DNA of 64,000 nt. Source: an uncultured delta proteobacterium. GTDB taxonomy: Bacteria; Desulfobacterota; BSN033; UBA1163. Position 1 is the first letter of the stretch. Each line of letters begins with the position of its first letter. The translations under genes and the position numbers were made by a program. The notes under the pieces were generated by a model that had not been told where the DNA came from, did not search any database, and worked only from the letters and a program-made list of their open reading frames with translations. The stretch is taken from the NCBI GenBank assembly GCA_963739325.1, contig CAVTZZ010000040.1:8478-72477 (forward strand). The letters run 5' to 3'. Positions 1 through 64,000 of this stretch are shown here, piece after piece.

Positions 1-300
1 CGGCTTCTCTTCTCCTTGCGGGACTTCAATGGACACGATATCGCCCAGTTGTTTCAATTTGACCTGAATAGGTGGACTGCAATTTCGGGCAATCGAATTG
101 ATCCGGGCTTTCAGGTCGTTCGTCAACCTTTCTCCGGTGATCGTCCGATCGTCTTTAACGCCCAGGAGAATCGACCCTCCTTTTGTGTTTGCAAAAGCTA
201 CGATATCTTCATCGATCCGTGGGGTGAAGCGCTCCTTGAATTCAACAGTAAGGCCTTCACCTTCCTGAACCAGCATATTGATTGCATCAAGATTCATCAT
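1..300 (-). CDS. AlbA_2 (Schlafen-type) putative DNA-binding domain protein, N-terminal part only; continues past the window edge
   Basis: My minus-strand translation from the ATG at 300..298 reads MMNLDAINMLVQEGEGLTVEFKERFTPRIDEDIVAFANTKGGSILLGVKDDRTITGE... and stays open to position 1. The pattern ExLEFKE...AFANTxGGxLxxGVxD is the AlbA_2 signature. The gene starts 11 nt after the helicase stop. It is absent from the ORF track because it has no stop in the window. Confidence 0.65.
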   Translation of the reverse strand, partial: MMNLDAINMLVQEGEGLTVEFKERFTPRIDEDIVAFANTKGGSILLGVKDDRTITGERLTNDLKARINSIARNCSPPIQVKLKQLGDIVSIEVPQGEEKP

Positions 301-311
301 CAGCCTAATCC

Positions 312-3179
312 CTAAGACGCACTGTGCTGTCCATGTAAATCATGACGACAGTAGAGCCGGATATCACACTCCTTGCAAATTTTGGATTCCGGCTTTGTAA
401 GGACCCGGAAGTCTCTCTCCTGAATCTTTCTAACCACAGAGTCGAAATGACTGCCTGCTTCTTCGACCATCTTTGGTCGATAAGGAAATACCATCAGGGC
501 GTCTTCCTTCACAGGTTCCCCGGTCCAGTAAAGAAGAAGGCGGTCTGGACTTTTGCCGTAACGGTGTTCCAGGATGTGTGCATATATACAAAGCTGGTTA
601 TGGTAAGATTTCAGCAGGGGAACATCCTCACCAGGCCTCGGCTGTGCTTTGAAATCAAGGAGCTCCAACTTATCGTCTCGACCTAAGAGCAAATCGATCT
701 TACCGGTAAGGATGTAATCATCCTTTTCAACAGACACATCGACCTCGGTTTCGATAACCCTTCTTATTTCTTCCTTGTTTTGGCCAAAATAGTTCATCAC
801 CTGATCAAAGGCTTCCTGTTTCTGTTTCTGCCCAACGGGGCGAAGCCCCCTGTTTATTAGATGATGAAGATTGAACTCGAAAAAATCACTGATTTTACTT
901 TTATTCAATCGATTTGCTTTTCCATCCAAAACCCAGCGGTGGATCTCTTCGATGGTCTGGTGCACCAGGGCCCCGAAGAAGAATTCGGCTGACCTTGAGG
1001 GAATGAATTCGTAATGGCGGAAGAATTGATATTGGCGTGGGCAGGTCTCGTAAACTTTTAAATCGCTACTGAAACTGAAGGTCTTCTTTGGCACCATCCT
1101 GCTTCGGAGTCGAAAGAACAATGACTTGAGAAGATTCTTCTGAACATATGGCCACTGCGGAAGTCCCTGCCAGATCGGGTTGAAATGCGCTTTCGGATGG
1201 TCGGTCGTTGTTAGAACAAGGATTTTTTCAGCCCTTGAAAAGGCCACGTAGTGGAGTCGTATCCGGTCGAACCCGGTGATTCGATCTTCCGGCTCAAAGG
1301 GTTTGCGGAGATAATATCTTCCGAGGGTTCGGTCGACGTCTTTCGGAGAAGCAAGCTTAACGGCCAGGGATCCTACAATTATGATCGGAAACTCCAACCC
1401 CTTGGCCTGGTGGATCGTCATGACCTGGACATGTCCTTTTGGAAAAGGCAGGTCAGGATCTTCGTATTCGTTGATCCCGCCCTCATAGAGGAGTCGCAAG
1501 AAGCTATGGAAGAAGTGAAACCTGAGGGGTTCACGATTCCTCGCCGTGATCACGGTATAATGATAATAGTTCTGGAAAACGTTAAGCAGTTGGGAGAAAG
1601 TCGCCAGATTACGAGCCCGGTTTTCATTTTTTAGAAAAGTTACAAACGGGTCTCGGGCAATAAACTCATAGAAATAATCAGCCAATCGTCTGTCGAGGGT
1701 TTCACCAGGGCCGAGGGAAGTAACCTCATTGGCAAATTTTTTAAGACACTTGGCCAGAGGGTGAGGCTGCGGACAATTTCGGCCAAGCTCCTCAATGCAT
1801 CCATCAACATAAGCAGCCAGTTCCTTAAGGCTCTTTCCCGAAATTTCGCCTCGAAGATCGCCATAATATCCCAGTAACATGGCAAAGCAGGCCACAAGGT
1901 ACTGGATCTCTTCATTTTCGAAATAGGCTCTCGCCCTAGGACAGAAAGCAGAGATGCCTCGTTTGGCAAGGGCCTCCAGATAGGGACCGCTATGTTCGAG
2001 CCGAACGCTGTGAAGAAGAAAGGCTATCTGGCTCTCATCTTCGACCACATGATGCTTCTTAAGGAAACTTACCAAGTCTGCGAGTCTGGTCGCTTCGTCT
2101 TGGCGGTTTTCTCCCCAAATGGCAAAGACTGCTGGGTATTCGGCAAAGTTTCCTTCGGGATCGGGAACAATTACTTTGTTATGGCGATAAACCCTCCCGC
2201 TTGAATCATCCTTCCACTCCCAAGAGGACATAAATTTATTATAAGTCTTGATGATTTCTGGATGAGATCGGTAGTTTATAGAGAGATTAATCTCAGAACA
2301 CTGCCTGAAGTGCTGAGGAAATTCCAGAATATTCCGGACCGTGGCCCCACGAAACCGGTAGAGCGACTGATCCTCATCTCCTACCACGCAGATGTTCTTC
2401 TCCCGACCGGCCAAGCGGAGAAGAAGTTGCTCCTGAACGTAATTTGTATCCTGATACTCGTCTACCATCACGTAGCGAACTCGTTCTGTAATCGCGGGGC
2501 CCACCTCTTTATCTCCAAGCAATTGCAAAAAAAGTTTCTGCTGATGGGCAAAATCGATCCGATTAGTTTCGATGAGTTTGTTCTTATAGACCTTATAAGC
2601 TCGCCCGATGGCCTGAATGAACGGTTCACCGGACCTGATTAACTTGGCAGGATCAATCAACTCCTCCGTAATCTTGTTGAAGTAATTTCTGGTCCCCTCG
2701 ATAGCTGTCCATCGAGTTGTCCACCGCCCCAAGTATTTTCCGTCCTTTTCCTCTGGCTCTAAGATGTCGTCAAAATGATCGAAAATGAAGAAGAGTTGAG
2801 TAAGTTCATCCAAGACTTCATAGTTGTTGCCAAGGGCTGTACGGTGCCTATATCGTAAGAGGAAATCATTGCAAATCCCATGAATGGTTCCCACAAGTAG
2901 TTCCGAAAGATTACCCCTGTAACCCAACTTCTTGGCGCTAAGGGAAAGGCGGTCTCTCAATTCAAAAGCGGCCTTTTCGGTGAAAGTACAGAGAAGGATC
3001 TCACGAGGCTCGGCAAGACCCCGAAGAAGAAATTGAGTGCCCTTACGATAAGGACAAGGGTTTTTCCGGATCCAGGTCCAGCAATGATGAGAAGCGGGAC
3101 CCTCGGTGTGGCCCACAGCCTCACGTTGGGCATCATTGAGGTCCGGGAATTCTTTTAAGATCGCTTTCGCAACCTTCAT
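312..3179 (-). CDS. UvrD/Rep-type SF1 helicase fused to a C-terminal PD-(D/E)XK nuclease (AddB/Cas4-like, Cys-flanked)
   Basis: 955-aa ORF. Helicase motifs: LLCTFTEKAAFELRDRL (Ia), VMVDEYQDTN (II), VVGDEDQSLYRFRGA (III), TIHQAKGLEFP (V), YVAFSRA (VI). The C-terminus has GKIDLL...LELLDFK and QLCIYAHIL (nuclease core) flanked by ETCPRQY and CKECDIRLYC (1+3 Cys, the Fe-S nuclease pattern). The Walker A motif is encoded out of frame (see findings). Confidence 0.85.
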   Translation of the reverse strand: MKVAKAILKEFPDLNDAQREAVGHTEGPASHHCWTWIRKNPCPYRKGTQFLLRGLAEPREILLCTFTEKAAFELRDRLSLSAKKLGYRGNLSELLVGTIHGICNDFLLRYRHRTALGNNYEVLDELTQLFFIFDHFDDILEPEEKDGKYLGRWTTRWTAIEGTRNYFNKITEELIDPAKLIRSGEPFIQAIGRAYKVYKNKLIETNRIDFAHQQKLFLQLLGDKEVGPAITERVRYVMVDEYQDTNYVQEQLLLRLAGREKNICVVGDEDQSLYRFRGATVRNILEFPQHFRQCSEINLSINYRSHPEIIKTYNKFMSSWEWKDDSSGRVYRHNKVIVPDPEGNFAEYPAVFAIWGENRQDEATRLADLVSFLKKHHVVEDESQIAFLLHSVRLEHSGPYLEALAKRGISAFCPRARAYFENEEIQYLVACFAMLLGYYGDLRGEISGKSLKELAAYVDGCIEELGRNCPQPHPLAKCLKKFANEVTSLGPGETLDRRLADYFYEFIARDPFVTFLKNENRARNLATFSQLLNVFQNYYHYTVITARNREPLRFHFFHSFLRLLYEGGINEYEDPDLPFPKGHVQVMTIHQAKGLEFPIIIVGSLAVKLASPKDVDRTLGRYYLRKPFEPEDRITGFDRIRLHYVAFSRAEKILVLTTTDHPKAHFNPIWQGLPQWPYVQKNLLKSLFFRLRSRMVPKKTFSFSSDLKVYETCPRQYQFFRHYEFIPSRSAEFFFGALVHQTIEEIHRWVLDGKANRLNKSKISDFFEFNLHHLINRGLRPVGQKQKQEAFDQVMNYFGQNKEEIRRVIETEVDVSVEKDDYILTGKIDLLLGRDDKLELLDFKAQPRPGEDVPLLKSYHNQLCIYAHILEHRYGKSPDRLLLYWTGEPVKEDALMVFPYRPKMVEEAGSHFDSVVRKIQERDFRVLTKPESKICKECDIRLYCRHDLHGQHSAS

Positions 3180-3923
3180 CAGATAAGGCCTTCTCTTTGG
3201 AAGCTGAAAACCGTATCGTTTGAAACGATCACATGGTCAATCACTTTAATCTGGAGTGTTTCTGCTGCAAGAACCAATGCCCGAGTGAGGAATCTTGTCT
3301 TGTTCTGAAGGGTTGATATTCCCATTGGGGTGGTTGTGGGCAAACACAAGAGCAGCGGCATTCCTCCGGAGGGCTGCATCCATCACTCGCCGCGGGTAGA
3401 CTGCGGCGCGGTCAATGGTCCCTTCTTCGAGCGTATCCACTCCGTCTTTGAGTAACCTGTATCCCGAATCTAGGTAAGCCACCTGAAAAACCTCGTAGTT
3501 TAAAGGCCCGATTCGGCTTCGCCAGAAATTGTAAAGTGTTTCGGGAGTGGAGAGAGATACCTCTTCTTCTGCCTTTTGCTGCAGGTAGAGATTCGCCGTT
3601 TCACGGATAATTTTCAACGCCACCGGTGCGACCCTATTTAATCCAAGGATCTCTTCTAATTCTGAAACGGGTGCATCAAGAACACCCCGGACGCTCCCGA
3701 ATCGATTCATTAATGAATGGGCTGATTTCTTGACGTCCCTTCTTGGAATAGCCAGGGTGAGAAGTAGCTCAATAACCTCATGGGGAGCGAATCCGTTAAA
3801 CCCATCTTTTAGAAAGCGATCCCTTAACCGCTGACGGTGACCGTGGTAGAACGGTTTCTCCCCTTTCACCCTGGATTGCAGTGGTTTCGGCGGGCTTGTT
3901 TGAACCTTAAGACCTCCTACCAT
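3179..3923 (-). CDS. radC: RadC-like JAB/MPN-domain protein (UPF0758), split by an apparent 1-nt frameshift near 3289-3290
   Basis: ORF 3246..3923 carries the helix-hairpin-helix-like N-terminus and HNHPNGNINPSEQDK (JAB motif HNHPxGxxxPSxxD). The expected C-terminus LTRALVLAAETLQIKVIDHVIVSNDTVFSFQREGLI lies in ORF 3179..3379 in another frame. The stop overlaps the helicase start as TGATG. Confidence 0.8.
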
Positions 3924-4083
3924 GTTAGTAGCCTGTTAAACAAAGGGTTAACCCTCAGAAAAAATGCCGTACGTGCATAGCGTGTCTATCCTTTCTCATT
4001 CTTTGATTTAGGCTTTGCCAAGTTACCTGTCGATCACGATCTTGAATTCTTTTAGCCTGTTTCAATCACACCCCGGAAGTTGA

Positions 4084-4119
4084 CCTATTTATACCAAAAA
4101 TTTGATTTTATAGCAATTT
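4084..4119 (-). promoter_or_regulatory. 36-nt direct repeat, copy 1; on the minus strand it reads as a sigma70-like promoter upstream of radC
   Basis: cctatttataccaaaaatttgattttatagcaattt matches 4870..4905 at 35 of 36 positions. The reverse complement gives TTGCTA (4116..4111), a 17-nt spacer, then TATAAA (4093..4088). It lies about 165 nt upstream of the radC start. Confidence 0.4.
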
Positions 4120-4327
4120 TCTGAGGAAGCCCCTCCTACGCTGAAGCTTCGAAGGGTAAACAGTGAACGAAAAGCATCCCCTTTTGAAGGAAAAGGTCGC
4201 CATCATGAGGGAAGCGGATTTGGGTTGAGGACGGCAGGTTGAGAGCCGGAATAAAGTTGATCAGCTTCGCCTAAGAAGGGGGAGGTGTCACAGGGAGTCA
4301 CCCGAATACTTACTACTTGCGCAGGGC

Positions 4328-4561
4328 TTAAGATTCAAACTCGGCTCGAGGTAGGCCTGACTGCCGAATGATCGATTGAAGAGTACCAATGCGAATCTCG
4401 TCGTGGTCTGGCACGGGAACAGTGATCGTGCTTTGAGGTACTTTTTTCTGCATCACGATGTGGCTCCCTCGCCTGCGAACTTCCACGAAGCCGTGGCGTG
4501 CCAAAATCATGCAGATTTCTCTCCCTGAAAGGATGCGTAGCTTAGCCAACTGCCACCTCAA
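4328..4561 (-). CDS. hicA: HicA-family mRNA interferase toxin
   Basis: 77 aa. LSGREICMILARHGFVEVRRRGSHIVMQK...VPVPDHDEIRIGTLQSIIRQSGL fits the HicA pattern (GF...GSH...VP.H..l..GTl..Il+q.g). It overlaps the hicB stop by 20 nt. Confidence 0.8.
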   Translation of the reverse strand: MRWQLAKLRILSGREICMILARHGFVEVRRRGSHIVMQKKVPQSTITVPVPDHDEIRIGTLQSIIRQSGLPRAEFES

Positions 4562-4757
4562 CCTGTGTTACATAGATTTCCCCATGAAGCCGTTGACTAA
4601 CCTCTTCCGACGATGCGGTTTCAAAAAATAATTCCAAAGCCTCACGCAGATTCGCACGCGCTTGTTCAATGGTATCTCCCTGGCTTGCGATATCCACTTC
4701 GGGACATAGAGCAACGTATCCGTCGTTCTCCCGTTCTATAATTGCTGTAAGCTTCAT
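4542..4757 (-). CDS. hicB: HicB-like antitoxin (UPF0150 type, short form)
   Basis: 71 aa. MKLTAIIERENDGYVALCPEVDIASQGDTIEQARANLREALELFFE is the typical HicB/UPF0150 N-terminal domain. It sits directly upstream of hicA and overlaps it. Confidence 0.8.
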   Translation of the reverse strand: MKLTAIIERENDGYVALCPEVDIASQGDTIEQARANLREALELFFETASSEEVSQRLHGEIYVTQVEVAVG

Positions 4758-4869
4758 CTTTCACCTCCTCTATCAGGAACTTAATTCGGTCAGCCCACAT
4801 CCTCTTTCTATATTGTTGGAGCAATTTGAGGAAATGTGCCACTTAAAATAGTCTCTAACTGGATGTATC

Positions 4870-4905
4870 CCTATTTATACCAAAAATTTAATTTTATAGC
4901 AATTT
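4870..4905 (-). promoter_or_regulatory. 36-nt direct repeat, copy 2; sigma70-like promoter on the minus strand upstream of hicB
   Basis: Same element as 4084..4119 with one mismatch (a at 4890 versus g at 4104). On the minus strand: -35 TTGCTA at 4902..4897, 17-nt spacer, -10 TATAAA at 4879..4874. It lies about 115 nt upstream of the hicB ATG. Confidence 0.45.
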
Positions 4906-5209
4906 CCGGATGGATTCTTCAGTTACTTTCCCCATTGCAATTGTATTTTTCTCAGATCGCTGTCTTAGCCTTTCTTAAACCTCCACCCTACCCTACCGGT
5001 TCTCAGTGGAATGACGTGAATATCTTTGTACTATTCCCTAAGGTCTCATGATAGATGCTGGCCGATCTCTATCCTGATAAGGAGGGACTTAGAATCTGAT
5101 AACCACCTTAGATTTTATATTTTTCTATTGTAATTTTCAGAACAAAATTTATATTTATAAATAAAGTGTATTATAATAAAAGAACGAAAAATAGAAAGGT
5201 AAAAGGGGA

Positions 5210-7526
5210 ATGCTTTTGGATGATTCTAACAACATTGGAGAATATGAATTTATGAGATGTATTGGAAAATCTCCTGTTCGAGTGGATGCGAAAGATAAGG
5301 TGATGGGAATAGCGACCTATATCGATGATATGAAACTCCCTGGATTGCTTTATGGAAAGGTCCTCCGTAGCAAGTACCCTCACGCACGAATTTTAAGGAT
5401 TGATACCTCCAGGGCAGAAAAAATCCCTGGTGTCAAAGGGGTGGTAACGGGTGCGGACATACCTTTCTTGCACGGTGAATCTTTATGTGATGAGCCCTTT
5501 TTGGCCATAGATAAAGTGCGTTACATGGGGGAAGGAGTGGCTGCGGTAGCCGCAGTAGACGAGGAAACCGCAGAGATGGCTTTAAACTCGATAACGGTTG
5601 AATATGAAGAGTTACCCGCTCTTTTTGATCCTGTGGAGGCATCCAAACCTGGAGCAGCCCTGATCCATGAGAAACTCGCAACCTATGCCTGTCCTTCTAC
5701 CGTAAATCCTATTAAAGGAACGAACGTGTGTAACCATTTTCAACTTCGAAAGGGAGATGTGGAAAAGGGTTTTAAAGAATCAGACTACCATCTTCGAGGA
5801 TACATTTACTACCCAGATGCAGCAGCACTGTAGTATCGAGCCTCATGGTGCCATCTGCTTGATCGACAATGACAACCATATTACCCTTTGGGCGAACAAT
5901 GATTCTCCTTACCGTTGCCGTAAGGAGATCGCCAATGCTTTTAAGATTCCTTTGACCAAGGTAAGAATCATCAGTGCCCCTTACATTGGAGGCAATTTTG
6001 GTGGTAAGGGCGGCTTGAAGGCCGAAGCAAGTGCTATTGCTTTAGCCTGGAAAGTTAGAAATAGGCCAATAAAGGTGATGTACACGAGGGAGGAAGAATT
6101 CTGTTCCTCCTTGGTAAGACATCCCACTGTGACCCATATCAAGACAGGAGTCAAGAGGGATGGAACAATTCTAGCCAGGGAAGTAAAAATGTACTGGGCC
6201 ACTGGGGCTTATGCTGAAAAAGGACCTACGGTGACCCGGACGGCGGGAGTTTCCGGAGCAGGTCCATACAAAATACCGAATGTAAGTATTGATGTGTATT
6301 GTGTCTATACCAATAGGCAGGTGGCGGGTGCCATGCGGGGTTATAGTGGTCCACAAACCTGTTGGGTCTATGAGTCCCAAATGGATATCATTGCCAACAA
6401 ACTCGGGATGGATCCCCTGAAAATGAGACTGAAGCAGGTCTATGAGGAAGGCGACACACATACGACTGGACAGATACTTCGTTCAGAAGGTCTTAAAGAA
6501 TGCCTAACGAAAGTGGCTGAAAAGATGGATTGGGGGAAAAAGGCCCTTGGCAAAGACCAGGGGAGAGGTATTGCATGTATGGAAAGGGCGGTTAAAACCC
6601 CCTTTGGGTCCGCCGCCTTCGTGAAGGTCAATGAAGACGGAAGTGTGAATGTCTTAAGCAGTACCACAGAGGTGGGTCAAGGCTCCTCAACGATTCTTTG
6701 CCAGATTGTTGCTGAAGAACTTGGCGTCCCTCTCGAAAGGGTGAGGAAGGCTTCTCCAGATACCGCTTTCACTCCCTTTGATGCTTCGACCACATCGAGC
6801 CGCTCCACCTTTCATATGGGAAATGCCGTAAAGATGGCAGCCCGGGATGCCAAAGAACAGATTTTGAAGATGGCAGCAGAATTATTGGAAGCAAACCCTG
6901 ATGATATGGTGATCAAAGAGGGAAATGTCTTTGTCAAGGGAATGCCTGAAAAGCCCCTTTCTATTGGGAAGATACTCAGCGAACACTATGGAATAAGTGG
7001 AACTGTTCTTGGGCGGGGATACTATTTCCCTCAAGTATCTGAAGGACCCGTTGAATATTATTCGAATATGATGGCCTTCTATCTACTCGGTGCTCATGGC
7101 GTTGAAGTGGAGGTGGATAGAAAGACAGGGCAGGTTAAGATTTTGAAAATTTATGCAGCCCACGACACTGGCAAGGCTATCCATCCCACGAGCTGTGCAG
7201 GACAGATTCAAGGAGGGGTCTCTATTGGTTTAGGTTTTGCTTTGCTTGAGGAGATTCTGTTTAAGGGGGGTCATGTTTTAAATCCCTCTTTCCTAAATTA
7301 TAAGATTCCCTCTGCCCTGGACACGCCTGAGATAGTGCCTATTCTTGTGGAATGCGCTCACCCCGATGGGCCTTATGGGGCTAAAGGAATGGGTGAAACA
7401 ACCAATGTGCCAACACCCCCTGCCATTGCCAATGCCATCTACAATGCTGTTGGGGTACGTATTAAGGATCTTCCCATTACTCCGGATAAAGTCTTGGCAG
7501 CGCTGAAGAGAAAAGGAAAATATTAA
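5210..7526 (+). CDS. Xanthine dehydrogenase/aldehyde oxidase family molybdopterin-binding large subunit, operon 1; split by a 1-nt frameshift near 5788
   Basis: ORF 5210..5833 has the a/b-hammerhead N-terminus (GKSPVRVDAKDKVMGIATYIDDMKLPGLLYGKVLRSKYPHARILRIDTS). ORF 5757..7526 continues with IFEDTFTTQMQQHCSIEPHG and GAKGMGETTNVPTPPAIANAIYNAVG. The likely true start is the ATG at 5252 (GGAG 11 nt upstream). Confidence 0.85.
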
Positions 7527-7604
7527 GGGATTGCGAATTAAGGAATGAAAGAATGAAGTTTCAAAATTCCTAACGACCTCGAATTGGATAAAAAGGAAAC
7601 GGTT

Positions 7605-8616
7605 ATGAAACTGCCTGAATTTGAATATGTTCAACCTAAGTCAATCAGGAAAGCCTGCCAGCTCCTGAAGGAGAAGGGAGATAAGGCTCAGGCTATTGCA
7701 GGGGGAACAGATCTTATGATGGCCCTGAAGAATAGACTGAAGGTACCAGAAATGCTGGTGGACCTGAGGGGACTCCCCCACCTCAACCGAATCAGTTATT
7801 CTGACAAAGAAGGATTAAAAGTGGGAGCATTGGTTTCTCTGCGTCAACTGGCTGCCAGTCCTGTGGTCAAGGAGAAATATCCTATTCTATCACGGGCAGC
7901 ATTAGATGTAGGTACGCCTCAGCTTCAGGCTATGGGGACCATTGGCGGGAACCTCTGCCAGGATAGTCTCTGTCTATACTATAACCGATCCCCTATGTTG
8001 AGGCAGATGCTGGAGCCCTGCCATAAATTGGGAGGAGATGTCTGTCATGCTGTAAGTCGCAGTAAAATCTGTTGGGCAACCTATTGCGGTGATATCGCTC
8101 CAGTACTGCTTGTATATCAGGCGAAAGTAAAAATAGTAAACCCCAAGGGAGAGAAAGATCATCCCTTTGAATAAATTCTATTCTGGGGATGGGAAGAAAC
8201 CCAATGTATTAAAACCGGGACAGATCCTCACAGAAATCCAAGTGCCACCCCCCTCCCCTTACTCCGGAGGAGCTTATCTCAAGTTAAGGCTGCGAAAGAC
8301 CATGGACTATCCCCTGCTGGGCGTAGCGGTAAATCTAACAATGGAAAGCTCTGGCCAAATCTGCAAGCATGCCAAATTGGCTCTCACCGCTGTGGAGAGA
8401 GCACCGATATTGATCGAAGAGGCCGATGAGCTTAAGGGCAAGAAACTGACCGATGCGGTCATAGAAAAATTAGCAGAAGCAGCCTACAAACACGCCCATC
8501 CCTTAAACAATATCTGTGAACTCACGCCTCAATATCGCAAAGATTTGGTGAAGGACTATGTCAGGTCGGCGGTACAACAGGCCCTCCAGTGCGCAACAAA
8601 AGGAGGAGTAACTTGA
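7605..8616 (+). CDS. FAD-binding medium subunit (CoxM/HcrB-like) of molybdoenzyme 1; split by a 1-nt frameshift near 8154-8157
   Basis: AIAGGTDLMMALKNRL and GTIGGNLC match the FAD_binding_5 pattern. A Cys-rich loop follows: CLYYNRSPMLRQMLEPCHKLGGDVCHAVSRSKIC. The C-terminal CO-dehydrogenase-flavoprotein domain continues in ORF 8167..8616. ATG at 7605 has an AAGGA Shine-Dalgarno site; the ORF track starts at TTG 7584. Confidence 0.85.
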
Positions 8617-9083
8617 AGAAAGTCATCACACTCCATATCAATGGAGAAACTTACGAAATACTGGTGAAAACGAATGAAACACTTCTGGATGTCCTGAGAG
8701 AAAAGTTAGGACTGATCGGTACCAAAAGGGGATGTGATTCTGGTGCCTGTGGAGCCTGCACAGTGATCATCGATGGGGAACCGGCGCTGAGTTGCATGAC
8801 TTTGGCAGTCAGGTGCCAGAACCGATCTATTATGACGATAGAAGGCCTGGCCCAGAATGGACAGTTACATCCGCTACAGAAATCGGCGATTGAGCATGAT
8901 GCCGTACAGTGCGGATTCTGTGCACCGGGATGGCTCCTTTCAGCGAAGGTTCTATTGGACAATAATCCCCATCCCACCCTTGATGAGGTGCGCGCTGCGA
9001 TAGCCGGTAATCTCTGTCGCTGTACCGGATATCGAAAGATAGAAGAAGCCATATTGGCTGTAGCTGATGAGAAAATAAAGTGA
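8613..9083 (+). CDS. [2Fe-2S]-binding small subunit (CoxS-like) of molybdoenzyme 1
   Basis: CDSGACGACTV, CGFCAPG and CRCTGY are the two 2Fe-2S motifs. The probable start is TTG 8613, with AGGAGG 6 nt upstream and a TTGA overlap with the upstream stop. The ORF track's alternative start is 8589. Confidence 0.85.
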   Translation: MKKVITLHINGETYEILVKTNETLLDVLREKLGLIGTKRGCDSGACGACTVIIDGEPALSCMTLAVRCQNRSIMTIEGLAQNGQLHPLQKSAIEHDAVQCGFCAPGWLLSAKVLLDNNPHPTLDEVRAAIAGNLCRCTGYRKIEEAILAVADEKIK

Positions 9084-9113
9084 TTGACTATCCCGAAGAG
9101 TTCTCTTTTTTGC

Positions 9114-9143
9114 TTGACATACAACTCATACCTTTCTTATATT
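9114..9143 (+). promoter_or_regulatory. Candidate sigma70-type promoter for the amidohydrolase gene
   Basis: TTGACA (9114..9119), 18-nt spacer, TATATT (9138..9143), about 60 nt upstream of the ATG at 9202. This is a pattern match only. Confidence 0.35.
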
Positions 9144-9201
9144 TAAAAATACTCAAAGTGAGTTCTTATCTTGATATAAAATAAAGTGAAAGGAGCTTGA
9201 C

Positions 9202-10143
9202 ATGAAAATCGATGTTCATTGTCACACTTACCCAGTTGAGTACGTGAAAGAGGTCGAGAAGTTAAGTGGGAAAGAACCTGAAAAAGTATTGTTTTATGCT
9301 GATATCCCTATCCCAATTTGGGATTCAGCAGAAAAGCGCTTAGCCAAGATGGACGAATTGGGCATAGACGTGGAAGTATTATCAACCACGCTACCGCCTC
9401 AGAGTTTCGGTGATCAGGCTGATCTTCACCTTGCACAAATGACGAATGATTTTAACGCAAACTTATGCAGCAAATACCCAAAGCGGTTTAAAGCATTCGC
9501 CAATGTCCCTTTGTTTAATCCATCGAATGCCATCAAGGAACTCAATCGGGCGATTACTGATTTGGGAATGATTGGTATTGCTACAGGAACATTCATCAGC
9601 CGAATACCTTTAACCTCCCCGGAGTATCTCCCTTTTCTGGCAGAGGTCAACAGGATGAAACTCCCCATTCATATTCATCCCTCTCTTCCCATTGGAATTG
9701 AAATCATGCACAAATATAAATTGGGTGGGTTACTGGGTTTCCTATTCGAAACAACCATGACAGCGACAAAGATGGTGTTCGATGGGGTTTTTGAAAAGTT
9801 CCCGGATATCGTACTCATCTTATCTCACTTTGGTGCCACCATTCCCTTCATTTTCCAGCGAGTGGACGATGGGTTCAAGGGTTTTCCCGAAATCAGGGAA
9901 AACATTTCGAAACTGCCGAGTGAGTATTTAAAACGATTTTACTATGACACTGCCAGCTCATTCACCCGTCCGTCATTCATGTGTACCTATGACTTCGCAG
10001 GCCCCGATAAGATTATATTTGGGACCGACGACCCCTATGCTCGGAATCGCTTAATAGAGATAAAAATTCGTCAATTAGGGGAACTTGGATTATCCGATGA
10101 GGTGTTGGAGAAGATTTATAGTGAGAACGCCAAAAAGGTTTGA
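9202..10143 (+). CDS. Amidohydrolase-2 family metal-dependent hydrolase/decarboxylase (ACMSD/LigW-like)
   Basis: 313 aa. It has the N-terminal MKIDVHCHTYP (HxH metal motif), internal HIHPS and a late FGTDDPY motif, typical of PF04909-type enzymes. A strong Shine-Dalgarno site (AAAGGAG) precedes it. Confidence 0.75.
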   Translation: MKIDVHCHTYPVEYVKEVEKLSGKEPEKVLFYADIPIPIWDSAEKRLAKMDELGIDVEVLSTTLPPQSFGDQADLHLAQMTNDFNANLCSKYPKRFKAFANVPLFNPSNAIKELNRAITDLGMIGIATGTFISRIPLTSPEYLPFLAEVNRMKLPIHIHPSLPIGIEIMHKYKLGGLLGFLFETTMTATKMVFDGVFEKFPDIVLILSHFGATIPFIFQRVDDGFKGFPEIRENISKLPSEYLKRFYYDTASSFTRPSFMCTYDFAGPDKIIFGTDDPYARNRLIEIKIRQLGELGLSDEVLEKIYSENAKKV

Positions 10144-10280
10144 AGCTTAAGGCATAGATATTTCTGTAAGGGATTTATGCAGGGCTATTGGTGAGCCGGA
10201 AATAATGTATTGACAATGGGATTACAATTCCACTAAATTGACAAAAAATGAGTTCGTTCAATAACTAATGGAGGAAGATT

Positions 10281-10916
10281 ATGGATGAGAGACAAGGAAA
10301 GCCAAAGGAGGAGAAGAAAAAGAAGATCGCTCCACTCAAAGTCTCACGTCGAACCTTCTTGAAAGGGATGGGAACGAGTGCCCTTGTCACAACCATGGCC
10401 GGGCCCTTTCCATTGGCCCACGAGGCCGAAGCCGCTCTGCCCCAGGGAGTGAAAGAGGCTTTCATCCAGCTCAACGTCAACGATAAGACCTATCGTCTGA
10501 AAGTCAAATCACACTGGACCTTGCTCGAAGTATTGAGAAGAGAACTTGGACTGACAGGAACCAAGATGGCCTGCAACCATGGGAACTGTGGTGCCTGCAC
10601 AGTCATTGTCGATGGCAAGGCGGTCTACGCCTGTTCTCTCCTTGCCATTGAAATGGAGGGTAAAAAGATTCTAACCATAGAAGGATTGGCCGATGGAGAA
10701 AAACTCCATCCTATCCAGGAGGCTTTTTCCAAGCACGGAGGATATCAATGCGGTTTCTGCACCTCCGGACAGATGATGACCTCCAAAGCCCTGCTCGACA
10801 AGAATCCGAAGCCGAGCCGGGAGGAAGTACGGCAGGGCCTTGCTGGAAATCTTTGTCGCTGCAGTGCTTATCAGAAAATTATTGAATCGGTTTTAAATGC
10901 ATCCGTTAAAGTTTAA
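10281..10916 (+). CDS. [2Fe-2S] small subunit with twin-arginine (Tat) signal, PaoA-like, molybdoenzyme 2
   Basis: SRRTFLKGMGTSALVTTMAGPFPLAHEAEA is a consensus Tat signal (S-R-R-x-F-L-K). It is followed by CNHGNCGACTV, CGFCTSG and CRCSAY 2Fe-2S motifs. Confidence 0.85.
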   Translation: MDERQGKPKEEKKKKIAPLKVSRRTFLKGMGTSALVTTMAGPFPLAHEAEAALPQGVKEAFIQLNVNDKTYRLKVKSHWTLLEVLRRELGLTGTKMACNHGNCGACTVIVDGKAVYACSLLAIEMEGKKILTIEGLADGEKLHPIQEAFSKHGGYQCGFCTSGQMMTSKALLDKNPKPSREEVRQGLAGNLCRCSAYQKIIESVLNASVKV

Positions 10917-10927
10917 GGAGGCACAAA

Positions 10928-13163
10928 ATGGCAAAAGAATTCAAGGTCGTTGGCAAAAAAGTGGAGAGGGTCGATGCCTTTGAAAGGCTTGTCGGACAGG
11001 CCAAGTACGCCGCCGATATCTATCTCCCTGGAATGCTCTACGTGAAAATTCTGAGGAGCCCCTATCCCCACGCCAAAATATTAAAGATCGATACCTCCAA
11101 TGCAAAGGCCCTTCCCGGGGTAAAGGCCATCCTTACCCCATCGGAGGTCCCGGATTTTGCTATTCATGAGAGGGCAACTCCTCCTACCGTTGTCATGCCG
11201 GTGCTTGCCAGTATCGCTCGATATGTGGGTGATGAGATCCTTGCGGTGGCGGCCGTGGATGAGGAGACAGCGGAGGAGGCCCTGGAACGGATCAAGATCG
11301 ACTACGAACCGCTCCCGTTCGTCCTTGATGCTGAAGAGGCGGCCAAACCGAATGCACCTAAAATTTATCCGGAGGGGAACGTCATCCAAGAGCGTGAAGA
11401 CATTCTTATCCGCGGAAATGTGGAGGAAGGGTTTAAACAGGCGGACGTGATTTTAGAAGAAAAATATAAGACCCATCTGATTCAACATACAACTTTGGAA
11501 CCCCGGGTTACTGTGGCCCACTGGACCGGGAAGAAAGCTTACCGTCTGGGACTCCCACAAAAATCCCTTCCGCCTACGCACGAACCTTGCCCAGGCCTTA
11601 AAAATCAGAGTCAACCAGATCAGGGTTTTAACCCCCTATATCGGTGGGGATTATGGTGATAAAGGGAACCTGGAAAGGCAGCACGTCATTGCTGCCCTTC
11701 TTGCAAAGAAGACAAATCGGCCTGTGAAACTGGAATTTACCCGGGAGGAGAACTACCTCGCCGCCCACCATCGTTATCCCACCACCTGGTATCTCAAGTA
11801 TGGGGCCAAAAAGGATGGGACATTGACCGCCATCCAAGTGAAACTCTATGCCGATGGGGGCGCCTATTACCACTTCGATGGTGCCCTTGGATCATTGGAG
11901 GTGCCCAAGGGCGTATATCGCTGTCCCAATGTAAAACTGGAAGGTTATAACGTCTTTACAAATAAACCAGAAGGTGGTCATATGCGCTGCGTGGGGCATC
12001 CGGCCGGGATGTTCCCGCAAGAGGTACATATGGATCGCCTCGCTGAAAAATTGGGGATGGATCCTGTAGAATTTCGCTTAAAAAACCATGCCAGAAAAGA
12101 GGATGGTGATCAGGACAGAAAATTTCCCTTTGCAAGCATTGGTTTGGAAGAGTGTGTAAAACAAGGAGCGGAAAAGATCGGCTGGAAGGCTAACTGGAAG
12201 AAACCCGGAGCAAGCCCTGGCCCGATTAAAAGAGGTTTGGGCGTCGCCTTCCAGTCATGCAGACACGGGGCGATCGTTCCCCCCATGTCCTCCATTATCA
12301 AGCTCGATCCAGACGGAACGGTCGAACTCTTGAACGGTCTCAACGATAGCGGCGGCGGGCAGAAGACGACTGTGGCGATGATTGCTGCAGAGGAACTAGG
12401 CGTACCCTATGAAGCCATCGAGGTCACGACCGGTGATACGGATGTGACCAGTGACTCCAGCGCTCCCTCGGGAAGTCGGGGCACTGCAAGCACTGGCCTC
12501 GCTGTGATTGCTGCTGCCAGGGATGCCAAGAATCAACTCCTGGAAGTTGCCGCCGATATTTTAAGGAAGAAAAAAGAAGAGCTTGAGATCAAGGATGGCC
12601 AGATTTTAATCAAGGGAGAAAATAAATCCGTCCCCTATAAAGATATCTTATCCCAGGCCCCCAGCCCCATCATCGGCCGAGGTACAGCCAAGCCTCCCCG
12701 TAATGTCGCCCAGCACACCTTCGGTGCTCATTTCGTTGAGGTGGCTGTGGATACACGTACTGGAAAGATTGAAATACTTCGACTGGTTGCCGCACACGAT
12801 GTTGGCCAGGTCATTAATCGCCTTGGGACCGAAAACCAGATTCAGGGCGGAGCAACGATGGGGATTGGCTATGGACTTACCGAGAGGCAATACATCGACA
12901 GCCAAACGGGCATCTGTGTTAACCCTAATATGGTTGATTTCAAGATTCCCTCCATTCTCGATATCCCAGTCATCGAGCCAATTATAGTAGAGTCCGATGA
13001 CCCTTATGGGCCTTTCGGTGCTAAAGGGGTGGGGGAACCGCCTTATGGAGTTCCTGCGCCGGCCATCGCCAATGCTATTTATAATGCTATTGGTGTGCGC
13101 TTCAATGAGATTCCTATTAACATTCGATCGATCCTGGAAGGGCTAAAGGGATTGAAGGCTTAA
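10928..13163 (+). CDS. Molybdopterin-binding large subunit of molybdoenzyme 2; split by a 1-nt frameshift near 11534-11537
   Basis: ORF 10928..11659 reads VGQAKYAADIYLPGMLYVKILRSPYPHAKILKIDTS ... HTTLEPRVTVAHWTGKK. After a shift, the frame of ORF 11724..13163 is open from about 11535 and reads LTVWDSHKNPFRLRTNLAQALKIRVNQIRVLTPYIGGDYGDKG..., ending with GAKGVGEPPYGVPAPAIANAIYNAIG. Confidence 0.85.
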
Positions 13164-13180
13164 GAAGAAAGGAGCAACGA

Positions 13181-14170
13181 ATGAAAGCTTTTGAATACTT
13201 CAAAGTCGCGAGTGTCGCACAGGCGATTTCTCTATTGACCAAACATCAGGAAAAGTCAGCTATCCTTGCCGGCGGCAGTGACCTTATAGGGATGATGAAG
13301 GATCGACTTGAAGGGTCCAAGCTTAAGATTCCACAATACTTGATCGACATTAAGGGGATCAAAGATCTAAACTATATCAAGGACCATAAGACCGGTTTAA
13401 AGATTGGCGCCACTACTACCCTGAGCGAGATTGCTTCTTCCGATCTTATTGCCAAAAGATATCCTCTTCTTATCCAGGCAGCCAACCAGGTGGCCGTCCC
13501 ACAGATCCGGAATGTTGGAACAATAGGGGGAAATCTCTGTCAGAGGCCGCGCTGCTGGTACTTCCGCGGTAAACTATTTAAAGACTGTCTTCGCAAAGGA
13601 GGAGGTAACTGTTACGCCTCTGACGGAGAGAATCAGTATCATGCCATTATCGGTAATAGCGTCTGTTGTATGGTCTATCCCTCGGATATGGCTCCGGCTT
13701 TAACTGCTCTTAATGCAAGAGTGGAGATTGCTGGTCCCAAAGGGAATAGAATGGTTCCTATCGAACAATTTTATATTCGGCCGGAGAAGAATATCTTAAG
13801 AGAAAATATCCTCACATCACAAGAAATGGTCGTGGCCGTTGAAATTTCCAATCCTGTTGCCAACAGCAAAGGGATTTATCTTAAGCTTAAGGAACGGCAG
13901 GCCTTTGACTTTGCTATTGCGAGCGTGGCTGTAAATGTTAGCTTTAAAAACAATGTCGTATCAGACTCCCGTGTGGTCTTTGGGGGTATGGCACCTTTCC
14001 CTTTTAGGGTGACCAAGGCTGAGGCTATTTTAAAAGGTAAAACCGTTAAGGAGGCAATGGATGCTGTTTGTAAAGCAGCTTTGGATGGTGCTCAGCCCTT
14101 GAGTCAAAATGGCTATAAGATTGATGCGGGAAAAGGAATTTTGGAAGAGGCGCTTGGACGCCTGACCTGA
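13181..14170 (+). CDS. FAD-binding medium subunit with Cys-rich insert (PaoB-like), molybdoenzyme 2
   Basis: 329 aa. It has ILAGGSDLIGMMKDRL and GTIGGNLCQRPRCWYFRGKLFKDCLRKGGGNCYASDGENQYHAIIGNSVCCMVYPSDMAPAL. The four-Cys layout resembles the [4Fe-4S] loop of E. coli PaoB as I recall it. Confidence 0.85.
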   Translation: MKAFEYFKVASVAQAISLLTKHQEKSAILAGGSDLIGMMKDRLEGSKLKIPQYLIDIKGIKDLNYIKDHKTGLKIGATTTLSEIASSDLIAKRYPLLIQAANQVAVPQIRNVGTIGGNLCQRPRCWYFRGKLFKDCLRKGGGNCYASDGENQYHAIIGNSVCCMVYPSDMAPALTALNARVEIAGPKGNRMVPIEQFYIRPEKNILRENILTSQEMVVAVEISNPVANSKGIYLKLKERQAFDFAIASVAVNVSFKNNVVSDSRVVFGGMAPFPFRVTKAEAILKGKTVKEAMDAVCKAALDGAQPLSQNGYKIDAGKGILEEALGRLT

Positions 14171-14183
14171 TGAAGAGTGTCTA

Positions 14184-15452
14184 TTACGTTTTTTGAGCCG
14201 CTTCGAGTCGTACAGATTCTCTAATAAAAATAACAACTAAGTTAGAGAGTAATATCATCGCTGCCAAAAAATAGAAGGTGTATATCAGCCCCCATTTATC
14301 AGCAATCCATCCCCCCAGCACAGGAGCCAACGCAGCAAGAGCTGACTGAAAGCTGAACTGCACGCTCACTGCAGTGCCTCCTAACTCCTTGGGAGCTACC
14401 TCCATCGTCCAGGCAAGTAAAACAGGACGTAATGAATAGAGGAAGAAACCTATCACCCCAAGGAAGACGATAAAAAGCCATTGAATATTGAGGAAGATAA
14501 GAAAGAAAATACCCAGACTCGTAGAAATCAGCGCCATCCGCACCACTCTTTTTCGCCCGTGCCGGTCAGACGCTTTCCCTGAGATAGGAGCCGCTACAAT
14601 GCCTGCAATCTGAATGATAGTCATATAAATACCACTCAACCATGGAGAGAGGTGCATGAGGTTCATGAAGTAACTGGGCAAAAAAGTAGAAAGTCCATTC
14701 TGGGTAAGTGACCGTATTCCATTAATGAGAGAGAGAAAAAAAATGTTTGGGTTAATCAGAAGGCTACCCAGGCCTCTCATATATTCTCCTATAGACAAAC
14801 GTTTTGTTTCTTCTTTTTTGTTTCCTTTTCTATCATCGTGAGACAAACCTGTTGATATCTCCGGTTGAATTCCAAGCATCTTCCAAATAAGTAGTCCAAG
14901 AACCAGACCTGGTACGAAACTCCCTATGAGGATGTGCCTCCAAGACATCCAGACAAGCAAAATACCGCTTAAGAATGGACCTAAGGCATCGCCAATATTT
15001 GCAGCTGAGGCATGCCAGCCTATTGCCCAACCCCTTTTCTTTGGATAGACGTCGTGCAGGGTTGTTATCGCTGCGGGGTGCCATAGATTGTTACCCGCTC
15101 CAATAATAGCCATACAAAGAAGCAGGATGAAATAGCTACTGGATATTCCCAAAAAAATATATGGAATACCCGTCCAGGCAAGAGCCATCGCCAATATGAA
15201 GGTATTGCGTTTCAATAGATCAACCACCATGCCACTTGGAAAATTAGCTCCTGTGCTGACAGCGTATCGGACAGTAATTAAAAGACCCATTTCTGTATAA
15301 CTTAGCCCTAACTCATCTTTAATAAGTGGTAATAAAAGATAAAAAGTAGAAGGGAACCAGTGGGTATAAGCATGTCCAATACTTGTTGCCCAAAGGGTGC
15401 TGTTCCCTTGTTTTAAGCCAAAAACATCTTTTATTTTTTTTATCATCGCCAT
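14184..15452 (-). CDS. MFS transporter
   Basis: 422 aa, polytopic, with about 12 hydrophobic segments by eye. It has an MFS-like loop between TM2 and TM3 (GMVVDLLKRN) and a central hydrophilic loop. Confidence 0.75.
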   Translation of the reverse strand: MAMIKKIKDVFGLKQGNSTLWATSIGHAYTHWFPSTFYLLLPLIKDELGLSYTEMGLLITVRYAVSTGANFPSGMVVDLLKRNTFILAMALAWTGIPYIFLGISSSYFILLLCMAIIGAGNNLWHPAAITTLHDVYPKKRGWAIGWHASAANIGDALGPFLSGILLVWMSWRHILIGSFVPGLVLGLLIWKMLGIQPEISTGLSHDDRKGNKKEETKRLSIGEYMRGLGSLLINPNIFFLSLINGIRSLTQNGLSTFLPSYFMNLMHLSPWLSGIYMTIIQIAGIVAAPISGKASDRHGRKRVVRMALISTSLGIFFLIFLNIQWLFIVFLGVIGFFLYSLRPVLLAWTMEVAPKELGGTAVSVQFSFQSALAALAPVLGGWIADKWGLIYTFYFLAAMILLSNLVVIFIRESVRLEAAQKT

Positions 15453-15547
15453 TTTCCTATTCCATCCTCATGTCTGGAAGCACAATAAATTTCATGCTAT
15501 TAACACATTTTATGGAATGAAAACAACTCTTGTTGACTCGACGGGGG

Positions 15548-16447
15548 CTATCTTATCACAGAGAGCAATATGACACCCCCAACGATCAGAATCGTAGAGA
15601 CAGCAATTTTAAAACTCAATCGCTCTACTTTACGAAGTAGTAAATAACTTAACAGTAGGGTCACGAGGGAATAACTTGTAGCGATAGGGGTAACAATAAC
15701 AACCTTTCCTATATTGAGTGCACTAAAAAGGGCAAGCCAACCAATACAGGTTGAAATTCCTCCCATAATAAAATAAATAAAACTCTGTTTTTTTACCTGA
15801 AATAATCTTTTAGTGCTTCCACTTGTAAATAGAAATATTGTGATCATACACCATGAAGTTCCTAAGGTGAGTGTGGCTCCAAGAATGGGGGAGCTTATGA
15901 TATTGAGCCCGAGTTTTCGCAAAAAGACAGAAACCCCATAAAAGATAGAAGCCGTAATAGGGTAAAAAAGATATCGGTAATGAATTGTTTTTGAAATCCC
16001 TTTCTTGTTTTTTTGCCCCGTTTCATAACTCAATAAAATAATACCTACGATGACACTCAAAATCCCTGTGCCAATGACCAGATTCATCGGTTCTTTTAAG
16101 AAAATCAGAGCCATCAAAACAGAAAAAAGAGACTCCGCATTGACAATGGGTGTTGAGATGGACATCCCCAGGGTTTCAAGACCTTTATAGGAAAGCGCTC
16201 GGGCACACCCTGGGGCAAGGATACCAGCTGCGATAAAAACGTAAATAAATTTCAGTTTTAAAAAATCGATAGGTACAAATATTAAAAAAAGAACCACAAA
16301 AATAGAGAAATTGATCGTTAAGGTAATAAAAGCGGCCACAATCGGAAAGGGGGTTTCAAGCAACCCCTTTCTAACGAAATAAATATCTAGCCCATAGGTA
16401 ATCGCTGTAATCAATGCAAAGACGATGTCCATAAAACTGATCCTCAC
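15548..16447 (-). CDS. EamA/DMT-family transporter
   Basis: 299 aa, about 10 hydrophobic segments arranged as two similar halves, which is typical of EamA-domain permeases. Confidence 0.75.
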   Translation of the reverse strand: MRISFMDIVFALITAITYGLDIYFVRKGLLETPFPIVAAFITLTINFSIFVVLFLIFVPIDFLKLKFIYVFIAAGILAPGCARALSYKGLETLGMSISTPIVNAESLFSVLMALIFLKEPMNLVIGTGILSVIVGIILLSYETGQKNKKGISKTIHYRYLFYPITASIFYGVSVFLRKLGLNIISSPILGATLTLGTSWCMITIFLFTSGSTKRLFQVKKQSFIYFIMGGISTCIGWLALFSALNIGKVVIVTPIATSYSLVTLLLSYLLLRKVERLSFKIAVSTILIVGGVILLSVIR

Positions 16448-16464
16448 CTTTTCAGTTATTAAAC

Positions 16465-16497
16465 GCTACGCCCTGCCTTTGTTTGGCAGGGCGTAGC
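16465..16497 (-). terminator. Perfect 13-bp hairpin downstream of tctC (candidate intrinsic terminator)
   Basis: gctacgccctgcc / tttgttt / ggcagggcgtagc. It lies 40 nt after the tctC stop (16537). On the minus strand it is followed by GTTTAATAAC, which is only moderately U-rich. Confidence 0.5.
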
Positions 16498-16536
16498 TTA
16501 CGAGGGTATATTGGATGGAAGAAAATTCACTCTATC

Positions 16537-17499
16537 TCATTCTTTGAACATATCCTTGAATTTTTCAACTTTTGGATACGTATCCGATACGACCTTACTA
16601 AACTCTTGGGCACCCAAGGGATGAAGGACCATCTTTCTTTTATTTGCCCATTCGATAAAAACAGGCTCTTTGACCGACTTGCTAAAGGCTTCCTCCAATG
16701 CCTTCACGATGGAGTTAGGGGTGTTCGGTGGGGCTTCAACGCAACGGGTGGCCGGAATGGATGTAATATCAAAACCCAGGTCCTTAGGGATGGGAACATC
16801 TGGGAAATAGGGATCGCGTTTATCACTAAACATGAGCAGAGGTCTTAACTTTCCGGCCTGAATGAGAGAAATAGCAGAGGTCGAAAGACAGATCGTAAAA
16901 TCAAGATGCTTTCCAGCCAGGGCAGCAGTACTTCCAGAGGCACCTTCATAAGGGACCCAGTTGACCTTAATTCCTAATTCATCTATTGCCACGAGTCCGG
17001 CAAGATGAGTAGTGCTGCCTCTTCCCGAAAGCCCTCCTGAGAGGGGTTTAGCCTTACCAGCCTTTAAAAATTCATCAAATGATTTCCAGGTCTCAGCATG
17101 AACGACTAAGAGTTGATTGGAACGAGCCCAGCCGTAGACTGGAGTGAAATCCTTGGTTCGATAGTTCACTTTACCCATATATTCAATAATGATGCTCTTA
17201 GGAAAGGTGGTAACAATTAGGTTATAGCCATCAGGCTCTGTCTTCTGAAATTTTTCAAAGGCAATCTTTCCTCCAGCCCCGCCTTGGTTTTCAATGAATA
17301 CATTGACCCCCAAGTATTTCTGGAGAAAGGGAGCGATCCCTCGTGCTTCGGTATCCTCACCCCCTCCGACATCAGCGGTAGCGATAAGTTTCACCGGTTT
17401 TTTAGGAAAATCGGCACTCTTTGCCAGCGGACAAACTAAAGACAGAGTGATTCCAACAAAAAACAAAAAGGCCAATAATTTAGATAGATTCTTAAACAT
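16537..17499 (-). CDS. tctC: Tripartite tricarboxylate transporter (TTT) substrate-binding protein, TctC/Bug family
   Basis: 320 aa with a signal peptide (MFKNLSKLLAFLFFVGITLSLVCPLA). KPVKLIATADVGGGEDTEARGIAPFLQKYLGVNVFIENQGGAGGKIA...PDGYNL fits the Bug-family pattern. Confidence 0.9.
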   Translation of the reverse strand: MFKNLSKLLAFLFFVGITLSLVCPLAKSADFPKKPVKLIATADVGGGEDTEARGIAPFLQKYLGVNVFIENQGGAGGKIAFEKFQKTEPDGYNLIVTTFPKSIIIEYMGKVNYRTKDFTPVYGWARSNQLLVVHAETWKSFDEFLKAGKAKPLSGGLSGRGSTTHLAGLVAIDELGIKVNWVPYEGASGSTAALAGKHLDFTICLSTSAISLIQAGKLRPLLMFSDKRDPYFPDVPIPKDLGFDITSIPATRCVEAPPNTPNSIVKALEEAFSKSVKEPVFIEWANKRKMVLHPLGAQEFSKVVSDTYPKVEKFKDMFKE

Positions 17500-17519
17500 T
17501 TTTTTCTCCTCCTTTCATT

Positions 17520-18203
17520 TCAATTTGTTTTATCTCGAGACCATTGATCAATCCATTCATCAGGAACAGATTCAACTTCTTCCAATACTGAGAAATCGGG
17601 ATTGGGATCATAGTGTTCAGGGTCGAAGGTTTCCAGATCCCGAATAAAATTTGATCGCCTTGAGGTATTTCGATTTATCCTCAGGGGTAATTGAATCCGA
17701 TCCCCCCATGGGCTCTCTGCAATTTTTTTAGGATAGAAAGGGATAGGTGTGAGATTGGACCGCTTCAAAATCTTTTCCATTAACATTTTAACCTGTTTTG
17801 CCTCAACAGGGTTTCTGAAAAAAATCAAGATATGGAAACCAACCGTAGGAAATTCCAACAAGATATGTTGACGCTTTAATCCCATTTCCATCAAGGTTTT
17901 CATTAACTGAAGTGTCTCTTTCCTCTTCTCTTCAATACCTAAAAGTAAATATTTCCGCTCCCGATTTCGAGGAAAAACATCAACATCAAAAAGCCCGAAA
18001 TAGACCCTCTTCAAATCGTCCATATTATAAATGGCATATGTCTTTCTCATATGGATATGATCTAAAAATCTTTCAAAAGACAGCCCTTCTCCTTCAATGG
18101 AAATATATTCCCCACCTTCGTTCTGCTCGGCAATAACATCGTTTCGTCCTTGGTAAAGACGAATAAAACTTTTGTACCAGTTTTGCCATTGTTCAGCTTT
18201 CAC
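17520..18203 (-). CDS. Stand-alone archaeo-eukaryotic primase (AEP/PrimPol)-like protein (hypothesis from motifs)
   Basis: 227 aa with a GTG start 3 nt after the AOR stop. YFGLFDVDVF fits motif I (DxD), TVGFHILIFF fits motif II (His), and WGDRIQLPLRINRNTSRRS fits motif III (D...R.P...N). The N-terminal FIRLYQGRNDVIAEQ block is seen in PrimPol-type proteins. Confidence 0.5.
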   Translation of the reverse strand: MKAEQWQNWYKSFIRLYQGRNDVIAEQNEGGEYISIEGEGLSFERFLDHIHMRKTYAIYNMDDLKRVYFGLFDVDVFPRNRERKYLLLGIEEKRKETLQLMKTLMEMGLKRQHILLEFPTVGFHILIFFRNPVEAKQVKMLMEKILKRSNLTPIPFYPKKIAESPWGDRIQLPLRINRNTSRRSNFIRDLETFDPEHYDPNPDFSVLEEVESVPDEWIDQWSRDKTN

Positions 18204-18206
18204 TTC

Positions 18207-20003
18207 TCACTCTAAGGACCCGAGTTTTTTTTCAAGGACGGGAAGGACGAATTCCATACCAAGGTCTTTAAGTGTCTTTCTTGCCGGAATTCCCTTTGCA
18301 TTTAATCCGAACCCTAAATATGTTTTTTCCCTCATTTCCAAAAATTTTTTTCGCTCCAGGACCTTCGGCTCACCATATTTGCTATAAATAACTTCATCAA
18401 AAAACCGGTCCGGCAGGATGTCATCTCGGACAGGGTAGCACCCCTCCCGAAGGGAGACACACCGCTCCATGATCGAGGCCCTGAGAATCAGATTTCTCCA
18501 ATCCTTCTCGGTCAATCTCCATCCACAGGCGCCTTCGAGCATGGGTCGGGCCCAATTGGCAATGCTCCCGAAAGTTTTTGGAATCGGTGTTCGGAGAAAG
18601 GAACAGGCGGTGAGGGAATCAAAGATGATCCGTTCGGGGCTTCCGCGTCCTCCATGAAGTTCTCCCACCGGATTCACGACCAGACCGACAGCATCAGACA
18701 GGCTTCCACGGGGCTCATAAGAAGTAATGGCAACTCCCTTTTTTGTCATGGCATATTTCTTTTCTGCTTTATTTATCAAATCCGGAGCAAACTTGAGTCC
18801 TTCTGCCAGCTTATCTCCAATTCCTTCACGATAAGCTATCTTCTTTAAAATCTGACAGATGGCCTTTAAGTTTCCCCATGTCAGTTCAATTCCGCCCAAG
18901 TCCTCCTTTGTCACCAAACCTCTGTCGTAACATTCCATCATCCAGGCGACGACCCCGGAAACATCTTCAGAATCGAGCCCCAGCACATCAACATAGGTCG
19001 AAAGGTAAGTCTGGGCATCATAGCCCGGGATCATCACATTGGCATTCCAACCCCCTGCATTATCGTGTCGGATTTCACCTATGGTGGGAGCATAAGGAGG
19101 TTTTCTCCTCATATAGGGAACCTTACATCCAACATGGCAAAGATTGCACGAGTCACTCCAAAGTTTCGCACCTTGTTCCAGCTTCAACGGATTACTCAAA
19201 TCACATATCGGATCCCAACCCAATTGTTTATTCTTAATTCCTTCTGTGGTTGCATAATACCGTTCTGGCATGCTGACACAATGTCCCCAACGACGTCTGC
19301 CCATCTTTTCAATTTTATCCTCTTTCAACCATTTCAACATGAGGTGGTAAAGAAGTTCTGGTTTAACATAAGGTGGAGATTTTGTCCCCCTTACGGCAAT
19401 GGCTTTTATATTTTTAGACCCCATCACGGTTCCCATTCCCAATCGTGCCGCATGGTGATAAAAGTCGTGATCGATAGAGGCATTTCTCACAAGATGTTCT
19501 CCGGCAGGTCCAATGGATGCAATCCTGAAGTTCTGATCATCAAGATCTTTCTTCAGCTCTGTGAGCAACATTTGCTGGTTCTCCGGATTACATTCTCCCC
19601 AGAGATAAGAAGCATCTCTTATTTGAACATCATCGTCCTTGATATAAATGTAAACGGGTCGATTGGCTTTTCCTTTAACAAGGACACCAGCATTATAGCC
19701 TGCGTAGATTAATTCAACGCCAAAGTGCCCATTCATGTTCGACTGACCTCGAAGAAGAGTAAGGGGAGAAAGAGCACTTACATTTGTCACAGAGCCAAAA
19801 AGTCCTGTGATCGGTCCTACCCCAAAATAGAGAATGTTGTTCGGGCTCAGGGGATCTGTTCCTACGGGTACTCGATCCCATAGAATCTTTGCTCCCAGCC
19901 CTCTTCCACCGAGATATTTTTTAACATCCTCTGTCAGATCGACGTTCTTCTTTTCACCGGTCGTAAGATCAATCTCCAGGAGATTAAATTTTGTCTCATT
20001 CAT
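18207..20003 (-). CDS. aor: Aldehyde:ferredoxin oxidoreductase (tungsten/molybdopterin AOR family)
   Basis: MNETKFNLLEIDLTTGEKKNVDLTEDVKKYLGGRGLGAKILWD is the typical AOR N-terminus. CNLCHVGC is the Cx2Cx3C Fe-S motif, with a distal DSLTAC Cys. The likely start is ATG 20003 (GGAGG upstream, TAAAATG junction with the upstream stop); the ORF track extends to 20099. Confidence 0.9.
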   Translation of the reverse strand: MNETKFNLLEIDLTTGEKKNVDLTEDVKKYLGGRGLGAKILWDRVPVGTDPLSPNNILYFGVGPITGLFGSVTNVSALSPLTLLRGQSNMNGHFGVELIYAGYNAGVLVKGKANRPVYIYIKDDDVQIRDASYLWGECNPENQQMLLTELKKDLDDQNFRIASIGPAGEHLVRNASIDHDFYHHAARLGMGTVMGSKNIKAIAVRGTKSPPYVKPELLYHLMLKWLKEDKIEKMGRRRWGHCVSMPERYYATTEGIKNKQLGWDPICDLSNPLKLEQGAKLWSDSCNLCHVGCKVPYMRRKPPYAPTIGEIRHDNAGGWNANVMIPGYDAQTYLSTYVDVLGLDSEDVSGVVAWMMECYDRGLVTKEDLGGIELTWGNLKAICQILKKIAYREGIGDKLAEGLKFAPDLINKAEKKYAMTKKGVAITSYEPRGSLSDAVGLVVNPVGELHGGRGSPERIIFDSLTACSFLRTPIPKTFGSIANWARPMLEGACGWRLTEKDWRNLILRASIMERCVSLREGCYPVRDDILPDRFFDEVIYSKYGEPKVLERKKFLEMREKTYLGFGLNAKGIPARKTLKDLGMEFVLPVLEKKLGSLE

Positions 20004-20004
20004 T

Positions 20005-20661
20005 TTATTCATCACCTCCGAATAGCTCTTCCGGAGTGATCTGGGCTTTATTCCTTGGCAGGGGATGAAGCCTTTCAGCCATACAGGCTGCTTTTTCATC
20101 CGGATGGATCCGTTGCATGTGCTGCGGGAACTGGGGATTCATATATTCCAGGGCAAAAGAGGGACAGACCTCAACACATTGGGGGCGTCGGACACCATCC
20201 TTTTCACAAAGGTCGCAAACCATGGCATGGTCATGTTCTGGAAGGTAGAAACGGGGAATTTTAGCCGGACATTCTTTTAGGCATCTCCCACATTTTGATC
20301 CCAGACACCTCTCTTCGTCCACGACCATATGAAATTTCACAGAGTCATAGTGAATCACAGGTGGATCGATGGGGCATGCCTTTTCACATTCACGTTCCTG
20401 GTCTGAACACTGACTGCAGACATTCTGAAAAGATTTGGGAGCTGGAAGGAGATAACGAAAAATCCTTATCCTTGATAATTCCCGATGGATCACTCCGTAA
20501 TGGAACATGGAACAGGCCACTTCGCAAAATCCACAACCAATGCAGAGATCCCATCTTGTCTCAATCAGAGCAATGCCCTCCGGGTAGGGAACATTTTCCA
20601 AACCCCATCCTTTTTTGTTCTGTAATGCCTTAATGTATTTTGATTTCTCACCCTTCTTCAA
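20005..20661 (-). CDS. Four-cluster [4Fe-4S] polyferredoxin (DmsB/AorA-like electron-transfer subunit)
   Basis: 218 aa with four Cys groups: CIGCGFCEVAC, CSQCSDQERECEKACP, CLGSKCGRCLKECP and CDLCEKDGVRRPQCVEVCP. It sits immediately upstream of aor. Confidence 0.85.
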   Translation of the reverse strand: MKKGEKSKYIKALQNKKGWGLENVPYPEGIALIETRWDLCIGCGFCEVACSMFHYGVIHRELSRIRIFRYLLPAPKSFQNVCSQCSDQERECEKACPIDPPVIHYDSVKFHMVVDEERCLGSKCGRCLKECPAKIPRFYLPEHDHAMVCDLCEKDGVRRPQCVEVCPSFALEYMNPQFPQHMQRIHPDEKAACMAERLHPLPRNKAQITPEELFGGDE

Positions 20662-20749
20662 AGTCTTTTCTCACTTTCTTTAATGACTTATATTTTAAAT
20701 CATAAATTTTTGATAGCACCCAATAGCTCTTTCGATCTTCATTCAACCC

Positions 20750-22559
20750 CTATTTCGGCTCCACAATCACATCGACCAAGGCAGGAAGCCTTTTTTCTTT
20801 AACCACCTTTAAGGCTCTTTTTAGGGCTGGCCTGTAAATCCTCAGGGCGTCGGATCGGACCTTCTCCATAGACACCAAAACACTCCGCCATCTTGGCAAA
20901 GTTGATCGGAGGATGATCCAAATGGGTCCCAATGCCTGCATTTCCCACCGGTCGTTCCCGAAACTTGGCTATTTCAATTTCATGGGTTTCAGAGTTATAG
21001 AAGGACTGGTTATTGTTCATGATAATCAAGAGAGGAATCTTGTGGTGAGCTGCAGTCCAAAGGGCACTTGGGGTCATCAACAAATCTCCATCATCCTGAA
21101 TATCGATACAGAGTTTTTCGGTTTTGAGATGAGCCAATGCACCTCCAATCGAAGCGCTCATCCCGTAGCCCACACCACCTCCGCCACTCGTCCCCAAATA
21201 CTGATAGGGTTGAGTCCAATCCCAAAGTTTACGTGCCCAAAGGTTGGCATCGCCGTTGACCAGGACCCAGTCTTCCTTCTTGATGACCTCCCATAGTTCC
21301 AGGGCTAAGAAAGCCATAGCGATCTCCTTTTGGGTAGCTTTGGCTTGGGCTTCTTCTAACCATTTAACCCGCAGACTATCATGTTTCTCTTTGATAGCGC
21401 TGAAGCGTGCTTCGATATGGCGGTTGGTCTTCTCATTATTTCCAAGCATCTGCCGACAGAGACGGGTAAGCTCAGGTACAGCCACTGAGGTCTCTGCAGC
21501 GATAGGCACATCCACGGCCTGGAGACACTGACAGTCTCCAGCCCAACTGCGAACCAGCATATCGTTCATCGAAATTTGAATAATTTTAACCGATGGGTTG
21601 GTCACATATTCAGACACTCGGGTGGTTCGATTAAGCGCCGTCAGCGAACCATAAAGATCCGTCACATCTAAGGCCAGGATGACATCCGCTTTTTGCAGAT
21701 ATTCCCGTCCTCCTCCCGTAACATCTAAAGGATGTGTATTTGGAAAATTGAGTCCGTTCGCTTTACGGTTACCCGCCTTATCAATCACAGGAATGGCTAA
21801 CAACTCTGCTAACTCAATCAAAGAGGCAACCGTCTTATGATAACGTCCGAGGTTCTCTACAATGATCAAAGGGGATTGAGCATCAACGAGAAGCTGAGCT
21901 GCCTGGCGCAACGTTTCGGGATTTGCCTGAACAGGGGCATGCGGTGAGAAACGACTTAAGTCTGGAATCTCAATCTTCTCACGAATCGGGTCCTCCTGTA
22001 AGTCTGCATCATAACAAATATAGACGGGAGCCTTTGGCTCGGTAGTGGTTATACGGTATGCCCGGATAAAGGACATGGGTGCACTTTTAATGCTATAAGG
22101 CTGATCGTCCCACTTTACATAATCTCGGATCTGTGTTCCCTGGACCATGGCCGTATGGATCCAATCAATCCAGGGGCGCCGCCGTGTCGTATCGATGGGT
22201 CCGGTGCCTCCGAGAACGATGACAGGCACTCGGTCACACCAGGCATTATAAATGGCCATACTTGCATGCTGCAGGCCGACGATATTGTGAACAATGGCCA
22301 CCATGGGTTTCCCTTTGGCTTTGGCATAGCCATGGGCGATGCCAACAGAGATTTCTTCATGGCAGCAAAAGATGACCTGAGGTTTATGGTTCCCTCCATA
22401 ATTAACAATCGAATCGTGAATACCACGGAAGGTGGAACCAGGAATAAGAGCTGCATACTCGATATCGAAGGCCTTCATGAGATCCACAATCAGATCAGAT
22501 CCGAATTTGGGCTCCCTTTTATCCATTTTGCTTTGTACGTTTGCCATTTGAACCTCCAA
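20750..22559 (-). CDS. Thiamine-diphosphate-dependent enzyme (acetolactate synthase / 2-oxoacid decarboxylase superfamily); C-terminus displaced by a 1-nt frameshift near 20834
   Basis: It has the N-terminal Pyr domain (GSDLIVDLMKAFDIEYAALIPGSTFRGIHDSI, CCHEEISVGIAHGYAKAKGKP) and the TPP motif DDGDLLMTPSALWTAAHHKIPLLIIMNNN. The expected tail RPALKRALKVVKEKRLPALVDVIVEPK lies in ORF 20750..20941. Confidence 0.85.
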
Positions 22560-22665
22560 ACATTATTTTTGAAGCTCCCCGCCCACAGGGCGAGGCTTCC
22601 CGGAAAGGAAATCTCATTTATATTGTGCCCCTTGGCCCGCTTTGACGGGACGGGGCACTTGCCGG

Positions 22666-22890
22666 TCAACCTCCATCTGCGAGTCCAAGCATAAAAATTT
22701 CCTCTGCCTCTGGATCAAACTCAGCAATCTGAACCCCCGGCCCCCCTTTCTTAAAAATCTTACAGGCAATGAAACCTTGTTTCATACAAACTTCAAATTT
22801 CTCACGGGCGATTTGAGTTTCGATGGGTGAATTGGGGTTCCAGGAATATTTCTCCTCTACATTCCCATTTAGAATTTGGAGGCATCCCAT
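22666..22890 (-). CDS. Small hypothetical protein ending in Gly-Gly (possible ThiS/MoaD-like beta-grasp carrier, speculative)
   Basis: 74-aa ORF on the same strand as its neighbours and not overlapped by another gene. The N-terminus reads LQILNGN and the C-terminus reads EIFMLGLADGG followed by the stop. I recognise no family. Confidence 0.45.
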   Translation of the reverse strand: MGCLQILNGNVEEKYSWNPNSPIETQIAREKFEVCMKQGFIACKIFKKGGPGVQIAEFDPEAEEIFMLGLADGG

Positions 22891-23030
22891 TTAAATTGAT
22901 CCTTTACCTGAAGTTCGGCAGAGGGTTCCAGGTTTTCTTTAGAATTATCGATCTTCCCATCCAGAAGCGCAAGCTTTCTAGATGATAAAGCACGCTCAAG
23001 GGCCGGTATGATTTCTGGAGGTTAATCTTT

Positions 23031-23795
23031 CTAAATATTCCTATTGAGATAAATCGTTTCCCAAGTAGCTGCATCGATGGATTCACCCGTAATTCCCATG
23101 GGCCCCTGACTCGCCAGAAAAACCGCTATTTTTCTAATATCGTCAGGCTTCCGTAATGAGGCCTTCTTTTCCGGAGGGGCACCAGCATGGGCTCTCGTAT
23201 CAGTAGGCCCTGGCCTGAGAGCATTTACGTTGATATTGAACTTGTTCACTTGTGTAGCAAGAGCAAGGGTGAAACCCTCGACTCCGAACTTGGTTACACT
23301 ATAAACAAGACTCCGAGTAGGAGAGGCAAAGGAAATCTCCTTGGTTCTCCTTCCTGCTCCAGAAGACAGGTTGATAATATTGCCGGCTTTCTGTTTTATC
23401 ATAGGTGGCAAGACAGCTTTGGAGCAGAGAAACATTCCTCTCAAATTGATCTCGATCGTATGGTCCCAATCTTTCACGTTGATTTGAGTGATAAAGTCAG
23501 TGGGTCCATGAGCAACGGCGTTGTTGACTAATAGGTCGATTCTTCCAAAGGCTTCCAAGGTTCTCCTGACCATCTCTTCAACTTGTTCTTCAATCGAAAC
23601 ATCTGCCCTAATGGCTAATGAGCCTCCATGGAATTTTGATGCTTCTCTCGCCACGTTATCAATGTCTGACCGAGTGCGTGAAACAACAACCGTATTTGCT
23701 CCTTCTTCAGCAAAAGCCAGGGCAATCGATCTGCCGATTCCCATTCCAGCACCCGTAACGATAGCCGTTTTCCCTTCCAATTTTCTTAGAGCCAT
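23031..23795 (-). CDS. Short-chain dehydrogenase/reductase (SDR, FabG-like)
   Basis: LEGKTAIVTGAGMGIGRSIALAFAEEGA is the TGxxxGxG motif, followed by NNAV and SSGAG...YSVTKFG (catalytic YxxxK). The start at ATG 23795 has AGGAGG 6 nt upstream; the ORF track extends to 23822. Confidence 0.9.
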   Translation of the reverse strand: MALRKLEGKTAIVTGAGMGIGRSIALAFAEEGANTVVVSRTRSDIDNVAREASKFHGGSLAIRADVSIEEQVEEMVRRTLEAFGRIDLLVNNAVAHGPTDFITQINVKDWDHTIEINLRGMFLCSKAVLPPMIKQKAGNIINLSSGAGRRTKEISFASPTRSLVYSVTKFGVEGFTLALATQVNKFNINVNALRPGPTDTRAHAGAPPEKKASLRKPDDIRKIAVFLASQGPMGITGESIDAATWETIYLNRNI

Positions 23796-23871
23796 CACCC
23801 ACCTCCTGAATTTTATTCCCACCGAAGAGTATTCAATGGCAGACTATTTTCCCTATTTTATTATCTTTGCC

Positions 23872-25362
23872 CTAAAGGGCCGAGGTTTTAGGCTTCTTGT
23901 AAACCCTCTCAATGTAAGGCCAGCAGACTACAGCTACTATGCAAAGAAAGATGATGAGACTCGGAATACGGGTAAAGAAGATAAATATTCCATTTTTCGA
24001 ATGAGTTATAGTCTGAAAAAAAGCCTTTTCAGCAATGGGGCCCAAAATTAATCCGAGTACCAGTGGAATGGGATGATAGCCATATTTCTTCATATAGTAG
24101 CCTAAGATCCCAAATACCGTGGCCACAAGCATATCCTGCCAGTCTTCGCGTGTAACATAAGAACCTATCAAACATAGAAGAATAATGATCGGGGAAATAA
24201 TCTCCGCCTCTAACTTGGTCAATTTCTCCAAAAAATGAGAGAAACCTACTGCCATAAGCACACTGATGCAGTGCGCGATAAAGAGGACCAAGATGATAAG
24301 GTAGACGAGGTCAAGGCGCAATTTTACGACCTGTGGTCCAGGAGAAATACCGTGCAGGGCAAAGGCAGCGAGCAGTATCGCCATTGCACTACTACCAGGG
24401 ATACCCATCGTAAGAGTAGGCAAAAGATCACCCCCCGCACAGGCATGAATGGCAGTATCACCGGCGATCACCCCACGCACATCCCCTTTCCCAAAGGTCT
24501 CAGGGTTCTTACAGGTTTTAGTGGCCGAGGCGTAGGACACAAATCCGGCCACCGCGCTGCCTGCACCTGGCGCTATCCCTACCACCCAAGCAATCAGGCA
24601 ACTCCTCATAAAAAGGCCAAAATTATTGAAAACTGCTTTCACCCCTTCCCGAATGCTTCCCGAAAGAGGTACCCCCTCACCGACGATCGAGCTTCCCTCC
24701 ATCCACATGGTAATTGCCGCGCTCATAGCCAGCGCCCCCAGCACTACAGGAACCATATAAATTCCGTCTTGTAAATAAAAAGTCCCTAAGCTGTAGCGAG
24801 CTTCTCCGACGAGGGGATGGTAGCCAATCATAGCAAGGAGGACACCAATACCGCCCCCCATCAAGCCTTTTAAAATCGTTGCTGATGACACTGCGGCGAT
24901 TGCTGTAAGGCCAAATAAGGCCAACATAAAAAATTCAGGCGGCCCGAAAAGCAGAATAATCTGATACATAACAGGCAGAAAAACAAGGATGCTTAAGCAA
25001 GAAAAGAGGCCTCCAAGAATTGAAACAGTGGCCGAAGCAGCGATGGCCGTCTTCGCCTTACCTTTTTTCGCCATAGGAAAGCCGTCAATCAGAGTAACGG
25101 CATTGGGGTTATCGCCCGGTATATTGAAGAGTATCGCCGTAAGGGATCCTCCAAATTTCGAAGTGGCATAAATGGAGATAAGCAGGATAAAGGCGGGGAT
25201 AATATCCATTTTCCAAGTGAAAGGGATCATCATCGCCATTGCGTGGGTCGAGCCGATGCCAGGCAAGACGCCCACCACCACCCCAATAAGGGTTCCAAGT
25301 AGCATCAACAATAAATTCTGATACTGAAAAAGGGCGGATAAAGCAGCCACGCATTGATCCAT
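23872..25362 (-). CDS. tctA: TTT large permease TctA
   Basis: 496 aa, polytopic. LLGTLIGVVVGVLPGIGSTHAMAMMIPFT, SKFGGSLTAILFNIPGDNPNAV and GFPMAKKGKAKTAIAASA match the other TctA copies in the window and the TctA family pattern. Confidence 0.9.
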   Translation of the reverse strand: MDQCVAALSALFQYQNLLLMLLGTLIGVVVGVLPGIGSTHAMAMMIPFTWKMDIIPAFILLISIYATSKFGGSLTAILFNIPGDNPNAVTLIDGFPMAKKGKAKTAIAASATVSILGGLFSCLSILVFLPVMYQIILLFGPPEFFMLALFGLTAIAAVSSATILKGLMGGGIGVLLAMIGYHPLVGEARYSLGTFYLQDGIYMVPVVLGALAMSAAITMWMEGSSIVGEGVPLSGSIREGVKAVFNNFGLFMRSCLIAWVVGIAPGAGSAVAGFVSYASATKTCKNPETFGKGDVRGVIAGDTAIHACAGGDLLPTLTMGIPGSSAMAILLAAFALHGISPGPQVVKLRLDLVYLIILVLFIAHCISVLMAVGFSHFLEKLTKLEAEIISPIIILLCLIGSYVTREDWQDMLVATVFGILGYYMKKYGYHPIPLVLGLILGPIAEKAFFQTITHSKNGIFIFFTRIPSLIIFLCIVAVVCWPYIERVYKKPKTSAL

Positions 25363-25377
25363 CCTCGTACCCTCCCT

Positions 25378-26025
25378 TTAAAACAAATTGAGTGATTCCA
25401 GTATCGGCTGAAGTAAAAGCCCAAAGTCTGCGGGAGCTCCCAGCAATTTGTAAAGGCAGACATAAATGACAAAATACATACTGGCAAGGGTAATGAAGAT
25501 CTTCCCCTTTTTCTTGAACCCGTAATAATAGCACGTGCCGACAATGGCAAAAAAAGCTCCTACCAGATAGCCGAAGAGGAGAACAGAACCGAAACAAATA
25601 AGGAGGGCAATGAACGCCTTTTTCTCTTCGCGGAAGGTAATCTGCTTGGCTGGCTCCTCCTCGGTAATCTCCTTGACCGGCTCCTCCTCGGACCTCTTTA
25701 GTACCTCTTCCTCAATTTGATCCTTTATACTTTCAAACTCCCCTGCAAGACCAGCTTCCTTGAATTCTCCGATTTTGCTCTTGGGGAAAATAATATGAAA
25801 AAGACGAATCCCTGCCAATACGAGGGTGGCGAAGCCGATGAACATCGGTACGACGGCCGCCGCAAACTTATATTGAAAGCTCCCAAGAAATATATAAAGA
25901 GTGAATGCAAAAAAGGGAAGAATGATCCACAATTCTCCCCGAAGCTTTTCCAATTCTTTCGGACTTGGATCAGGCCTCTTCGTCTTTAAATCCTTACTCA
26001 TATCAGTGCCTCTTAAGGAGGCCAC
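25378..26025 (-). CDS. TctB-position small membrane protein with an acidic central loop (atypical TctB-like)
   Basis: It lies between tctC and tctA. There are two hydrophobic segments on each side of GEFKEAGLAGEFESIKDQIEEEVLKRSEEEPVKEITEEEPAKQITFREEKK. It is paralogous to 36268, 45067 and 52123. The likely start is ATG 26001 (MSKDLK). Confidence 0.6.
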   Translation of the reverse strand: MASLRGTDMSKDLKTKRPDPSPKELEKLRGELWIILPFFAFTLYIFLGSFQYKFAAAVVPMFIGFATLVLAGIRLFHIIFPKSKIGEFKEAGLAGEFESIKDQIEEEVLKRSEEEPVKEITEEEPAKQITFREEKKAFIALLICFGSVLLFGYLVGAFFAIVGTCYYYGFKKKGKIFITLASMYFVIYVCLYKLLGAPADFGLLLQPILESLNLF

Positions 26026-26094
26026 TCATCCGCCTGCGACAAGCAGATGAGTGGCTACACGATGGAGTTTAAGATTATTTCCACGCCCTATTTT

Positions 26095-27109
26095 CTACAG
26101 ACCATATTTTTTCAAGGTAGGAGCCATTTTGCGTAATAATTCAGCATGCTCCACTATCGTCTCCTTCACCTTTTCATCCAAACATGTATCCAGTGTAATT
26201 CCAATCTTCTCGCGAAAGGCCTTAAACTCAGGATCGCCGAACGCCTTCTTGAAGGCATCAATAAGCTTACGTTTGGCTTCTGGGGCGAGCTTTGGCGGTG
26301 CCATGACCATTCTGTTACCGCATTCTCCTCCCAATAGTTTCAACACGTCTGGGAAACCTTTTTCTAGTATAGTAGGAACATCGGGTAGAATCCTTTTTTC
26401 AGTCATAGTAACCAGTACATTGATCTCTTTACTTTCAATGAGGGCCTTGACAGGAGTATAATCCATAAGAGACACATCCGTATCACCTCTTATGAGGGAA
26501 CCTATTGTTTGTGCCGATCCACCTGAAAAGGTAAGCTTTCCTGGTATTCCGACAATCTCGTTGAGAAAAATCGTATCGAGTTGTTCCGATGAACCTACGC
26601 TGGAACATTCGAAAGTAAGAGGTTCCTTTTTCGATGCAGCTAACATCTGTTCCCATGTAGAAAACTTCTTCTTGTTACAAACTAAAACGCGCTGATTCAC
26701 CCCCATTGAACAAAGCCAAGTGAATTCTCTAACATCAAATGGAAGCTTTGCCTGGCCATAAGTGAACTTATAAACATTCCCGCGGATGAAATCGCCAATG
26801 GTGTAGCCATCTGGTTTGGCTTCCGTGAAAACATAGTTCATAGCTTTTGCATGGCTGGCTCCCGGCATATTCTTGACCTCAACCTCCCCTCCCTTTACGT
26901 TAGGATTAAGTTCCTTTAAATACTTGCCAAGAAAAGGGGCCACTCCCCTGGCCACAAGATCCATGCCGCCTCCAGGCTCAGAGGCACAGACGAATGTTAT
27001 TTTTTTTGCCGGGTAGATATCTTGGGCCATCACTGCTACGGCGAATAAACTAAAAGAGACTCAAGATAAAAGCCACAACCAACATTCTCATAAAATTTAT
27101 CCTTCTCAT
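26095..27109 (-). CDS. tctC: TTT substrate-binding protein TctC; signal peptide displaced by a 1-nt frameshift in a T4 run near 27052-27055
   Basis: ORF 26095..27033 starts at MMAQDIYPAKKITFVCASEPGGG, which is the mature-protein start in the paralogs. ATG 27109 (AGGAGG upstream) encodes MRRINFMRMLVVAFILSLF and then hits a stop; removing one T restores ...SLFAVAVMAQD. Confidence 0.85.
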
Positions 27110-27208
27110 CTTTTCCTCCTTTCTTAATGGGCCATTGTTTGATTATTCAGCGAGTTTTAACCGTTTATGCATCGGAAAAGTTCGTCACCAACATCTTACT
27201 ACAATTTC

Positions 27209-28639
27209 TCAAATGGGTTTGTTTTCTTTCATCCTTTTTTTCATGTACCCCAATGGATCAGGGGCGTAATCTTTCAGATAATCTCCCTCACAATTAATCC
27301 CGGGAAGAGGAGGCACCCAATCGTAGCTCAATAACTCATCTGGATTCCCGTATTTAACGGCTAAGGTTCTGATTTTTGGGTCATCTAATGAGGCAAGTCG
27401 GCCCCTATCCGTAACTTTGATCCAGGTTTCTGTTCCCTGTAATTTTACTTCAAAGGTTGTGAAATAGTTGTGCATATGAATATGGCTGTGAGGGATGTTG
27501 TTTTCTTTGATATATTTGAAAAATACTTCGCCGAAATGCCTTCGAGACCCAAATCCATGATGAAATACGCCCGCCCTATTCCTCTCCGGAAGATTTGAAT
27601 GCGTCCCGTAGACGTTGAACATATCGGAAGTTCTTCTGAACCCTTTTACAGCCGTGCACAATGCAGAATCACAGAACCAGAAGAAACCCTTACTAGGATA
27701 ACCCGGAAAATGAACATTCTTAAACTTATCCATCATTTCCCTTATGACCTCGCCATATTTGCCTCCCCCTTTCACTTCTACAAGAAGTCCGTGTTCAAAA
27801 TAAAGCTCGATCCGCGGGAAATAACCGACATGGTTTGCCGTTCCAGCCAGCACCCCATTGATGTCATGAAAAACCGGAGGCACCATCGGAGCAACTGGAA
27901 CGATGGAGCATTCCTCGGATGTTGCCTGGAAGGCATCAAGAAAAAGATGCCCAGATTTCCAAGCACACATTTCGAACCTTCGCGCCTCCTCTTCGGTCAG
28001 AGAGTATTCTAAATAGGTTCCTTCAGGATCGGTGATCCTTATCTTGGAAGCTTTTCCGACGGCTTCGATAGCGGGTCTCTCAATTTCCTTCCAAAGCTCA
28101 TCAGGAAAAGCCCATGTTTCTGCAATGAACTCCTCCCAGTTGTTAAACAACCAATTCCCCTTAAATTTATTACCATGTTGGCGTAATGCATAGGTCAGGT
28201 GTTTTCTCCCTCCAATGCCAATGAACAGGTTGGTATATTCAGGGTTTTTATCAAGATATTTGCGAACTCCCAGGATTAAATCCTCAGCAAAGGGCATCTC
28301 CTCTGTGCCAGTAGCGCCATACATCATGTCATCGCCTTCTCTCCAACCTTCTTCGACGCTTCGCACTACAGTTTTTTTCCCACTGAGCTCATGCTCATAT
28401 AAGAAATCAACCTTCTCTGCACCTTTTTCTTCCAATCCTTGTATGATTGCCGTCTTCACTAATGGATCCTGATCGGGGTAAGTTACAATGAGATAATTAG
28501 AACCCCTTTTGACAGGCCCCATGGCCACTCTGGTATGTTCTTTGTCGGCCAATTGTCTTGCTCTAGTAAGGCATTCATCTACAGTTGTGGGTTTCTTGTA
28601 CTTTGGAGCACGCGGTACGGGATAACTATAAACTGTCAT
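27209..28639 (-). CDS. Uncharacterised His-rich ~478-aa protein, paralog 1 of 6 (family not recognised)
   Basis: 476 aa with an AAGGAGG Shine-Dalgarno site. It shares these blocks with the other five copies: YPDQD, NNWEEF, ITDPEGTYLEY, VLAGTANH, LVEVKGGGKYG, FWFCDSALCT, NRAGVFHHGFGSRRH, HSHIHMHNYFTTFEVKL, PGINCEGDY and the tail KKRMKENKPI. Confidence 0.85.
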   Translation of the reverse strand: MTVYSYPVPRAPKYKKPTTVDECLTRARQLADKEHTRVAMGPVKRGSNYLIVTYPDQDPLVKTAIIQGLEEKGAEKVDFLYEHELSGKKTVVRSVEEGWREGDDMMYGATGTEEMPFAEDLILGVRKYLDKNPEYTNLFIGIGGRKHLTYALRQHGNKFKGNWLFNNWEEFIAETWAFPDELWKEIERPAIEAVGKASKIRITDPEGTYLEYSLTEEEARRFEMCAWKSGHLFLDAFQATSEECSIVPVAPMVPPVFHDINGVLAGTANHVGYFPRIELYFEHGLLVEVKGGGKYGEVIREMMDKFKNVHFPGYPSKGFFWFCDSALCTAVKGFRRTSDMFNVYGTHSNLPERNRAGVFHHGFGSRRHFGEVFFKYIKENNIPHSHIHMHNYFTTFEVKLQGTETWIKVTDRGRLASLDDPKIRTLAVKYGNPDELLSYDWVPPLPGINCEGDYLKDYAPDPLGYMKKRMKENKPI

Positions 28640-28901
28640 GTACGTATACCTCCTTCGAATATAATTTTAGATGTTAACGAATGACTGGGTTTTCTTCCTT
28701 CACCTAATTGATTCACCATCATTTCCTAATTCTAAGCACGACTAACATAGGGCTCATATTTTGTCAAGGAACTTTGTGTCAATTCAATTAGCCTTTACCA
28801 CGAGATGGCGGCTTCGCAAACTCTGGCAGCCAAAAATGAAAACATAGAACTGTGCCATAGGATCTTTGATTAGTTATCATACATATAACTGGTTATAGTT
28901 T

Positions 28902-29910
28902 TTAATGTTCTTTCATATAAAGGGTTTTTGGAATGGTAGGCACTTTTTCCACCCGTAGAGGTTGTCCGATCCCTTTTTCTTGCGCTCTCTGATAAGCGGT
29001 TGCCCCCACAGCAATATATTCGATGGCAGCGTCACCAGACAGAAACAGAGTTATCTCTTTCTCATTCTTTCTTCCCTGCTTTTTACCAACTATAATCTCT
29101 CCGAGTTCACCATAGAGTTGCTCTGCGGTAAGGGAACCCTCACTGATTGGGATGAGTAATTCCCCATCCTCTTTTAACGCCCTGACTTTCGAATCTGCAA
29201 CCACCTTACTTCTCTGGAGACAAACACTGTCGACTTCTCGGCGATCTGGGTAATGGGCTCCAATCTTATTGATGTGGGTTCCCGGTTCTACGAGATTCCC
29301 GTCAAAGACAGGTTTCTTTGAGTTGGTGGTGGTGGCAATGATCTCGCTTCCCTTCACTGCTTCCTCAGGGGAATCGACAGCGACGATATCGATGGGATAT
29401 AGCTTCCTCATTTCTTCGCAATATTGTTCTCGGTGCATCTTATGAGGGCTATAGACTTTTACCAATTCAAGATTTCGTACACAAGAGACCGCCATGAGTT
29501 GCGACCTTGCTTGCCTTCCCGATCCAAAAATACCCATGACTTTCGAGTCCTTCTTGGCCAAATACTCGGTTGCAACAGCACTTAATGCTCCTGGCACTAA
29601 CCAACCAATCCAGTCTGATTCAATAACGGCTTGAAGATCCCCTGAAGTTCGTGTCAAAGATTAAAATCACCTTAACAAAACTCCCTTTTCCACTGGGGGA
29701 AGACGCTTTAATTCCGGCAACTCCCATTTCTGAAAGAGAGGCAGGCACAATCCTTAAAAATCTCCGCGACTGAAGAGTATCCAATGAGACCCTCGGGAGC
29801 ATGGTTGTTTTCCCTTTTCCCATTTGGTGATAGGCGTTTTCAATGACGTCAATCAAATCCTTCATACTGAACAGAGGCATGACCTCTCGACTGGAAAGAA
29901 AGATTGCCAT
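28902..29910 (-). CDS. Ornithine cyclodeaminase/mu-crystallin family protein; split by a 1-nt frameshift near 29645
   Basis: ORFs 29620..29910 and 28902..29657 together align end to end with the intact paralog 49482..50492 (IFDTN|GDLQAVIESDWIGWLVPGALSAVAT, GIFGSGRQARSQL). Confidence 0.85.
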
Positions 29911-29965
29911 AGATTGTTCCTTTCATTCAGGCGGGGAGTTTTGAAGCATTCCTTATTTTTTTATC

Positions 29966-30730
29966 TCAGGTACCTCTGTTGAGATAGATTTTTCCCCAAG
30001 TAGGTGCATCGATCGATTCGCCGGTAAGATCCATGGGCCCCTGACTCGCCAAGAAAACTGCAACCTTCTTAATATCATCGGGCCTTCGCATCTTGGCCCT
30101 CATCTCTGGAGATTTACTGAGATGCACTCGGGTATCTGTGGTTCCTGGTCTGAGGGTATTCACATTGATATTGAATTTATTCAACTGGACAGCCAGAGCA
30201 ATGGTAAACATTTCTACTCCCGCCTTGGAGACATTGTAAACAAGACTGCGAGTCGGGGAAATGAACGAATCTTCCTTCTTTTTTACTCCCGACCCTGAGG
30301 ACATATTGATAATATTACCACTCTTTTGCTTTATCATTTGAGGCACGACTGCCTGAGCGCAGAGGAACATCCCTTTCAGGTTGATATTGATGGTACTATC
30401 CCAATCCTCCTCTTTGATCTGAGTAATAAAATCCGTGGGGCCAGCCACCGCCGCATTATTCATCAGGATGTCAATCCTTTCAAACTCAGAGAGAGTCTTT
30501 TTTACCATCTCCTCAACTTCTCTTCTCTTTGAAACATCTGTTCTTATGGACAAGGTTCTTACCTTAAAAGCTGCTGCTTCCCTGGCAACGGCATCAATTT
30601 CCGATTGATTGCGCGATACGACGACTACATTGGCCCCTTCTTCAGCAAAAGCTAAGGTAATGGATCTGCCTATTCCCGTACCACCCCCCGTGATGATCGC
30701 TACTTTCCCCTTAAGTTTATTCTGGTTCAT
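29966..30730 (-). CDS. Short-chain dehydrogenase/reductase (SDR)
   Basis: LKGKVAIITGGGTGIGRSITLAFAEEGA, NNAAV and SSGSG...YNVSKAG. It is a close paralog of 23031..23795. Confidence 0.9.
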   Translation of the reverse strand: MNQNKLKGKVAIITGGGTGIGRSITLAFAEEGANVVVVSRNQSEIDAVAREAAAFKVRTLSIRTDVSKRREVEEMVKKTLSEFERIDILMNNAAVAGPTDFITQIKEEDWDSTININLKGMFLCAQAVVPQMIKQKSGNIINMSSGSGVKKKEDSFISPTRSLVYNVSKAGVEMFTIALAVQLNKFNINVNTLRPGTTDTRVHLSKSPEMRAKMRRPDDIKKVAVFLASQGPMDLTGESIDAPTWGKIYLNRGT

Positions 30731-30845
30731 TGTTTCCTCCCCTATTTAGTTTTTCGACTCTCTTTTTCTCCCCCTTAACCTTTCTCTTTGATTTCTGGAG
30801 CTACAGTAATCCCTCTTCTTTGACAAATACAGGAATAATGGTTTT

Positions 30846-32621
30846 TCATAATTTTCCTATTGTGTCCTCCAAAAGGCGATTAGCTGAATTCAAAGCATCG
30901 GATATCTTGTTACGCTCTCGTAAGAGAAAGGTACGGAAAGCTTTGTATTCTTCACTCTCTCTCTTCAGCGAATTGAGTTCTTCTAAACGCTGAAGCGTTA
31001 AGATCGGTTTAAATTTGGTTCCCGCAGGGTCTTGCCCATATTTGCCAGCCTTCGTTGAAAAAACAGGAAGAAGAATTCGACTGAGCTGCATCAGACATCT
31101 GTTGATTGTTTCTAATTTTTTCTTAAAGGATCTATCCGTTCTCTTCTTTCCAAAAGTCGATAGGTTTTTCTCGATCATCTGATTAAGAACCTTTGCCTTC
31201 TTCTCCAATTCTCCCGTCTGAATGATCAAGGGATTCAGATCGAATATCGATTCACTTTTGAGCTGCAGATCCATCAACCCTTCCTTAAATTCTTTTGCCA
31301 GACTTACAAACTCAAAAGGCAAGACCGGATTGTTGCAAAGCCTTAAAATGGAAACGGCATGAGCTTTAAAAGGAATCTGTATCACGTCTATATCGACCTT
31401 ATCCAGTGTATCTTCTGCGGTATGACTGTACCACAAGGGGTCCTCATCCAAGTCCTCAGGCGTTTCAAAAAAGGTTCCTCCCATAAAAGAGGGAAGCCCG
31501 ACTCCCCAGAAACTCTGGTCCCCGCTTTTCCGAACCCTTTTACTTTTGACCTTTAAACCGAGAACCTCTTTAATGACATTTTCTTGAAATTTCCTTATCT
31601 CTTCGCTGTTTCTTGCCTCGAAACCTGAAGAACCCTTTCTTCCAAGTCCGTCCATGGCCAAATAGGCTACCGCGTGATCCCGAATATCATCCCAGAAATT
31701 ATCCACGTACCAAGTAGACCCTCCAAAGGTCCCCTGTTCATGAGCAATCCACCAGCAAAACCTAACCCCTCTGTTCAGCTTCTTTCTATACTTGGAAAAG
31801 ACTCTGGCCATCTCCAGTTTTATGGAGTTTGAGACAGCATTATCACTGGCCCCCAAAAACCAACTGCAATAATGACCTCCCACAAGAACAAACTTTTCAG
31901 GGTCTCCTGTTCCCCTAATACGACCTACAGGAAGCCTTACTTTTTTATAACCGCACCATGCATCAGCTTTTAATCTTACGATGACACGGCCTTTTTGTAC
32001 TAAATTCAATAGATACTTTCCATCTTCATTGCACACGGAAATGACAGGTGGACTAAGATTCTTATCGATTGTCTCCGGAGTCGGACTCCCCCAGACGGTG
32101 CGAGGTTGAACTACGATCATCGCTTGCGTTTTTCCAGGAGTGACATGGACCTGGGCTGCAGCACCCTTTTCTCGGGCAATACGAGCTGCATCGTTCCGGC
32201 TTTCTCTGCTGCCAATGATCAGCACAACCTTACCCCTCACATCCACTTCTTCGTCATTTTTCTCAACCTCCTCTCCCAAGTAAATAAGCTCGGCCTCCAA
32301 ACCTTCTGGAGGTGTTGGGATGATGAAAACGCCGGACAAACAGGGAAAAGATTTCTGGACCGGAGAGAGGACTTCAAGACTCGCTTCCCCAGGCAGACTG
32401 ATATAAGCATCGAATTCATAAATTTCTGATTCCACTCCATACTCGTCCAATCTTGCCTTAATATATTTTGCTGCTTTCAGTTCATCTTCTGTCCCTGCAC
32501 GGCGGATGAGGGTTGACAAATATTCCAAGTGCTTTCGAATCTCATCCCTCGAATATTCTGACAATACTTTTTTCTCAAACTCTTTTTCCTCAGCTTCTAC
32601 CCAAGAGAACTGTTTTTCCAT
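30846..32621 (-). CDS. M28-family metallopeptidase-like protein with PA domain and transferrin-receptor-like C-terminal domain (GCPII/NAALADase-like architecture)
   Basis: 591 aa. It has a PA-like insert (VDVRGKVVLIIGSRESRNDAARIAREKGAAA), the M28 core GGHYCSWFLGASDNAVS ... WWIAHEQGTFGGSTWY ... AYLAMDG ... YSHTAEDTLDKVD, and a helical C-terminal region. Confidence 0.75.
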   Translation of the reverse strand: MEKQFSWVEAEEKEFEKKVLSEYSRDEIRKHLEYLSTLIRRAGTEDELKAAKYIKARLDEYGVESEIYEFDAYISLPGEASLEVLSPVQKSFPCLSGVFIIPTPPEGLEAELIYLGEEVEKNDEEVDVRGKVVLIIGSRESRNDAARIAREKGAAAQVHVTPGKTQAMIVVQPRTVWGSPTPETIDKNLSPPVISVCNEDGKYLLNLVQKGRVIVRLKADAWCGYKKVRLPVGRIRGTGDPEKFVLVGGHYCSWFLGASDNAVSNSIKLEMARVFSKYRKKLNRGVRFCWWIAHEQGTFGGSTWYVDNFWDDIRDHAVAYLAMDGLGRKGSSGFEARNSEEIRKFQENVIKEVLGLKVKSKRVRKSGDQSFWGVGLPSFMGGTFFETPEDLDEDPLWYSHTAEDTLDKVDIDVIQIPFKAHAVSILRLCNNPVLPFEFVSLAKEFKEGLMDLQLKSESIFDLNPLIIQTGELEKKAKVLNQMIEKNLSTFGKKRTDRSFKKKLETINRCLMQLSRILLPVFSTKAGKYGQDPAGTKFKPILTLQRLEELNSLKRESEEYKAFRTFLLRERNKISDALNSANRLLEDTIGKL

Positions 32622-32672
32622 TTTTCACTCCATCGAAGTCATCCTTTCAAATTTGTGATTGTTAATTTTCCG

Positions 32673-33881
32673 TTATTTCTTGAAAACCTCATCCTCTCTT
32701 GTTTTTGCAGGGATAAATATCAAAAGAAGGAACCCACCCACTATGGCAAAGCTGGCCCCAACGGAAAAGGCTACGGCAGCATTATACTTCTGCCATAGGA
32801 TTCCTAAAAGTAAACTGGCAGGTAATTGAGGAAAATTGACAAGGAAAGTGTGAATTCCATAAGCTGAACCCCGGGCTTCTTTAGGAACCAGATCAGCAAC
32901 CAAAGCCTTTTTAACCCCTTCTGTCATTCCATAAAACAATCCATAAATTCCAAAAATGACCCAGGCTTGAGTCACCGAGGTAATAAAAGCAAATCCAAAA
33001 TAACTGATTCCATAAAATATCCATCCGATGGCCAGCACATTTCTCCGGCCAAATTTGTCAGAAAGGATTCCTCCAGGCATCGAACTGATCGTCTTGAATA
33101 TGTTGGAGAAAAGATAAATGATGGGAATAAGTTCCAGGGATAAACCGAGATCTTTAACCCTTAAGAGCAGAAAAGCATTACTGGAATTGGCCATTTCAAA
33201 AACAGTAGTTGCTATTAAAAAGAGCTTAAAGTTTCTATTGAACTGCTTTAGATTGAAACGGCGATTTACTGAGGGTGTCTCCGTCTGGGATAAGTCCCTT
33301 GCTTTTTCAGAAACTACAAAGGTCAAAATGCCGATGGCAAGAAAGGCGGGGATGGAGGCAATCCAGAAAAGAGCTCGGTAATCGTTGTTCAGATAGATCA
33401 ACAAGGAAAAGGCTAACAAAGGACCCAGGATTGACCCCACGTTATCCATGGAGCGGTGAAGGCCAAAACCTTTACCCCGGTTTTCAGGGGTGCAAGATTC
33501 GGCGATCAGTGCATCCCGGGGAGGTACTCGGATTCCTTTACCCACTTTTTCAACAAACCTTACTAATAGGATATGCCACCCGATAGTGGCTACAGCAATG
33601 AGTGGGCGGGTCACTGCAGACAGGCTATAGCCCCACAACAACAAAGTCTTTCGCTTCTTGATTTTGTCGGAAAGCCAACCAGAAACAAGATTTAGGACAC
33701 TGGAGGTGCTTTCGGCAATGCCCTCCACTAAACCCACAAAGGCCGTACTTGCCCCCAATACCGACCTCAGGTACAAGGGAAGTAGAGGGTAAATCATCTC
33801 CCGACTGACATCGGTCAAGAAGCTGGTCGAACCTAAGGCAAAAACATTTTTGGAGATTCCCTTAAAAAAAGAGGTTCTCAT
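32673..33881 (-). CDS. MFS transporter
   Basis: 402 aa, about 12 hydrophobic segments. GWLSDKIKKRK (loop 2-3) and GILSDKFGRRN (loop 8-9) are MFS signature loops. Confidence 0.8.
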   Translation of the reverse strand: MRTSFFKGISKNVFALGSTSFLTDVSREMIYPLLPLYLRSVLGASTAFVGLVEGIAESTSSVLNLVSGWLSDKIKKRKTLLLWGYSLSAVTRPLIAVATIGWHILLVRFVEKVGKGIRVPPRDALIAESCTPENRGKGFGLHRSMDNVGSILGPLLAFSLLIYLNNDYRALFWIASIPAFLAIGILTFVVSEKARDLSQTETPSVNRRFNLKQFNRNFKLFLIATTVFEMANSSNAFLLLRVKDLGLSLELIPIIYLFSNIFKTISSMPGGILSDKFGRRNVLAIGWIFYGISYFGFAFITSVTQAWVIFGIYGLFYGMTEGVKKALVADLVPKEARGSAYGIHTFLVNFPQLPASLLLGILWQKYNAAVAFSVGASFAIVGGFLLLIFIPAKTREDEVFKK

Positions 33882-33954
33882 TGTTGCCTCTCCCCTCTAA
33901 GGTGGAAAATTGCTCAAAAATATTAATATTGAATTAAATTTTTCGCTCTTATAC

Positions 33955-34659
33955 TTAATCCCAAAAAATACCAGCCTTTCGCCCTTTCTCCAAGAAATAT
34001 GACCAACCCTTTTCAATGCTACGAGACGTAAAGGTATCGGCAGTCGCCCGCTTCACTTGATCCTCTGAAAGGGGAATGGGTTTGCCCAGAATAGATGCCT
34101 CCACAAAAAGTCTGGCATTCTCTTCCAAATGACAAGAGACTAAAAATGCGGCTTCCACACCCGATTCTGCAATCACGGCTCCATGCCCCTTCATAATCAC
34201 AGCCTTTGAGCTTCCGAGGACCTTCGCCATGCTCAAACCTTTTTCTATGGTTTCGATGTGTTCCGCATGCGGATAGACAGGGACTACGGGTCCAAAGATC
34301 GCCCCATGTTGACAGACCGGAACAAGATCCTTGCCTGCGATACTCGGTAGAATTGAATAATGGGGATGAAGGTGTATCACGCTATTCACATCTTCCCTAA
34401 CTTGATATACCGAAGCGTGAATAGGGGTTTCACTTGGGGGATTAAGTTTTCCTCCAACCCATTCTCCTTTTAATGTCACCTCAGCCATGTCACCAGGAGT
34501 CACTTCGGTACGGGAAAGTTGTTGGGGATGAATAAAGAAAACCTGACTATTAGGAATTCTGGCACTGATGTGGCCCGAGAAGTCAATCAGACCCAACATC
34601 TCTAAGAGACGGCATGCACGGGCTAACTTATCTTTTAAAACATCTTCATCTTTCTCCAT
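33955..34659 (-). CDS. Class II aldolase/adducin-domain protein
   Basis: 234 aa. FSGHISARIP, PIHASVYQVREDVNSVIHLHPHY and MKGHGAV fit the class II aldolase (FucA/AraD-like) metal-binding pattern. It is a near-identical paralog of 42832..43536. Confidence 0.85.
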   Translation of the reverse strand: MEKDEDVLKDKLARACRLLEMLGLIDFSGHISARIPNSQVFFIHPQQLSRTEVTPGDMAEVTLKGEWVGGKLNPPSETPIHASVYQVREDVNSVIHLHPHYSILPSIAGKDLVPVCQHGAIFGPVVPVYPHAEHIETIEKGLSMAKVLGSSKAVIMKGHGAVIAESGVEAAFLVSCHLEENARLFVEASILGKPIPLSEDQVKRATADTFTSRSIEKGWSYFLEKGRKAGIFWD

Positions 34660-34763
34660 AAAACCCCTCCTTATTATATTGGTTTCATTTTGGTAACATA
34701 TGGAAATTTTGTCAGGTTTTTAATGTGGCCTTTGGGAAAAGAACCCTTTTTCTTTACTGTCGT

Positions 34764-36254
34764 TCAAACGACTGACTTCTTGCGTTTTTTGTATAGCCTC
34801 TCAATATAAGGCCACAAAATTATTGTTAAAATACAAAGGAAGAGAATTAAACTGGGGATGCGAGTAAAAAATACTAATATCCCTGTTTTAGAAAGGGCGA
34901 GGGTTTGAAAAAAACTCTTCTCAGCAATCGGACCTAATATTAATCCCAGTACCAAAGGGATGGGGTGATAGCCATGTTTCCTCATATAATAGCCCAAGAC
35001 GCCAAAGAAGATGACTACCAATATGTCCTCCCAGTATTCGCGTGCATTATAGGAGGCTACAAGGCATAAAAGGATAACGATTGGGGAGATAAGCTCCGAT
35101 CGTAACTTCGTTAGCTTTTCTACAATAGGGGTGAAGCCTACTGCCGAGATGACACTAACGACATGAGCGATAAAAAAGACACATATAATAAAATAGACTA
35201 AATCAATGCGGGTCTTCATAAGCTGTGGCCCCGGAGAAATTCCATGCAGAGCTAATGCCGCCATCAGTATCGCCATAGCAGTGCTACCTGGGATGCCAAT
35301 GGTAATGGTGGGAAGGAAATCCCCCCCCGCACATGCATGAAGAGCAATATCCCCTGCAATGACCCCCCGCACATCCCCTTTGCCGAATGTTTCTGGGTTC
35401 TTACATGTCTTAGTGGCTTGGGCGTAGGACACAAATCCGGCCACTGCACCACCAGCACCGGGTGCAATCCCTATTACCCAGGCAATCAGGCAACTTCGAA
35501 TCATAAGAGACCAATTCTTAAAGCATACAAGGATGCCCTCCATAATGCTTCCCGTTAGAGGGACACCTTCGGAAACGATAGAACTTCCTTCCATCCATAG
35601 CTTAATGCCTTCGCTTAATCCCAGCATCCCAAGCATTACAGGTACCATATAGATACCATCTCTGAGATAGTAACTACCAAAGGTAAAACGTGATACTCCG
35701 ACAATAGGGTGGTAACCGATTGTAGCTATGATAATACCAATACAACCGGTTAATACGCCTTTAAGAATCGTTTTTGCCGAAACGGCGGAGATAGTCGCCA
35801 AGCCAAATAAGGCGAGCATAAAAAATTCTGCAGGCCCGAATATCAAAATGATCTGATACATCACGGGCATAAAAACAAGGAGAGAACCGCAGGAGAAAAT
35901 TCCCCCCAAAATCGAAACAGTAGCCGAGGCAGCAATAGCTGTCCGTGCCTTTCCTTTCTTGGCCATGGGATAGCCATCAATCAGTGTAACGGCATTAGGG
36001 TTATCGCCCGGGATATTGAAAAGTATTGCGGTAAGAGAGCCGCCAAATTTTGAGGTAGCATAGATAGAGACAATGAGTGCAAAAGCTGGGTAAACATCCA
36101 TTTTCCAGGTGAAAGGAATCATCAGGATCATCGCTTGCACTCCACCGATACCAGGCAAAATCCCCACAACCATTCCGATGAGGACACCAATAGCCATCAT
36201 CAATAAATTCTGTCCTTGAAAATTAGCATAAAAGGCTGCTATGAATTGTTCCAT
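34764..36254 (-). CDS. tctA: TTT large permease TctA
   Basis: It starts MEQFIAAFYANFQGQNLLMMAIGVLIGMVVGILPGIGG and carries SKFGGSLTAILFNIPGDNPNAV. The start ATG 36254 has AGGAG 8 nt upstream; the ORF track extends to 36281. Confidence 0.9.
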   Translation of the reverse strand: MEQFIAAFYANFQGQNLLMMAIGVLIGMVVGILPGIGGVQAMILMIPFTWKMDVYPAFALIVSIYATSKFGGSLTAILFNIPGDNPNAVTLIDGYPMAKKGKARTAIAASATVSILGGIFSCGSLLVFMPVMYQIILIFGPAEFFMLALFGLATISAVSAKTILKGVLTGCIGIIIATIGYHPIVGVSRFTFGSYYLRDGIYMVPVMLGMLGLSEGIKLWMEGSSIVSEGVPLTGSIMEGILVCFKNWSLMIRSCLIAWVIGIAPGAGGAVAGFVSYAQATKTCKNPETFGKGDVRGVIAGDIALHACAGGDFLPTITIGIPGSTAMAILMAALALHGISPGPQLMKTRIDLVYFIICVFFIAHVVSVISAVGFTPIVEKLTKLRSELISPIVILLCLVASYNAREYWEDILVVIFFGVLGYYMRKHGYHPIPLVLGLILGPIAEKSFFQTLALSKTGILVFFTRIPSLILFLCILTIILWPYIERLYKKRKKSVV

Positions 36255-36267
36255 TTTATTCTCTCCT

Positions 36268-36825
36268 TCAAATGAGATCAAAGGCTCTTAAGATAGGTTC
36301 TAATACAACACCATGGTACATTGGACTGTCTAACACTACGATAAGAAGAATATAAACTATTATAAACATCGTAATAAGGGAAAGTAAAAGCGGAAGTTTT
36401 TCCTTATATCCATAATAATAGCTAGTGCCAACAATAAGAAAAAAGCCTCCTATGAAATAACCAAAGAAGAATAAAATAAGAGAACCAACAACAAGTGCAA
36501 TAATGGCCTTTTTTTCTTCAAGAAAGGTAATAGGTTTTGACGGTTCCTCATAGTGCCCTTTTAGAACTTCTCCCTCAATTTCTTCCATCATATTATCAAA
36601 CTCACCGGCAATGCCTGCCTCCCCAAAACTCCCAATCTTGCTTTTTGGAAAGATAATATGAAAGAGGCGCATCCCGCTCAGTAACATCGCTAAAGCTCCG
36701 ATGAGCATCGGTACGGTTCTCGATTCAAATTTATAACTAAAGCTCCCCAAAAATATAATTAGAGAGAAAATTAAAAAAGGGACAATAATAAAAAGCTCTT
36801 CACGTAGATTTTTCAGCTCTTTCAT
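36268..36825 (-). CDS. TctB-position small membrane protein with acidic loop (atypical TctB-like)
   Basis: 185 aa. It has the same layout and conserved block RLFHIIFPKSKIGSFGEAGIAGEFD as 25378, 45067 and 52123. Confidence 0.6.
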   Translation of the reverse strand: MKELKNLREELFIIVPFLIFSLIIFLGSFSYKFESRTVPMLIGALAMLLSGMRLFHIIFPKSKIGSFGEAGIAGEFDNMMEEIEGEVLKGHYEEPSKPITFLEEKKAIIALVVGSLILFFFGYFIGGFFLIVGTSYYYGYKEKLPLLLSLITMFIIVYILLIVVLDSPMYHGVVLEPILRAFDLI

Positions 36826-36937
36826 AGTTAGTTTCCCCTCTCAACTCTTTATCAAAGCCTGCCAGAATGCCCCGCTATACTTGGGGCGGGGTTGAATAGG
36901 GATTTTAAACCCCTTTAGTGAAGGTCCCCGCCCTGCG

Positions 36938-36979
36938 AAAAAAACCCTGCCCAAAGCACCCAATGTGCGAAAGGCAGGG
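36938..36979 (-). terminator. Hairpin plus U-run after tctC (candidate intrinsic terminator or attenuating intercistronic hairpin)
   Basis: On the minus strand: CCCTGCC-TTTC-GCAC-ATTGG-GTGC-TTTG-GGCAGGG followed by TTTTTTT (plus-strand A-run 36938..36944). It begins 9 nt after the tctC stop at 36988. Confidence 0.45.
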
Positions 36980-36987
36980 GTTTTGTT

Positions 36988-37994
36988 TTAAAGACCATAC
37001 TTTTTAAAAATTGGGACCCATTTATCGATATCCTCGATCTCAACCTTTACACTCTCCTTTAATTCTTTCCCGAAGAGGGGCTGCACATCGGATTTCCTTT
37101 TTATAAGGAAGTCTATAAATCCAGGATCGGCAAGCATCTTTCTTCCTGCAGCAACAAGGAGACGCTCACCGTTCAGGGTCAAGATTTGGCGGGGCCATGA
37201 AATGTCTGCCAATCCTCCTCATATATTTCGTACAATCAGGGAAACCCTTTTTCCACAATGGTAGGAACCCACGGAAGGATTTTTTCTTCTGTGAAGGATA
37301 CAAGGGTATTGACCTCTTTTGCTTCCGCTACAGTACTGACGGAATCATAAGAAACAAGGGCAGCATCGGCATCTCCCCTGATGACCGCATTGACGACATC
37401 GGCCGTCCCTTCCATGGAGACAATCTTTGCAGGTATTTTAGTTATCTCTACGGCACAAATACAGTCCAGATGCGCTGTTGTGCCGAATTGAGGTACGATT
37501 AAAGTAAGAGGTTCCTTTTTTGATTTGGCCACCAATTCTTCCCATGTGGCCAACCCTTTTTTGTTACTAATAAAGACACGTGTTGTCTTAGTCAATGAAA
37601 AAAGCCAAGTATAACTTCTGGGGTCAAAGCCAATTTTTTGGGATCCATAAAGCATGGCATAAAGAGACCCACTATTAAAATCCCCAAAAGTATAACCATC
37701 GGGTTTAGCCTTGAGGACATACTCATAGGCTTGTAATCCACTGGCCCCAGGCATATTCTTAACTTTTACATCCCCACCTTTGGCATTCGGAGAGAGTTCC
37801 TTTAGATACTTGGTCATATAAGGGGCTACCATTCTGGCGTAAATATCATATCCACCTCCAGCAGCAGAATTACAGGTAAGAGTTATCTCTTTCGAAGGAT
37901 AGACATCCTGGGCCATCGCTCCTAAAGCGAAGAGACCAAAGGAACCCAAGATAAAAGCCATAGCCAACATTCCTATTAAATTGTTCCTTTTCAT
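36988..37994 (-). CDS. tctC: TTT substrate-binding protein TctC; disrupted by two 1-nt insertions (near 37240 and 37168)
   Basis: ORF 37236..37994 plus ORF 36988..37212 align with the intact paralog 46929..47939. The missing link PDCTKYMRRIGRHFMAPPNLDPER is readable in the third frame between them. Confidence 0.85.
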
Positions 37995-38090
37995 TTTTTC
38001 CTCCTTTCTACGATAAAATGGTTTGTTTATTCAGTGAGTTTAACCGTCTACGCATTGAAAATATCCTCACCACCATTTTTCCCCAATTCC

Positions 38091-39530
38091 CTAAATCGGC
38101 TTATTTTCTTTCATCCTTTTCTTCAGATACGCCATTGGATCTGGGGCATAATCTTTGAAATAATCTCCTTCACAGTTTATGCCGGGCAGAGGTGGTACCC
38201 ACTCGATGCTCAATAACTCATCAGGATCCCCATACTTAACAGCAAGAGTTCTAATCTTAGGATCATCCAAGGTCATAAGGTGACCTCTATCAACGATTTT
38301 AAGCCAGTGCTCAGTGCCCCGTAATTTTATTTCATAGGTCGTAAAGTAGTTGTGCATATGGATATGAGTATGAGGTAGATTATGTTCTTTAACATATTTA
38401 TCGAATACCTCACCCAAATGTTTTCGAGAACCAAACCCATGGTGGAATATACCTGCCCTGTTCCGCTCCGGAGTGTTTGGAAGACTCCAATAGCTATTGA
38501 ACATATCTGAGGTTCGTCTGAAAGATTTGACTGATGTACATAGTGCTGAATCACAGAACCAGAAGAAGCCTTTGTCAGGATAACCTGGCCAATGAGTATC
38601 CTTGTACTTATCCATCATCTCCCCTATCAAATCACCATACTTACCACCCCCTTTTACCTCCACCAATCGCGCATGTTCAAAATAAAGCTCCATCCGGGGC
38701 AAGAAACCAAAATGATTTGCCGTTCCTGCCAAGACACCATTCAGATCATGAAAAACCGCAGGGACTTTTGGAGAGTAAGGCCATGTTCCTATTGAACATT
38801 CTTGTGATGTTGCCTGCAGTGGGTCTAAAAAGAGGTGGCCAGGCAGCCAGGCGCACTTTTGAAACCTCAGTGCCTCTTCTTCTTTCAAAGGATATTCAAG
38901 GTATGTGCCTTCGGGATCCGTTATCCTCACTCTGGAAGCCTTCCCTAAAGCCTCAATAATCGGCCTCTCAATTTCTATCCAAAGTTCGTCTGGAAAAGTC
39001 CAATGTTTGGCAACGAACTCCTCCCAATTGTTGAATACCCAATTGTTTCTAAACTTTTTACCATGAGTGGGACCTAAGGCAAGCATGGCAAGCGTCCTTC
39101 CTCCTAAACCTGAAAAGACGCCCGTATATTCAGGATGTTTATTGAGATATTTGTTAAGGCCCTCCATTGTATCGGCGATAAGGGCTATCCCCTCCGTCCC
39201 CTTAGGTCCTTTTTCTACATTATCGGCTTCTGCCCAACCGTCTTCCACGCTTAGGACCTCAGGCTCCTTCCCAGTTAACTCATGGTCATTGATGAAATCA
39301 ACTTTCTCAGCACCTTCCTCTTCTAATGCTTGGGTTATTGCTTCCTTCACATACTTGTCTTGATCAGGATATGTAACGATGAGTATTTGATCGGCTCTTT
39401 TTACCGGACCTAAGGCTGCCCTACCGAAGGTCTTTTTAACCATTATTTTCGCTTGAGGAAAACAATCTTCTACACTGGTCGGTTTCTTATACGCTGGTGC
39501 ACACGGTGCTGGGTAACTATATCTCCCCAT
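38091..39530 (-). CDS. Uncharacterised His-rich ~478-aa protein, paralog 2 of 6 (third gene of the tandem trio)
   Basis: 479 aa with the same conserved blocks as 27209..28639. It is very similar to 41131..42567 along its whole length. Confidence 0.85.
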   Translation of the reverse strand: MGRYSYPAPCAPAYKKPTSVEDCFPQAKIMVKKTFGRAALGPVKRADQILIVTYPDQDKYVKEAITQALEEEGAEKVDFINDHELTGKEPEVLSVEDGWAEADNVEKGPKGTEGIALIADTMEGLNKYLNKHPEYTGVFSGLGGRTLAMLALGPTHGKKFRNNWVFNNWEEFVAKHWTFPDELWIEIERPIIEALGKASRVRITDPEGTYLEYPLKEEEALRFQKCAWLPGHLFLDPLQATSQECSIGTWPYSPKVPAVFHDLNGVLAGTANHFGFLPRMELYFEHARLVEVKGGGKYGDLIGEMMDKYKDTHWPGYPDKGFFWFCDSALCTSVKSFRRTSDMFNSYWSLPNTPERNRAGIFHHGFGSRKHLGEVFDKYVKEHNLPHTHIHMHNYFTTYEIKLRGTEHWLKIVDRGHLMTLDDPKIRTLAVKYGDPDELLSIEWVPPLPGINCEGDYFKDYAPDPMAYLKKRMKENKPI

Positions 39531-39653
39531 TTTTAAACTCTCCTTTCTTTGTGAATAGTCTCACTCATCTCTTCATTTAACGTGAAGTCCTATCTTCCCT
39601 GTTTTCCTGTTAGACTACCCGTTTAACGAGACAGAAACCCTCCTTTTCCAATT

Positions 39654-41093
39654 TCAAATTGGTTTATTTTCTTTCATTCTTTTTTTCAAATACGCCATTG
39701 GGTCTGGAGCATAATCTTTAAAGTAATCACCTTCACAGTTTATTCCTGGTATGGGCGGCACCCACTCAACGCTCAGCAACTCGTCAGGATCCCCATACTT
39801 AACAGCAAGGGTTCTAATTTTAGGATCATCCAGAGTCGTGAGATGACCTTTATCGGTAACCTTTAGCCAGTGTCCCGTGTCCCGTAATTTTATCTCATAG
39901 GTAGAAAAATAGTTGTGAATATGGATATGAGAATGGGGCAGATTATGTTCTTTAGCATATTTATCGAATTGATCTTCGAAATGTCTTCTGGAACCAAATC
40001 CATGGTGAAAGATACCTGCTCTGTTCCTCTCCGGTATGTTGGGAGAAGGCCAGTAACTATTAAACATATCCGAGGTTCGTCTGAAAGATTTCACGACGGT
40101 ACATAACGCTGAGTCACAGAACCAGAAGAACCCTTTGTCAGGATAACCTGGCCAATGAGCATCCTTATACTTATCCATCATCTCCTTTATCATATCCCCA
40201 TATTTACCCCCACCTTTTACCTCCACCAGTCGGGCGTGCTCAAAATAGAGTTCTATCCGGGGTAAGAAACCAAAATGATTTGCTGTTCCGGCTAAGACAC
40301 CATTCAGATCATGAAAAACCGGAGGGACAACCTTAGAAGCGTAGGGCCAGGTTGCATTACAACATTCTATCGATGTTGCTTGCAACGGGTCTAAAAAGAG
40401 GTGGCCAGGCAGCCAGGCGCATTTTTGAAACCTCAGTGCCTCTTCTTCCTTCAGAGGATATTCCAAGTATGTACCTTCAGGATCCGTTATCCTCACCCTG
40501 CAAGCTTTACCTAGAGCCTCTATCACCGGCCTCTCAATTTCCTTCCATAGTTCATCAGGATAACTCCAGGATTTGGAGATAAATTCCTCCCAATTATTGA
40601 ATACCCAATTATTTCTAAACTTCTTATCATGCTGACCTAAGGCCAGAAGTACATGCGACCTTCCTCCCTGACCCATAAAGACACCTGTGTACTCAGGGTG
40701 TTTATCAAGATATTTACGCACGCCCTCTCCTGCTTCCTTAAGATGGGGCAATACCGCTAATCCCGGAGTTGCTTTTGCCAACCGCTCGGCTTCTCCCCAA
40801 CCGTTTTCAACGCTCCGGGCTATAGATTCTTTCCCGGTTAACTCATGCTCATTGATGAAATCAACTTTCTCAGCCCCTTCCTCTTCTACCGCTTGGGTGA
40901 TTGCTTCCTTTACATATTTGTCTTGATCAGGATAGGTAACGATAAGAATCTGATCGGCCCTTTTTACCGGACCTAAGGCTGCCCTACCATGCGCCTTTTT
41001 AGCCATTGTCCTTGCTTGAGGAAGACAATCCTCTACACATGTTGGTTTCTTATACTCTGGTGAAATCGGTGCTGGATAATTATATCTAGCCAT
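39654..41093 (-). CDS. Uncharacterised His-rich ~478-aa protein, paralog 3 of 6 (middle gene of the tandem trio)
   Basis: 479 aa with the same conserved blocks (NRAGIFHHGFGSRRH, HSHIHIHNYFSTYEIKL, KKRMKENKPI). Confidence 0.85.
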   Translation of the reverse strand: MARYNYPAPISPEYKKPTCVEDCLPQARTMAKKAHGRAALGPVKRADQILIVTYPDQDKYVKEAITQAVEEEGAEKVDFINEHELTGKESIARSVENGWGEAERLAKATPGLAVLPHLKEAGEGVRKYLDKHPEYTGVFMGQGGRSHVLLALGQHDKKFRNNWVFNNWEEFISKSWSYPDELWKEIERPVIEALGKACRVRITDPEGTYLEYPLKEEEALRFQKCAWLPGHLFLDPLQATSIECCNATWPYASKVVPPVFHDLNGVLAGTANHFGFLPRIELYFEHARLVEVKGGGKYGDMIKEMMDKYKDAHWPGYPDKGFFWFCDSALCTVVKSFRRTSDMFNSYWPSPNIPERNRAGIFHHGFGSRRHFEDQFDKYAKEHNLPHSHIHIHNYFSTYEIKLRDTGHWLKVTDKGHLTTLDDPKIRTLAVKYGDPDELLSVEWVPPIPGINCEGDYFKDYAPDPMAYLKKRMKENKPI

Positions 41094-41130
41094 TTTTAAA
41101 CTCTCCTTTCTTAGTGAATGGTCTCACCCA

Positions 41131-42567
41131 TTATATTTGTTTATTTTCTTTCATCCTTTTCTTCAGATACGCCATTGGATCGGGAGCATAATCTTTAAAG
41201 TAATCTCCTTCGCAATTTATTCCTGGTACAGGTGGAACCCATTCAATGCTTAATAACTCATCAGGATCCCCATACTTAACAGCAAGAGTCCTAATCTTGG
41301 GATCATCCAGAGTCGTAAGGTGACCTTTATCGACAATCTTAAGCCAGTTTCCAGTGTCCCGCAATTTTATCTCATAGGTCGTAAAGTAATTATGCATATG
41401 GATATGAGTATGGGGGAGGTTATGTTCTTTGACATATTTGTCGAATACCTCACTGAAATGTCTTCGGGAGCCAAACCCATGATGGAATATACCCGCCCTG
41501 TTCCTCTCCGGAGTGTTTGGAAGACTCCAATAGCTATGGAACATATCTGAGGTTCGTCTGAAAGATTTGACCGATGTGCATAGCGCGGAATCACAGAACC
41601 AGAAGAAACCTTTTTCAGGATAACCTGGCCAATGAGTATCCTTGTACTTATCCATCATCTCCCTAATTAAATCACCGTATTTACCCCCACCTTTTACCTC
41701 TACCAGTCGGGCGTGCTCAAAATAGAGCTCTATCCGGGGCAAGAAACCAAAATGATTTGCTGTTCCTGCTAAGACACCATTCAGGTCATGAAAAACCGGA
41801 GGAACATTCCAAGCATAGGGCCATGTGGATATTGCACACTCTTGCGATGTTGCTTGCAGTGGGTCTAAAAAGAGGTGACCAGATAACCATGCGCATTTTT
41901 GAAATCTCAGCGCCTCCTCTTCTGTCAGAGGATATTCAAGGTAGGTCCCTTCAGGATCCGTTATCCTCACTTTGGAGGCCTTTCCTATGGCCTCAATAAT
42001 CGGCCTCTCAATCTCTATCCAAAGTTCGTCAGGAAAAGTCCAGGCGTTGGAGACAAGCTCCTCCCAATTGTTGAACACATAGTTATTTCTAAACTTACTC
42101 CCGTGGTGACCCAGAGCAAGAAGTGTGTGGGCCCTTCCCCCTAATCCCCAAAAAACGCCCGTATATTCAGGATGTTTATCAAGATATTTACGTAATTTCT
42201 CAGGCGTCTCGCCCAAAAGTGCTATTTCCGACGTTCCCTTTGGTCCTTTTTCCACATTCTCAGCTTCTTTCCAACCATTTTCCACGCTCAGAGCTTCAGG
42301 CTTCATCCCGACTATTTCATGTTCAGTAACGAAATGAACGACCTCAGCGCCCTCCTCTTCCAACGCTTGGGTGAGTGCTCCCTGTACATATTTATCTTGA
42401 TCGGGATAAGTAACGATAAGTATCTGGTCCCCTCTTTTTATTGGGCCCATTGCTGCTCTCCCGTGATGTTTCTTTGCCATTATCCTTCCTTGAGGCAGAC
42501 AATCTTCCACACTGGTTGGTTTCTTATAGCTTGGTGCACAGGGCGCTGGATAACTATATATAGCCAT
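41131..42567 (-). CDS. Uncharacterised His-rich ~478-aa protein, paralog 4 of 6 (first gene of the tandem trio)
   Basis: 478 aa with the same conserved blocks. The tail is KKRMKENKQI. Confidence 0.85.
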   Translation of the reverse strand: MAIYSYPAPCAPSYKKPTSVEDCLPQGRIMAKKHHGRAAMGPIKRGDQILIVTYPDQDKYVQGALTQALEEEGAEVVHFVTEHEIVGMKPEALSVENGWKEAENVEKGPKGTSEIALLGETPEKLRKYLDKHPEYTGVFWGLGGRAHTLLALGHHGSKFRNNYVFNNWEELVSNAWTFPDELWIEIERPIIEAIGKASKVRITDPEGTYLEYPLTEEEALRFQKCAWLSGHLFLDPLQATSQECAISTWPYAWNVPPVFHDLNGVLAGTANHFGFLPRIELYFEHARLVEVKGGGKYGDLIREMMDKYKDTHWPGYPEKGFFWFCDSALCTSVKSFRRTSDMFHSYWSLPNTPERNRAGIFHHGFGSRRHFSEVFDKYVKEHNLPHTHIHMHNYFTTYEIKLRDTGNWLKIVDKGHLTTLDDPKIRTLAVKYGDPDELLSIEWVPPVPGINCEGDYFKDYAPDPMAYLKKRMKENKQI

Positions 42568-42734
42568 TTTTAATTCCTCCCTTCTATTTGCATTTTATCT
42601 TTTCCTTCCATTCCTATTGCTGACCTCTGAATACCTACAATACTGAAAGTCACACTGCAATTTACCTTGTTTTATTTTCCCTCCTTTCTTTCAGCTACCA
42701 AATGTATTTTCACTTTTTTTAAATATTGTACCTT

Positions 42735-42763
42735 ATTATATTAACCTTGACATGAAAGTTCAA
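42735..42763 (-). promoter_or_regulatory. Candidate sigma70-type promoter ahead of the tandem trio
   Basis: On the minus strand: TTGAAC (42763..42758), 17-nt spacer, TATAAT (42740..42735). It sits in the 264-nt gap between the aldolase gene and 41131..42567. This is a pattern match only. Confidence 0.45.
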
Positions 42764-42831
42764 AAAAGTTTTAAATGAGTATCATCCACACTTTTTCAGT
42801 GATATGGATTATGATCCTTCACCCTCTATAC

Positions 42832-43536
42832 CTAATCCCAAAAAATGCCAGCCTTTCTCCCTTTCTCCAAGAAATATGACCAACCCTTTTCAATGCTACG
42901 AGGCCTAAAGGTGTCAGCGGTTGCCCGTTTTAATTGATCCTCTGAAAGGGGAATGGGATTACCCAAAATAGAGGCCTCTACAAAAAGCCTGGCATTCTCT
43001 TCCAAATGACAAGAGGCTAAAAATGCTGCCTCCACACTCAATTCTGCGATCACGGCTCCATGTCCCCTCATAATCACAGCCTTTGAGCCTCCCAGGGCCT
43101 TAGCCATGCTCAAACCCTTTTCGAAGGTTTCGATATGCTCCGCATGCGGATAAACAGGGACTACAGGCCCAAAGATCGCCCCATGTTGACAGACCGGGAC
43201 AAGATCCTTACCTGCAATACTGGGTAAAAGTGAATAATGGGGGTGAAGGTGAACAACGCTATTCACATCTTCCCTAACTTGATAGACCGCCGCATGAATA
43301 GGAGTCTCACCCGGGGGATTAATTTTTCCTCCAACCCATTCACCTTTTAATGTCACCTCAGCCATGTCATCAGGAGTTACTTCGGTTCGGGATAGTGGTC
43401 CGGGATTAATAAAGAAAACCTGACTGTTAGGAATTCGGGCACTGATGTGGCCCGAGAAGTCAATCAGACCCAGCATCTCCAAAAGACGGCATGCACGTGC
43501 TAACTTATCTTTTAAAACATTGACATCTTTTTCCAT
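42832..43536 (-). CDS. Class II aldolase/adducin-domain protein
   Basis: It starts MEKDVNVLKDKLARACRLLEMLGLIDFSGHISARIP and carries HLHPHY. It shares a 44-nt identical run with 33955..34659. The start ATG 43536 has AGGAG 7 nt upstream; the ORF track extends to 43563. Confidence 0.85.
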   Translation of the reverse strand: MEKDVNVLKDKLARACRLLEMLGLIDFSGHISARIPNSQVFFINPGPLSRTEVTPDDMAEVTLKGEWVGGKINPPGETPIHAAVYQVREDVNSVVHLHPHYSLLPSIAGKDLVPVCQHGAIFGPVVPVYPHAEHIETFEKGLSMAKALGGSKAVIMRGHGAVIAELSVEAAFLASCHLEENARLFVEASILGNPIPLSEDQLKRATADTFRPRSIEKGWSYFLEKGRKAGIFWD

Positions 43537-43563
43537 AGAACTGCTCCTATGTTTTACTTTCAT

Positions 43564-45054
43564 TTAACTTACTAACGTCTTGGGTTTCTTGTAGAACTTT
43601 CCAATATAAGGCCATAAGATAACAGTGAGTATACAAAGGAAGAGAATCAAACTAGGGATACGGGTGAAAAATACCCATATCCCGTTTTTAGAAAAAGCAA
43701 GCGCCTGAAAAAAACTAATCTCAGCAATCGGGCCTAATATCAATCCCAGAATCAGGGGGACGGGGTGATAGCCATATTTCCTCATATAGTATCCCAAAAT
43801 ACCGAAGAGGGTTGTTACCAACATATCCTGCCAGTATTCGCGTGCATTATAAGAGGCAACGAAGCATAAAATGATAACGATCGGGGAGATCATCTCCGCT
43901 CTTAACTTAGTCAGTTTTTCAACTAACGGGGAGAAGCCTACAACCGATAGGGCACCGAATATGTGACCAATAAAAAAAATAAAGACAATAAAGTAGACTA
44001 AATCAAGGCGCAGTTTCACAAGATGGGGCCCCGGAGAAATGCCGTGTAGAGCGAGTGCCACAAGCAGAATAGCCATCGCGGTACTCCCTGGGATTCCAAT
44101 CGTAATGGTAGGAAGGAAATCCCCACCTGAAACTGCATTAAGAGCGGTATCCGCGGCAATGACCCCCCGCACATCCCCTTTGCCAAAAGTTTCTGGATTT
44201 TTACAGGTTTTAGCGGCCGAGGCGTAGGACACAAACCCAGCCACTGTGGCGCCAGCTCCTGGTGCAACCCCGATGACCCAGGCAATGAGGCAAGATCGAA
44301 TAACAAGGGAAATATTTTTGAAGTTTGCCATGATGCCTTCCATAATACTTCCCTTCAAGGGAATACCCTTTGAAACGATAGAGCCTCCCTCCATCCATAT
44401 CTTAATGGCCTCGCTCATCCCCAGCGTCCCAAGCATGACGGGTACCATATGTATCCCCTCTCGGAGATAGAAGGTGTCGAGGCTATAGCGTGCGTACCCA
44501 ACCGTGGGATGGAAGCCAATCGTGACAACCAGGATACCGATAGCACCCGTTAGTAAGCCCTTAAAAATCGTTTTCGCCGACACGGCTGAGATGGCTGTTA
44601 GCCCGAATAAAGCTAACATAAAGAATTCAGCGGGTCCGAATAACAGAACGATTTGATACATCAGAGGTAAAAAGACTAAAAGGCTAATGCATGAAAAAAG
44701 TCCCCCAATAATCGAAGCGGTGGCCGAGGCAGCAATCGCCGTTCTTGCCTTTCCATTTTTCGCCATTGGAAAACCGTCAATCAGAGTACTCGCATTGGGA
44801 TTATCGCCTGGAATATTGAAGAGTATGGCTGTAAGGGATCCGCCAACTTTTGCGGTGCCATAGATGCTAAGAAGGAGTGAAAGGGCCGGAATAATATCCA
44901 TCTTCCAGGTAAAGGGAAGCATAAGGACCATCGTCTGCACTCCACCGATGCCAGGCAAAACTCCAACCACCATCCCGATAAGAACGCCAATGGCCATCAT
45001 CAATAGAGTCTGCCCTTGTGAAACAGCATGGAGGGCTGCAATGATTTGTTCCAT
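43564..45054 (-). CDS. tctA: TTT large permease TctA
   Basis: 496 aa. MEQIIAALHAVSQGQTLLMMAIGVLIGMVVGVLPGIGG and GGSLTAILFNIPGDNPNAS. Confidence 0.9.
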   Translation of the reverse strand: MEQIIAALHAVSQGQTLLMMAIGVLIGMVVGVLPGIGGVQTMVLMLPFTWKMDIIPALSLLLSIYGTAKVGGSLTAILFNIPGDNPNASTLIDGFPMAKNGKARTAIAASATASIIGGLFSCISLLVFLPLMYQIVLLFGPAEFFMLALFGLTAISAVSAKTIFKGLLTGAIGILVVTIGFHPTVGYARYSLDTFYLREGIHMVPVMLGTLGMSEAIKIWMEGGSIVSKGIPLKGSIMEGIMANFKNISLVIRSCLIAWVIGVAPGAGATVAGFVSYASAAKTCKNPETFGKGDVRGVIAADTALNAVSGGDFLPTITIGIPGSTAMAILLVALALHGISPGPHLVKLRLDLVYFIVFIFFIGHIFGALSVVGFSPLVEKLTKLRAEMISPIVIILCFVASYNAREYWQDMLVTTLFGILGYYMRKYGYHPVPLILGLILGPIAEISFFQALAFSKNGIWVFFTRIPSLILFLCILTVILWPYIGKFYKKPKTLVS

Positions 45055-45066
45055 ATTTCCCTTCTC

Positions 45067-45738
45067 CTAAATTAAATCAAGTGATTCTAAGATAGGCTCA
45101 AATACCAGTCCAAAGAACATTGGACCTTCCAGCAATTTGACAAGGAGAACATAGACGATAATATACATTGCGATCAAACTTATTAAGAGCGGACCTTTTT
45201 TCTTAAAGCCATAATAATAACTTGTGCCGACAATCGTAAAAAAAATTCCTACAAGATAACCAAAGAGGAGGAAGACAACAAAGCAACTAATCAGAGCTAT
45301 AAACGCTTTTTTTTCTTCCCTGAAGGTCAGTGGCCTTTTTTCCTCTTCATCATCATATTTCCCCTTCAGTGTTTCTTCTTTTATCTTTTTTTCAATGCTA
45401 TCAAACTCGCCTGCAAGGCCGGTTTCTTTAAATTCTCCGATCTTATTTTCTGGAAAAAGAATATGAAAGAATCGCATCCCTGCTAATATCACCGCAATCC
45501 CGCCGATGAGCATCGGAACCATTGCCGCCTCAAACTTATATTGAAAGCTTCCCAGAAATATAATGAGTGCAAAAATAAAAAAAGGAGGGATGACCCAGAG
45601 TTCACCTCGAAGCTCTTTCAACTCCTTTACGCTTAACTCCCTTCTTTTTGTCTCCGGATTTTTGCTCATATTTGTTTCGTTCTTCCGATATGGTGAACCT
45701 ATAGATATATGGCAATTATCTCTTGCTGATAAATCCAA
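45067..45738 (-). CDS. TctB-position small membrane protein with acidic loop (atypical TctB-like)
   Basis: The conserved block is RFFHILFPENKIGEFKETGLAGEFD, followed by the acidic loop KYDDEEEKRPLTFREEKK. The true start is possibly ATG 45669 (MSKNPETK). Confidence 0.6.
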   Translation of the reverse strand: MDLSARDNCHISIGSPYRKNETNMSKNPETKRRELSVKELKELRGELWVIPPFFIFALIIFLGSFQYKFEAAMVPMLIGGIAVILAGMRFFHILFPENKIGEFKETGLAGEFDSIEKKIKEETLKGKYDDEEEKRPLTFREEKKAFIALISCFVVFLLFGYLVGIFFTIVGTSYYYGFKKKGPLLISLIAMYIIVYVLLVKLLEGPMFFGLVFEPILESLDLI

Positions 45739-45841
45739 AAAATTGCTTTTCCCCTTTGCCTTGCCTGCCTACTGTATGCAGGCAAGGTCAAGGGAAACTT
45801 GCCGGTTATCCAAAATCCAGATTATTTTTTGTATCTACTTC

Positions 45842-46846
45842 TCAAAGGCCGTATTTTTTCAAAATTGCTGTATTTTCCCTTAGCATCTCAACATACTCGC
45901 CTAATGCATTCTCTGCTTCCTTATCGAAAAAGGACCTGAGTTCAATCCCTGTCTTTTCACAGTAGGCCCTAAACTCAGGATCAACAAGCATCCCCTTAAA
46001 TGCGGCAATAAGAATACGCTTAGCTTCCGGGTTAAGCTTCGGCGGTGCGATAAAAATTCTACCACACTTTCCTCCTACTGTCTTAAGTAACTCAGGGAAT
46101 CCTTTTTCTACAATCGTTGGAACTTGGGGTATCACTCTTTCTTCGGTGAAGGAGATGAGACAATTAACTTCTTTGCTTTCGATAAGGACCTTAGCTGATG
46201 GATGGTCAATCACGTAAACATCGCCATCCCCCCTTAAAAGAGCACTGACTGCCTGGGCCGTTCCTCCTGCGTTGGCAACCTTCCCCGACAATCCAACCCC
46301 CTCTTTGAAGAAAATTGTATCAAGATTCTGCTTCGCACCCGGGTTCGAGGATACAAAAGTAAGAGGCTCCTTTTTCGCTGCAGCTAACATCTCTTCCCAT
46401 GTTTTAAACCTCCTGGAGACTAAAACACGGTTAGTTTTGGCCCAGGAAACAAGAATGGTCACTTCCATAACATTAAAGGGAAGTTTATTCATACCATATA
46501 AAAAATTATAAGCATTTCCTTCATTAAAATCCCCGATCGTATAACCATCGGGCTTGGCATCTTTATACATAGACGTTATCTGTTTTGCCCCCCCGGCACC
46601 AATGATGTTTTTGACCTTAATCTCTCCTCCCTTTGCACCAGAGGAAACTGCCCTTAAATGCTTTGTTAGAAAAGGGCTCATCCCTCTGGCGAAGATATCG
46701 TATCCACCTCCTGGGTCGGTATAACAAAGGAAGTCTATGTCTTTTGCAGGGTAGACACTCTGAGCCATAACTCCAACGGCTAATAGCGTAAAGAAGCTCA
46801 AGATGAAAACTGCAGTTAACATTCCTGTTAAATTTATCCTTCTCAT
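45842..46846 (-). CDS. tctC: TTT substrate-binding protein TctC
   Basis: 334 aa with a signal peptide (MRRINLTGMLTAVFILSFFTLLAVGVMA). VYPAKDIDFLCYTDPGGGYDIFARGMSPFLTKHL ... PDGYTIG. Confidence 0.9.
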   Translation of the reverse strand: MRRINLTGMLTAVFILSFFTLLAVGVMAQSVYPAKDIDFLCYTDPGGGYDIFARGMSPFLTKHLRAVSSGAKGGEIKVKNIIGAGGAKQITSMYKDAKPDGYTIGDFNEGNAYNFLYGMNKLPFNVMEVTILVSWAKTNRVLVSRRFKTWEEMLAAAKKEPLTFVSSNPGAKQNLDTIFFKEGVGLSGKVANAGGTAQAVSALLRGDGDVYVIDHPSAKVLIESKEVNCLISFTEERVIPQVPTIVEKGFPELLKTVGGKCGRIFIAPPKLNPEAKRILIAAFKGMLVDPEFRAYCEKTGIELRSFFDKEAENALGEYVEMLRENTAILKKYGL

Positions 46847-46928
46847 TTTTTCCTCCTTTCTAAGATAAAATTGCTTGTTTATTCAATGAGTTTAACCGTA
46901 AAGCACCTTATGAAGCTCCTTCAGCTTC

Positions 46929-47939
46929 TTAAAGGCCATATTTTTTGAAAACCGGGATCCATTTCTCTATATCTTCGATTGAAGCCTTGAGATCCTCCTT
47001 TAATTCTTTCCCGAAGAGAGGCTGTTCCACATCCGCTTTCCTTTTTTTACAGAAGTCTATCCATCCAGGATCGGCAAGCATCTTTTTTCCCGCAGCCGTA
47101 AGGAGACGCTCACGTTCCGGGTCAAGGTTTGGTGGCCCCATAAACATCCTGTTCACCTTCCTTATATATTTCAGACACTCGGGGAATCCCTTTTCCACGA
47201 TGGTAGGCACCCACGGAAGAATTTTTGCTTCTGTGAAGGATACAAGGGTATTAACTTCTTTTGCTTCGCATACGGTACTCACTGAGTCATAAGAAACAAG
47301 GGCAGCATCAGCATCCCCCCTGATGACCGCATTAATGACATCGGCCGTCCCTTCCATGGAGACAATCTTTGCCGGTATCTTACTTATCTCTACCGCGTAG
47401 ATGCAGTCCAGATGCGCCGTTGTACCGAATTGAGGTATGATGAAAGTAATCGGTCCTTTTTTAGATTTAGCTACCAATTCCTCCCATGTGGCAATCCCTT
47501 TTTTGTTACTAATAAAGACACGAACGGTCCGGGTGATTGAATAAAGCCAACTATATTCTCTGGGATCAAAGGCAATTTTTTGGGATCCATAGAGCATTGC
47601 GTAAAGAGCTCCAGGATTAAAATCCCCATAAGTATAGCCATCGGGTCTGGCATCTTTAAAAAGATACTCATAGGCTTGTAACCCACTGGCCCCAGACATA
47701 TTCTTAACTTTTACCTCCCCACCCTTTGCACCAGGAGAGAGTTCCTTTAAATACTTGGTCATATAAGGGGCTGCCATTCTCGCAAAAATATCAAATCCAC
47801 CCCCCGGAGCAGAATTACAGATGAGAGTTATGTCTTTCGACGGATAGACATCCTGGGCCATAGCTCCTAAGACCAATAGACTCAAGGAGCTCAAAATAAT
47901 AACTGCAGTCAACATTCCTATAAAATTTATCCTTTTCAT
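46929..47939 (-). CDS. tctC: TTT substrate-binding protein TctC
   Basis: 336 aa with a signal peptide. It is the intact counterpart of the disrupted copy at 36988..37994. Confidence 0.9.
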   Translation of the reverse strand: MKRINFIGMLTAVIILSSLSLLVLGAMAQDVYPSKDITLICNSAPGGGFDIFARMAAPYMTKYLKELSPGAKGGEVKVKNMSGASGLQAYEYLFKDARPDGYTYGDFNPGALYAMLYGSQKIAFDPREYSWLYSITRTVRVFISNKKGIATWEELVAKSKKGPITFIIPQFGTTAHLDCIYAVEISKIPAKIVSMEGTADVINAVIRGDADAALVSYDSVSTVCEAKEVNTLVSFTEAKILPWVPTIVEKGFPECLKYIRKVNRMFMGPPNLDPERERLLTAAGKKMLADPGWIDFCKKRKADVEQPLFGKELKEDLKASIEDIEKWIPVFKKYGL

Positions 47940-48015
47940 TTTTTTCCTCCTTCCAAATGGGTATTTTTTCGCTTATTCAGCGAGAGTGTTCTTACCAATA
48001 TTCTGTTACAATTCC

Positions 48016-49455
48016 CTAAATCGGCTTGTTTTCTTTCATACGTTTTTTTAGATAACCTAACGGATCTGGGGCATAATCTTTAAAATAATCTCCTTCGCAG
48101 TTGATCCCAGGAAGAGGAGGTTGCCAGTCATAGCTCAGGAGTTCATTTGGATCCCCGTATTTTACTGCAATGGCTCTGATCTTTGGGTCATCCATACAGG
48201 TAAACCAACCTTTATCAACAATTTTATACCAGTAGTCGGTACCTTGTATCTTTATCTCGAAGGTTACAAAGTAATTGTGCACATGGATGTGGCCCGTCGG
48301 CAAATTGTGCTCTTTGGCATATTTCCCGTATTCATCTCCGTGCTTTCGTGAACCAATTCCCATATGAAAGATACCTGCTCTATTCCGTTCGGGGGTATTT
48401 GGCATTGCCCAGTAGGAATTAAACATATCAGAAGATCTCCTAAATGATTTTACGGTTGTGCATAATGCACAATCGCAAAACCAGAAGTAGCCTTTATCAG
48501 GATAAAATGGCCAGTGAGCATCCTTATATCTATCCATCATTTCTCTTATCCCCTCACCATATTTACCGCCACCCTTTACCTCCACAAGTCGTCCGTGCTC
48601 AAAATAGAGCTCTATACGGGGAAAGAAACCCTTATGATTTGCGGTCCCTGCTAAGACTCCATTATAATCAGGAAAAACCGGAGGAACTTTTGTTGAAACC
48701 GGTACGACTGCACTTCCCTCCGCTGTTGATTGATGGGGGCAAAAATAAAGGTGGCCACTCCGCCCTGCGGTCATTTGCCATCTCTTGGCCTCTTCAGAAG
48801 TCAAAGTGTATTCTAAGTGTGTGCCTTCAGGGTCAGTGATCTTTACTGCAGAGGCTTTTCCTAAGGCTTCGAGAAGTCTTCTCTCGATTTCTACCGAGAG
48901 TTCATCCGGATAGACCCAAGCTTTAGATAAAAATTCTTCCCAATTGTTAAATAACCAGTTATTTCTAAACTTACTGCCGTGCATTTCAAGCAATCGGACC
49001 ATTTGTGGCCTCCCTCCTGCAGCCAAAAATAGACCTGTAATGTCATGTTCATCTAAATACTTGCGTATCGCTGCTCCCATGTCCATACCCGTTAGCCCAT
49101 CTCTTCTGCCTACGGCACCTGATGCCATATTCTGCTTCAGCATCTCAACCTCTTTCCAGCCATCTTCGACACTAACTGGCTTAACTTCCTTTGCTCCTAA
49201 TAATTGAACCAAATCTATGAAATCTGCCTTCTCAGCACCCTCTTCCTCAAGGGCTTGGATAATGGCTTCTTTTACATACTTATCCTGGTCCGGGTAAGTG
49301 ACGATAAGTAATGTGTCGCCTTTCTTTACTGGACCCATTGCTGCCCTGCCGTGTTGTTTCTTTGCCAACAATCTTGCCTGGGGAAGGCAATCTTCTATAC
49401 TTGTTGGTTTTCTATAGCTCGGATTACGTGGTGATGGATAGTTGTACACTGCCAT
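48016..49455 (-). CDS. Uncharacterised His-rich ~478-aa protein, paralog 5 of 6 (most divergent copy)
   Basis: 479 aa. It keeps the invariant blocks in variant form (FWFCDCALCT, NRAGIFHMGIGSRKH, GHIHVHNYFVTFEIKI, KKRMKENKPI). Confidence 0.85.
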   Translation of the reverse strand: MAVYNYPSPRNPSYRKPTSIEDCLPQARLLAKKQHGRAAMGPVKKGDTLLIVTYPDQDKYVKEAIIQALEEEGAEKADFIDLVQLLGAKEVKPVSVEDGWKEVEMLKQNMASGAVGRRDGLTGMDMGAAIRKYLDEHDITGLFLAAGGRPQMVRLLEMHGSKFRNNWLFNNWEEFLSKAWVYPDELSVEIERRLLEALGKASAVKITDPEGTHLEYTLTSEEAKRWQMTAGRSGHLYFCPHQSTAEGSAVVPVSTKVPPVFPDYNGVLAGTANHKGFFPRIELYFEHGRLVEVKGGGKYGEGIREMMDRYKDAHWPFYPDKGYFWFCDCALCTTVKSFRRSSDMFNSYWAMPNTPERNRAGIFHMGIGSRKHGDEYGKYAKEHNLPTGHIHVHNYFVTFEIKIQGTDYWYKIVDKGWFTCMDDPKIRAIAVKYGDPNELLSYDWQPPLPGINCEGDYFKDYAPDPLGYLKKRMKENKPI

Positions 49456-49481
49456 TATTTATATCTCCTTTTTAAAAAGAT

Positions 49482-50492
49482 TTATTTCCTTAGTTTTATG
49501 TAGAGGGATGGGGGAACAGCGGGATCTCTTCCCACATGAAGTTCTTGCCCGATTCTCTCCTTTAAAGCTATCTGATAAATACGCGCCGCAATCGCAACAT
49601 ATTCAATGCCTATGCCACCGGACAAAAATAGGGTGATCTCTTTTTCATCCTTTCTTCCCTGTTTCTTGCCAGCAATAACTTCTCCGAGTTCTCCGTATAT
49701 ATGGTCTGGCTTAATGAGTCCTTCCTTGATCGGAATGAGCACCTCGCCTTCTTCTTTGAGAACCCTCTCTTTAGAATCAGCGACTAATTTGCTTCTCTGG
49801 ACACTGACACTATCCAATTCACGCCGGTCTGGGTCGTGTGCTCCAATCGCATTGATGTGGGTGCCCTGCTCTATTAAATTTCCGTCAAAGACTGGTGTGG
49901 ATGAGTTGCTGGTAGTAGAAATGATTTCGCTTCCCTTCACCGCTTCTTCAGGTGAATCCACCGGGAGGACATTTAAATTTAGCAAATTTCTCATCTCTTC
50001 ACAGTATTGATCCCGGTGCTTTTTTTGAGGACTGTAGACCTTTATCAATTCGAGATTTCGCACAAGAGCGACGGCGGGAAGCTGCGATTTTGCTTGTCGT
50101 CCTGAACCAAAAATGCCCATGACCTTGGCTTCTTTTTTAGCCAAATATTTGGTTGCCACGGCGCTTAATGCCCCTGGAACCAACCAACCGATCCGATCTG
50201 ATTCAATGACGGACTGAAGATCACCTGTATTCGTATCGAAGAGAAAAATGACCTTTGTAAAAGTCCCTATTCCGCTTACCGAGTAGGCATGGATTCCCGC
50301 CACCTCCAATTCTGAGAAAGAGGCGGGTAATATCTTCAGGAATCCTGGTTTTCGAGACGTATCGAGCTTAATTCGAGGCACCACGGTGGCGCTCCCTTGT
50401 CCCATCTGCCGGTAAGCGTTCTCAATCGTCTCAACATAATCTTTCATACTGAGGAGAGGCTCTATCTCTTGACTGGAAAGGAAAAGGACCAT
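49482..50492 (-). CDS. Ornithine cyclodeaminase/mu-crystallin family protein
   Basis: 336 aa. GWLVPGALSAVATKYLAKKEAKVMGIFGSGRQAKSQL (Rossmann GxGxxA), VYSPQKKHR and INAIGAHDPDRRELD are typical of the OCD_Mu_crystall family. Confidence 0.85.
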   Translation of the reverse strand: MVLFLSSQEIEPLLSMKDYVETIENAYRQMGQGSATVVPRIKLDTSRKPGFLKILPASFSELEVAGIHAYSVSGIGTFTKVIFLFDTNTGDLQSVIESDRIGWLVPGALSAVATKYLAKKEAKVMGIFGSGRQAKSQLPAVALVRNLELIKVYSPQKKHRDQYCEEMRNLLNLNVLPVDSPEEAVKGSEIISTTSNSSTPVFDGNLIEQGTHINAIGAHDPDRRELDSVSVQRSKLVADSKERVLKEEGEVLIPIKEGLIKPDHIYGELGEVIAGKKQGRKDEKEITLFLSGGIGIEYVAIAARIYQIALKERIGQELHVGRDPAVPPSLYIKLRK

Positions 50493-50613
50493 GGTTTACC
50501 TCCTTCGTTTGTTAGAAACTTCAAAGGTCGGATGTGACCGTAAAGGTAGTTTTTCTTTAAACAGGTATCCTTTCTCTTTGCACTCGGGTGCTTTATCCAA
50601 CTGTTTCCATCAT

Positions 50614-52110
50614 TCAAACCTTGGGAGACGACATCTTAGGCCTTTTGTAGATCCTCTCGATATAGGGCCAGAAAATCACTGCTAAAACACAGAGGAAGAT
50701 AACCAGACTGGGAATTCGGGTAACAAATACTAATAGACCGTTCCTCGAAAACGAAAGGGCTTGAAAAAAACCGTTTTCGGCAATCGGGCCTAAGACGATT
50801 CCGAGAACGAGCGGGATGGGATGATATCCATTTTTTCTCAAATAGTAGCCAAAGATACCGAAGAGGGTGGCTACCATCATGTCCTGCCAATACTCCCGAC
50901 CAATATAAGAACCGATCAGACATAAAACAATAACGATCGGTGAGATAATCTCTGCTTGAAGTTGGGTCAGCTTTTCCATCCCACGGGAGAAGCCTACTGC
51001 TAATATAACACTGATACAGTGTGCAAAAAAGAGAGTAAAGATAATAAGATAGACCAAATCAAGGTGAAATTTTACAATTTGTGGCCCCGGAGAAATTCCG
51101 TGTAGAGCGAATGCTCCCAGTAGTACTGCCATTGTGCTGCTCCCTGGGATACCCATCGTAATGGTCGGAAGAATATCTCCGCCCGAACAGGCATGGAGTG
51201 CAGTATCACCAGCAATAACTCCACGTACATCTCCTTTACCAAATGTCTCCGGGTTTTTACAGGTCTTAACCGCCGACGCATAAGACACAAATCCGGCCAC
51301 CCCGCTACCGGCGCCTGGCGCTACACCTATCACCCAGGCAATCAAACAGCTTCTAACAAAGAGAGACATATTCTTAAAAACTGCCATGATCCCTTCCCAA
51401 ATGCTTCCGCTCAGAGGAACACCCTTGGCAACAATAGAGCTTCTTTCCATCCATAGCTCGATCGCCGTGCTCATTGCCAGCGCTCCCAGAACCACAGGAA
51501 TCATATGAATCCCGTCCCTGAGATAGTATGTTCCAAGGCTATATCGAGACTGTCCGACCAATGGGTGGAAACCAATCGTGGCAATCAGGACACCAAGACC
51601 ACCGGTAATGAGGCCCTTACCGATTGTTTTCGATGAAACAGCAGCGATTGCTGAGAGTCCAAATAAGGCTAACATAAAAAATTCCGCAGGCCCGAATAAT
51701 AAGATGATTTGGTACATCACGGGCAAAAAGACAAGCACACTAATTGCAGAGAAAAGTCCCCCAAGAATTGAAACGGTGGCAGAGGCTGCAATGGCTGTTC
51801 TGGCTTTTCCCTTTTTCGCCATTGGAAAACCATCAATCAGAGTCACAGCGTTTGGATTATCGCCTGGAATATTAAAGAGGATAGCGGTTAAAGAACCACC
51901 AAATTTCGATGTGGCGTAGATGGAAACAAGAAGTATAAATGCTCGGGTGGCCTCCATCTTCCAGGTAAATGGAACCATCAGGGCGATCGCATGTACCGAA
52001 CCGATCCCGGGTAAAACTCCTACGACCACTCCAATGAGGGTTCCAACCAGCATAAACGCAACATTCGGCCATTGGAAAAGAGAAACTAAGGTATTGATAA
52101 ACAATTCCAT
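50614..52110 (-). CDS. tctA: TTT large permease TctA
   Basis: 498 aa with the same family blocks (LPGIGSVHAIALMVPFT, SKFGGSLTAILFNIPGDNPNAV). Confidence 0.9.
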   Translation of the reverse strand: MELFINTLVSLFQWPNVAFMLVGTLIGVVVGVLPGIGSVHAIALMVPFTWKMEATRAFILLVSIYATSKFGGSLTAILFNIPGDNPNAVTLIDGFPMAKKGKARTAIAASATVSILGGLFSAISVLVFLPVMYQIILLFGPAEFFMLALFGLSAIAAVSSKTIGKGLITGGLGVLIATIGFHPLVGQSRYSLGTYYLRDGIHMIPVVLGALAMSTAIELWMERSSIVAKGVPLSGSIWEGIMAVFKNMSLFVRSCLIAWVIGVAPGAGSGVAGFVSYASAVKTCKNPETFGKGDVRGVIAGDTALHACSGGDILPTITMGIPGSSTMAVLLGAFALHGISPGPQIVKFHLDLVYLIIFTLFFAHCISVILAVGFSRGMEKLTQLQAEIISPIVIVLCLIGSYIGREYWQDMMVATLFGIFGYYLRKNGYHPIPLVLGIVLGPIAENGFFQALSFSRNGLLVFVTRIPSLVIFLCVLAVIFWPYIERIYKRPKMSSPKV

Positions 52111-52122
52111 TTTCTTCCTCCT

Positions 52123-52737
52123 TTAAATGAGGCCGAGCGACGTTAAGATAGGCTCAAGCATAAGACCAAAGTCCGCTGGAGCCTCTAACAATTTGTAGAG
52201 AAGAAGATAAATGATGAAATACATAGAGGCAAGGGTTATTAAAAGAGCTCCTATTTTTCTTTGGCCATAATAATAATAGCTACCTGCAATTGCAAAAAAG
52301 GTTCCCACAATATAGCCAAAGAGAAGGAATGCGGCAAAGCAGCCAATCAGCCCAATGAAAGCCTTCACTTCGTTACGGAATGTTTTTTCCTGGGTGACCT
52401 CTTCATAGTGCCCCTTTAACACCCCTTCCTCAATTTTTTCCTTCATACTATCAAATTCTCCTGCAAGACCTGCCTCTTTAAATTCCCCGATCTTGCTTTT
52501 AGGAAAAATAATATGGAAGAGGCGCATTCCACTTAATATCGCTGTAAACAAACCGATGAGCATGGGTACATCCCTTGCCTCGGGTTTGTATTGAAAACTT
52601 CCCAGAAAAAAATAGAGGCTAATAAGAAAGATAGGAAGGATGACCACAAGCTCGCCGCGGAGTTTCTTCAATGCTTTCGTACTTAAATCAAGCCCTTTCC
52701 CCTTAGAATCGGTGTTCATAAGAGTCTCCTTTGGCAA
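52123..52737 (-). CDS. TctB-position small membrane protein with acidic loop (atypical TctB-like)
   Basis: 204 aa. RLFHIIFPKSKIGEFKEAGLAGEFDSMKEKIEEGVLKGHYEE. Confidence 0.6.
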   Translation of the reverse strand: MPKETLMNTDSKGKGLDLSTKALKKLRGELVVILPIFLISLYFFLGSFQYKPEARDVPMLIGLFTAILSGMRLFHIIFPKSKIGEFKEAGLAGEFDSMKEKIEEGVLKGHYEEVTQEKTFRNEVKAFIGLIGCFAAFLLFGYIVGTFFAIAGSYYYYGQRKIGALLITLASMYFIIYLLLYKLLEAPADFGLMLEPILTSLGLI

Positions 52738-52795
52738 TACTTATCTTATAAAAACCCGTGCGAAGGACAGGGTTAAATATTCCTTAGCCACTTCT

Positions 52796-53806
52796 TTAAA
52801 GTCCGTATTTTTGGAACACCTGAATATTTCCCAGGGTGGCATTAATATACTTCATTATCTCTGCTTCTTGCTCCTTGTCGTAAACAGGAGCCAACTCATT
52901 TCCAGTCTTTTCGCACCAAGCCTGAAACTCCGGATCGGCAACCATCTTCTTGAATATAGCAATGATCGTGGCCTTGGCCTTTGGGTCCAGTTTGGGTGGG
53001 CCGATGATATTTCTTCCTTTTCCTCCTATGAAGTCCAAACATTTAGGATACCCCACCTCTATGATGGTAGGGACATTGGGTACCAGCCTCTCATGGGTGA
53101 TGCTAACCAGGAAATTGACCTCTCCGCTATCGATAAGGGTCCTGATCGCCGCATAGTCCATGAGGGCAAGATCAGCGTCCCCTCTTATGAGGGCACCAAC
53201 CGTTACAGATGACCCGCCTGTGCTCGTAATCTTTCCTGGTAATCCAACGACCTCCTTAAACCAAATTGTTTCCATATGCTCGGATGACCCCACCGTTGAA
53301 CTTGCAATGATAGGAGGCAGCTTCTTAGCCGACGCGATCATCTCCGCGAATGTTTTCGGTCCATTTTTCTTGCTGACAACAACCCGAATTGTCTTGGTGA
53401 ATGCGGCCACCCAGGTAAAATCCTTAATATTAAATGGCAGTTTTTCAGAACCATAAATAAACTTGTACATGTCTGCTCGATTAAAATCCGAGATCGTATA
53501 GCCATCGGGTTTTGCGTCTTCATGCATGTAAATCACCGGTTTTGCCCGGCCGCCACCGGCCATATTCTTTACCTTCATCTCCCCTCCCTTCGCACCAGGA
53601 ACAACGTCCTTCACCTGTTTTGTAAAAAAGGGGCTCATTCCACGGGCGAAAGTATCAAATCCACCTCCAGGGTTAGAACCGCAGATGTAGGTTATGTCTT
53701 TCGCAGGATAGATTTCCTGGGCCATAACTCCCGGGGTCAAATAAATAATGGAAATGAAGAGAAAAGTTCCCGCTACCCATCCCAACTTGAGCAATTGTTT
53801 TATCAT
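52796..53806 (-). CDS. tctC: TTT substrate-binding protein TctC
   Basis: MIKQLLKLGWVAGTFLFISIIYLTPGVMAQEIYPAKDITYICGSNPGGG. The start ATG 53806 has AGGAAGGAG 7 nt upstream; the ORF track extends to 53884. Confidence 0.9.
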   Translation of the reverse strand: MIKQLLKLGWVAGTFLFISIIYLTPGVMAQEIYPAKDITYICGSNPGGGFDTFARGMSPFFTKQVKDVVPGAKGGEMKVKNMAGGGRAKPVIYMHEDAKPDGYTISDFNRADMYKFIYGSEKLPFNIKDFTWVAAFTKTIRVVVSKKNGPKTFAEMIASAKKLPPIIASSTVGSSEHMETIWFKEVVGLPGKITSTGGSSVTVGALIRGDADLALMDYAAIRTLIDSGEVNFLVSITHERLVPNVPTIIEVGYPKCLDFIGGKGRNIIGPPKLDPKAKATIIAIFKKMVADPEFQAWCEKTGNELAPVYDKEQEAEIMKYINATLGNIQVFQKYGL

Positions 53807-53901
53807 TTTTTTTCTCCTTCCTAAAAGATATAAGCTCTCTTGTCCAAAGAGCTCTATCTCATGTTTTTTTGAGTTTCTACTCATGCCTCCATCAACATTG
53901 T

Positions 53902-55329
53902 TTAAATTGGTTTATTCTCTTTCATTCTTTTTTTAAGATACGCCATCGGGTCAGGGGCATAGTCCTTCATATAATCACCTTCACAATTGATACCAGGTAG
54001 CGGTGGAACCCAGTCATAACTTAGTAGTTCATCCGGATCTCCATATTTGACAGCAAGGGTTCTAATCTTGGGATCATCCAAAGAGGTAAGCCGACCCCTG
54101 TCCGTTACTTTAAGCCAGTGTTCGGTGCCTCGCAGTTTTACCTCAAACGTTGTGAAATAATTGTGGACATGGATATGACTATGGACGATCTGATTCTCTT
54201 TAATATATTTACTAAATTCTGGACTATGTCTCCGGGATCCAAATCCGTGGTGAAATACCCCGGCCCTATTCCTTTCCCCAAGGTTTGGAGCTTGCCAGTA
54301 ACAATTAAACATATCGGAGGTCCGCCTGAAAGATTTTACCATGGTGCATAAGGCAGAATCGCAAAACCAGAAGTAACCCTTTCTGGGGTATTGTGGAAAG
54401 TGAACATCCTTATTTTTCTCCATCATTTCTCGAATGATGTCCCCGTACTTTCCACCGCCTTTTACTTCCACCAGCAGGCCACGCTCGAAATAGAGCTCCA
54501 TTCGAGGGAAAAATCCTTGATGATTTGCTGTCCCAGCCAGAACACCGTTTGGGTTATGAAAAACCGGGGGATTCGTTAAATCATACCGTACCTGGGAACA
54601 TTCGTCCGATGTTGCCTGAAGGGGATCCAAAAAGAGGTGGCCAGACTTCCACGCACACATTTGAAACCTGAGCGCCTGTTCTTCTGTTAGATCGTACTCT
54701 AAGAACGTACCTTCAGCGTCAGTAATCCTCACCTTGGAGGCTTGGCCAATGGCTTCTATCGCTGGCCTCTCAATTTCGATCGAAAGCTCATCTGGAAAGG
54801 CCCAGGTCTTGGCGACAAATTCCTCCCAATTATTAAATACGTAATTATTTTTAAATTTATCACCATGGTTACGGAGCGCAAAGGTCGCATGTCTTCGCCC
54901 TCCCGATCTGATGAATAAACCGTTATATTCAGGATGTTTATCAAGGTATTTGCGTACAGGCCCCATTAACTCTTCAATAAATGGGGTTTCCTCAGTCCCA
55001 GGTTCTCCTTTTGCCATATTGTCGGCTTCAGTCCAGCCGTTTTCCACGCTTTTAATTACAGGCTTTTGACCTGTTATCTCATGCTCGTACACGAAATCAA
55101 CCTTTTCGGCGCCCTCTTCTTCTAAGGCTTGGTTTATTGCTTCCTTGATGTATTTGTCTTGATCAGGAAATGTAACGATAAGTATCTGATCCCCCCTTTT
55201 TACCGGACCCATTGCTGCTCTGCTATGAGTTTTTTTTGCCATCTCCCTGGCTCGAGGGAGGCAATCTTCTACACTTGTTGGTTTCTTGTAATTTGGACTG
55301 CATGGCGACGGATAACTATACACTGGCAT
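53902..55329 (-). CDS. Uncharacterised His-rich ~478-aa protein, paralog 6 of 6
   Basis: 475 aa with the same conserved blocks (ITDAEGTFLEY, NRAGVFHHGFGSRRH, HSHIHVHNYFTTFEVKL, KKRMKENKPI). Confidence 0.85.
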   Translation of the reverse strand: MPVYSYPSPCSPNYKKPTSVEDCLPRAREMAKKTHSRAAMGPVKRGDQILIVTFPDQDKYIKEAINQALEEEGAEKVDFVYEHEITGQKPVIKSVENGWTEADNMAKGEPGTEETPFIEELMGPVRKYLDKHPEYNGLFIRSGGRRHATFALRNHGDKFKNNYVFNNWEEFVAKTWAFPDELSIEIERPAIEAIGQASKVRITDAEGTFLEYDLTEEQALRFQMCAWKSGHLFLDPLQATSDECSQVRYDLTNPPVFHNPNGVLAGTANHQGFFPRMELYFERGLLVEVKGGGKYGDIIREMMEKNKDVHFPQYPRKGYFWFCDSALCTMVKSFRRTSDMFNCYWQAPNLGERNRAGVFHHGFGSRRHSPEFSKYIKENQIVHSHIHVHNYFTTFEVKLRGTEHWLKVTDRGRLTSLDDPKIRTLAVKYGDPDELLSYDWVPPLPGINCEGDYMKDYAPDPMAYLKKRMKENKPI

Positions 55330-55668
55330 TTGTGTTTCCCTCCTTTGTGAAATAATTTACACTTTTACTAACAAATAGGTAATTTTTTGTCAAGAATATT
55401 GCAAGAATTTTATGAGTCTTATACCATCTCAAGACATGTTTTCCAGTCGTTCCCTCATGGTTTTACCTTTTTGCCTGAAATCAGTTCAGCCTGGTTAAGA
55501 AAGATCAAAAAACGATATTTAAAATTCTCGAAACTTTTAGTAATTTAGCTAAAAATATGCTAAGGTTTTTAAATTAAAGTTAATCATCTTGATTTTTCTC
55601 ATGACTCAGTTTAAATAAAGGGGAACGCAAGGAGAATCAGATTCCCCGCTCATCCTGCTACAGGCGAG

Positions 55669-56208
55669 ATGAGGCACTTTGCGGGAAAAGAAATAACGAT
55701 GAACAAAAGAGGGTTATTTCGTTATTTGGATCTTCTTAGGAAAGGAGATGTCCTTTTTCTTTTAGCTATTTTTTTGATTTTTTTATTCTTTTTTAAAGAA
55801 TCTTTCAATTACCCACAGGATAGTCGGAGTTTTCCTGAAGTTATCATATTAAGCACATTAATTCTAAGTGGAATCCTCCTTGTAGTCTATTTCTTTTTCC
55901 CATCCTTAAAAAATATTATTGTTTCCCCTGAGCCTGAAGCTAAGAGAGAAACCCAAAGGGAATGGAAGACCAGAGGGCGTTTCTACCGAGGGTGGCTGAG
56001 CATCGCCATCTCCATTCTGACGGCATTTCTCTTTGGTTTTCTTTTCTTAATTCCTGCTTCCTTCATTTCTTATACATTGCTTCTTGGCCGCAAAGGAATG
56101 TTCCTGAAGATCCTTCTCCTTTCTCTGGCAACTACCCTATTAGTCTATATTGCGTTTGACCACTTTTTAGGAATTCCTACAATGCGAGGTTATCTGTGGA
56201 CCAAATAG
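55669..56208 (+). CDS. tctB: TctB-like small membrane subunit (conventional size, no acidic loop)
   Basis: 179 aa, about 4 hydrophobic segments, directly upstream of tctA. The assignment rests mainly on position and topology. An alternative start is ATG 55699. Confidence 0.55.
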   Translation: MRHFAGKEITMNKRGLFRYLDLLRKGDVLFLLAIFLIFLFFFKESFNYPQDSRSFPEVIILSTLILSGILLVVYFFFPSLKNIIVSPEPEAKRETQREWKTRGRFYRGWLSIAISILTAFLFGFLFLIPASFISYTLLLGRKGMFLKILLLSLATTLLVYIAFDHFLGIPTMRGYLWTK

Positions 56209-56245
56209 AGTGTTTGTTTAAAAATTCTTACCCTCGAGGTATGGG

Positions 56246-57724
56246 ATGATCGATCACTGGAACCTAATCATTGGCGGCGTCACCCTGGCCTTTTCACTGA
56301 AGAACATCTTTGTTCTTATCCTGGGTACAGTTATTGGGATCATTGTTGGGGTCTTACCGGGGATCGGTCCAACGGCGGGTATGGCCCTGCTTCTCCCCTT
56401 GACCTTTGGATGGCCTCCGGCTACGGCTTTGATTCTCATGGGTGCCATCTTCTTCAGTTCGAATTTTGGGGGATCCATCACCAGCATCCTTATTAATGCA
56501 CCCGGCGATGCTTCCAATTCCGCTACCATGATGGATGGATATCCCATGACCGAGAATGGTCGTGGGAACGAAGCTCTGGGAATTAGCGCTACTAGCGTCA
56601 TTGTTGGCGGAGGGATTGGTGTCATCCTCTTAGTTTTTTCTGCACCCCTCATTGCCATGTTTGCCCTCAGGTTCGGTCCTGCAGAAAATACTCTTCTCGC
56701 AGTTTTTGCCCTCTCCATCATTGCTGCCTTAGTTGTGGGGTCTCCTTTCAAAGGGTTGATTTCTGCGGGTATCGGCCTTTTCCTGGCAACAGTAGGCTAT
56801 GACGGGGTATCTGGGAATATCCGCTTTTCTTTCGGGATTCCATACTTTGAGGATGAGATCCAACTCATTCCTGTGGTCGTGGGACTTTTCGCCGTTTCAC
56901 AGGTCATCACCTTGGGTGAAGGGGGAGGAACTATCGCCAAGGTGGGAAAGTTGGCTGGCAGTCTTATAGGAGGCATGAAGACCTACTTCCATCATCCTGT
57001 CACAGTCCTTCGTTCTCTGGTGGTAGGAATCTTTGTTGGAGCCCTTCCTGCCGCCGGCAGGGTGACTGCTTCCTTTATGGCCTATGCAGATGCCGTTCGC
57101 TCTTCCAAAACCCCAGAGAGTTTCGGCAAGGGAAACCCAGAGGGAGTGATCGCCCCGGAGACGGCCAACAACTCTTGCGCCATGGGTGACCTGATACCCA
57201 CCCTTGCCTTAGGAATCCCGGGAAGTACGGCTGCAGCGGTATTTTTGGGGATCATGATCATGCACGGAGTTGTTCCTGGCCCCCGGGCCTTCATAGACAA
57301 TGGGCAGGTCATCTATGCACTTCTTACAAGTCTGGTCTTGGTGACTGTGATCGTTTTTGTCTTTGGTATCAGTTGCTCCAAGTATTTTGCTCAGATTTCA
57401 CTTCTTTCCAACGAAATCATCGTCCCTTATATCCTGATCTTCAGCCTTGTAGGCGCCTTTGCCATCCGTAATTCTTTTGCCGATGTGCTTCTGACCTGCT
57501 TCTTCGGCCTTTTAGGATATATCATGAACCGGCTTGGGTACAATCCGGTTCCGATGATTTTGGGACTCGTGCTTGGTGAGATGGCGGAGAGAAACTTCAG
57601 AAGGGCACTCATCATTTCAGGGGGATCTTATGAAATTTTCTATACTTCTTGGATCGCTAAGATTCTCTTGGCCATGAGCATTTTCTCAGTGATTTATCCC
57701 TATCTTAAAACTTGCTTTGCATAA
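56246..57724 (+). CDS. tctA: TTT large permease TctA
   Basis: 492 aa. ILGTVIGIIVGVLPGIGPTAGMALLLPLT, SNFGGSITSILINAPGDASNSAT and GYPMTENGRGNEALG. Confidence 0.9.
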   Translation: MIDHWNLIIGGVTLAFSLKNIFVLILGTVIGIIVGVLPGIGPTAGMALLLPLTFGWPPATALILMGAIFFSSNFGGSITSILINAPGDASNSATMMDGYPMTENGRGNEALGISATSVIVGGGIGVILLVFSAPLIAMFALRFGPAENTLLAVFALSIIAALVVGSPFKGLISAGIGLFLATVGYDGVSGNIRFSFGIPYFEDEIQLIPVVVGLFAVSQVITLGEGGGTIAKVGKLAGSLIGGMKTYFHHPVTVLRSLVVGIFVGALPAAGRVTASFMAYADAVRSSKTPESFGKGNPEGVIAPETANNSCAMGDLIPTLALGIPGSTAAAVFLGIMIMHGVVPGPRAFIDNGQVIYALLTSLVLVTVIVFVFGISCSKYFAQISLLSNEIIVPYILIFSLVGAFAIRNSFADVLLTCFFGLLGYIMNRLGYNPVPMILGLVLGEMAERNFRRALIISGGSYEIFYTSWIAKILLAMSIFSVIYPYLKTCFA

Positions 57725-57787
57725 ACGCGGCTCTAACAAAAGGGAGATGGATAAGATTGACCACATTTTCTTAGAAAGGAGGTTTTT

Positions 57788-58786
57788 ATGAAAGAAAAAG
57801 AAATTAGAAACGGGGGAAGCGGACAGTTGGTATTATTTACGTTCTTCTTGATCATGATTGTTCTCTCCTTCACTTTACGAGCCAATGGGGCCGAGAAGTT
57901 TCCCGTGAACCCAGTAAAGATAGTCATTACTCATGCAGCAGGCACCTCCAATGACATCGAAACCCGAACGGTCGCGCCCTCCCTGCAGAAATACCTTGGG
58001 GTACCCATCGTGATTGAAAACATGCCCGGGACTGGAGGAAGGAAATCCAGGGAATTTGTCATCAAAGAAAAACCCCATGGTTACACTCTACTTTCCACAG
58101 GCATGCCTTCCTGTCAGATTGGGGAGATCCTTTTCAATGGCCGGTATAATACACTGAGCTTCACCCACATCTTTTCCATGTTCAGCGAATCCACAGCACT
58201 TTTAGTGAAATCCGATTCCCCTTATAAGGATATGAGCGACTTTGTGGATAAATACAAAGGAAAGGCTCTTTCCTGTGCGGTTCCCGGAGTAGGCAGCACA
58301 GCCCATTTAAACGGTATGAAACTGATGCGCTACCTGGGACTAACAGCCAAGTGGGTCCCTTTTGATGGAGGAACTGAGGCTCTTACTTCCTTGGCAGGGG
58401 GCCATGTGGATTACGTCATCTGCGACACAGGGAGCGCCACATCTATGCTTTCTGCCAAAATAGCCCGACTCCTTATGATATTTGATGAAAGACGGGATCC
58501 CCGTTACCCAGACGTCCCTATCCAAAAAGATCTGAAGTACGACGTGATCACTATCCCCAGTCTTCGTGGTGTCGTTGGTCCTCCAGGAGTTTCAGCCGAT
58601 GTGGTAAAGATATTAGAATCAGCCTTTAACAAAGCGGCCCAGGATAAAGATTTCCTTGCCCTGGCAACCAGGGCCAATGTGAAGGTGAACCCAAAGAACT
58701 CTCAGGAATTCTTCGCTATATCCAAGAACATCTGGAACGAGATTAAAGGACAAGAGGAAAACCTGAAATCAATGATCAAACCTTAA
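57788..58786 (+). CDS. tctC: TTT substrate-binding protein TctC
   Basis: 332 aa with a signal peptide. FPVNPVKIVITHAAGTSNDIETRTVAPSLQKYLGVPIVIENMPGTGG ... PHGYTLL. Confidence 0.9.
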   Translation: MKEKEIRNGGSGQLVLFTFFLIMIVLSFTLRANGAEKFPVNPVKIVITHAAGTSNDIETRTVAPSLQKYLGVPIVIENMPGTGGRKSREFVIKEKPHGYTLLSTGMPSCQIGEILFNGRYNTLSFTHIFSMFSESTALLVKSDSPYKDMSDFVDKYKGKALSCAVPGVGSTAHLNGMKLMRYLGLTAKWVPFDGGTEALTSLAGGHVDYVICDTGSATSMLSAKIARLLMIFDERRDPRYPDVPIQKDLKYDVITIPSLRGVVGPPGVSADVVKILESAFNKAAQDKDFLALATRANVKVNPKNSQEFFAISKNIWNEIKGQEENLKSMIKP

Positions 58787-58788
58787 TC

Positions 58789-59580
58789 ATGAACATGGAG
58801 GCAACAATGGATCTCAAAGATGAAGTGGCGATTGTTACTGGAGGAGGTTATGGGATTGGAGAGGCAGTCTCCTTGAAGTTAGCCAGGGAGGGAGCCATAG
58901 TTGGAATTGCAGACCTTAATTTGGACTCTTCCAAAAGGGTTGCTGATCAAATTATGGCCCAGGGTGGAAAAGCCTTGCCTATAAAAACGGACGTTTGCAG
59001 TAGCACGGAAGTTAAAAAAATGGTTCAGCAAGTCGTGGACAAATATGGCAAAGTGGATATCTTGGTGAACAATGTAGGTGTCTCTCCCAAAGGGCCCAAA
59101 GGCGAAGGATTGCGGACATGGCTGATCTCGGATGAAGAATGGGACTTCACCATGCGGGTCAATTTGACCAGTGCATTCTATTGCACTCGTGAAGTGATAC
59201 CCCACATGATCAAACAAAGAATGGGAAAGATTGTACTCATGTCTTCCTCGGTAGGAAAAGAAGGGGCTGGAGGAGGGACTTCCATAGCACCTTACGGAAC
59301 AGCTAAGGCAGGTATCATCAACCTGACCAAGACTTTGGCAAAGGAGCTTGTTTCATATAACATTCGAGTCAATTCTGTCTCACCAGGTTTAGTGGAAGGA
59401 ACGATGATGAGGGCAAGTGCTTCTCCTGAATCGAATGAAAGGGCTGTTCAAAAGATCCCTATGAAGCGGTTCGGCAAGCCTGCAGAATTGGCTGAGGCGA
59501 TCTATTTTCTTGTCTCTCCGGCATCCAGTTACATAACCGGCGAGATACTTGATTGCAATGGTGGAATGTTAATGGATTAA
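58789..59580 (+). CDS. Short-chain dehydrogenase/reductase (FabG-like)
   Basis: LKDEVAIVTGGGYGIGEAVSLKLAREGA, NNVGV, SSSVG...YGTAKAG. The start is possibly ATG 58807 (GGAGG upstream). Confidence 0.9.
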   Translation: MNMEATMDLKDEVAIVTGGGYGIGEAVSLKLAREGAIVGIADLNLDSSKRVADQIMAQGGKALPIKTDVCSSTEVKKMVQQVVDKYGKVDILVNNVGVSPKGPKGEGLRTWLISDEEWDFTMRVNLTSAFYCTREVIPHMIKQRMGKIVLMSSSVGKEGAGGGTSIAPYGTAKAGIINLTKTLAKELVSYNIRVNSVSPGLVEGTMMRASASPESNERAVQKIPMKRFGKPAELAEAIYFLVSPASSYITGEILDCNGGMLMD

Positions 59581-59656
59581 AGTTAGAAGGAACAATATTC
59601 ATTTGTGAACACAGCTTAACAAAAATTCACTCGAAGGCTATGCCGGAAATTAACGA

Positions 59657-60838
59657 TTATCGGTCGGAGTGTGTATAAAGATAATCCTTTTTTCTTACGA
59701 AAAAATAGAAATAATTGAGATTGATGACGCCAATGAGTACTAAGGAGAGGAACATGATGGGATAGGTGGTCAACCGGATAATGATGCCCGTTATTACTGC
59801 TCCCAACCCTACCCCAAGTTCCATGAAGGCTGAGAATGTCCCCATGGCTGGACCCCGAGAAGAACCGGCGCGGTCAAGAGTATAGGCCACTAATACGGGA
59901 ATGAGAAAGGCATTCCCAATTCCCCAGATTACCGCAACGAGAATAAACATCGGTACAGTTCTGGAAAAGGCGAGGATGATCATCGCAATGATATTTGCGG
60001 CAAGGCAAGGTAAGATCACCCCCTCTCTACTATAGAGATCCAATATCTTCCCACCCAAACCACGACACAAAATAATCATAATGGCATAAGCAGCAAAGAA
60101 GAGGCCGGGATTGCTCATCCCTTGATTTAGGGCATAAAGAGGGAAAAAGGCGGTTAAGGCTCCCCAGAGGTTGTTGGCAAGAAAAATCATGGTAGACGGT
60201 GGAAGGGCTTCCCTACTGAAAAAGGATTTATCTTGAATGGATGAATCCTCCAATGGTTTGATGTTTCTCTTTCCCAATTTTGTCGTGATCATTAGTGAAC
60301 ACAATGATAGACCTGTACAGACTAAAAAGAGGATGGTGAAACTAAAATGGTTGATCAGGAACATCCCGAAAGAAGGGGCCAGGGCAAAGGAGACATTGAA
60401 GGACAGATAGAAGTAACTAAGACTTTGCCCTCGATGGGCTTCTGGGGTGATATTGGCAATAAATGTAACTGAGGCAGTGAAGAAGAAGGCACAACCAATT
60501 CCTTGAAGGACCCTCACCACTAAGAAGGGCCAAAAAGGAGAGGCCAAGAGATAAGCCAGAGAAGAAAAAGCAAAGAGGAGGGCGCCAGCAATCATAAAAT
60601 TTCTTTCAGAAATTTTATGAAGGGCTAGTCCAACAAAAGGTCTGATGACCAATGAGGAAACACTAAAAATTCCTATGAGAACACCAATTTCTGCCTCCTT
60701 AGATCCCAATCTCGCAAGATAGATTGGAAGGGTGGTAATGAGGATTTGGTAAATGAATGAAAATGTAAATTGATCAAAAAAAGCCCAGATGAAATCAGGC
60801 GTTAATATTTTTTGCATTGTCATCTCTCTACTCTGCAT
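59657..60838 (-). CDS. MFS transporter
   Basis: 393 aa, about 12 hydrophobic segments, divergent from the plus-strand tctC at 61172. Confidence 0.75.
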   Translation of the reverse strand: MQSREMTMQKILTPDFIWAFFDQFTFSFIYQILITTLPIYLARLGSKEAEIGVLIGIFSVSSLVIRPFVGLALHKISERNFMIAGALLFAFSSLAYLLASPFWPFLVVRVLQGIGCAFFFTASVTFIANITPEAHRGQSLSYFYLSFNVSFALAPSFGMFLINHFSFTILFLVCTGLSLCSLMITTKLGKRNIKPLEDSSIQDKSFFSREALPPSTMIFLANNLWGALTAFFPLYALNQGMSNPGLFFAAYAIMIILCRGLGGKILDLYSREGVILPCLAANIIAMIILAFSRTVPMFILVAVIWGIGNAFLIPVLVAYTLDRAGSSRGPAMGTFSAFMELGVGLGAVITGIIIRLTTYPIMFLSLVLIGVINLNYFYFFVRKKDYLYTHSDR

Positions 60839-61171
60839 ATATTAGTTTTGTATTGCGCAGTATCTTTTTTGTAAAGAGTTTTTTGATCTCTGGTTCTTCC
60901 GTAACAAGGGGAAAAGAAGCCTTTTCATTTTTTTCTTGACTTATTTTTTAAAATCTTTAGAATTACTATCACTTTTTGCAGAATGGAGCAAAATGTGCAA
61001 AGTTCAGTCCGCTTCGGCAATTTCTTTTCCATCTGGTCGAGGCAATCAAACGAACCCAAGAAACGCTTCGATTGAGAAGAATAATCCACAGTGTACTAGA
61101 ACTGTAAACATTTTACCCCCTATGGATAATTCAACCAACTAAAAAATACATTAGGCGAGGAGGAATTTATT

Positions 61172-62206
61172 ATGGACTCAAAATTCAGGAAAAAAATGAA
61201 TGATCATAAGCTATTTCCCATATTAGCTTTAGGTTCATTTTTCCTCATCTGGCTTTATGGACACAACCTGCTTTGGGCCGCGGAGAAGGAATACCCCAAC
61301 CACCCTATTAAGATGATCGTTCCCTATACACCTGGTGGTATTGTTGACCAGGGATCGAGAATCACAGCAGATTATTTAGCTCAGGAATTAAAGGTACCTG
61401 TAATAATAGAGAACAAGCCTGGGGCAAGTGGAATGCTTGGTAGCGCCGCGGTGCTTAAAGCCAAACCGGATGGATACACTTTATTAGCAGCCGGGGATAC
61501 ACCTCTTGTTTCTGGGCCATTACAATCTCCCAATCCCCCCTTTAATCCTTTTAAGGATTTTTTGGCTATTTGTATGCTCGGGTCAGCACCAGGTGCATTT
61601 GCTGTTTATAGCTCATCTCCCTACAAAACATTCACGGAATTTGTCAAAGATGCAAAGGAAAATCCTGGCAAATTAAGCTGTGGGATGACACAACCTGGGT
61701 CAACAACTCATTTGACTGTCGAACTGCTCAGAATGTATTCAGGGGCGGACATTAAAGTTGTCCCCTATAAGGGACCTCCAGAGGCAATGGCTGCCCTCTT
61801 AGGTAAACACATCGATATGGCGTGTATGACGTATGTCGGTTTGTTGCCTTATGCCAAATCGGGTGAGGCAAGAATCGTCGCAGTCACCAGTTCAGTCTCG
61901 GACACCACAATCAAAACCCTTGCACAATTAGGATTCCCCCAATCCACATTCCTTGCGAGCGATGGCATTCTGGCTTTTCACGTTTCTCCTGCTATACCAA
62001 AACCAATCTATGAAAAACTTGGGCTCACGTTTGAGCGACTCGCAAAGAATCCTGAACTTGCAAAGAAGCTGGATAGCGTTGGAATAACACGAAATTATAA
62101 AAAACCTGCTGAATTGATAGAATTCATGAAGGAAAAATGGCTTGTGATTTCCGATTTTCTAGAAAGACTGGATATGAAAAAATGGCAGGGGAAAGAACCT
62201 TTTTAA
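61172..62206 (+). CDS. tctC: TTT substrate-binding protein TctC (orphan Bug-type)
   Basis: 344 aa. YPNHPIKMIVPYTPGGIVDQGSRITADYLAQELKVPVIIENKPGASGMLG ... KPDGYTLL is the classical Bug-family pattern. Confidence 0.9.
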   Translation: MDSKFRKKMNDHKLFPILALGSFFLIWLYGHNLLWAAEKEYPNHPIKMIVPYTPGGIVDQGSRITADYLAQELKVPVIIENKPGASGMLGSAAVLKAKPDGYTLLAAGDTPLVSGPLQSPNPPFNPFKDFLAICMLGSAPGAFAVYSSSPYKTFTEFVKDAKENPGKLSCGMTQPGSTTHLTVELLRMYSGADIKVVPYKGPPEAMAALLGKHIDMACMTYVGLLPYAKSGEARIVAVTSSVSDTTIKTLAQLGFPQSTFLASDGILAFHVSPAIPKPIYEKLGLTFERLAKNPELAKKLDSVGITRNYKKPAELIEFMKEKWLVISDFLERLDMKKWQGKEPF

Positions 62207-62370
62207 CTTTGGACTTTGGATAATGAGGCTAAATGGTTCAAAAACAAACCTATTGCCGATACCGGAGGATTCCTCTTTCTCAAAAACATCAGCTTAAGGC
62301 ATCTCATGCAGCACCTTAAGGTTGATGCATTTTTTTTCTTTGACAATTTTATGAAAAAAGGGAGGGAAAA

Positions 62371-63435
62371 ATGGCTGAAAAGAAACAGAAGGATGGCATA
62401 ACTTTTGTGGCGGCTGGGGATGTATTTCTCGGCGGAAAAGTCGTGTACCAAGATGGCACCATCATAGAGGCAATTACTTACAAGCCAGAATCTGTCTTTG
62501 ATGATGTCGCTCCGATATTTCACAACGCGGACGTGGTTTTCTGCAATCTGGAGTCTGCCCTTGCTGACCGGGGAGCTTCGCAAATGGATAGAATTGCTGC
62601 CTTTATGTCTCGACCGGAGAATATAGATCTTCTGAAAGAGGCGAAAATAGATGTGGTCTCTTTTGCAAATAACCATAGCATGGACTTCGGCCCTGAAGCG
62701 ATTCTCCAGACCTTGGATCTTTTAGACAAATATGGGATTGCTCACGCTGGGGCGGGTGCCAACATCGTTGAGGCAAGAAAACCGGCATTTGTTGAGAGAA
62801 AAGGGATGACCCTGGCTTTCTTAGCTTATGCCACTAATATTAATACTCCTCGGGGTTTTGGTGCTGCCGCGCAAAAGCCCGGTCTGGCTCAAATCCGACT
62901 CCACGCGTATTTTGCTCCGCCGCATGTAACTAAAGAAGATTTGAGAACCATGGAGCTGGACGTAAAGAAGGCGAAAAAAGACGCGGATTTTGTAATCGTC
63001 TCCTGTCACTGGGGGATTTCCCAAGGTGGAACATATATGGTCGCCCCTCATCAGAGGGCGATTGGCCAGGCCGCCATCAGGGCGGGTGCCGAACTTGTCT
63101 TGGGCCACCACCAACATGCCTACCAAGGGGTTGAGTTATACAAAGGTAAAATTATCTGCCATGGTCTGGGAAACTTCATTTTTGACACCATTGATACACC
63201 TTTTTTCCGAGAGACGGTATTGTTCCACTGCACTTTTCAGAAAAATGGAATAAAAGAAGCCTGGTTGCAGCCGATCATCCAGGATAGTCATGCCCATCCT
63301 CATCCTCTTCCACCGGAAGATGAGAACTCGCGCAAAATTTTGTCTCACTTACAGGAACTTTCCAAAGAATTAGGGGTTACGGTTAAGATCAAAGAAGGAA
63401 AGGCTATAATCCACTTAGGGAAGCTTAAGAAGTAA
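62371..63435 (+). CDS. CapA/PGA_cap-family metallophosphatase-like protein
   Basis: 354 aa. FVAAGDVFLGG, CNLESAL, VSFANNHSMDFG and GHHQH fit the poly-gamma-glutamate capsule protein CapA (PF09587) pattern. Confidence 0.75.
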   Translation: MAEKKQKDGITFVAAGDVFLGGKVVYQDGTIIEAITYKPESVFDDVAPIFHNADVVFCNLESALADRGASQMDRIAAFMSRPENIDLLKEAKIDVVSFANNHSMDFGPEAILQTLDLLDKYGIAHAGAGANIVEARKPAFVERKGMTLAFLAYATNINTPRGFGAAAQKPGLAQIRLHAYFAPPHVTKEDLRTMELDVKKAKKDADFVIVSCHWGISQGGTYMVAPHQRAIGQAAIRAGAELVLGHHQHAYQGVELYKGKIICHGLGNFIFDTIDTPFFRETVLFHCTFQKNGIKEAWLQPIIQDSHAHPHPLPPEDENSRKILSHLQELSKELGVTVKIKEGKAIIHLGKLKK

Positions 63436-63743
63436 AGAGTGCGGGTGTATGGTTGTTAGAATTTTGGCTCCTTGTTATGACCAAGTTATACAGAGAGACT
63501 TTTTATATTGTTTGATGTGATTGCTGTGTAGGCTGGCGACTCGTGTGCTCCTCAAGAAGGTGCGCAATTTGGTATTGTGGGGATTCAACCTTCTAGCGAG
63601 TCTTTTGAGATCTTTGAGCCATCCTCCGAAGTCGGCCATAAATCCACTTTTTGATATGACCATGGTTTCTGGGTCCGGCTGAATTTGGCAAAAGGCCTGA
63701 CAGCATCTATTTAAGCGACGGGATAGGGAGAAAGAGCGATATA

Positions 63744-64000
63744 ATGGAAACTTTCCAATTTCTTTTACATGGGTTTAGCGTTGCCCTTCAACCCATGAAC
63801 CTCTTTTACTGTTTTGTGGGTGTCCTATGCGGAACTTTGGTTGGCGTATTGCCTGCCATTGGCCCCCCGGCAGCAGTTGCGCTTTTGCTCCCCACTGCTT
63901 ACCATTTGAATCCTGTTGGGGCCATCATCATGTTGGCAGGAATTAATTATGGTGCCATGTATGGAGGATCTATTACTTCAATTTTGGTCAACGTACCTGG
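63744..64000 (+). CDS. tctA: TTT large permease TctA, N-terminal part; continues past the window edge
   Basis: My translation from ATG 63744 reads METFQFLLHGFSVALQPMNLFYCFVGVLCGTLVGVLPAIGPPAAVALLLPTAYHLNPVGAIIMLAGINYGAMYGGSITSILVNVPG. It matches the TctA N-terminal blocks and stays open to 64000. Confidence 0.8.
   Translation, partial: METFQFLLHGFSVALQPMNLFYCFVGVLCGTLVGVLPAIGPPAAVALLLPTAYHLNPVGAIIMLAGINYGAMYGGSITSILVNVP

Follow-up and report, generated by a model that had tools for sequence, protein, structure and literature searches.

In a stretch of 64,000 nucleotides of DNA from an uncultured delta proteobacterium, which we call the window, six paralogous genes (X1 to X6) encode proteins of about 478 amino acids. 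As judged from profile alignments and a predicted structure, the X family is a distant, unannotated branch of the two-domain aminopeptidase-T-like fold common to M29 peptidases, NicX and CgnB/CgnE. The X genes lead modules for tripartite tricarboxylate transport (TTT), and the X copies probably begin the breakdown of the imported acid in this anaerobic bacterium. Taken as a whole, our best reading, held at slightly less than even confidence, is that X is an O2-independent metallohydrolase which begins to process a (hetero)aromatic or nitrogen-containing carboxylate once it has been imported.

The X paralogs and their transporter modules

The six full-length minus-strand ORFs that the sequence-only reading had called paralogs were recovered with exactly the same coordinates. 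Their pairwise identity is 63-85%, and the mean column identity in an end-to-end alignment is 81%. The conserved blocks quoted in that reading are present, except that X6 has FPDQD in place of YPDQD and X4 has NNWEEL in place of NNWEEF. Each paralog of the window has orthologs with the same neighbors in two other MAGs (for X6, in the same context at loci L036 and L002), which suggests that the X copies are old and maintained.

The X genes fall into four co-directional units with the layout X (one to three copies)-tctC-tctB-tctA-enzyme. The gene context is as the sequence-only reading had described it, with the correction that the X copies make up four transporter units instead of six, and the enzymes at the unit ends are of the kinds it had named: ornithine cyclodeaminase/mu-crystallin family (OCD), class II aldolase or SDR. 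Unit 1 is headed by X6 (53902-55329, 475 aa), a paralog with the predicted NicX/M29 fold; then follow, on the minus strand like all genes of the four units, TctC (52796-53884), TctB (52123-52737), TctA (50614-52110) and an OCD-family dehydrogenase (49482-50492, PF02423, E 3.5e-65). The NCBIfam matches of the latter are sub-threshold, to archaeal AlaDH and P2C/Pip2C reductase models. Unit 2 consists of X5 (48016-49455, 479 aa), two TctC genes (46929-47939 and 45842-46846), TctB (45067-45738), TctA (43564-45054) and a class II aldolase/adducin-family protein (42832-43563, PF00596, E 2e-36), which has 3,4-dihydroxyphthalate decarboxylase among its sub-threshold NCBIfam matches. Unit 3 opens with the tandem trio X4-X3-X2 (38091-42567, 80-85% mutual identity), made up of X4 (41131-42567, 478 aa), X3 (39654-41093, 479 aa) and X2 (38091-39530, 479 aa), and continues with a frameshift-truncated TctC (37236-37994), a TctB-like ORF (36268-36825) and TctA (34764-36281). 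Its tail contains a class II aldolase (33955-34659), an MFS gene (32673-33881), an M28-like peptidase (30846-32621), an SDR (29966-30730) and an OCD gene with a frameshift (28902-29965), and this gene order recurs at locus L004. Unit 4 comprises X1 (27209-28639, 476 aa), TctC (26095-27033), TctB (25378-26025), TctA (23872-25362) and an SDR (23031-23822).

Directly 3' of unit 4, a ThDP enzyme (20799-22559) is encoded in the same direction, followed by a 4Fe-4S protein (20005-20661) and an aldehyde:ferredoxin oxidoreductase (AFOR, 18207-20099), also co-directional. These three genes (18207-22559, minus strand) may serve later steps of the pathway. The plus strand carries two xanthine-dehydrogenase-type (XDH-type) Mo-hydroxylase gene sets (5210-14170), with an Amidohydro_2 protein (9202-10143) within the same region; the association of these sets with X in the window is tentative.

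By Pfam, the four membrane systems and five binding proteins of the array are ordinary TctCBA members. The four TctA genes match PF01970 (E 1e-116 to 1e-121), and the five TctC genes 3' of X genes match PF03401 (E 8e-9 to 5e-21). The Pfam cut-off for TctB (PF07331) is 29.1 bits; three genes have 27.3-29.3 bits, so that one alone reaches it, and the fourth, the TctB-like ORF of unit 3, has no Pfam match. None of the accessory enzymes reached a curated NCBIfam cut-off. By identity comparison the closest pairs are X1/X6 and TctA1/A6, and TctC is the most diverged module component (41-54% identity). The identity patterns of TctA, TctB and X are concordant, suggesting that entire modules were duplicated. 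A literature search found no TTT system described with an X-family enzyme as its leading gene.

Predicted fold and candidate metal site

The sequence-only reading could place the X proteins in no characterized family and guessed by eye at an M29 or NicX fold. Sequence searches agree with the former: neither X1-X6 nor 68 diverse relatives matched Pfam or NCBIfam, and a PDB sequence search with the family gave no match. The M29 model PF02073 was not matched by X1-X6 at E<=1 or by the 68 relatives at E<=0.1, nor the NicX model PF26233 by X1-X6 at E<=1; a precomputed PF26233 annotation exists for one relative (P0108), but a search at E<=1 did not reproduce it. The AF2 model of X4 (pLDDT 92.4, pTM 0.91) and profile-profile alignment both bear out the guess. 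Searched against the PDB with Foldseek, the model retrieved PepS/AmpS (4ICS, 4ICQ, 1ZJC and 4ICR; E 8e-11 to 8e-10, probability 1.0), NicX (E about 1e-9) with the best TM-scores (0.54-0.58 on target), and CgnE (E 6.5e-4, TM 0.32-0.46), with nothing else below E 1e-3. An X family profile built from 68 sequences, used as the hhalign query, aligned with M29 across the catalytic domain (95.6%, E 1.2e-8), leaving the N-terminal domain unaligned, and with NicX over 316 columns (94.5%, E 7e-8), X4 residues 40-427 corresponding to NicX 18-350. On the model and the alignments, X has the aminopeptidase-T-like two-domain fold with a catalytic domain homologous to that of M29, and is homologous to NicX over nearly its full length with the same fold. 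We do not count X as a CgnB/CgnE family member, in view of the weak Foldseek match and the transporter and catabolic context.

The candidate ligands D326, E354, H362 and H388/H390/H392 (HxHxH) are invariant in X1-X6, and H272 and H231 would lie near this His-rich candidate site. The metal ligands of AmpS (1ZJC) are E253, E319, H348, H381 and D383, in a numbering that agrees with the 1ZJC sequence. X shares the 'PGTDL' and 'HxxFG' motifs with the M29 enzymes (AmpT 2AYI, PepS 4ICQ/4ICS and AmpS), and the positions of the bridging carboxylate, one His and the HxD strand are occupied in X. D326 aligns with E319 of M29; the position is E or D in 59 of the 68 relatives, with Glu in most. H362, kept in 64 of the 68, aligns with H348 inside the common HxxFG motif. 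HxHxH corresponds to the HxD strand of M29 and is H-x-D-x-E in distant relatives; H381 and D383 fall on two of H388/H390/H392, in a register that is ambiguous by two residues between alignments, and the Asp of HxD is replaced by His. X differs from M29 at other positions. E253, the first M29 ligand, aligns with the non-conserved Q242/E243, and E340 and A342 of the M29 'FDENA' motif align with R355 and R357, an acid-to-base switch. The catalytic Tyr (AmpT Y352), which belongs to an 'EEHYHD' motif (PMC7023490), aligns with X4 R369 at a position variable across the family. X is therefore not a carrier of the M29 ligand set Glu, Glu, His, His, Asp, whose positions are filled by other residues; neither the first ligand nor the catalytic Tyr is conserved, so M29-type peptide hydrolysis should not be assigned to X by homology alone.

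We mapped the ligands by combining the hhalign alignments with published ligands for NicX (PMC7910607) and CgnB (PMC10070186). NicX/Hpo (2,5-dihydroxypyridine 5,6-dioxygenase; PF26233, 7CUP, 7CN3) shares the two-domain fold and the metal-binding strand with X, and its R293 aligns with R355. Its Fe(II) ligands His265, Ser302, His318 and Asp320 (PMC7910607) align with D326, G364, H390 and H392, so that H318 is the sole identical residue and X does not carry the NicX ligand set. The substrate-positioning residues are not kept either: Leu104/His105 align with R145/A146, Glu177 with a gap and His189 with A226. X is also about 130 residues longer than NicX, with a highly conserved C-terminal extension (X4 residues 428-478), and retains the residues of the second M29/CgnB metal sub-site, which is missing in NicX. 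E354, H362, D326 and HxHxH are best read against CgnB, a peptide-binding protein of crocagin biosynthesis (with CgnE, 6ZSU, a distant member of the fold), whose dinuclear Zn site has six ligand positions (PMC10070186). Unlike X, CgnB and CgnE have about 300 residues and belong to a RiPP context. Both sub-sites of the dinuclear M29/CgnB center are populated in X, which makes a dinuclear center plausible. The metal site of X would be at the same place as in M29, NicX and CgnB, rebuilt with His-rich ligands. Of the His, Cys and Asp blocks earlier proposed to form a metal center, His and Asp, together with Glu, fall on the metal positions of these proteins; Cys330, invariant in X1-X6, is Gly in 50 of the 68 relatives and by alignment is outside the conserved candidate site.

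Relatives in other genomes

A profile search recovered X relatives in 543 clusters at 50% identity, and all source-named members are called "hypothetical". Their hosts are Thermodesulfobacteriota, Syntrophales, Chloroflexi (Dehalococcoidia), Archaeoglobi, haloarchaea and Marine Group IV archaea, with up to about nine copies in sulfate-reducer-type genomes. The relatives nearly always adjoin a solute-binding protein or MFS gene. The binding protein is of the TctC, SBP_bac_1, SBP_bac_5 or NMT1 type depending on lineage, and in marine archaea the gene beside X is MFS. The linkage to uptake seen in the window therefore extends to other genomes, for solute-binding proteins or MFS generally and not for TTT alone. 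In a survey of 42 X genes at 30 loci, 57% are followed by a solute-binding protein as the next annotated gene, compared with 20% for the other genes of those loci; within 5 kb, the figures are 76% and 68%. This adjacency comparison is weakened by the abundance of binding-protein genes in X-bearing genomes. The common presence of a solute-binding protein next to X supports the view that X acts first on a solute brought into the cell.

Frequent further neighbors are UbiD, XDH-type Mo enzymes, cupins, PrpD and class II aldolase, with which hydrolysis, ring cleavage, decarboxylation or isomerization would all fit. XDH-type genes directly adjoin X homologs at L013, L015, L017 and L018, and an isochorismatase-family (NicF-like) gene, Amidohydro_2 and UbiD also occur beside X homologs. 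An Archaeoglobi locus (L025) has a TPP+AFOR pair beside TctC-X. Hosts of strict-anaerobe type (Thermodesulfobacteriota, Syntrophales, Dehalococcoidia and Archaeoglobi), the AFOR of the window and a glycyl-radical enzyme encoded on a related contig point to anaerobic life and argue for O2 independence of X, and against ring cleavage that needs O2.

Proposed role and alternatives

In the metallohydrolase reading, the X proteins would be cytoplasmic metalloenzymes. TctC and TctBA would take up an anionic substrate, on which X would act first in the cytoplasm without O2, most likely by hydrolyzing a C-N (amide or lactam) bond with metal-activated water. The conserved R145, R337, R355, R357 and R426 may grip the substrate carboxylates where M29 holds the peptide N-terminus. 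The product would pass to the second enzyme of the module (an OCD-type dehydrogenase, a class II-aldolase-type lyase/decarboxylase or an SDR), and then possibly to the downstream ThDP decarboxylase and AFOR. The analysis shows the paralogy, fold, homology, occupied ligand positions and gene linkage of X; the metal content, hydrolytic chemistry, substrate class and order of steps in this scheme are inferred. This role would be catabolic, and X, like NicX, is linked to carboxylate/heterocycle catabolic gene sets. In a variant that we regard as improbable, X is an O2-independent ring opener for hydroxylated N-heteroaromatic or aromatic polycarboxylates of the pyridine-dicarboxylate type, an anaerobic counterpart of the aerobic NicX. 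An XDH-type Mo enzyme would hydroxylate the ring, UbiD, class II-aldolase or Amidohydro_2 decarboxylases would trim it, and X would open it hydrolytically; the six paralogs and the divergent TctC would span related ring substrates.

That X catalyzes some other metal-dependent non-redox reaction (C-C hydrolysis of a reduced ring, decarboxylation, hydration or isomerization) and not C-N hydrolysis seems to us rather unlikely. Its ligand set is unlike those of both characterized relatives, and its neighbors are mostly of decarboxylase type (UbiD, class II aldolase, Amidohydro_2, ThDP enzyme, PrpD) plus reductases, as this reading would expect, but such chemistry is without precedent among the characterized members of the fold. 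The nearly full-length profile match and the best TM-scores would fit a NicX-like O2-dependent non-heme iron dioxygenase, with a 3-His iron site (HxHxH and H362) at which a pyridine or benzene ring bearing two hydroxyl groups is cleaved. The XDH-type, Amidohydro_2, UbiD and NicF-like genes beside X homologs echo the aerobic nic/pic gene sets, and the haloarchaeal and Marine Group IV hosts may be aerobic. We give this dioxygenase little credence, because one in four Fe ligands and none of the residues at L104/H105 and H189 are retained, because E354 and H362 preserve the sub-site that NicX lacks, and because the family is expanded in mostly strict anaerobes, beside O2-sensitive enzymes.

The homology of the catalytic domain to M29 raises the prospect of a true exopeptidase with altered specificity for imported acidic peptides or amino-acid conjugates. 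An M28-like peptidase gene lies directly upstream of X at L003, as one lies within unit 3 of the window, an SBP_bac_5 gene (peptide/opine type) follows an X-like gene at L038, and OCD-family and Glu dehydrogenase genes and the ThDP+AFOR pair would fit amino-acid breakdown. Against these stand the non-conserved Arg in place of the catalytic Tyr, the Arg residues in FDENA, the missing first Glu ligand, the failure to match Pfam M29 even at a permissive threshold, and frequent neighbors (UbiD, XDH-type enzymes, cupins) unrelated to peptides, so we hold the exopeptidase to be quite doubtful. A non-catalytic ligand-binding or scaffold protein is very improbable: CgnE is a structural relative, and duplicated CgnB/CgnE homologs often lose the metal site and catalysis (PMC10070186), whereas every candidate ligand residue is kept in all six X copies, in a catabolic context and not a RiPP cluster.

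So far, the known uses of the aminopeptidase-T-like fold are peptide hydrolysis, pyridine-ring dioxygenation and peptide binding. The X family adds a large branch, invisible to sequence annotation, with a distinct His-rich candidate site and tied to solute uptake in bacteria and archaea. The four modules of the window offer a comparative set with one enzyme family, divergent binding proteins and differing second enzymes. Once found, the substrate of X would give a function to an entire class of orphan TTT and other solute-binding-protein systems, and might reveal a so far undescribed way in which carboxylated aromatic, heterocyclic or amide compounds are processed anaerobically in sediments and groundwater.

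Paralogs and layout of the array

The six minus-strand ORFs of 475-479 aa that the sequence-only reading had described as one paralogous family, here called X, were reproduced in our ORF list at the same coordinates: X1 (27209-28639), X2 (38091-39530), X3 (39654-41093), X4 (41131-42567), X5 (48016-49455) and X6 (53902-55329). They can be aligned end to end, with a mean column identity of 81% and pairwise identities of 63-85%. The tandem trio X2-X4 is 80-85% identical, X1 and X6 share 75%, and X5 stands furthest from the rest.

Pfam annotation of every neighbour confirmed a 37-kb co-directional array around these genes, all on the minus strand. Unit 1 reads X6-TctC-TctB-TctA-OCD, where the Tct genes encode a tripartite tricarboxylate transporter (TTT; TctC is its binding protein) and OCD is an ornithine cyclodeaminase/mu-crystallin gene. 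Unit 2 reads X5-TctC-TctC-TctB-TctA-class II aldolase. Unit 3 is the longest, X4-X3-X2-TctC-TctB-like-TctA-class II aldolase-MFS-M28-like peptidase-SDR-OCD, and unit 4 reads X1-TctC-TctB-TctA-SDR. After unit 4, genes for a ThDP enzyme, a 4Fe-4S protein and an aldehyde:ferredoxin oxidoreductase (AFOR) follow in the same direction. Every copy, or the trio, does lie in a TTT unit as had been proposed; the transporter units number four, not six. For X, TctA and TctB alike, unit 1 is closest to unit 4 and unit 2 to unit 3, so duplication involved entire modules. Apart from one 83% pair, the binding proteins are far more diverged than X (41-54% versus 63-85% identity). Promoter and terminator scans over the array gave matches at or below chance expectation and thus do not define where operons begin or end.

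The OCD gene upstream of X1 (28902-29965, minus strand) is split by a frameshift. The listed ORF, of 251 aa with a TTG start, matches profile positions 96-313 only, the first ~95 residues being encoded in a different frame (29660-29950). The ortholog in L004, an X-bearing locus of another genome, is intact at 333 aa; the split in the window gene reflects either pseudogenisation or an assembly error. The TctC gene of the X4-X3-X2 unit (36826-37994, minus strand) is truncated at 252 aa; its C-terminal part continues in other frames within the 410 bp that separate it from the TctB-like ORF. With 83% identity, it and the TctC at 46929-47939 are by far the closest TctC pair.

A fifth TTT system, TctB-TctA-TctC with an SDR gene and no X gene, lies on the plus strand at 55669-59580, divergent from X6; its TctA and TctC are much better Pfam matches than their counterparts in the X modules. 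To its right are an MFS gene, a TctC gene (61172-62206) and a PGA_cap/CapA-like gene (62371-63435), and the Chloroflexi locus L028 has two PGA_cap genes among the binding-protein genes beside X. An ORF of 227 aa (17520-18203, minus strand) between a TctC gene and the AFOR gene matches the archaeo-eukaryotic primase domain of the TOTE conflict system (PF22548, E 2.8e-14), an unusual occupant for a catabolic array. The left end (312-3923, minus strand) carries a UvrD-helicase/PD-(D/E)XK nuclease fusion of 955 aa and a RadC-like JAB protein, which are unrelated to X.

Remote homology and candidate metal site

The sequence-only reading could not place the family, and our searches agree. X1-X6 had no match in Pfam at E<=1 and none in NCBIfam, and searches of PDB sequences with a single sequence and two profiles gave nothing meaningful; what these three libraries returned was noise, e.g. 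alphaRep, RNase H and NUDIX. None of 68 diverse relatives carries a Pfam domain, and 72,556 plasmids gave no match with tblastn. Among 5.8 billion clustered proteins only 195 relatives were detected, all unnamed or "hypothetical". Searching 1.84 billion representatives exhaustively with a profile brought up 543 clusters at E<=1e-3, of which 143 pass E<=1e-30, and the names of ten distant cluster representatives were absent or "hypothetical", none informative.

Structure comparison places the family. The AlphaFold2 model of X4, built from a 41-sequence alignment, is confident (pLDDT 92.4, pTM 0.91). Foldseek against the PDB returned eight matches at E<=1e-3, all of them M29 aminopeptidases, the dioxygenase NicX or the crocagin-biosynthesis protein CgnE: PepS and AmpS of M29 at E 8e-11 to 8e-10, NicX, which has the highest TM-scores (0.54-0.58 on target), at E about 1e-9, and CgnE at E 6.5e-4. 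Using PDB sequences of NicX, AmpT, PepS and AmpS as references, hhalign matched a 68-sequence X profile to M29 (95.6%, E 1.2e-8, covering the catalytic domain) and to NicX (94.5%, E 7e-8, 316 columns, X4 40-427 on NicX 18-350). Compared directly with each other through profiles of small alignments, M29 and NicX gave no match (2.3%); the X profile links to both. The M29/NicX likeness first seen by eye was thus correct for fold and remote homology. Dihydrophloroglucinol cyclohydrolase, an anaerobic ring hydrolase with an SDR neighbour, was ruled out as a model for X, as it belongs to the isatin-hydrolase "cyclase" family, which has another fold.

We read candidate ligand positions (X4 numbering) from the alignments and from the published ligands of NicX (H265, S302, H318, D320; PMC7910607) and of CgnB, a relative of CgnE (E161, bridging E252, E274, H280, H291, D293; PMC10070186). 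The bridging carboxylate, E319 in M29 and H265 in NicX, corresponds to D326, where 48 of the 68 relatives have Glu and 11 have Asp. H362 corresponds to M29 H348 (64/68 relatives) within an HxxFG motif common to both, and E354, Glu or Asp in 53/68, is the probable CgnB E274-type ligand. The HxD strand corresponds to H388-I-H390-M-H392, with a register uncertain by two residues because hhalign puts H390 and H392 on its H and D while distant relatives reading H-x-D-x-E favour H388 and H390. In either case the three histidines share one strand face. All six residues are invariant across X1-X6 and, judging from homology, would converge in three dimensions. The conserved Cys that was earlier suggested for a metal centre is not part of the conserved site, Cys330 being Gly in most relatives. 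A first spacing-based guess, with H272 for the first M29 Glu and NicX H265 equated with M29 H348, was contradicted by hhalign. Elsewhere, the "LDDPxxR" motif (419-427) is almost universal in the superfamily, and a C-terminal extension of 50 residues is particular to this family.

Relatives and neighbours in other genomes

Relatives of X occur in a Thermodesulfobacteriota MAG with at least nine copies, in Syntrophales, Desulfobacterales and Dehalococcoidia/Chloroflexi, in an Acidobacteria MAG (32% identity), and among archaea in an Archaeoglobi MAG, Marine Group IV and Halobacteriales. GCA_040960625.1 has a contig that is syntenic with the window and 81-88% identical to it in DNA. A tree of 41 homologs puts each window paralog together with orthologs of two other MAGs that keep the same neighbours, so the copies are old, maintained lineages. 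On the syntenic contig (L036, 9007-9754), two small ORFs of 80 and 141 aa stand where a TctC/X2-like gene is expected; one of them, placed with X2 by the tree, is probably a decayed X copy. Copy number in the array is evidently in flux.

Across 42 X genes at 30 non-redundant loci, the next annotated gene was a solute-binding protein for 57% of X genes, against 20% of the other genes of the same loci taken as controls. The expected link to uptake genes extends to other genomes, as a solute-binding protein or MFS gene beside X; it is not confined to TTT and depends on lineage. The partner is TctC in deltaproteobacterial groups, Archaeoglobi and some Chloroflexi, SBP_bac_1 in other Chloroflexi, NMT1 in Halanaeroarchaeum and MFS in marine archaea, and SBP_bac_5 adjoins a 40%-identical subfamily. 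A shorter protein of ~405 aa with no Pfam match also adjoins TctC (L035 6616-7839; L038 593-1810; L020 1508-2575). Divergent as it is, it clearly belongs to the same superfamily (L035: hhalign 100%, E 1e-43), with the canonical H-x-D-x-E strand, and in L035 its gene and a 478-aa X gene flank a TctC gene pair.

Enzyme genes recur as well. UbiD decarboxylases neighbour X in 6 loci, cupins in 4 and MmgE/PrpD in 4, and xanthine-dehydrogenase (XDH)-type Mo enzymes directly adjoin X in L013, L015, L017 and L018; OCD, class II aldolase, SDR, M28-like peptidase and isochorismatase-family genes also recur. In Archaeoglobi, TctC-X is accompanied by a ThDP-enzyme and AFOR pair and an OCD gene. The 591-aa M28-like metallopeptidase lies immediately upstream of X in L003 (6193-9425; 36-bp gap) and also within unit 3 of the window (30846-32621) and of L004, and is a second recurrent metallohydrolase partner of X. 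The window itself holds two XDH-type sets and an Amidohydro_2 gene 13-22 kb from X1 (5210-14170, plus strand), the latter (9202-10143) in between. Both sets have a large subunit split into a hammerhead ORF (5210-5833; 10928-11659) and a MoCoBD ORF (5757-7526; 11724-13163), either naturally or by frameshift, and the FAD subunit at 7584-8174 is apparently short (196 aa). Neither the class II aldolase, OCD, SDR, ThDP enzyme and AFOR nor the M28, XDH subunits, UbiD and cupins reached a curated NCBIfam cut-off, so no substrate can be named from them.

Candidate reaction and substrate class

The safest mechanistic statement is that X would be a metalloenzyme taking the first step on a solute imported by the adjacent uptake system. 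Within it, X may be an O2-independent hydrolase, a reading we hold tentatively and favour because the hosts are anaerobes, both sub-sites of a dinuclear hydrolase-type centre are retained, and the iron and substrate residues of NicX are lost. A NicX-type dioxygenase would fit the TM-scores; NicX S302 is not conserved (G364 in X), nor are the substrate residues L104/H105 (R145/A146) and H189 (A226). A true aminopeptidase would fit the M29 match; the first M29 Glu is not conserved (Q242/E243 at the aligned position), nor is the catalytic Tyr (R369). Further rivals to O2-independent hydrolysis are that X catalyses some other metal-dependent, non-redox reaction or that it binds a ligand without catalysis.

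As for the substrate, R355 and R357 stand opposite E340 and A342 of the acidic M29 "FDENA" in the alignment, and together with R145, R337 and R426 they may form an arginine-rich pocket suited to a carboxylate. Three unrelated neighbour families are known for hydroxyaryl-acid decarboxylase members; these and the Mo hydroxylases make us lean towards hydroxylated aromatic or N-heteroaromatic polycarboxylates. The neighbour set, which includes the M28-like peptidase, SBP_bac_5, OCD and Glu dehydrogenase, is also compatible with an amide conjugate or a peptide-like compound as substrate.

The fold superfamily is already known. Nothing in the libraries and papers searched describes the X branch, its set of ligands, its amplification or its systematic association with uptake systems, and the literature gave no account of the family as such. 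With four naturally varied modules, the function of X is directly testable.
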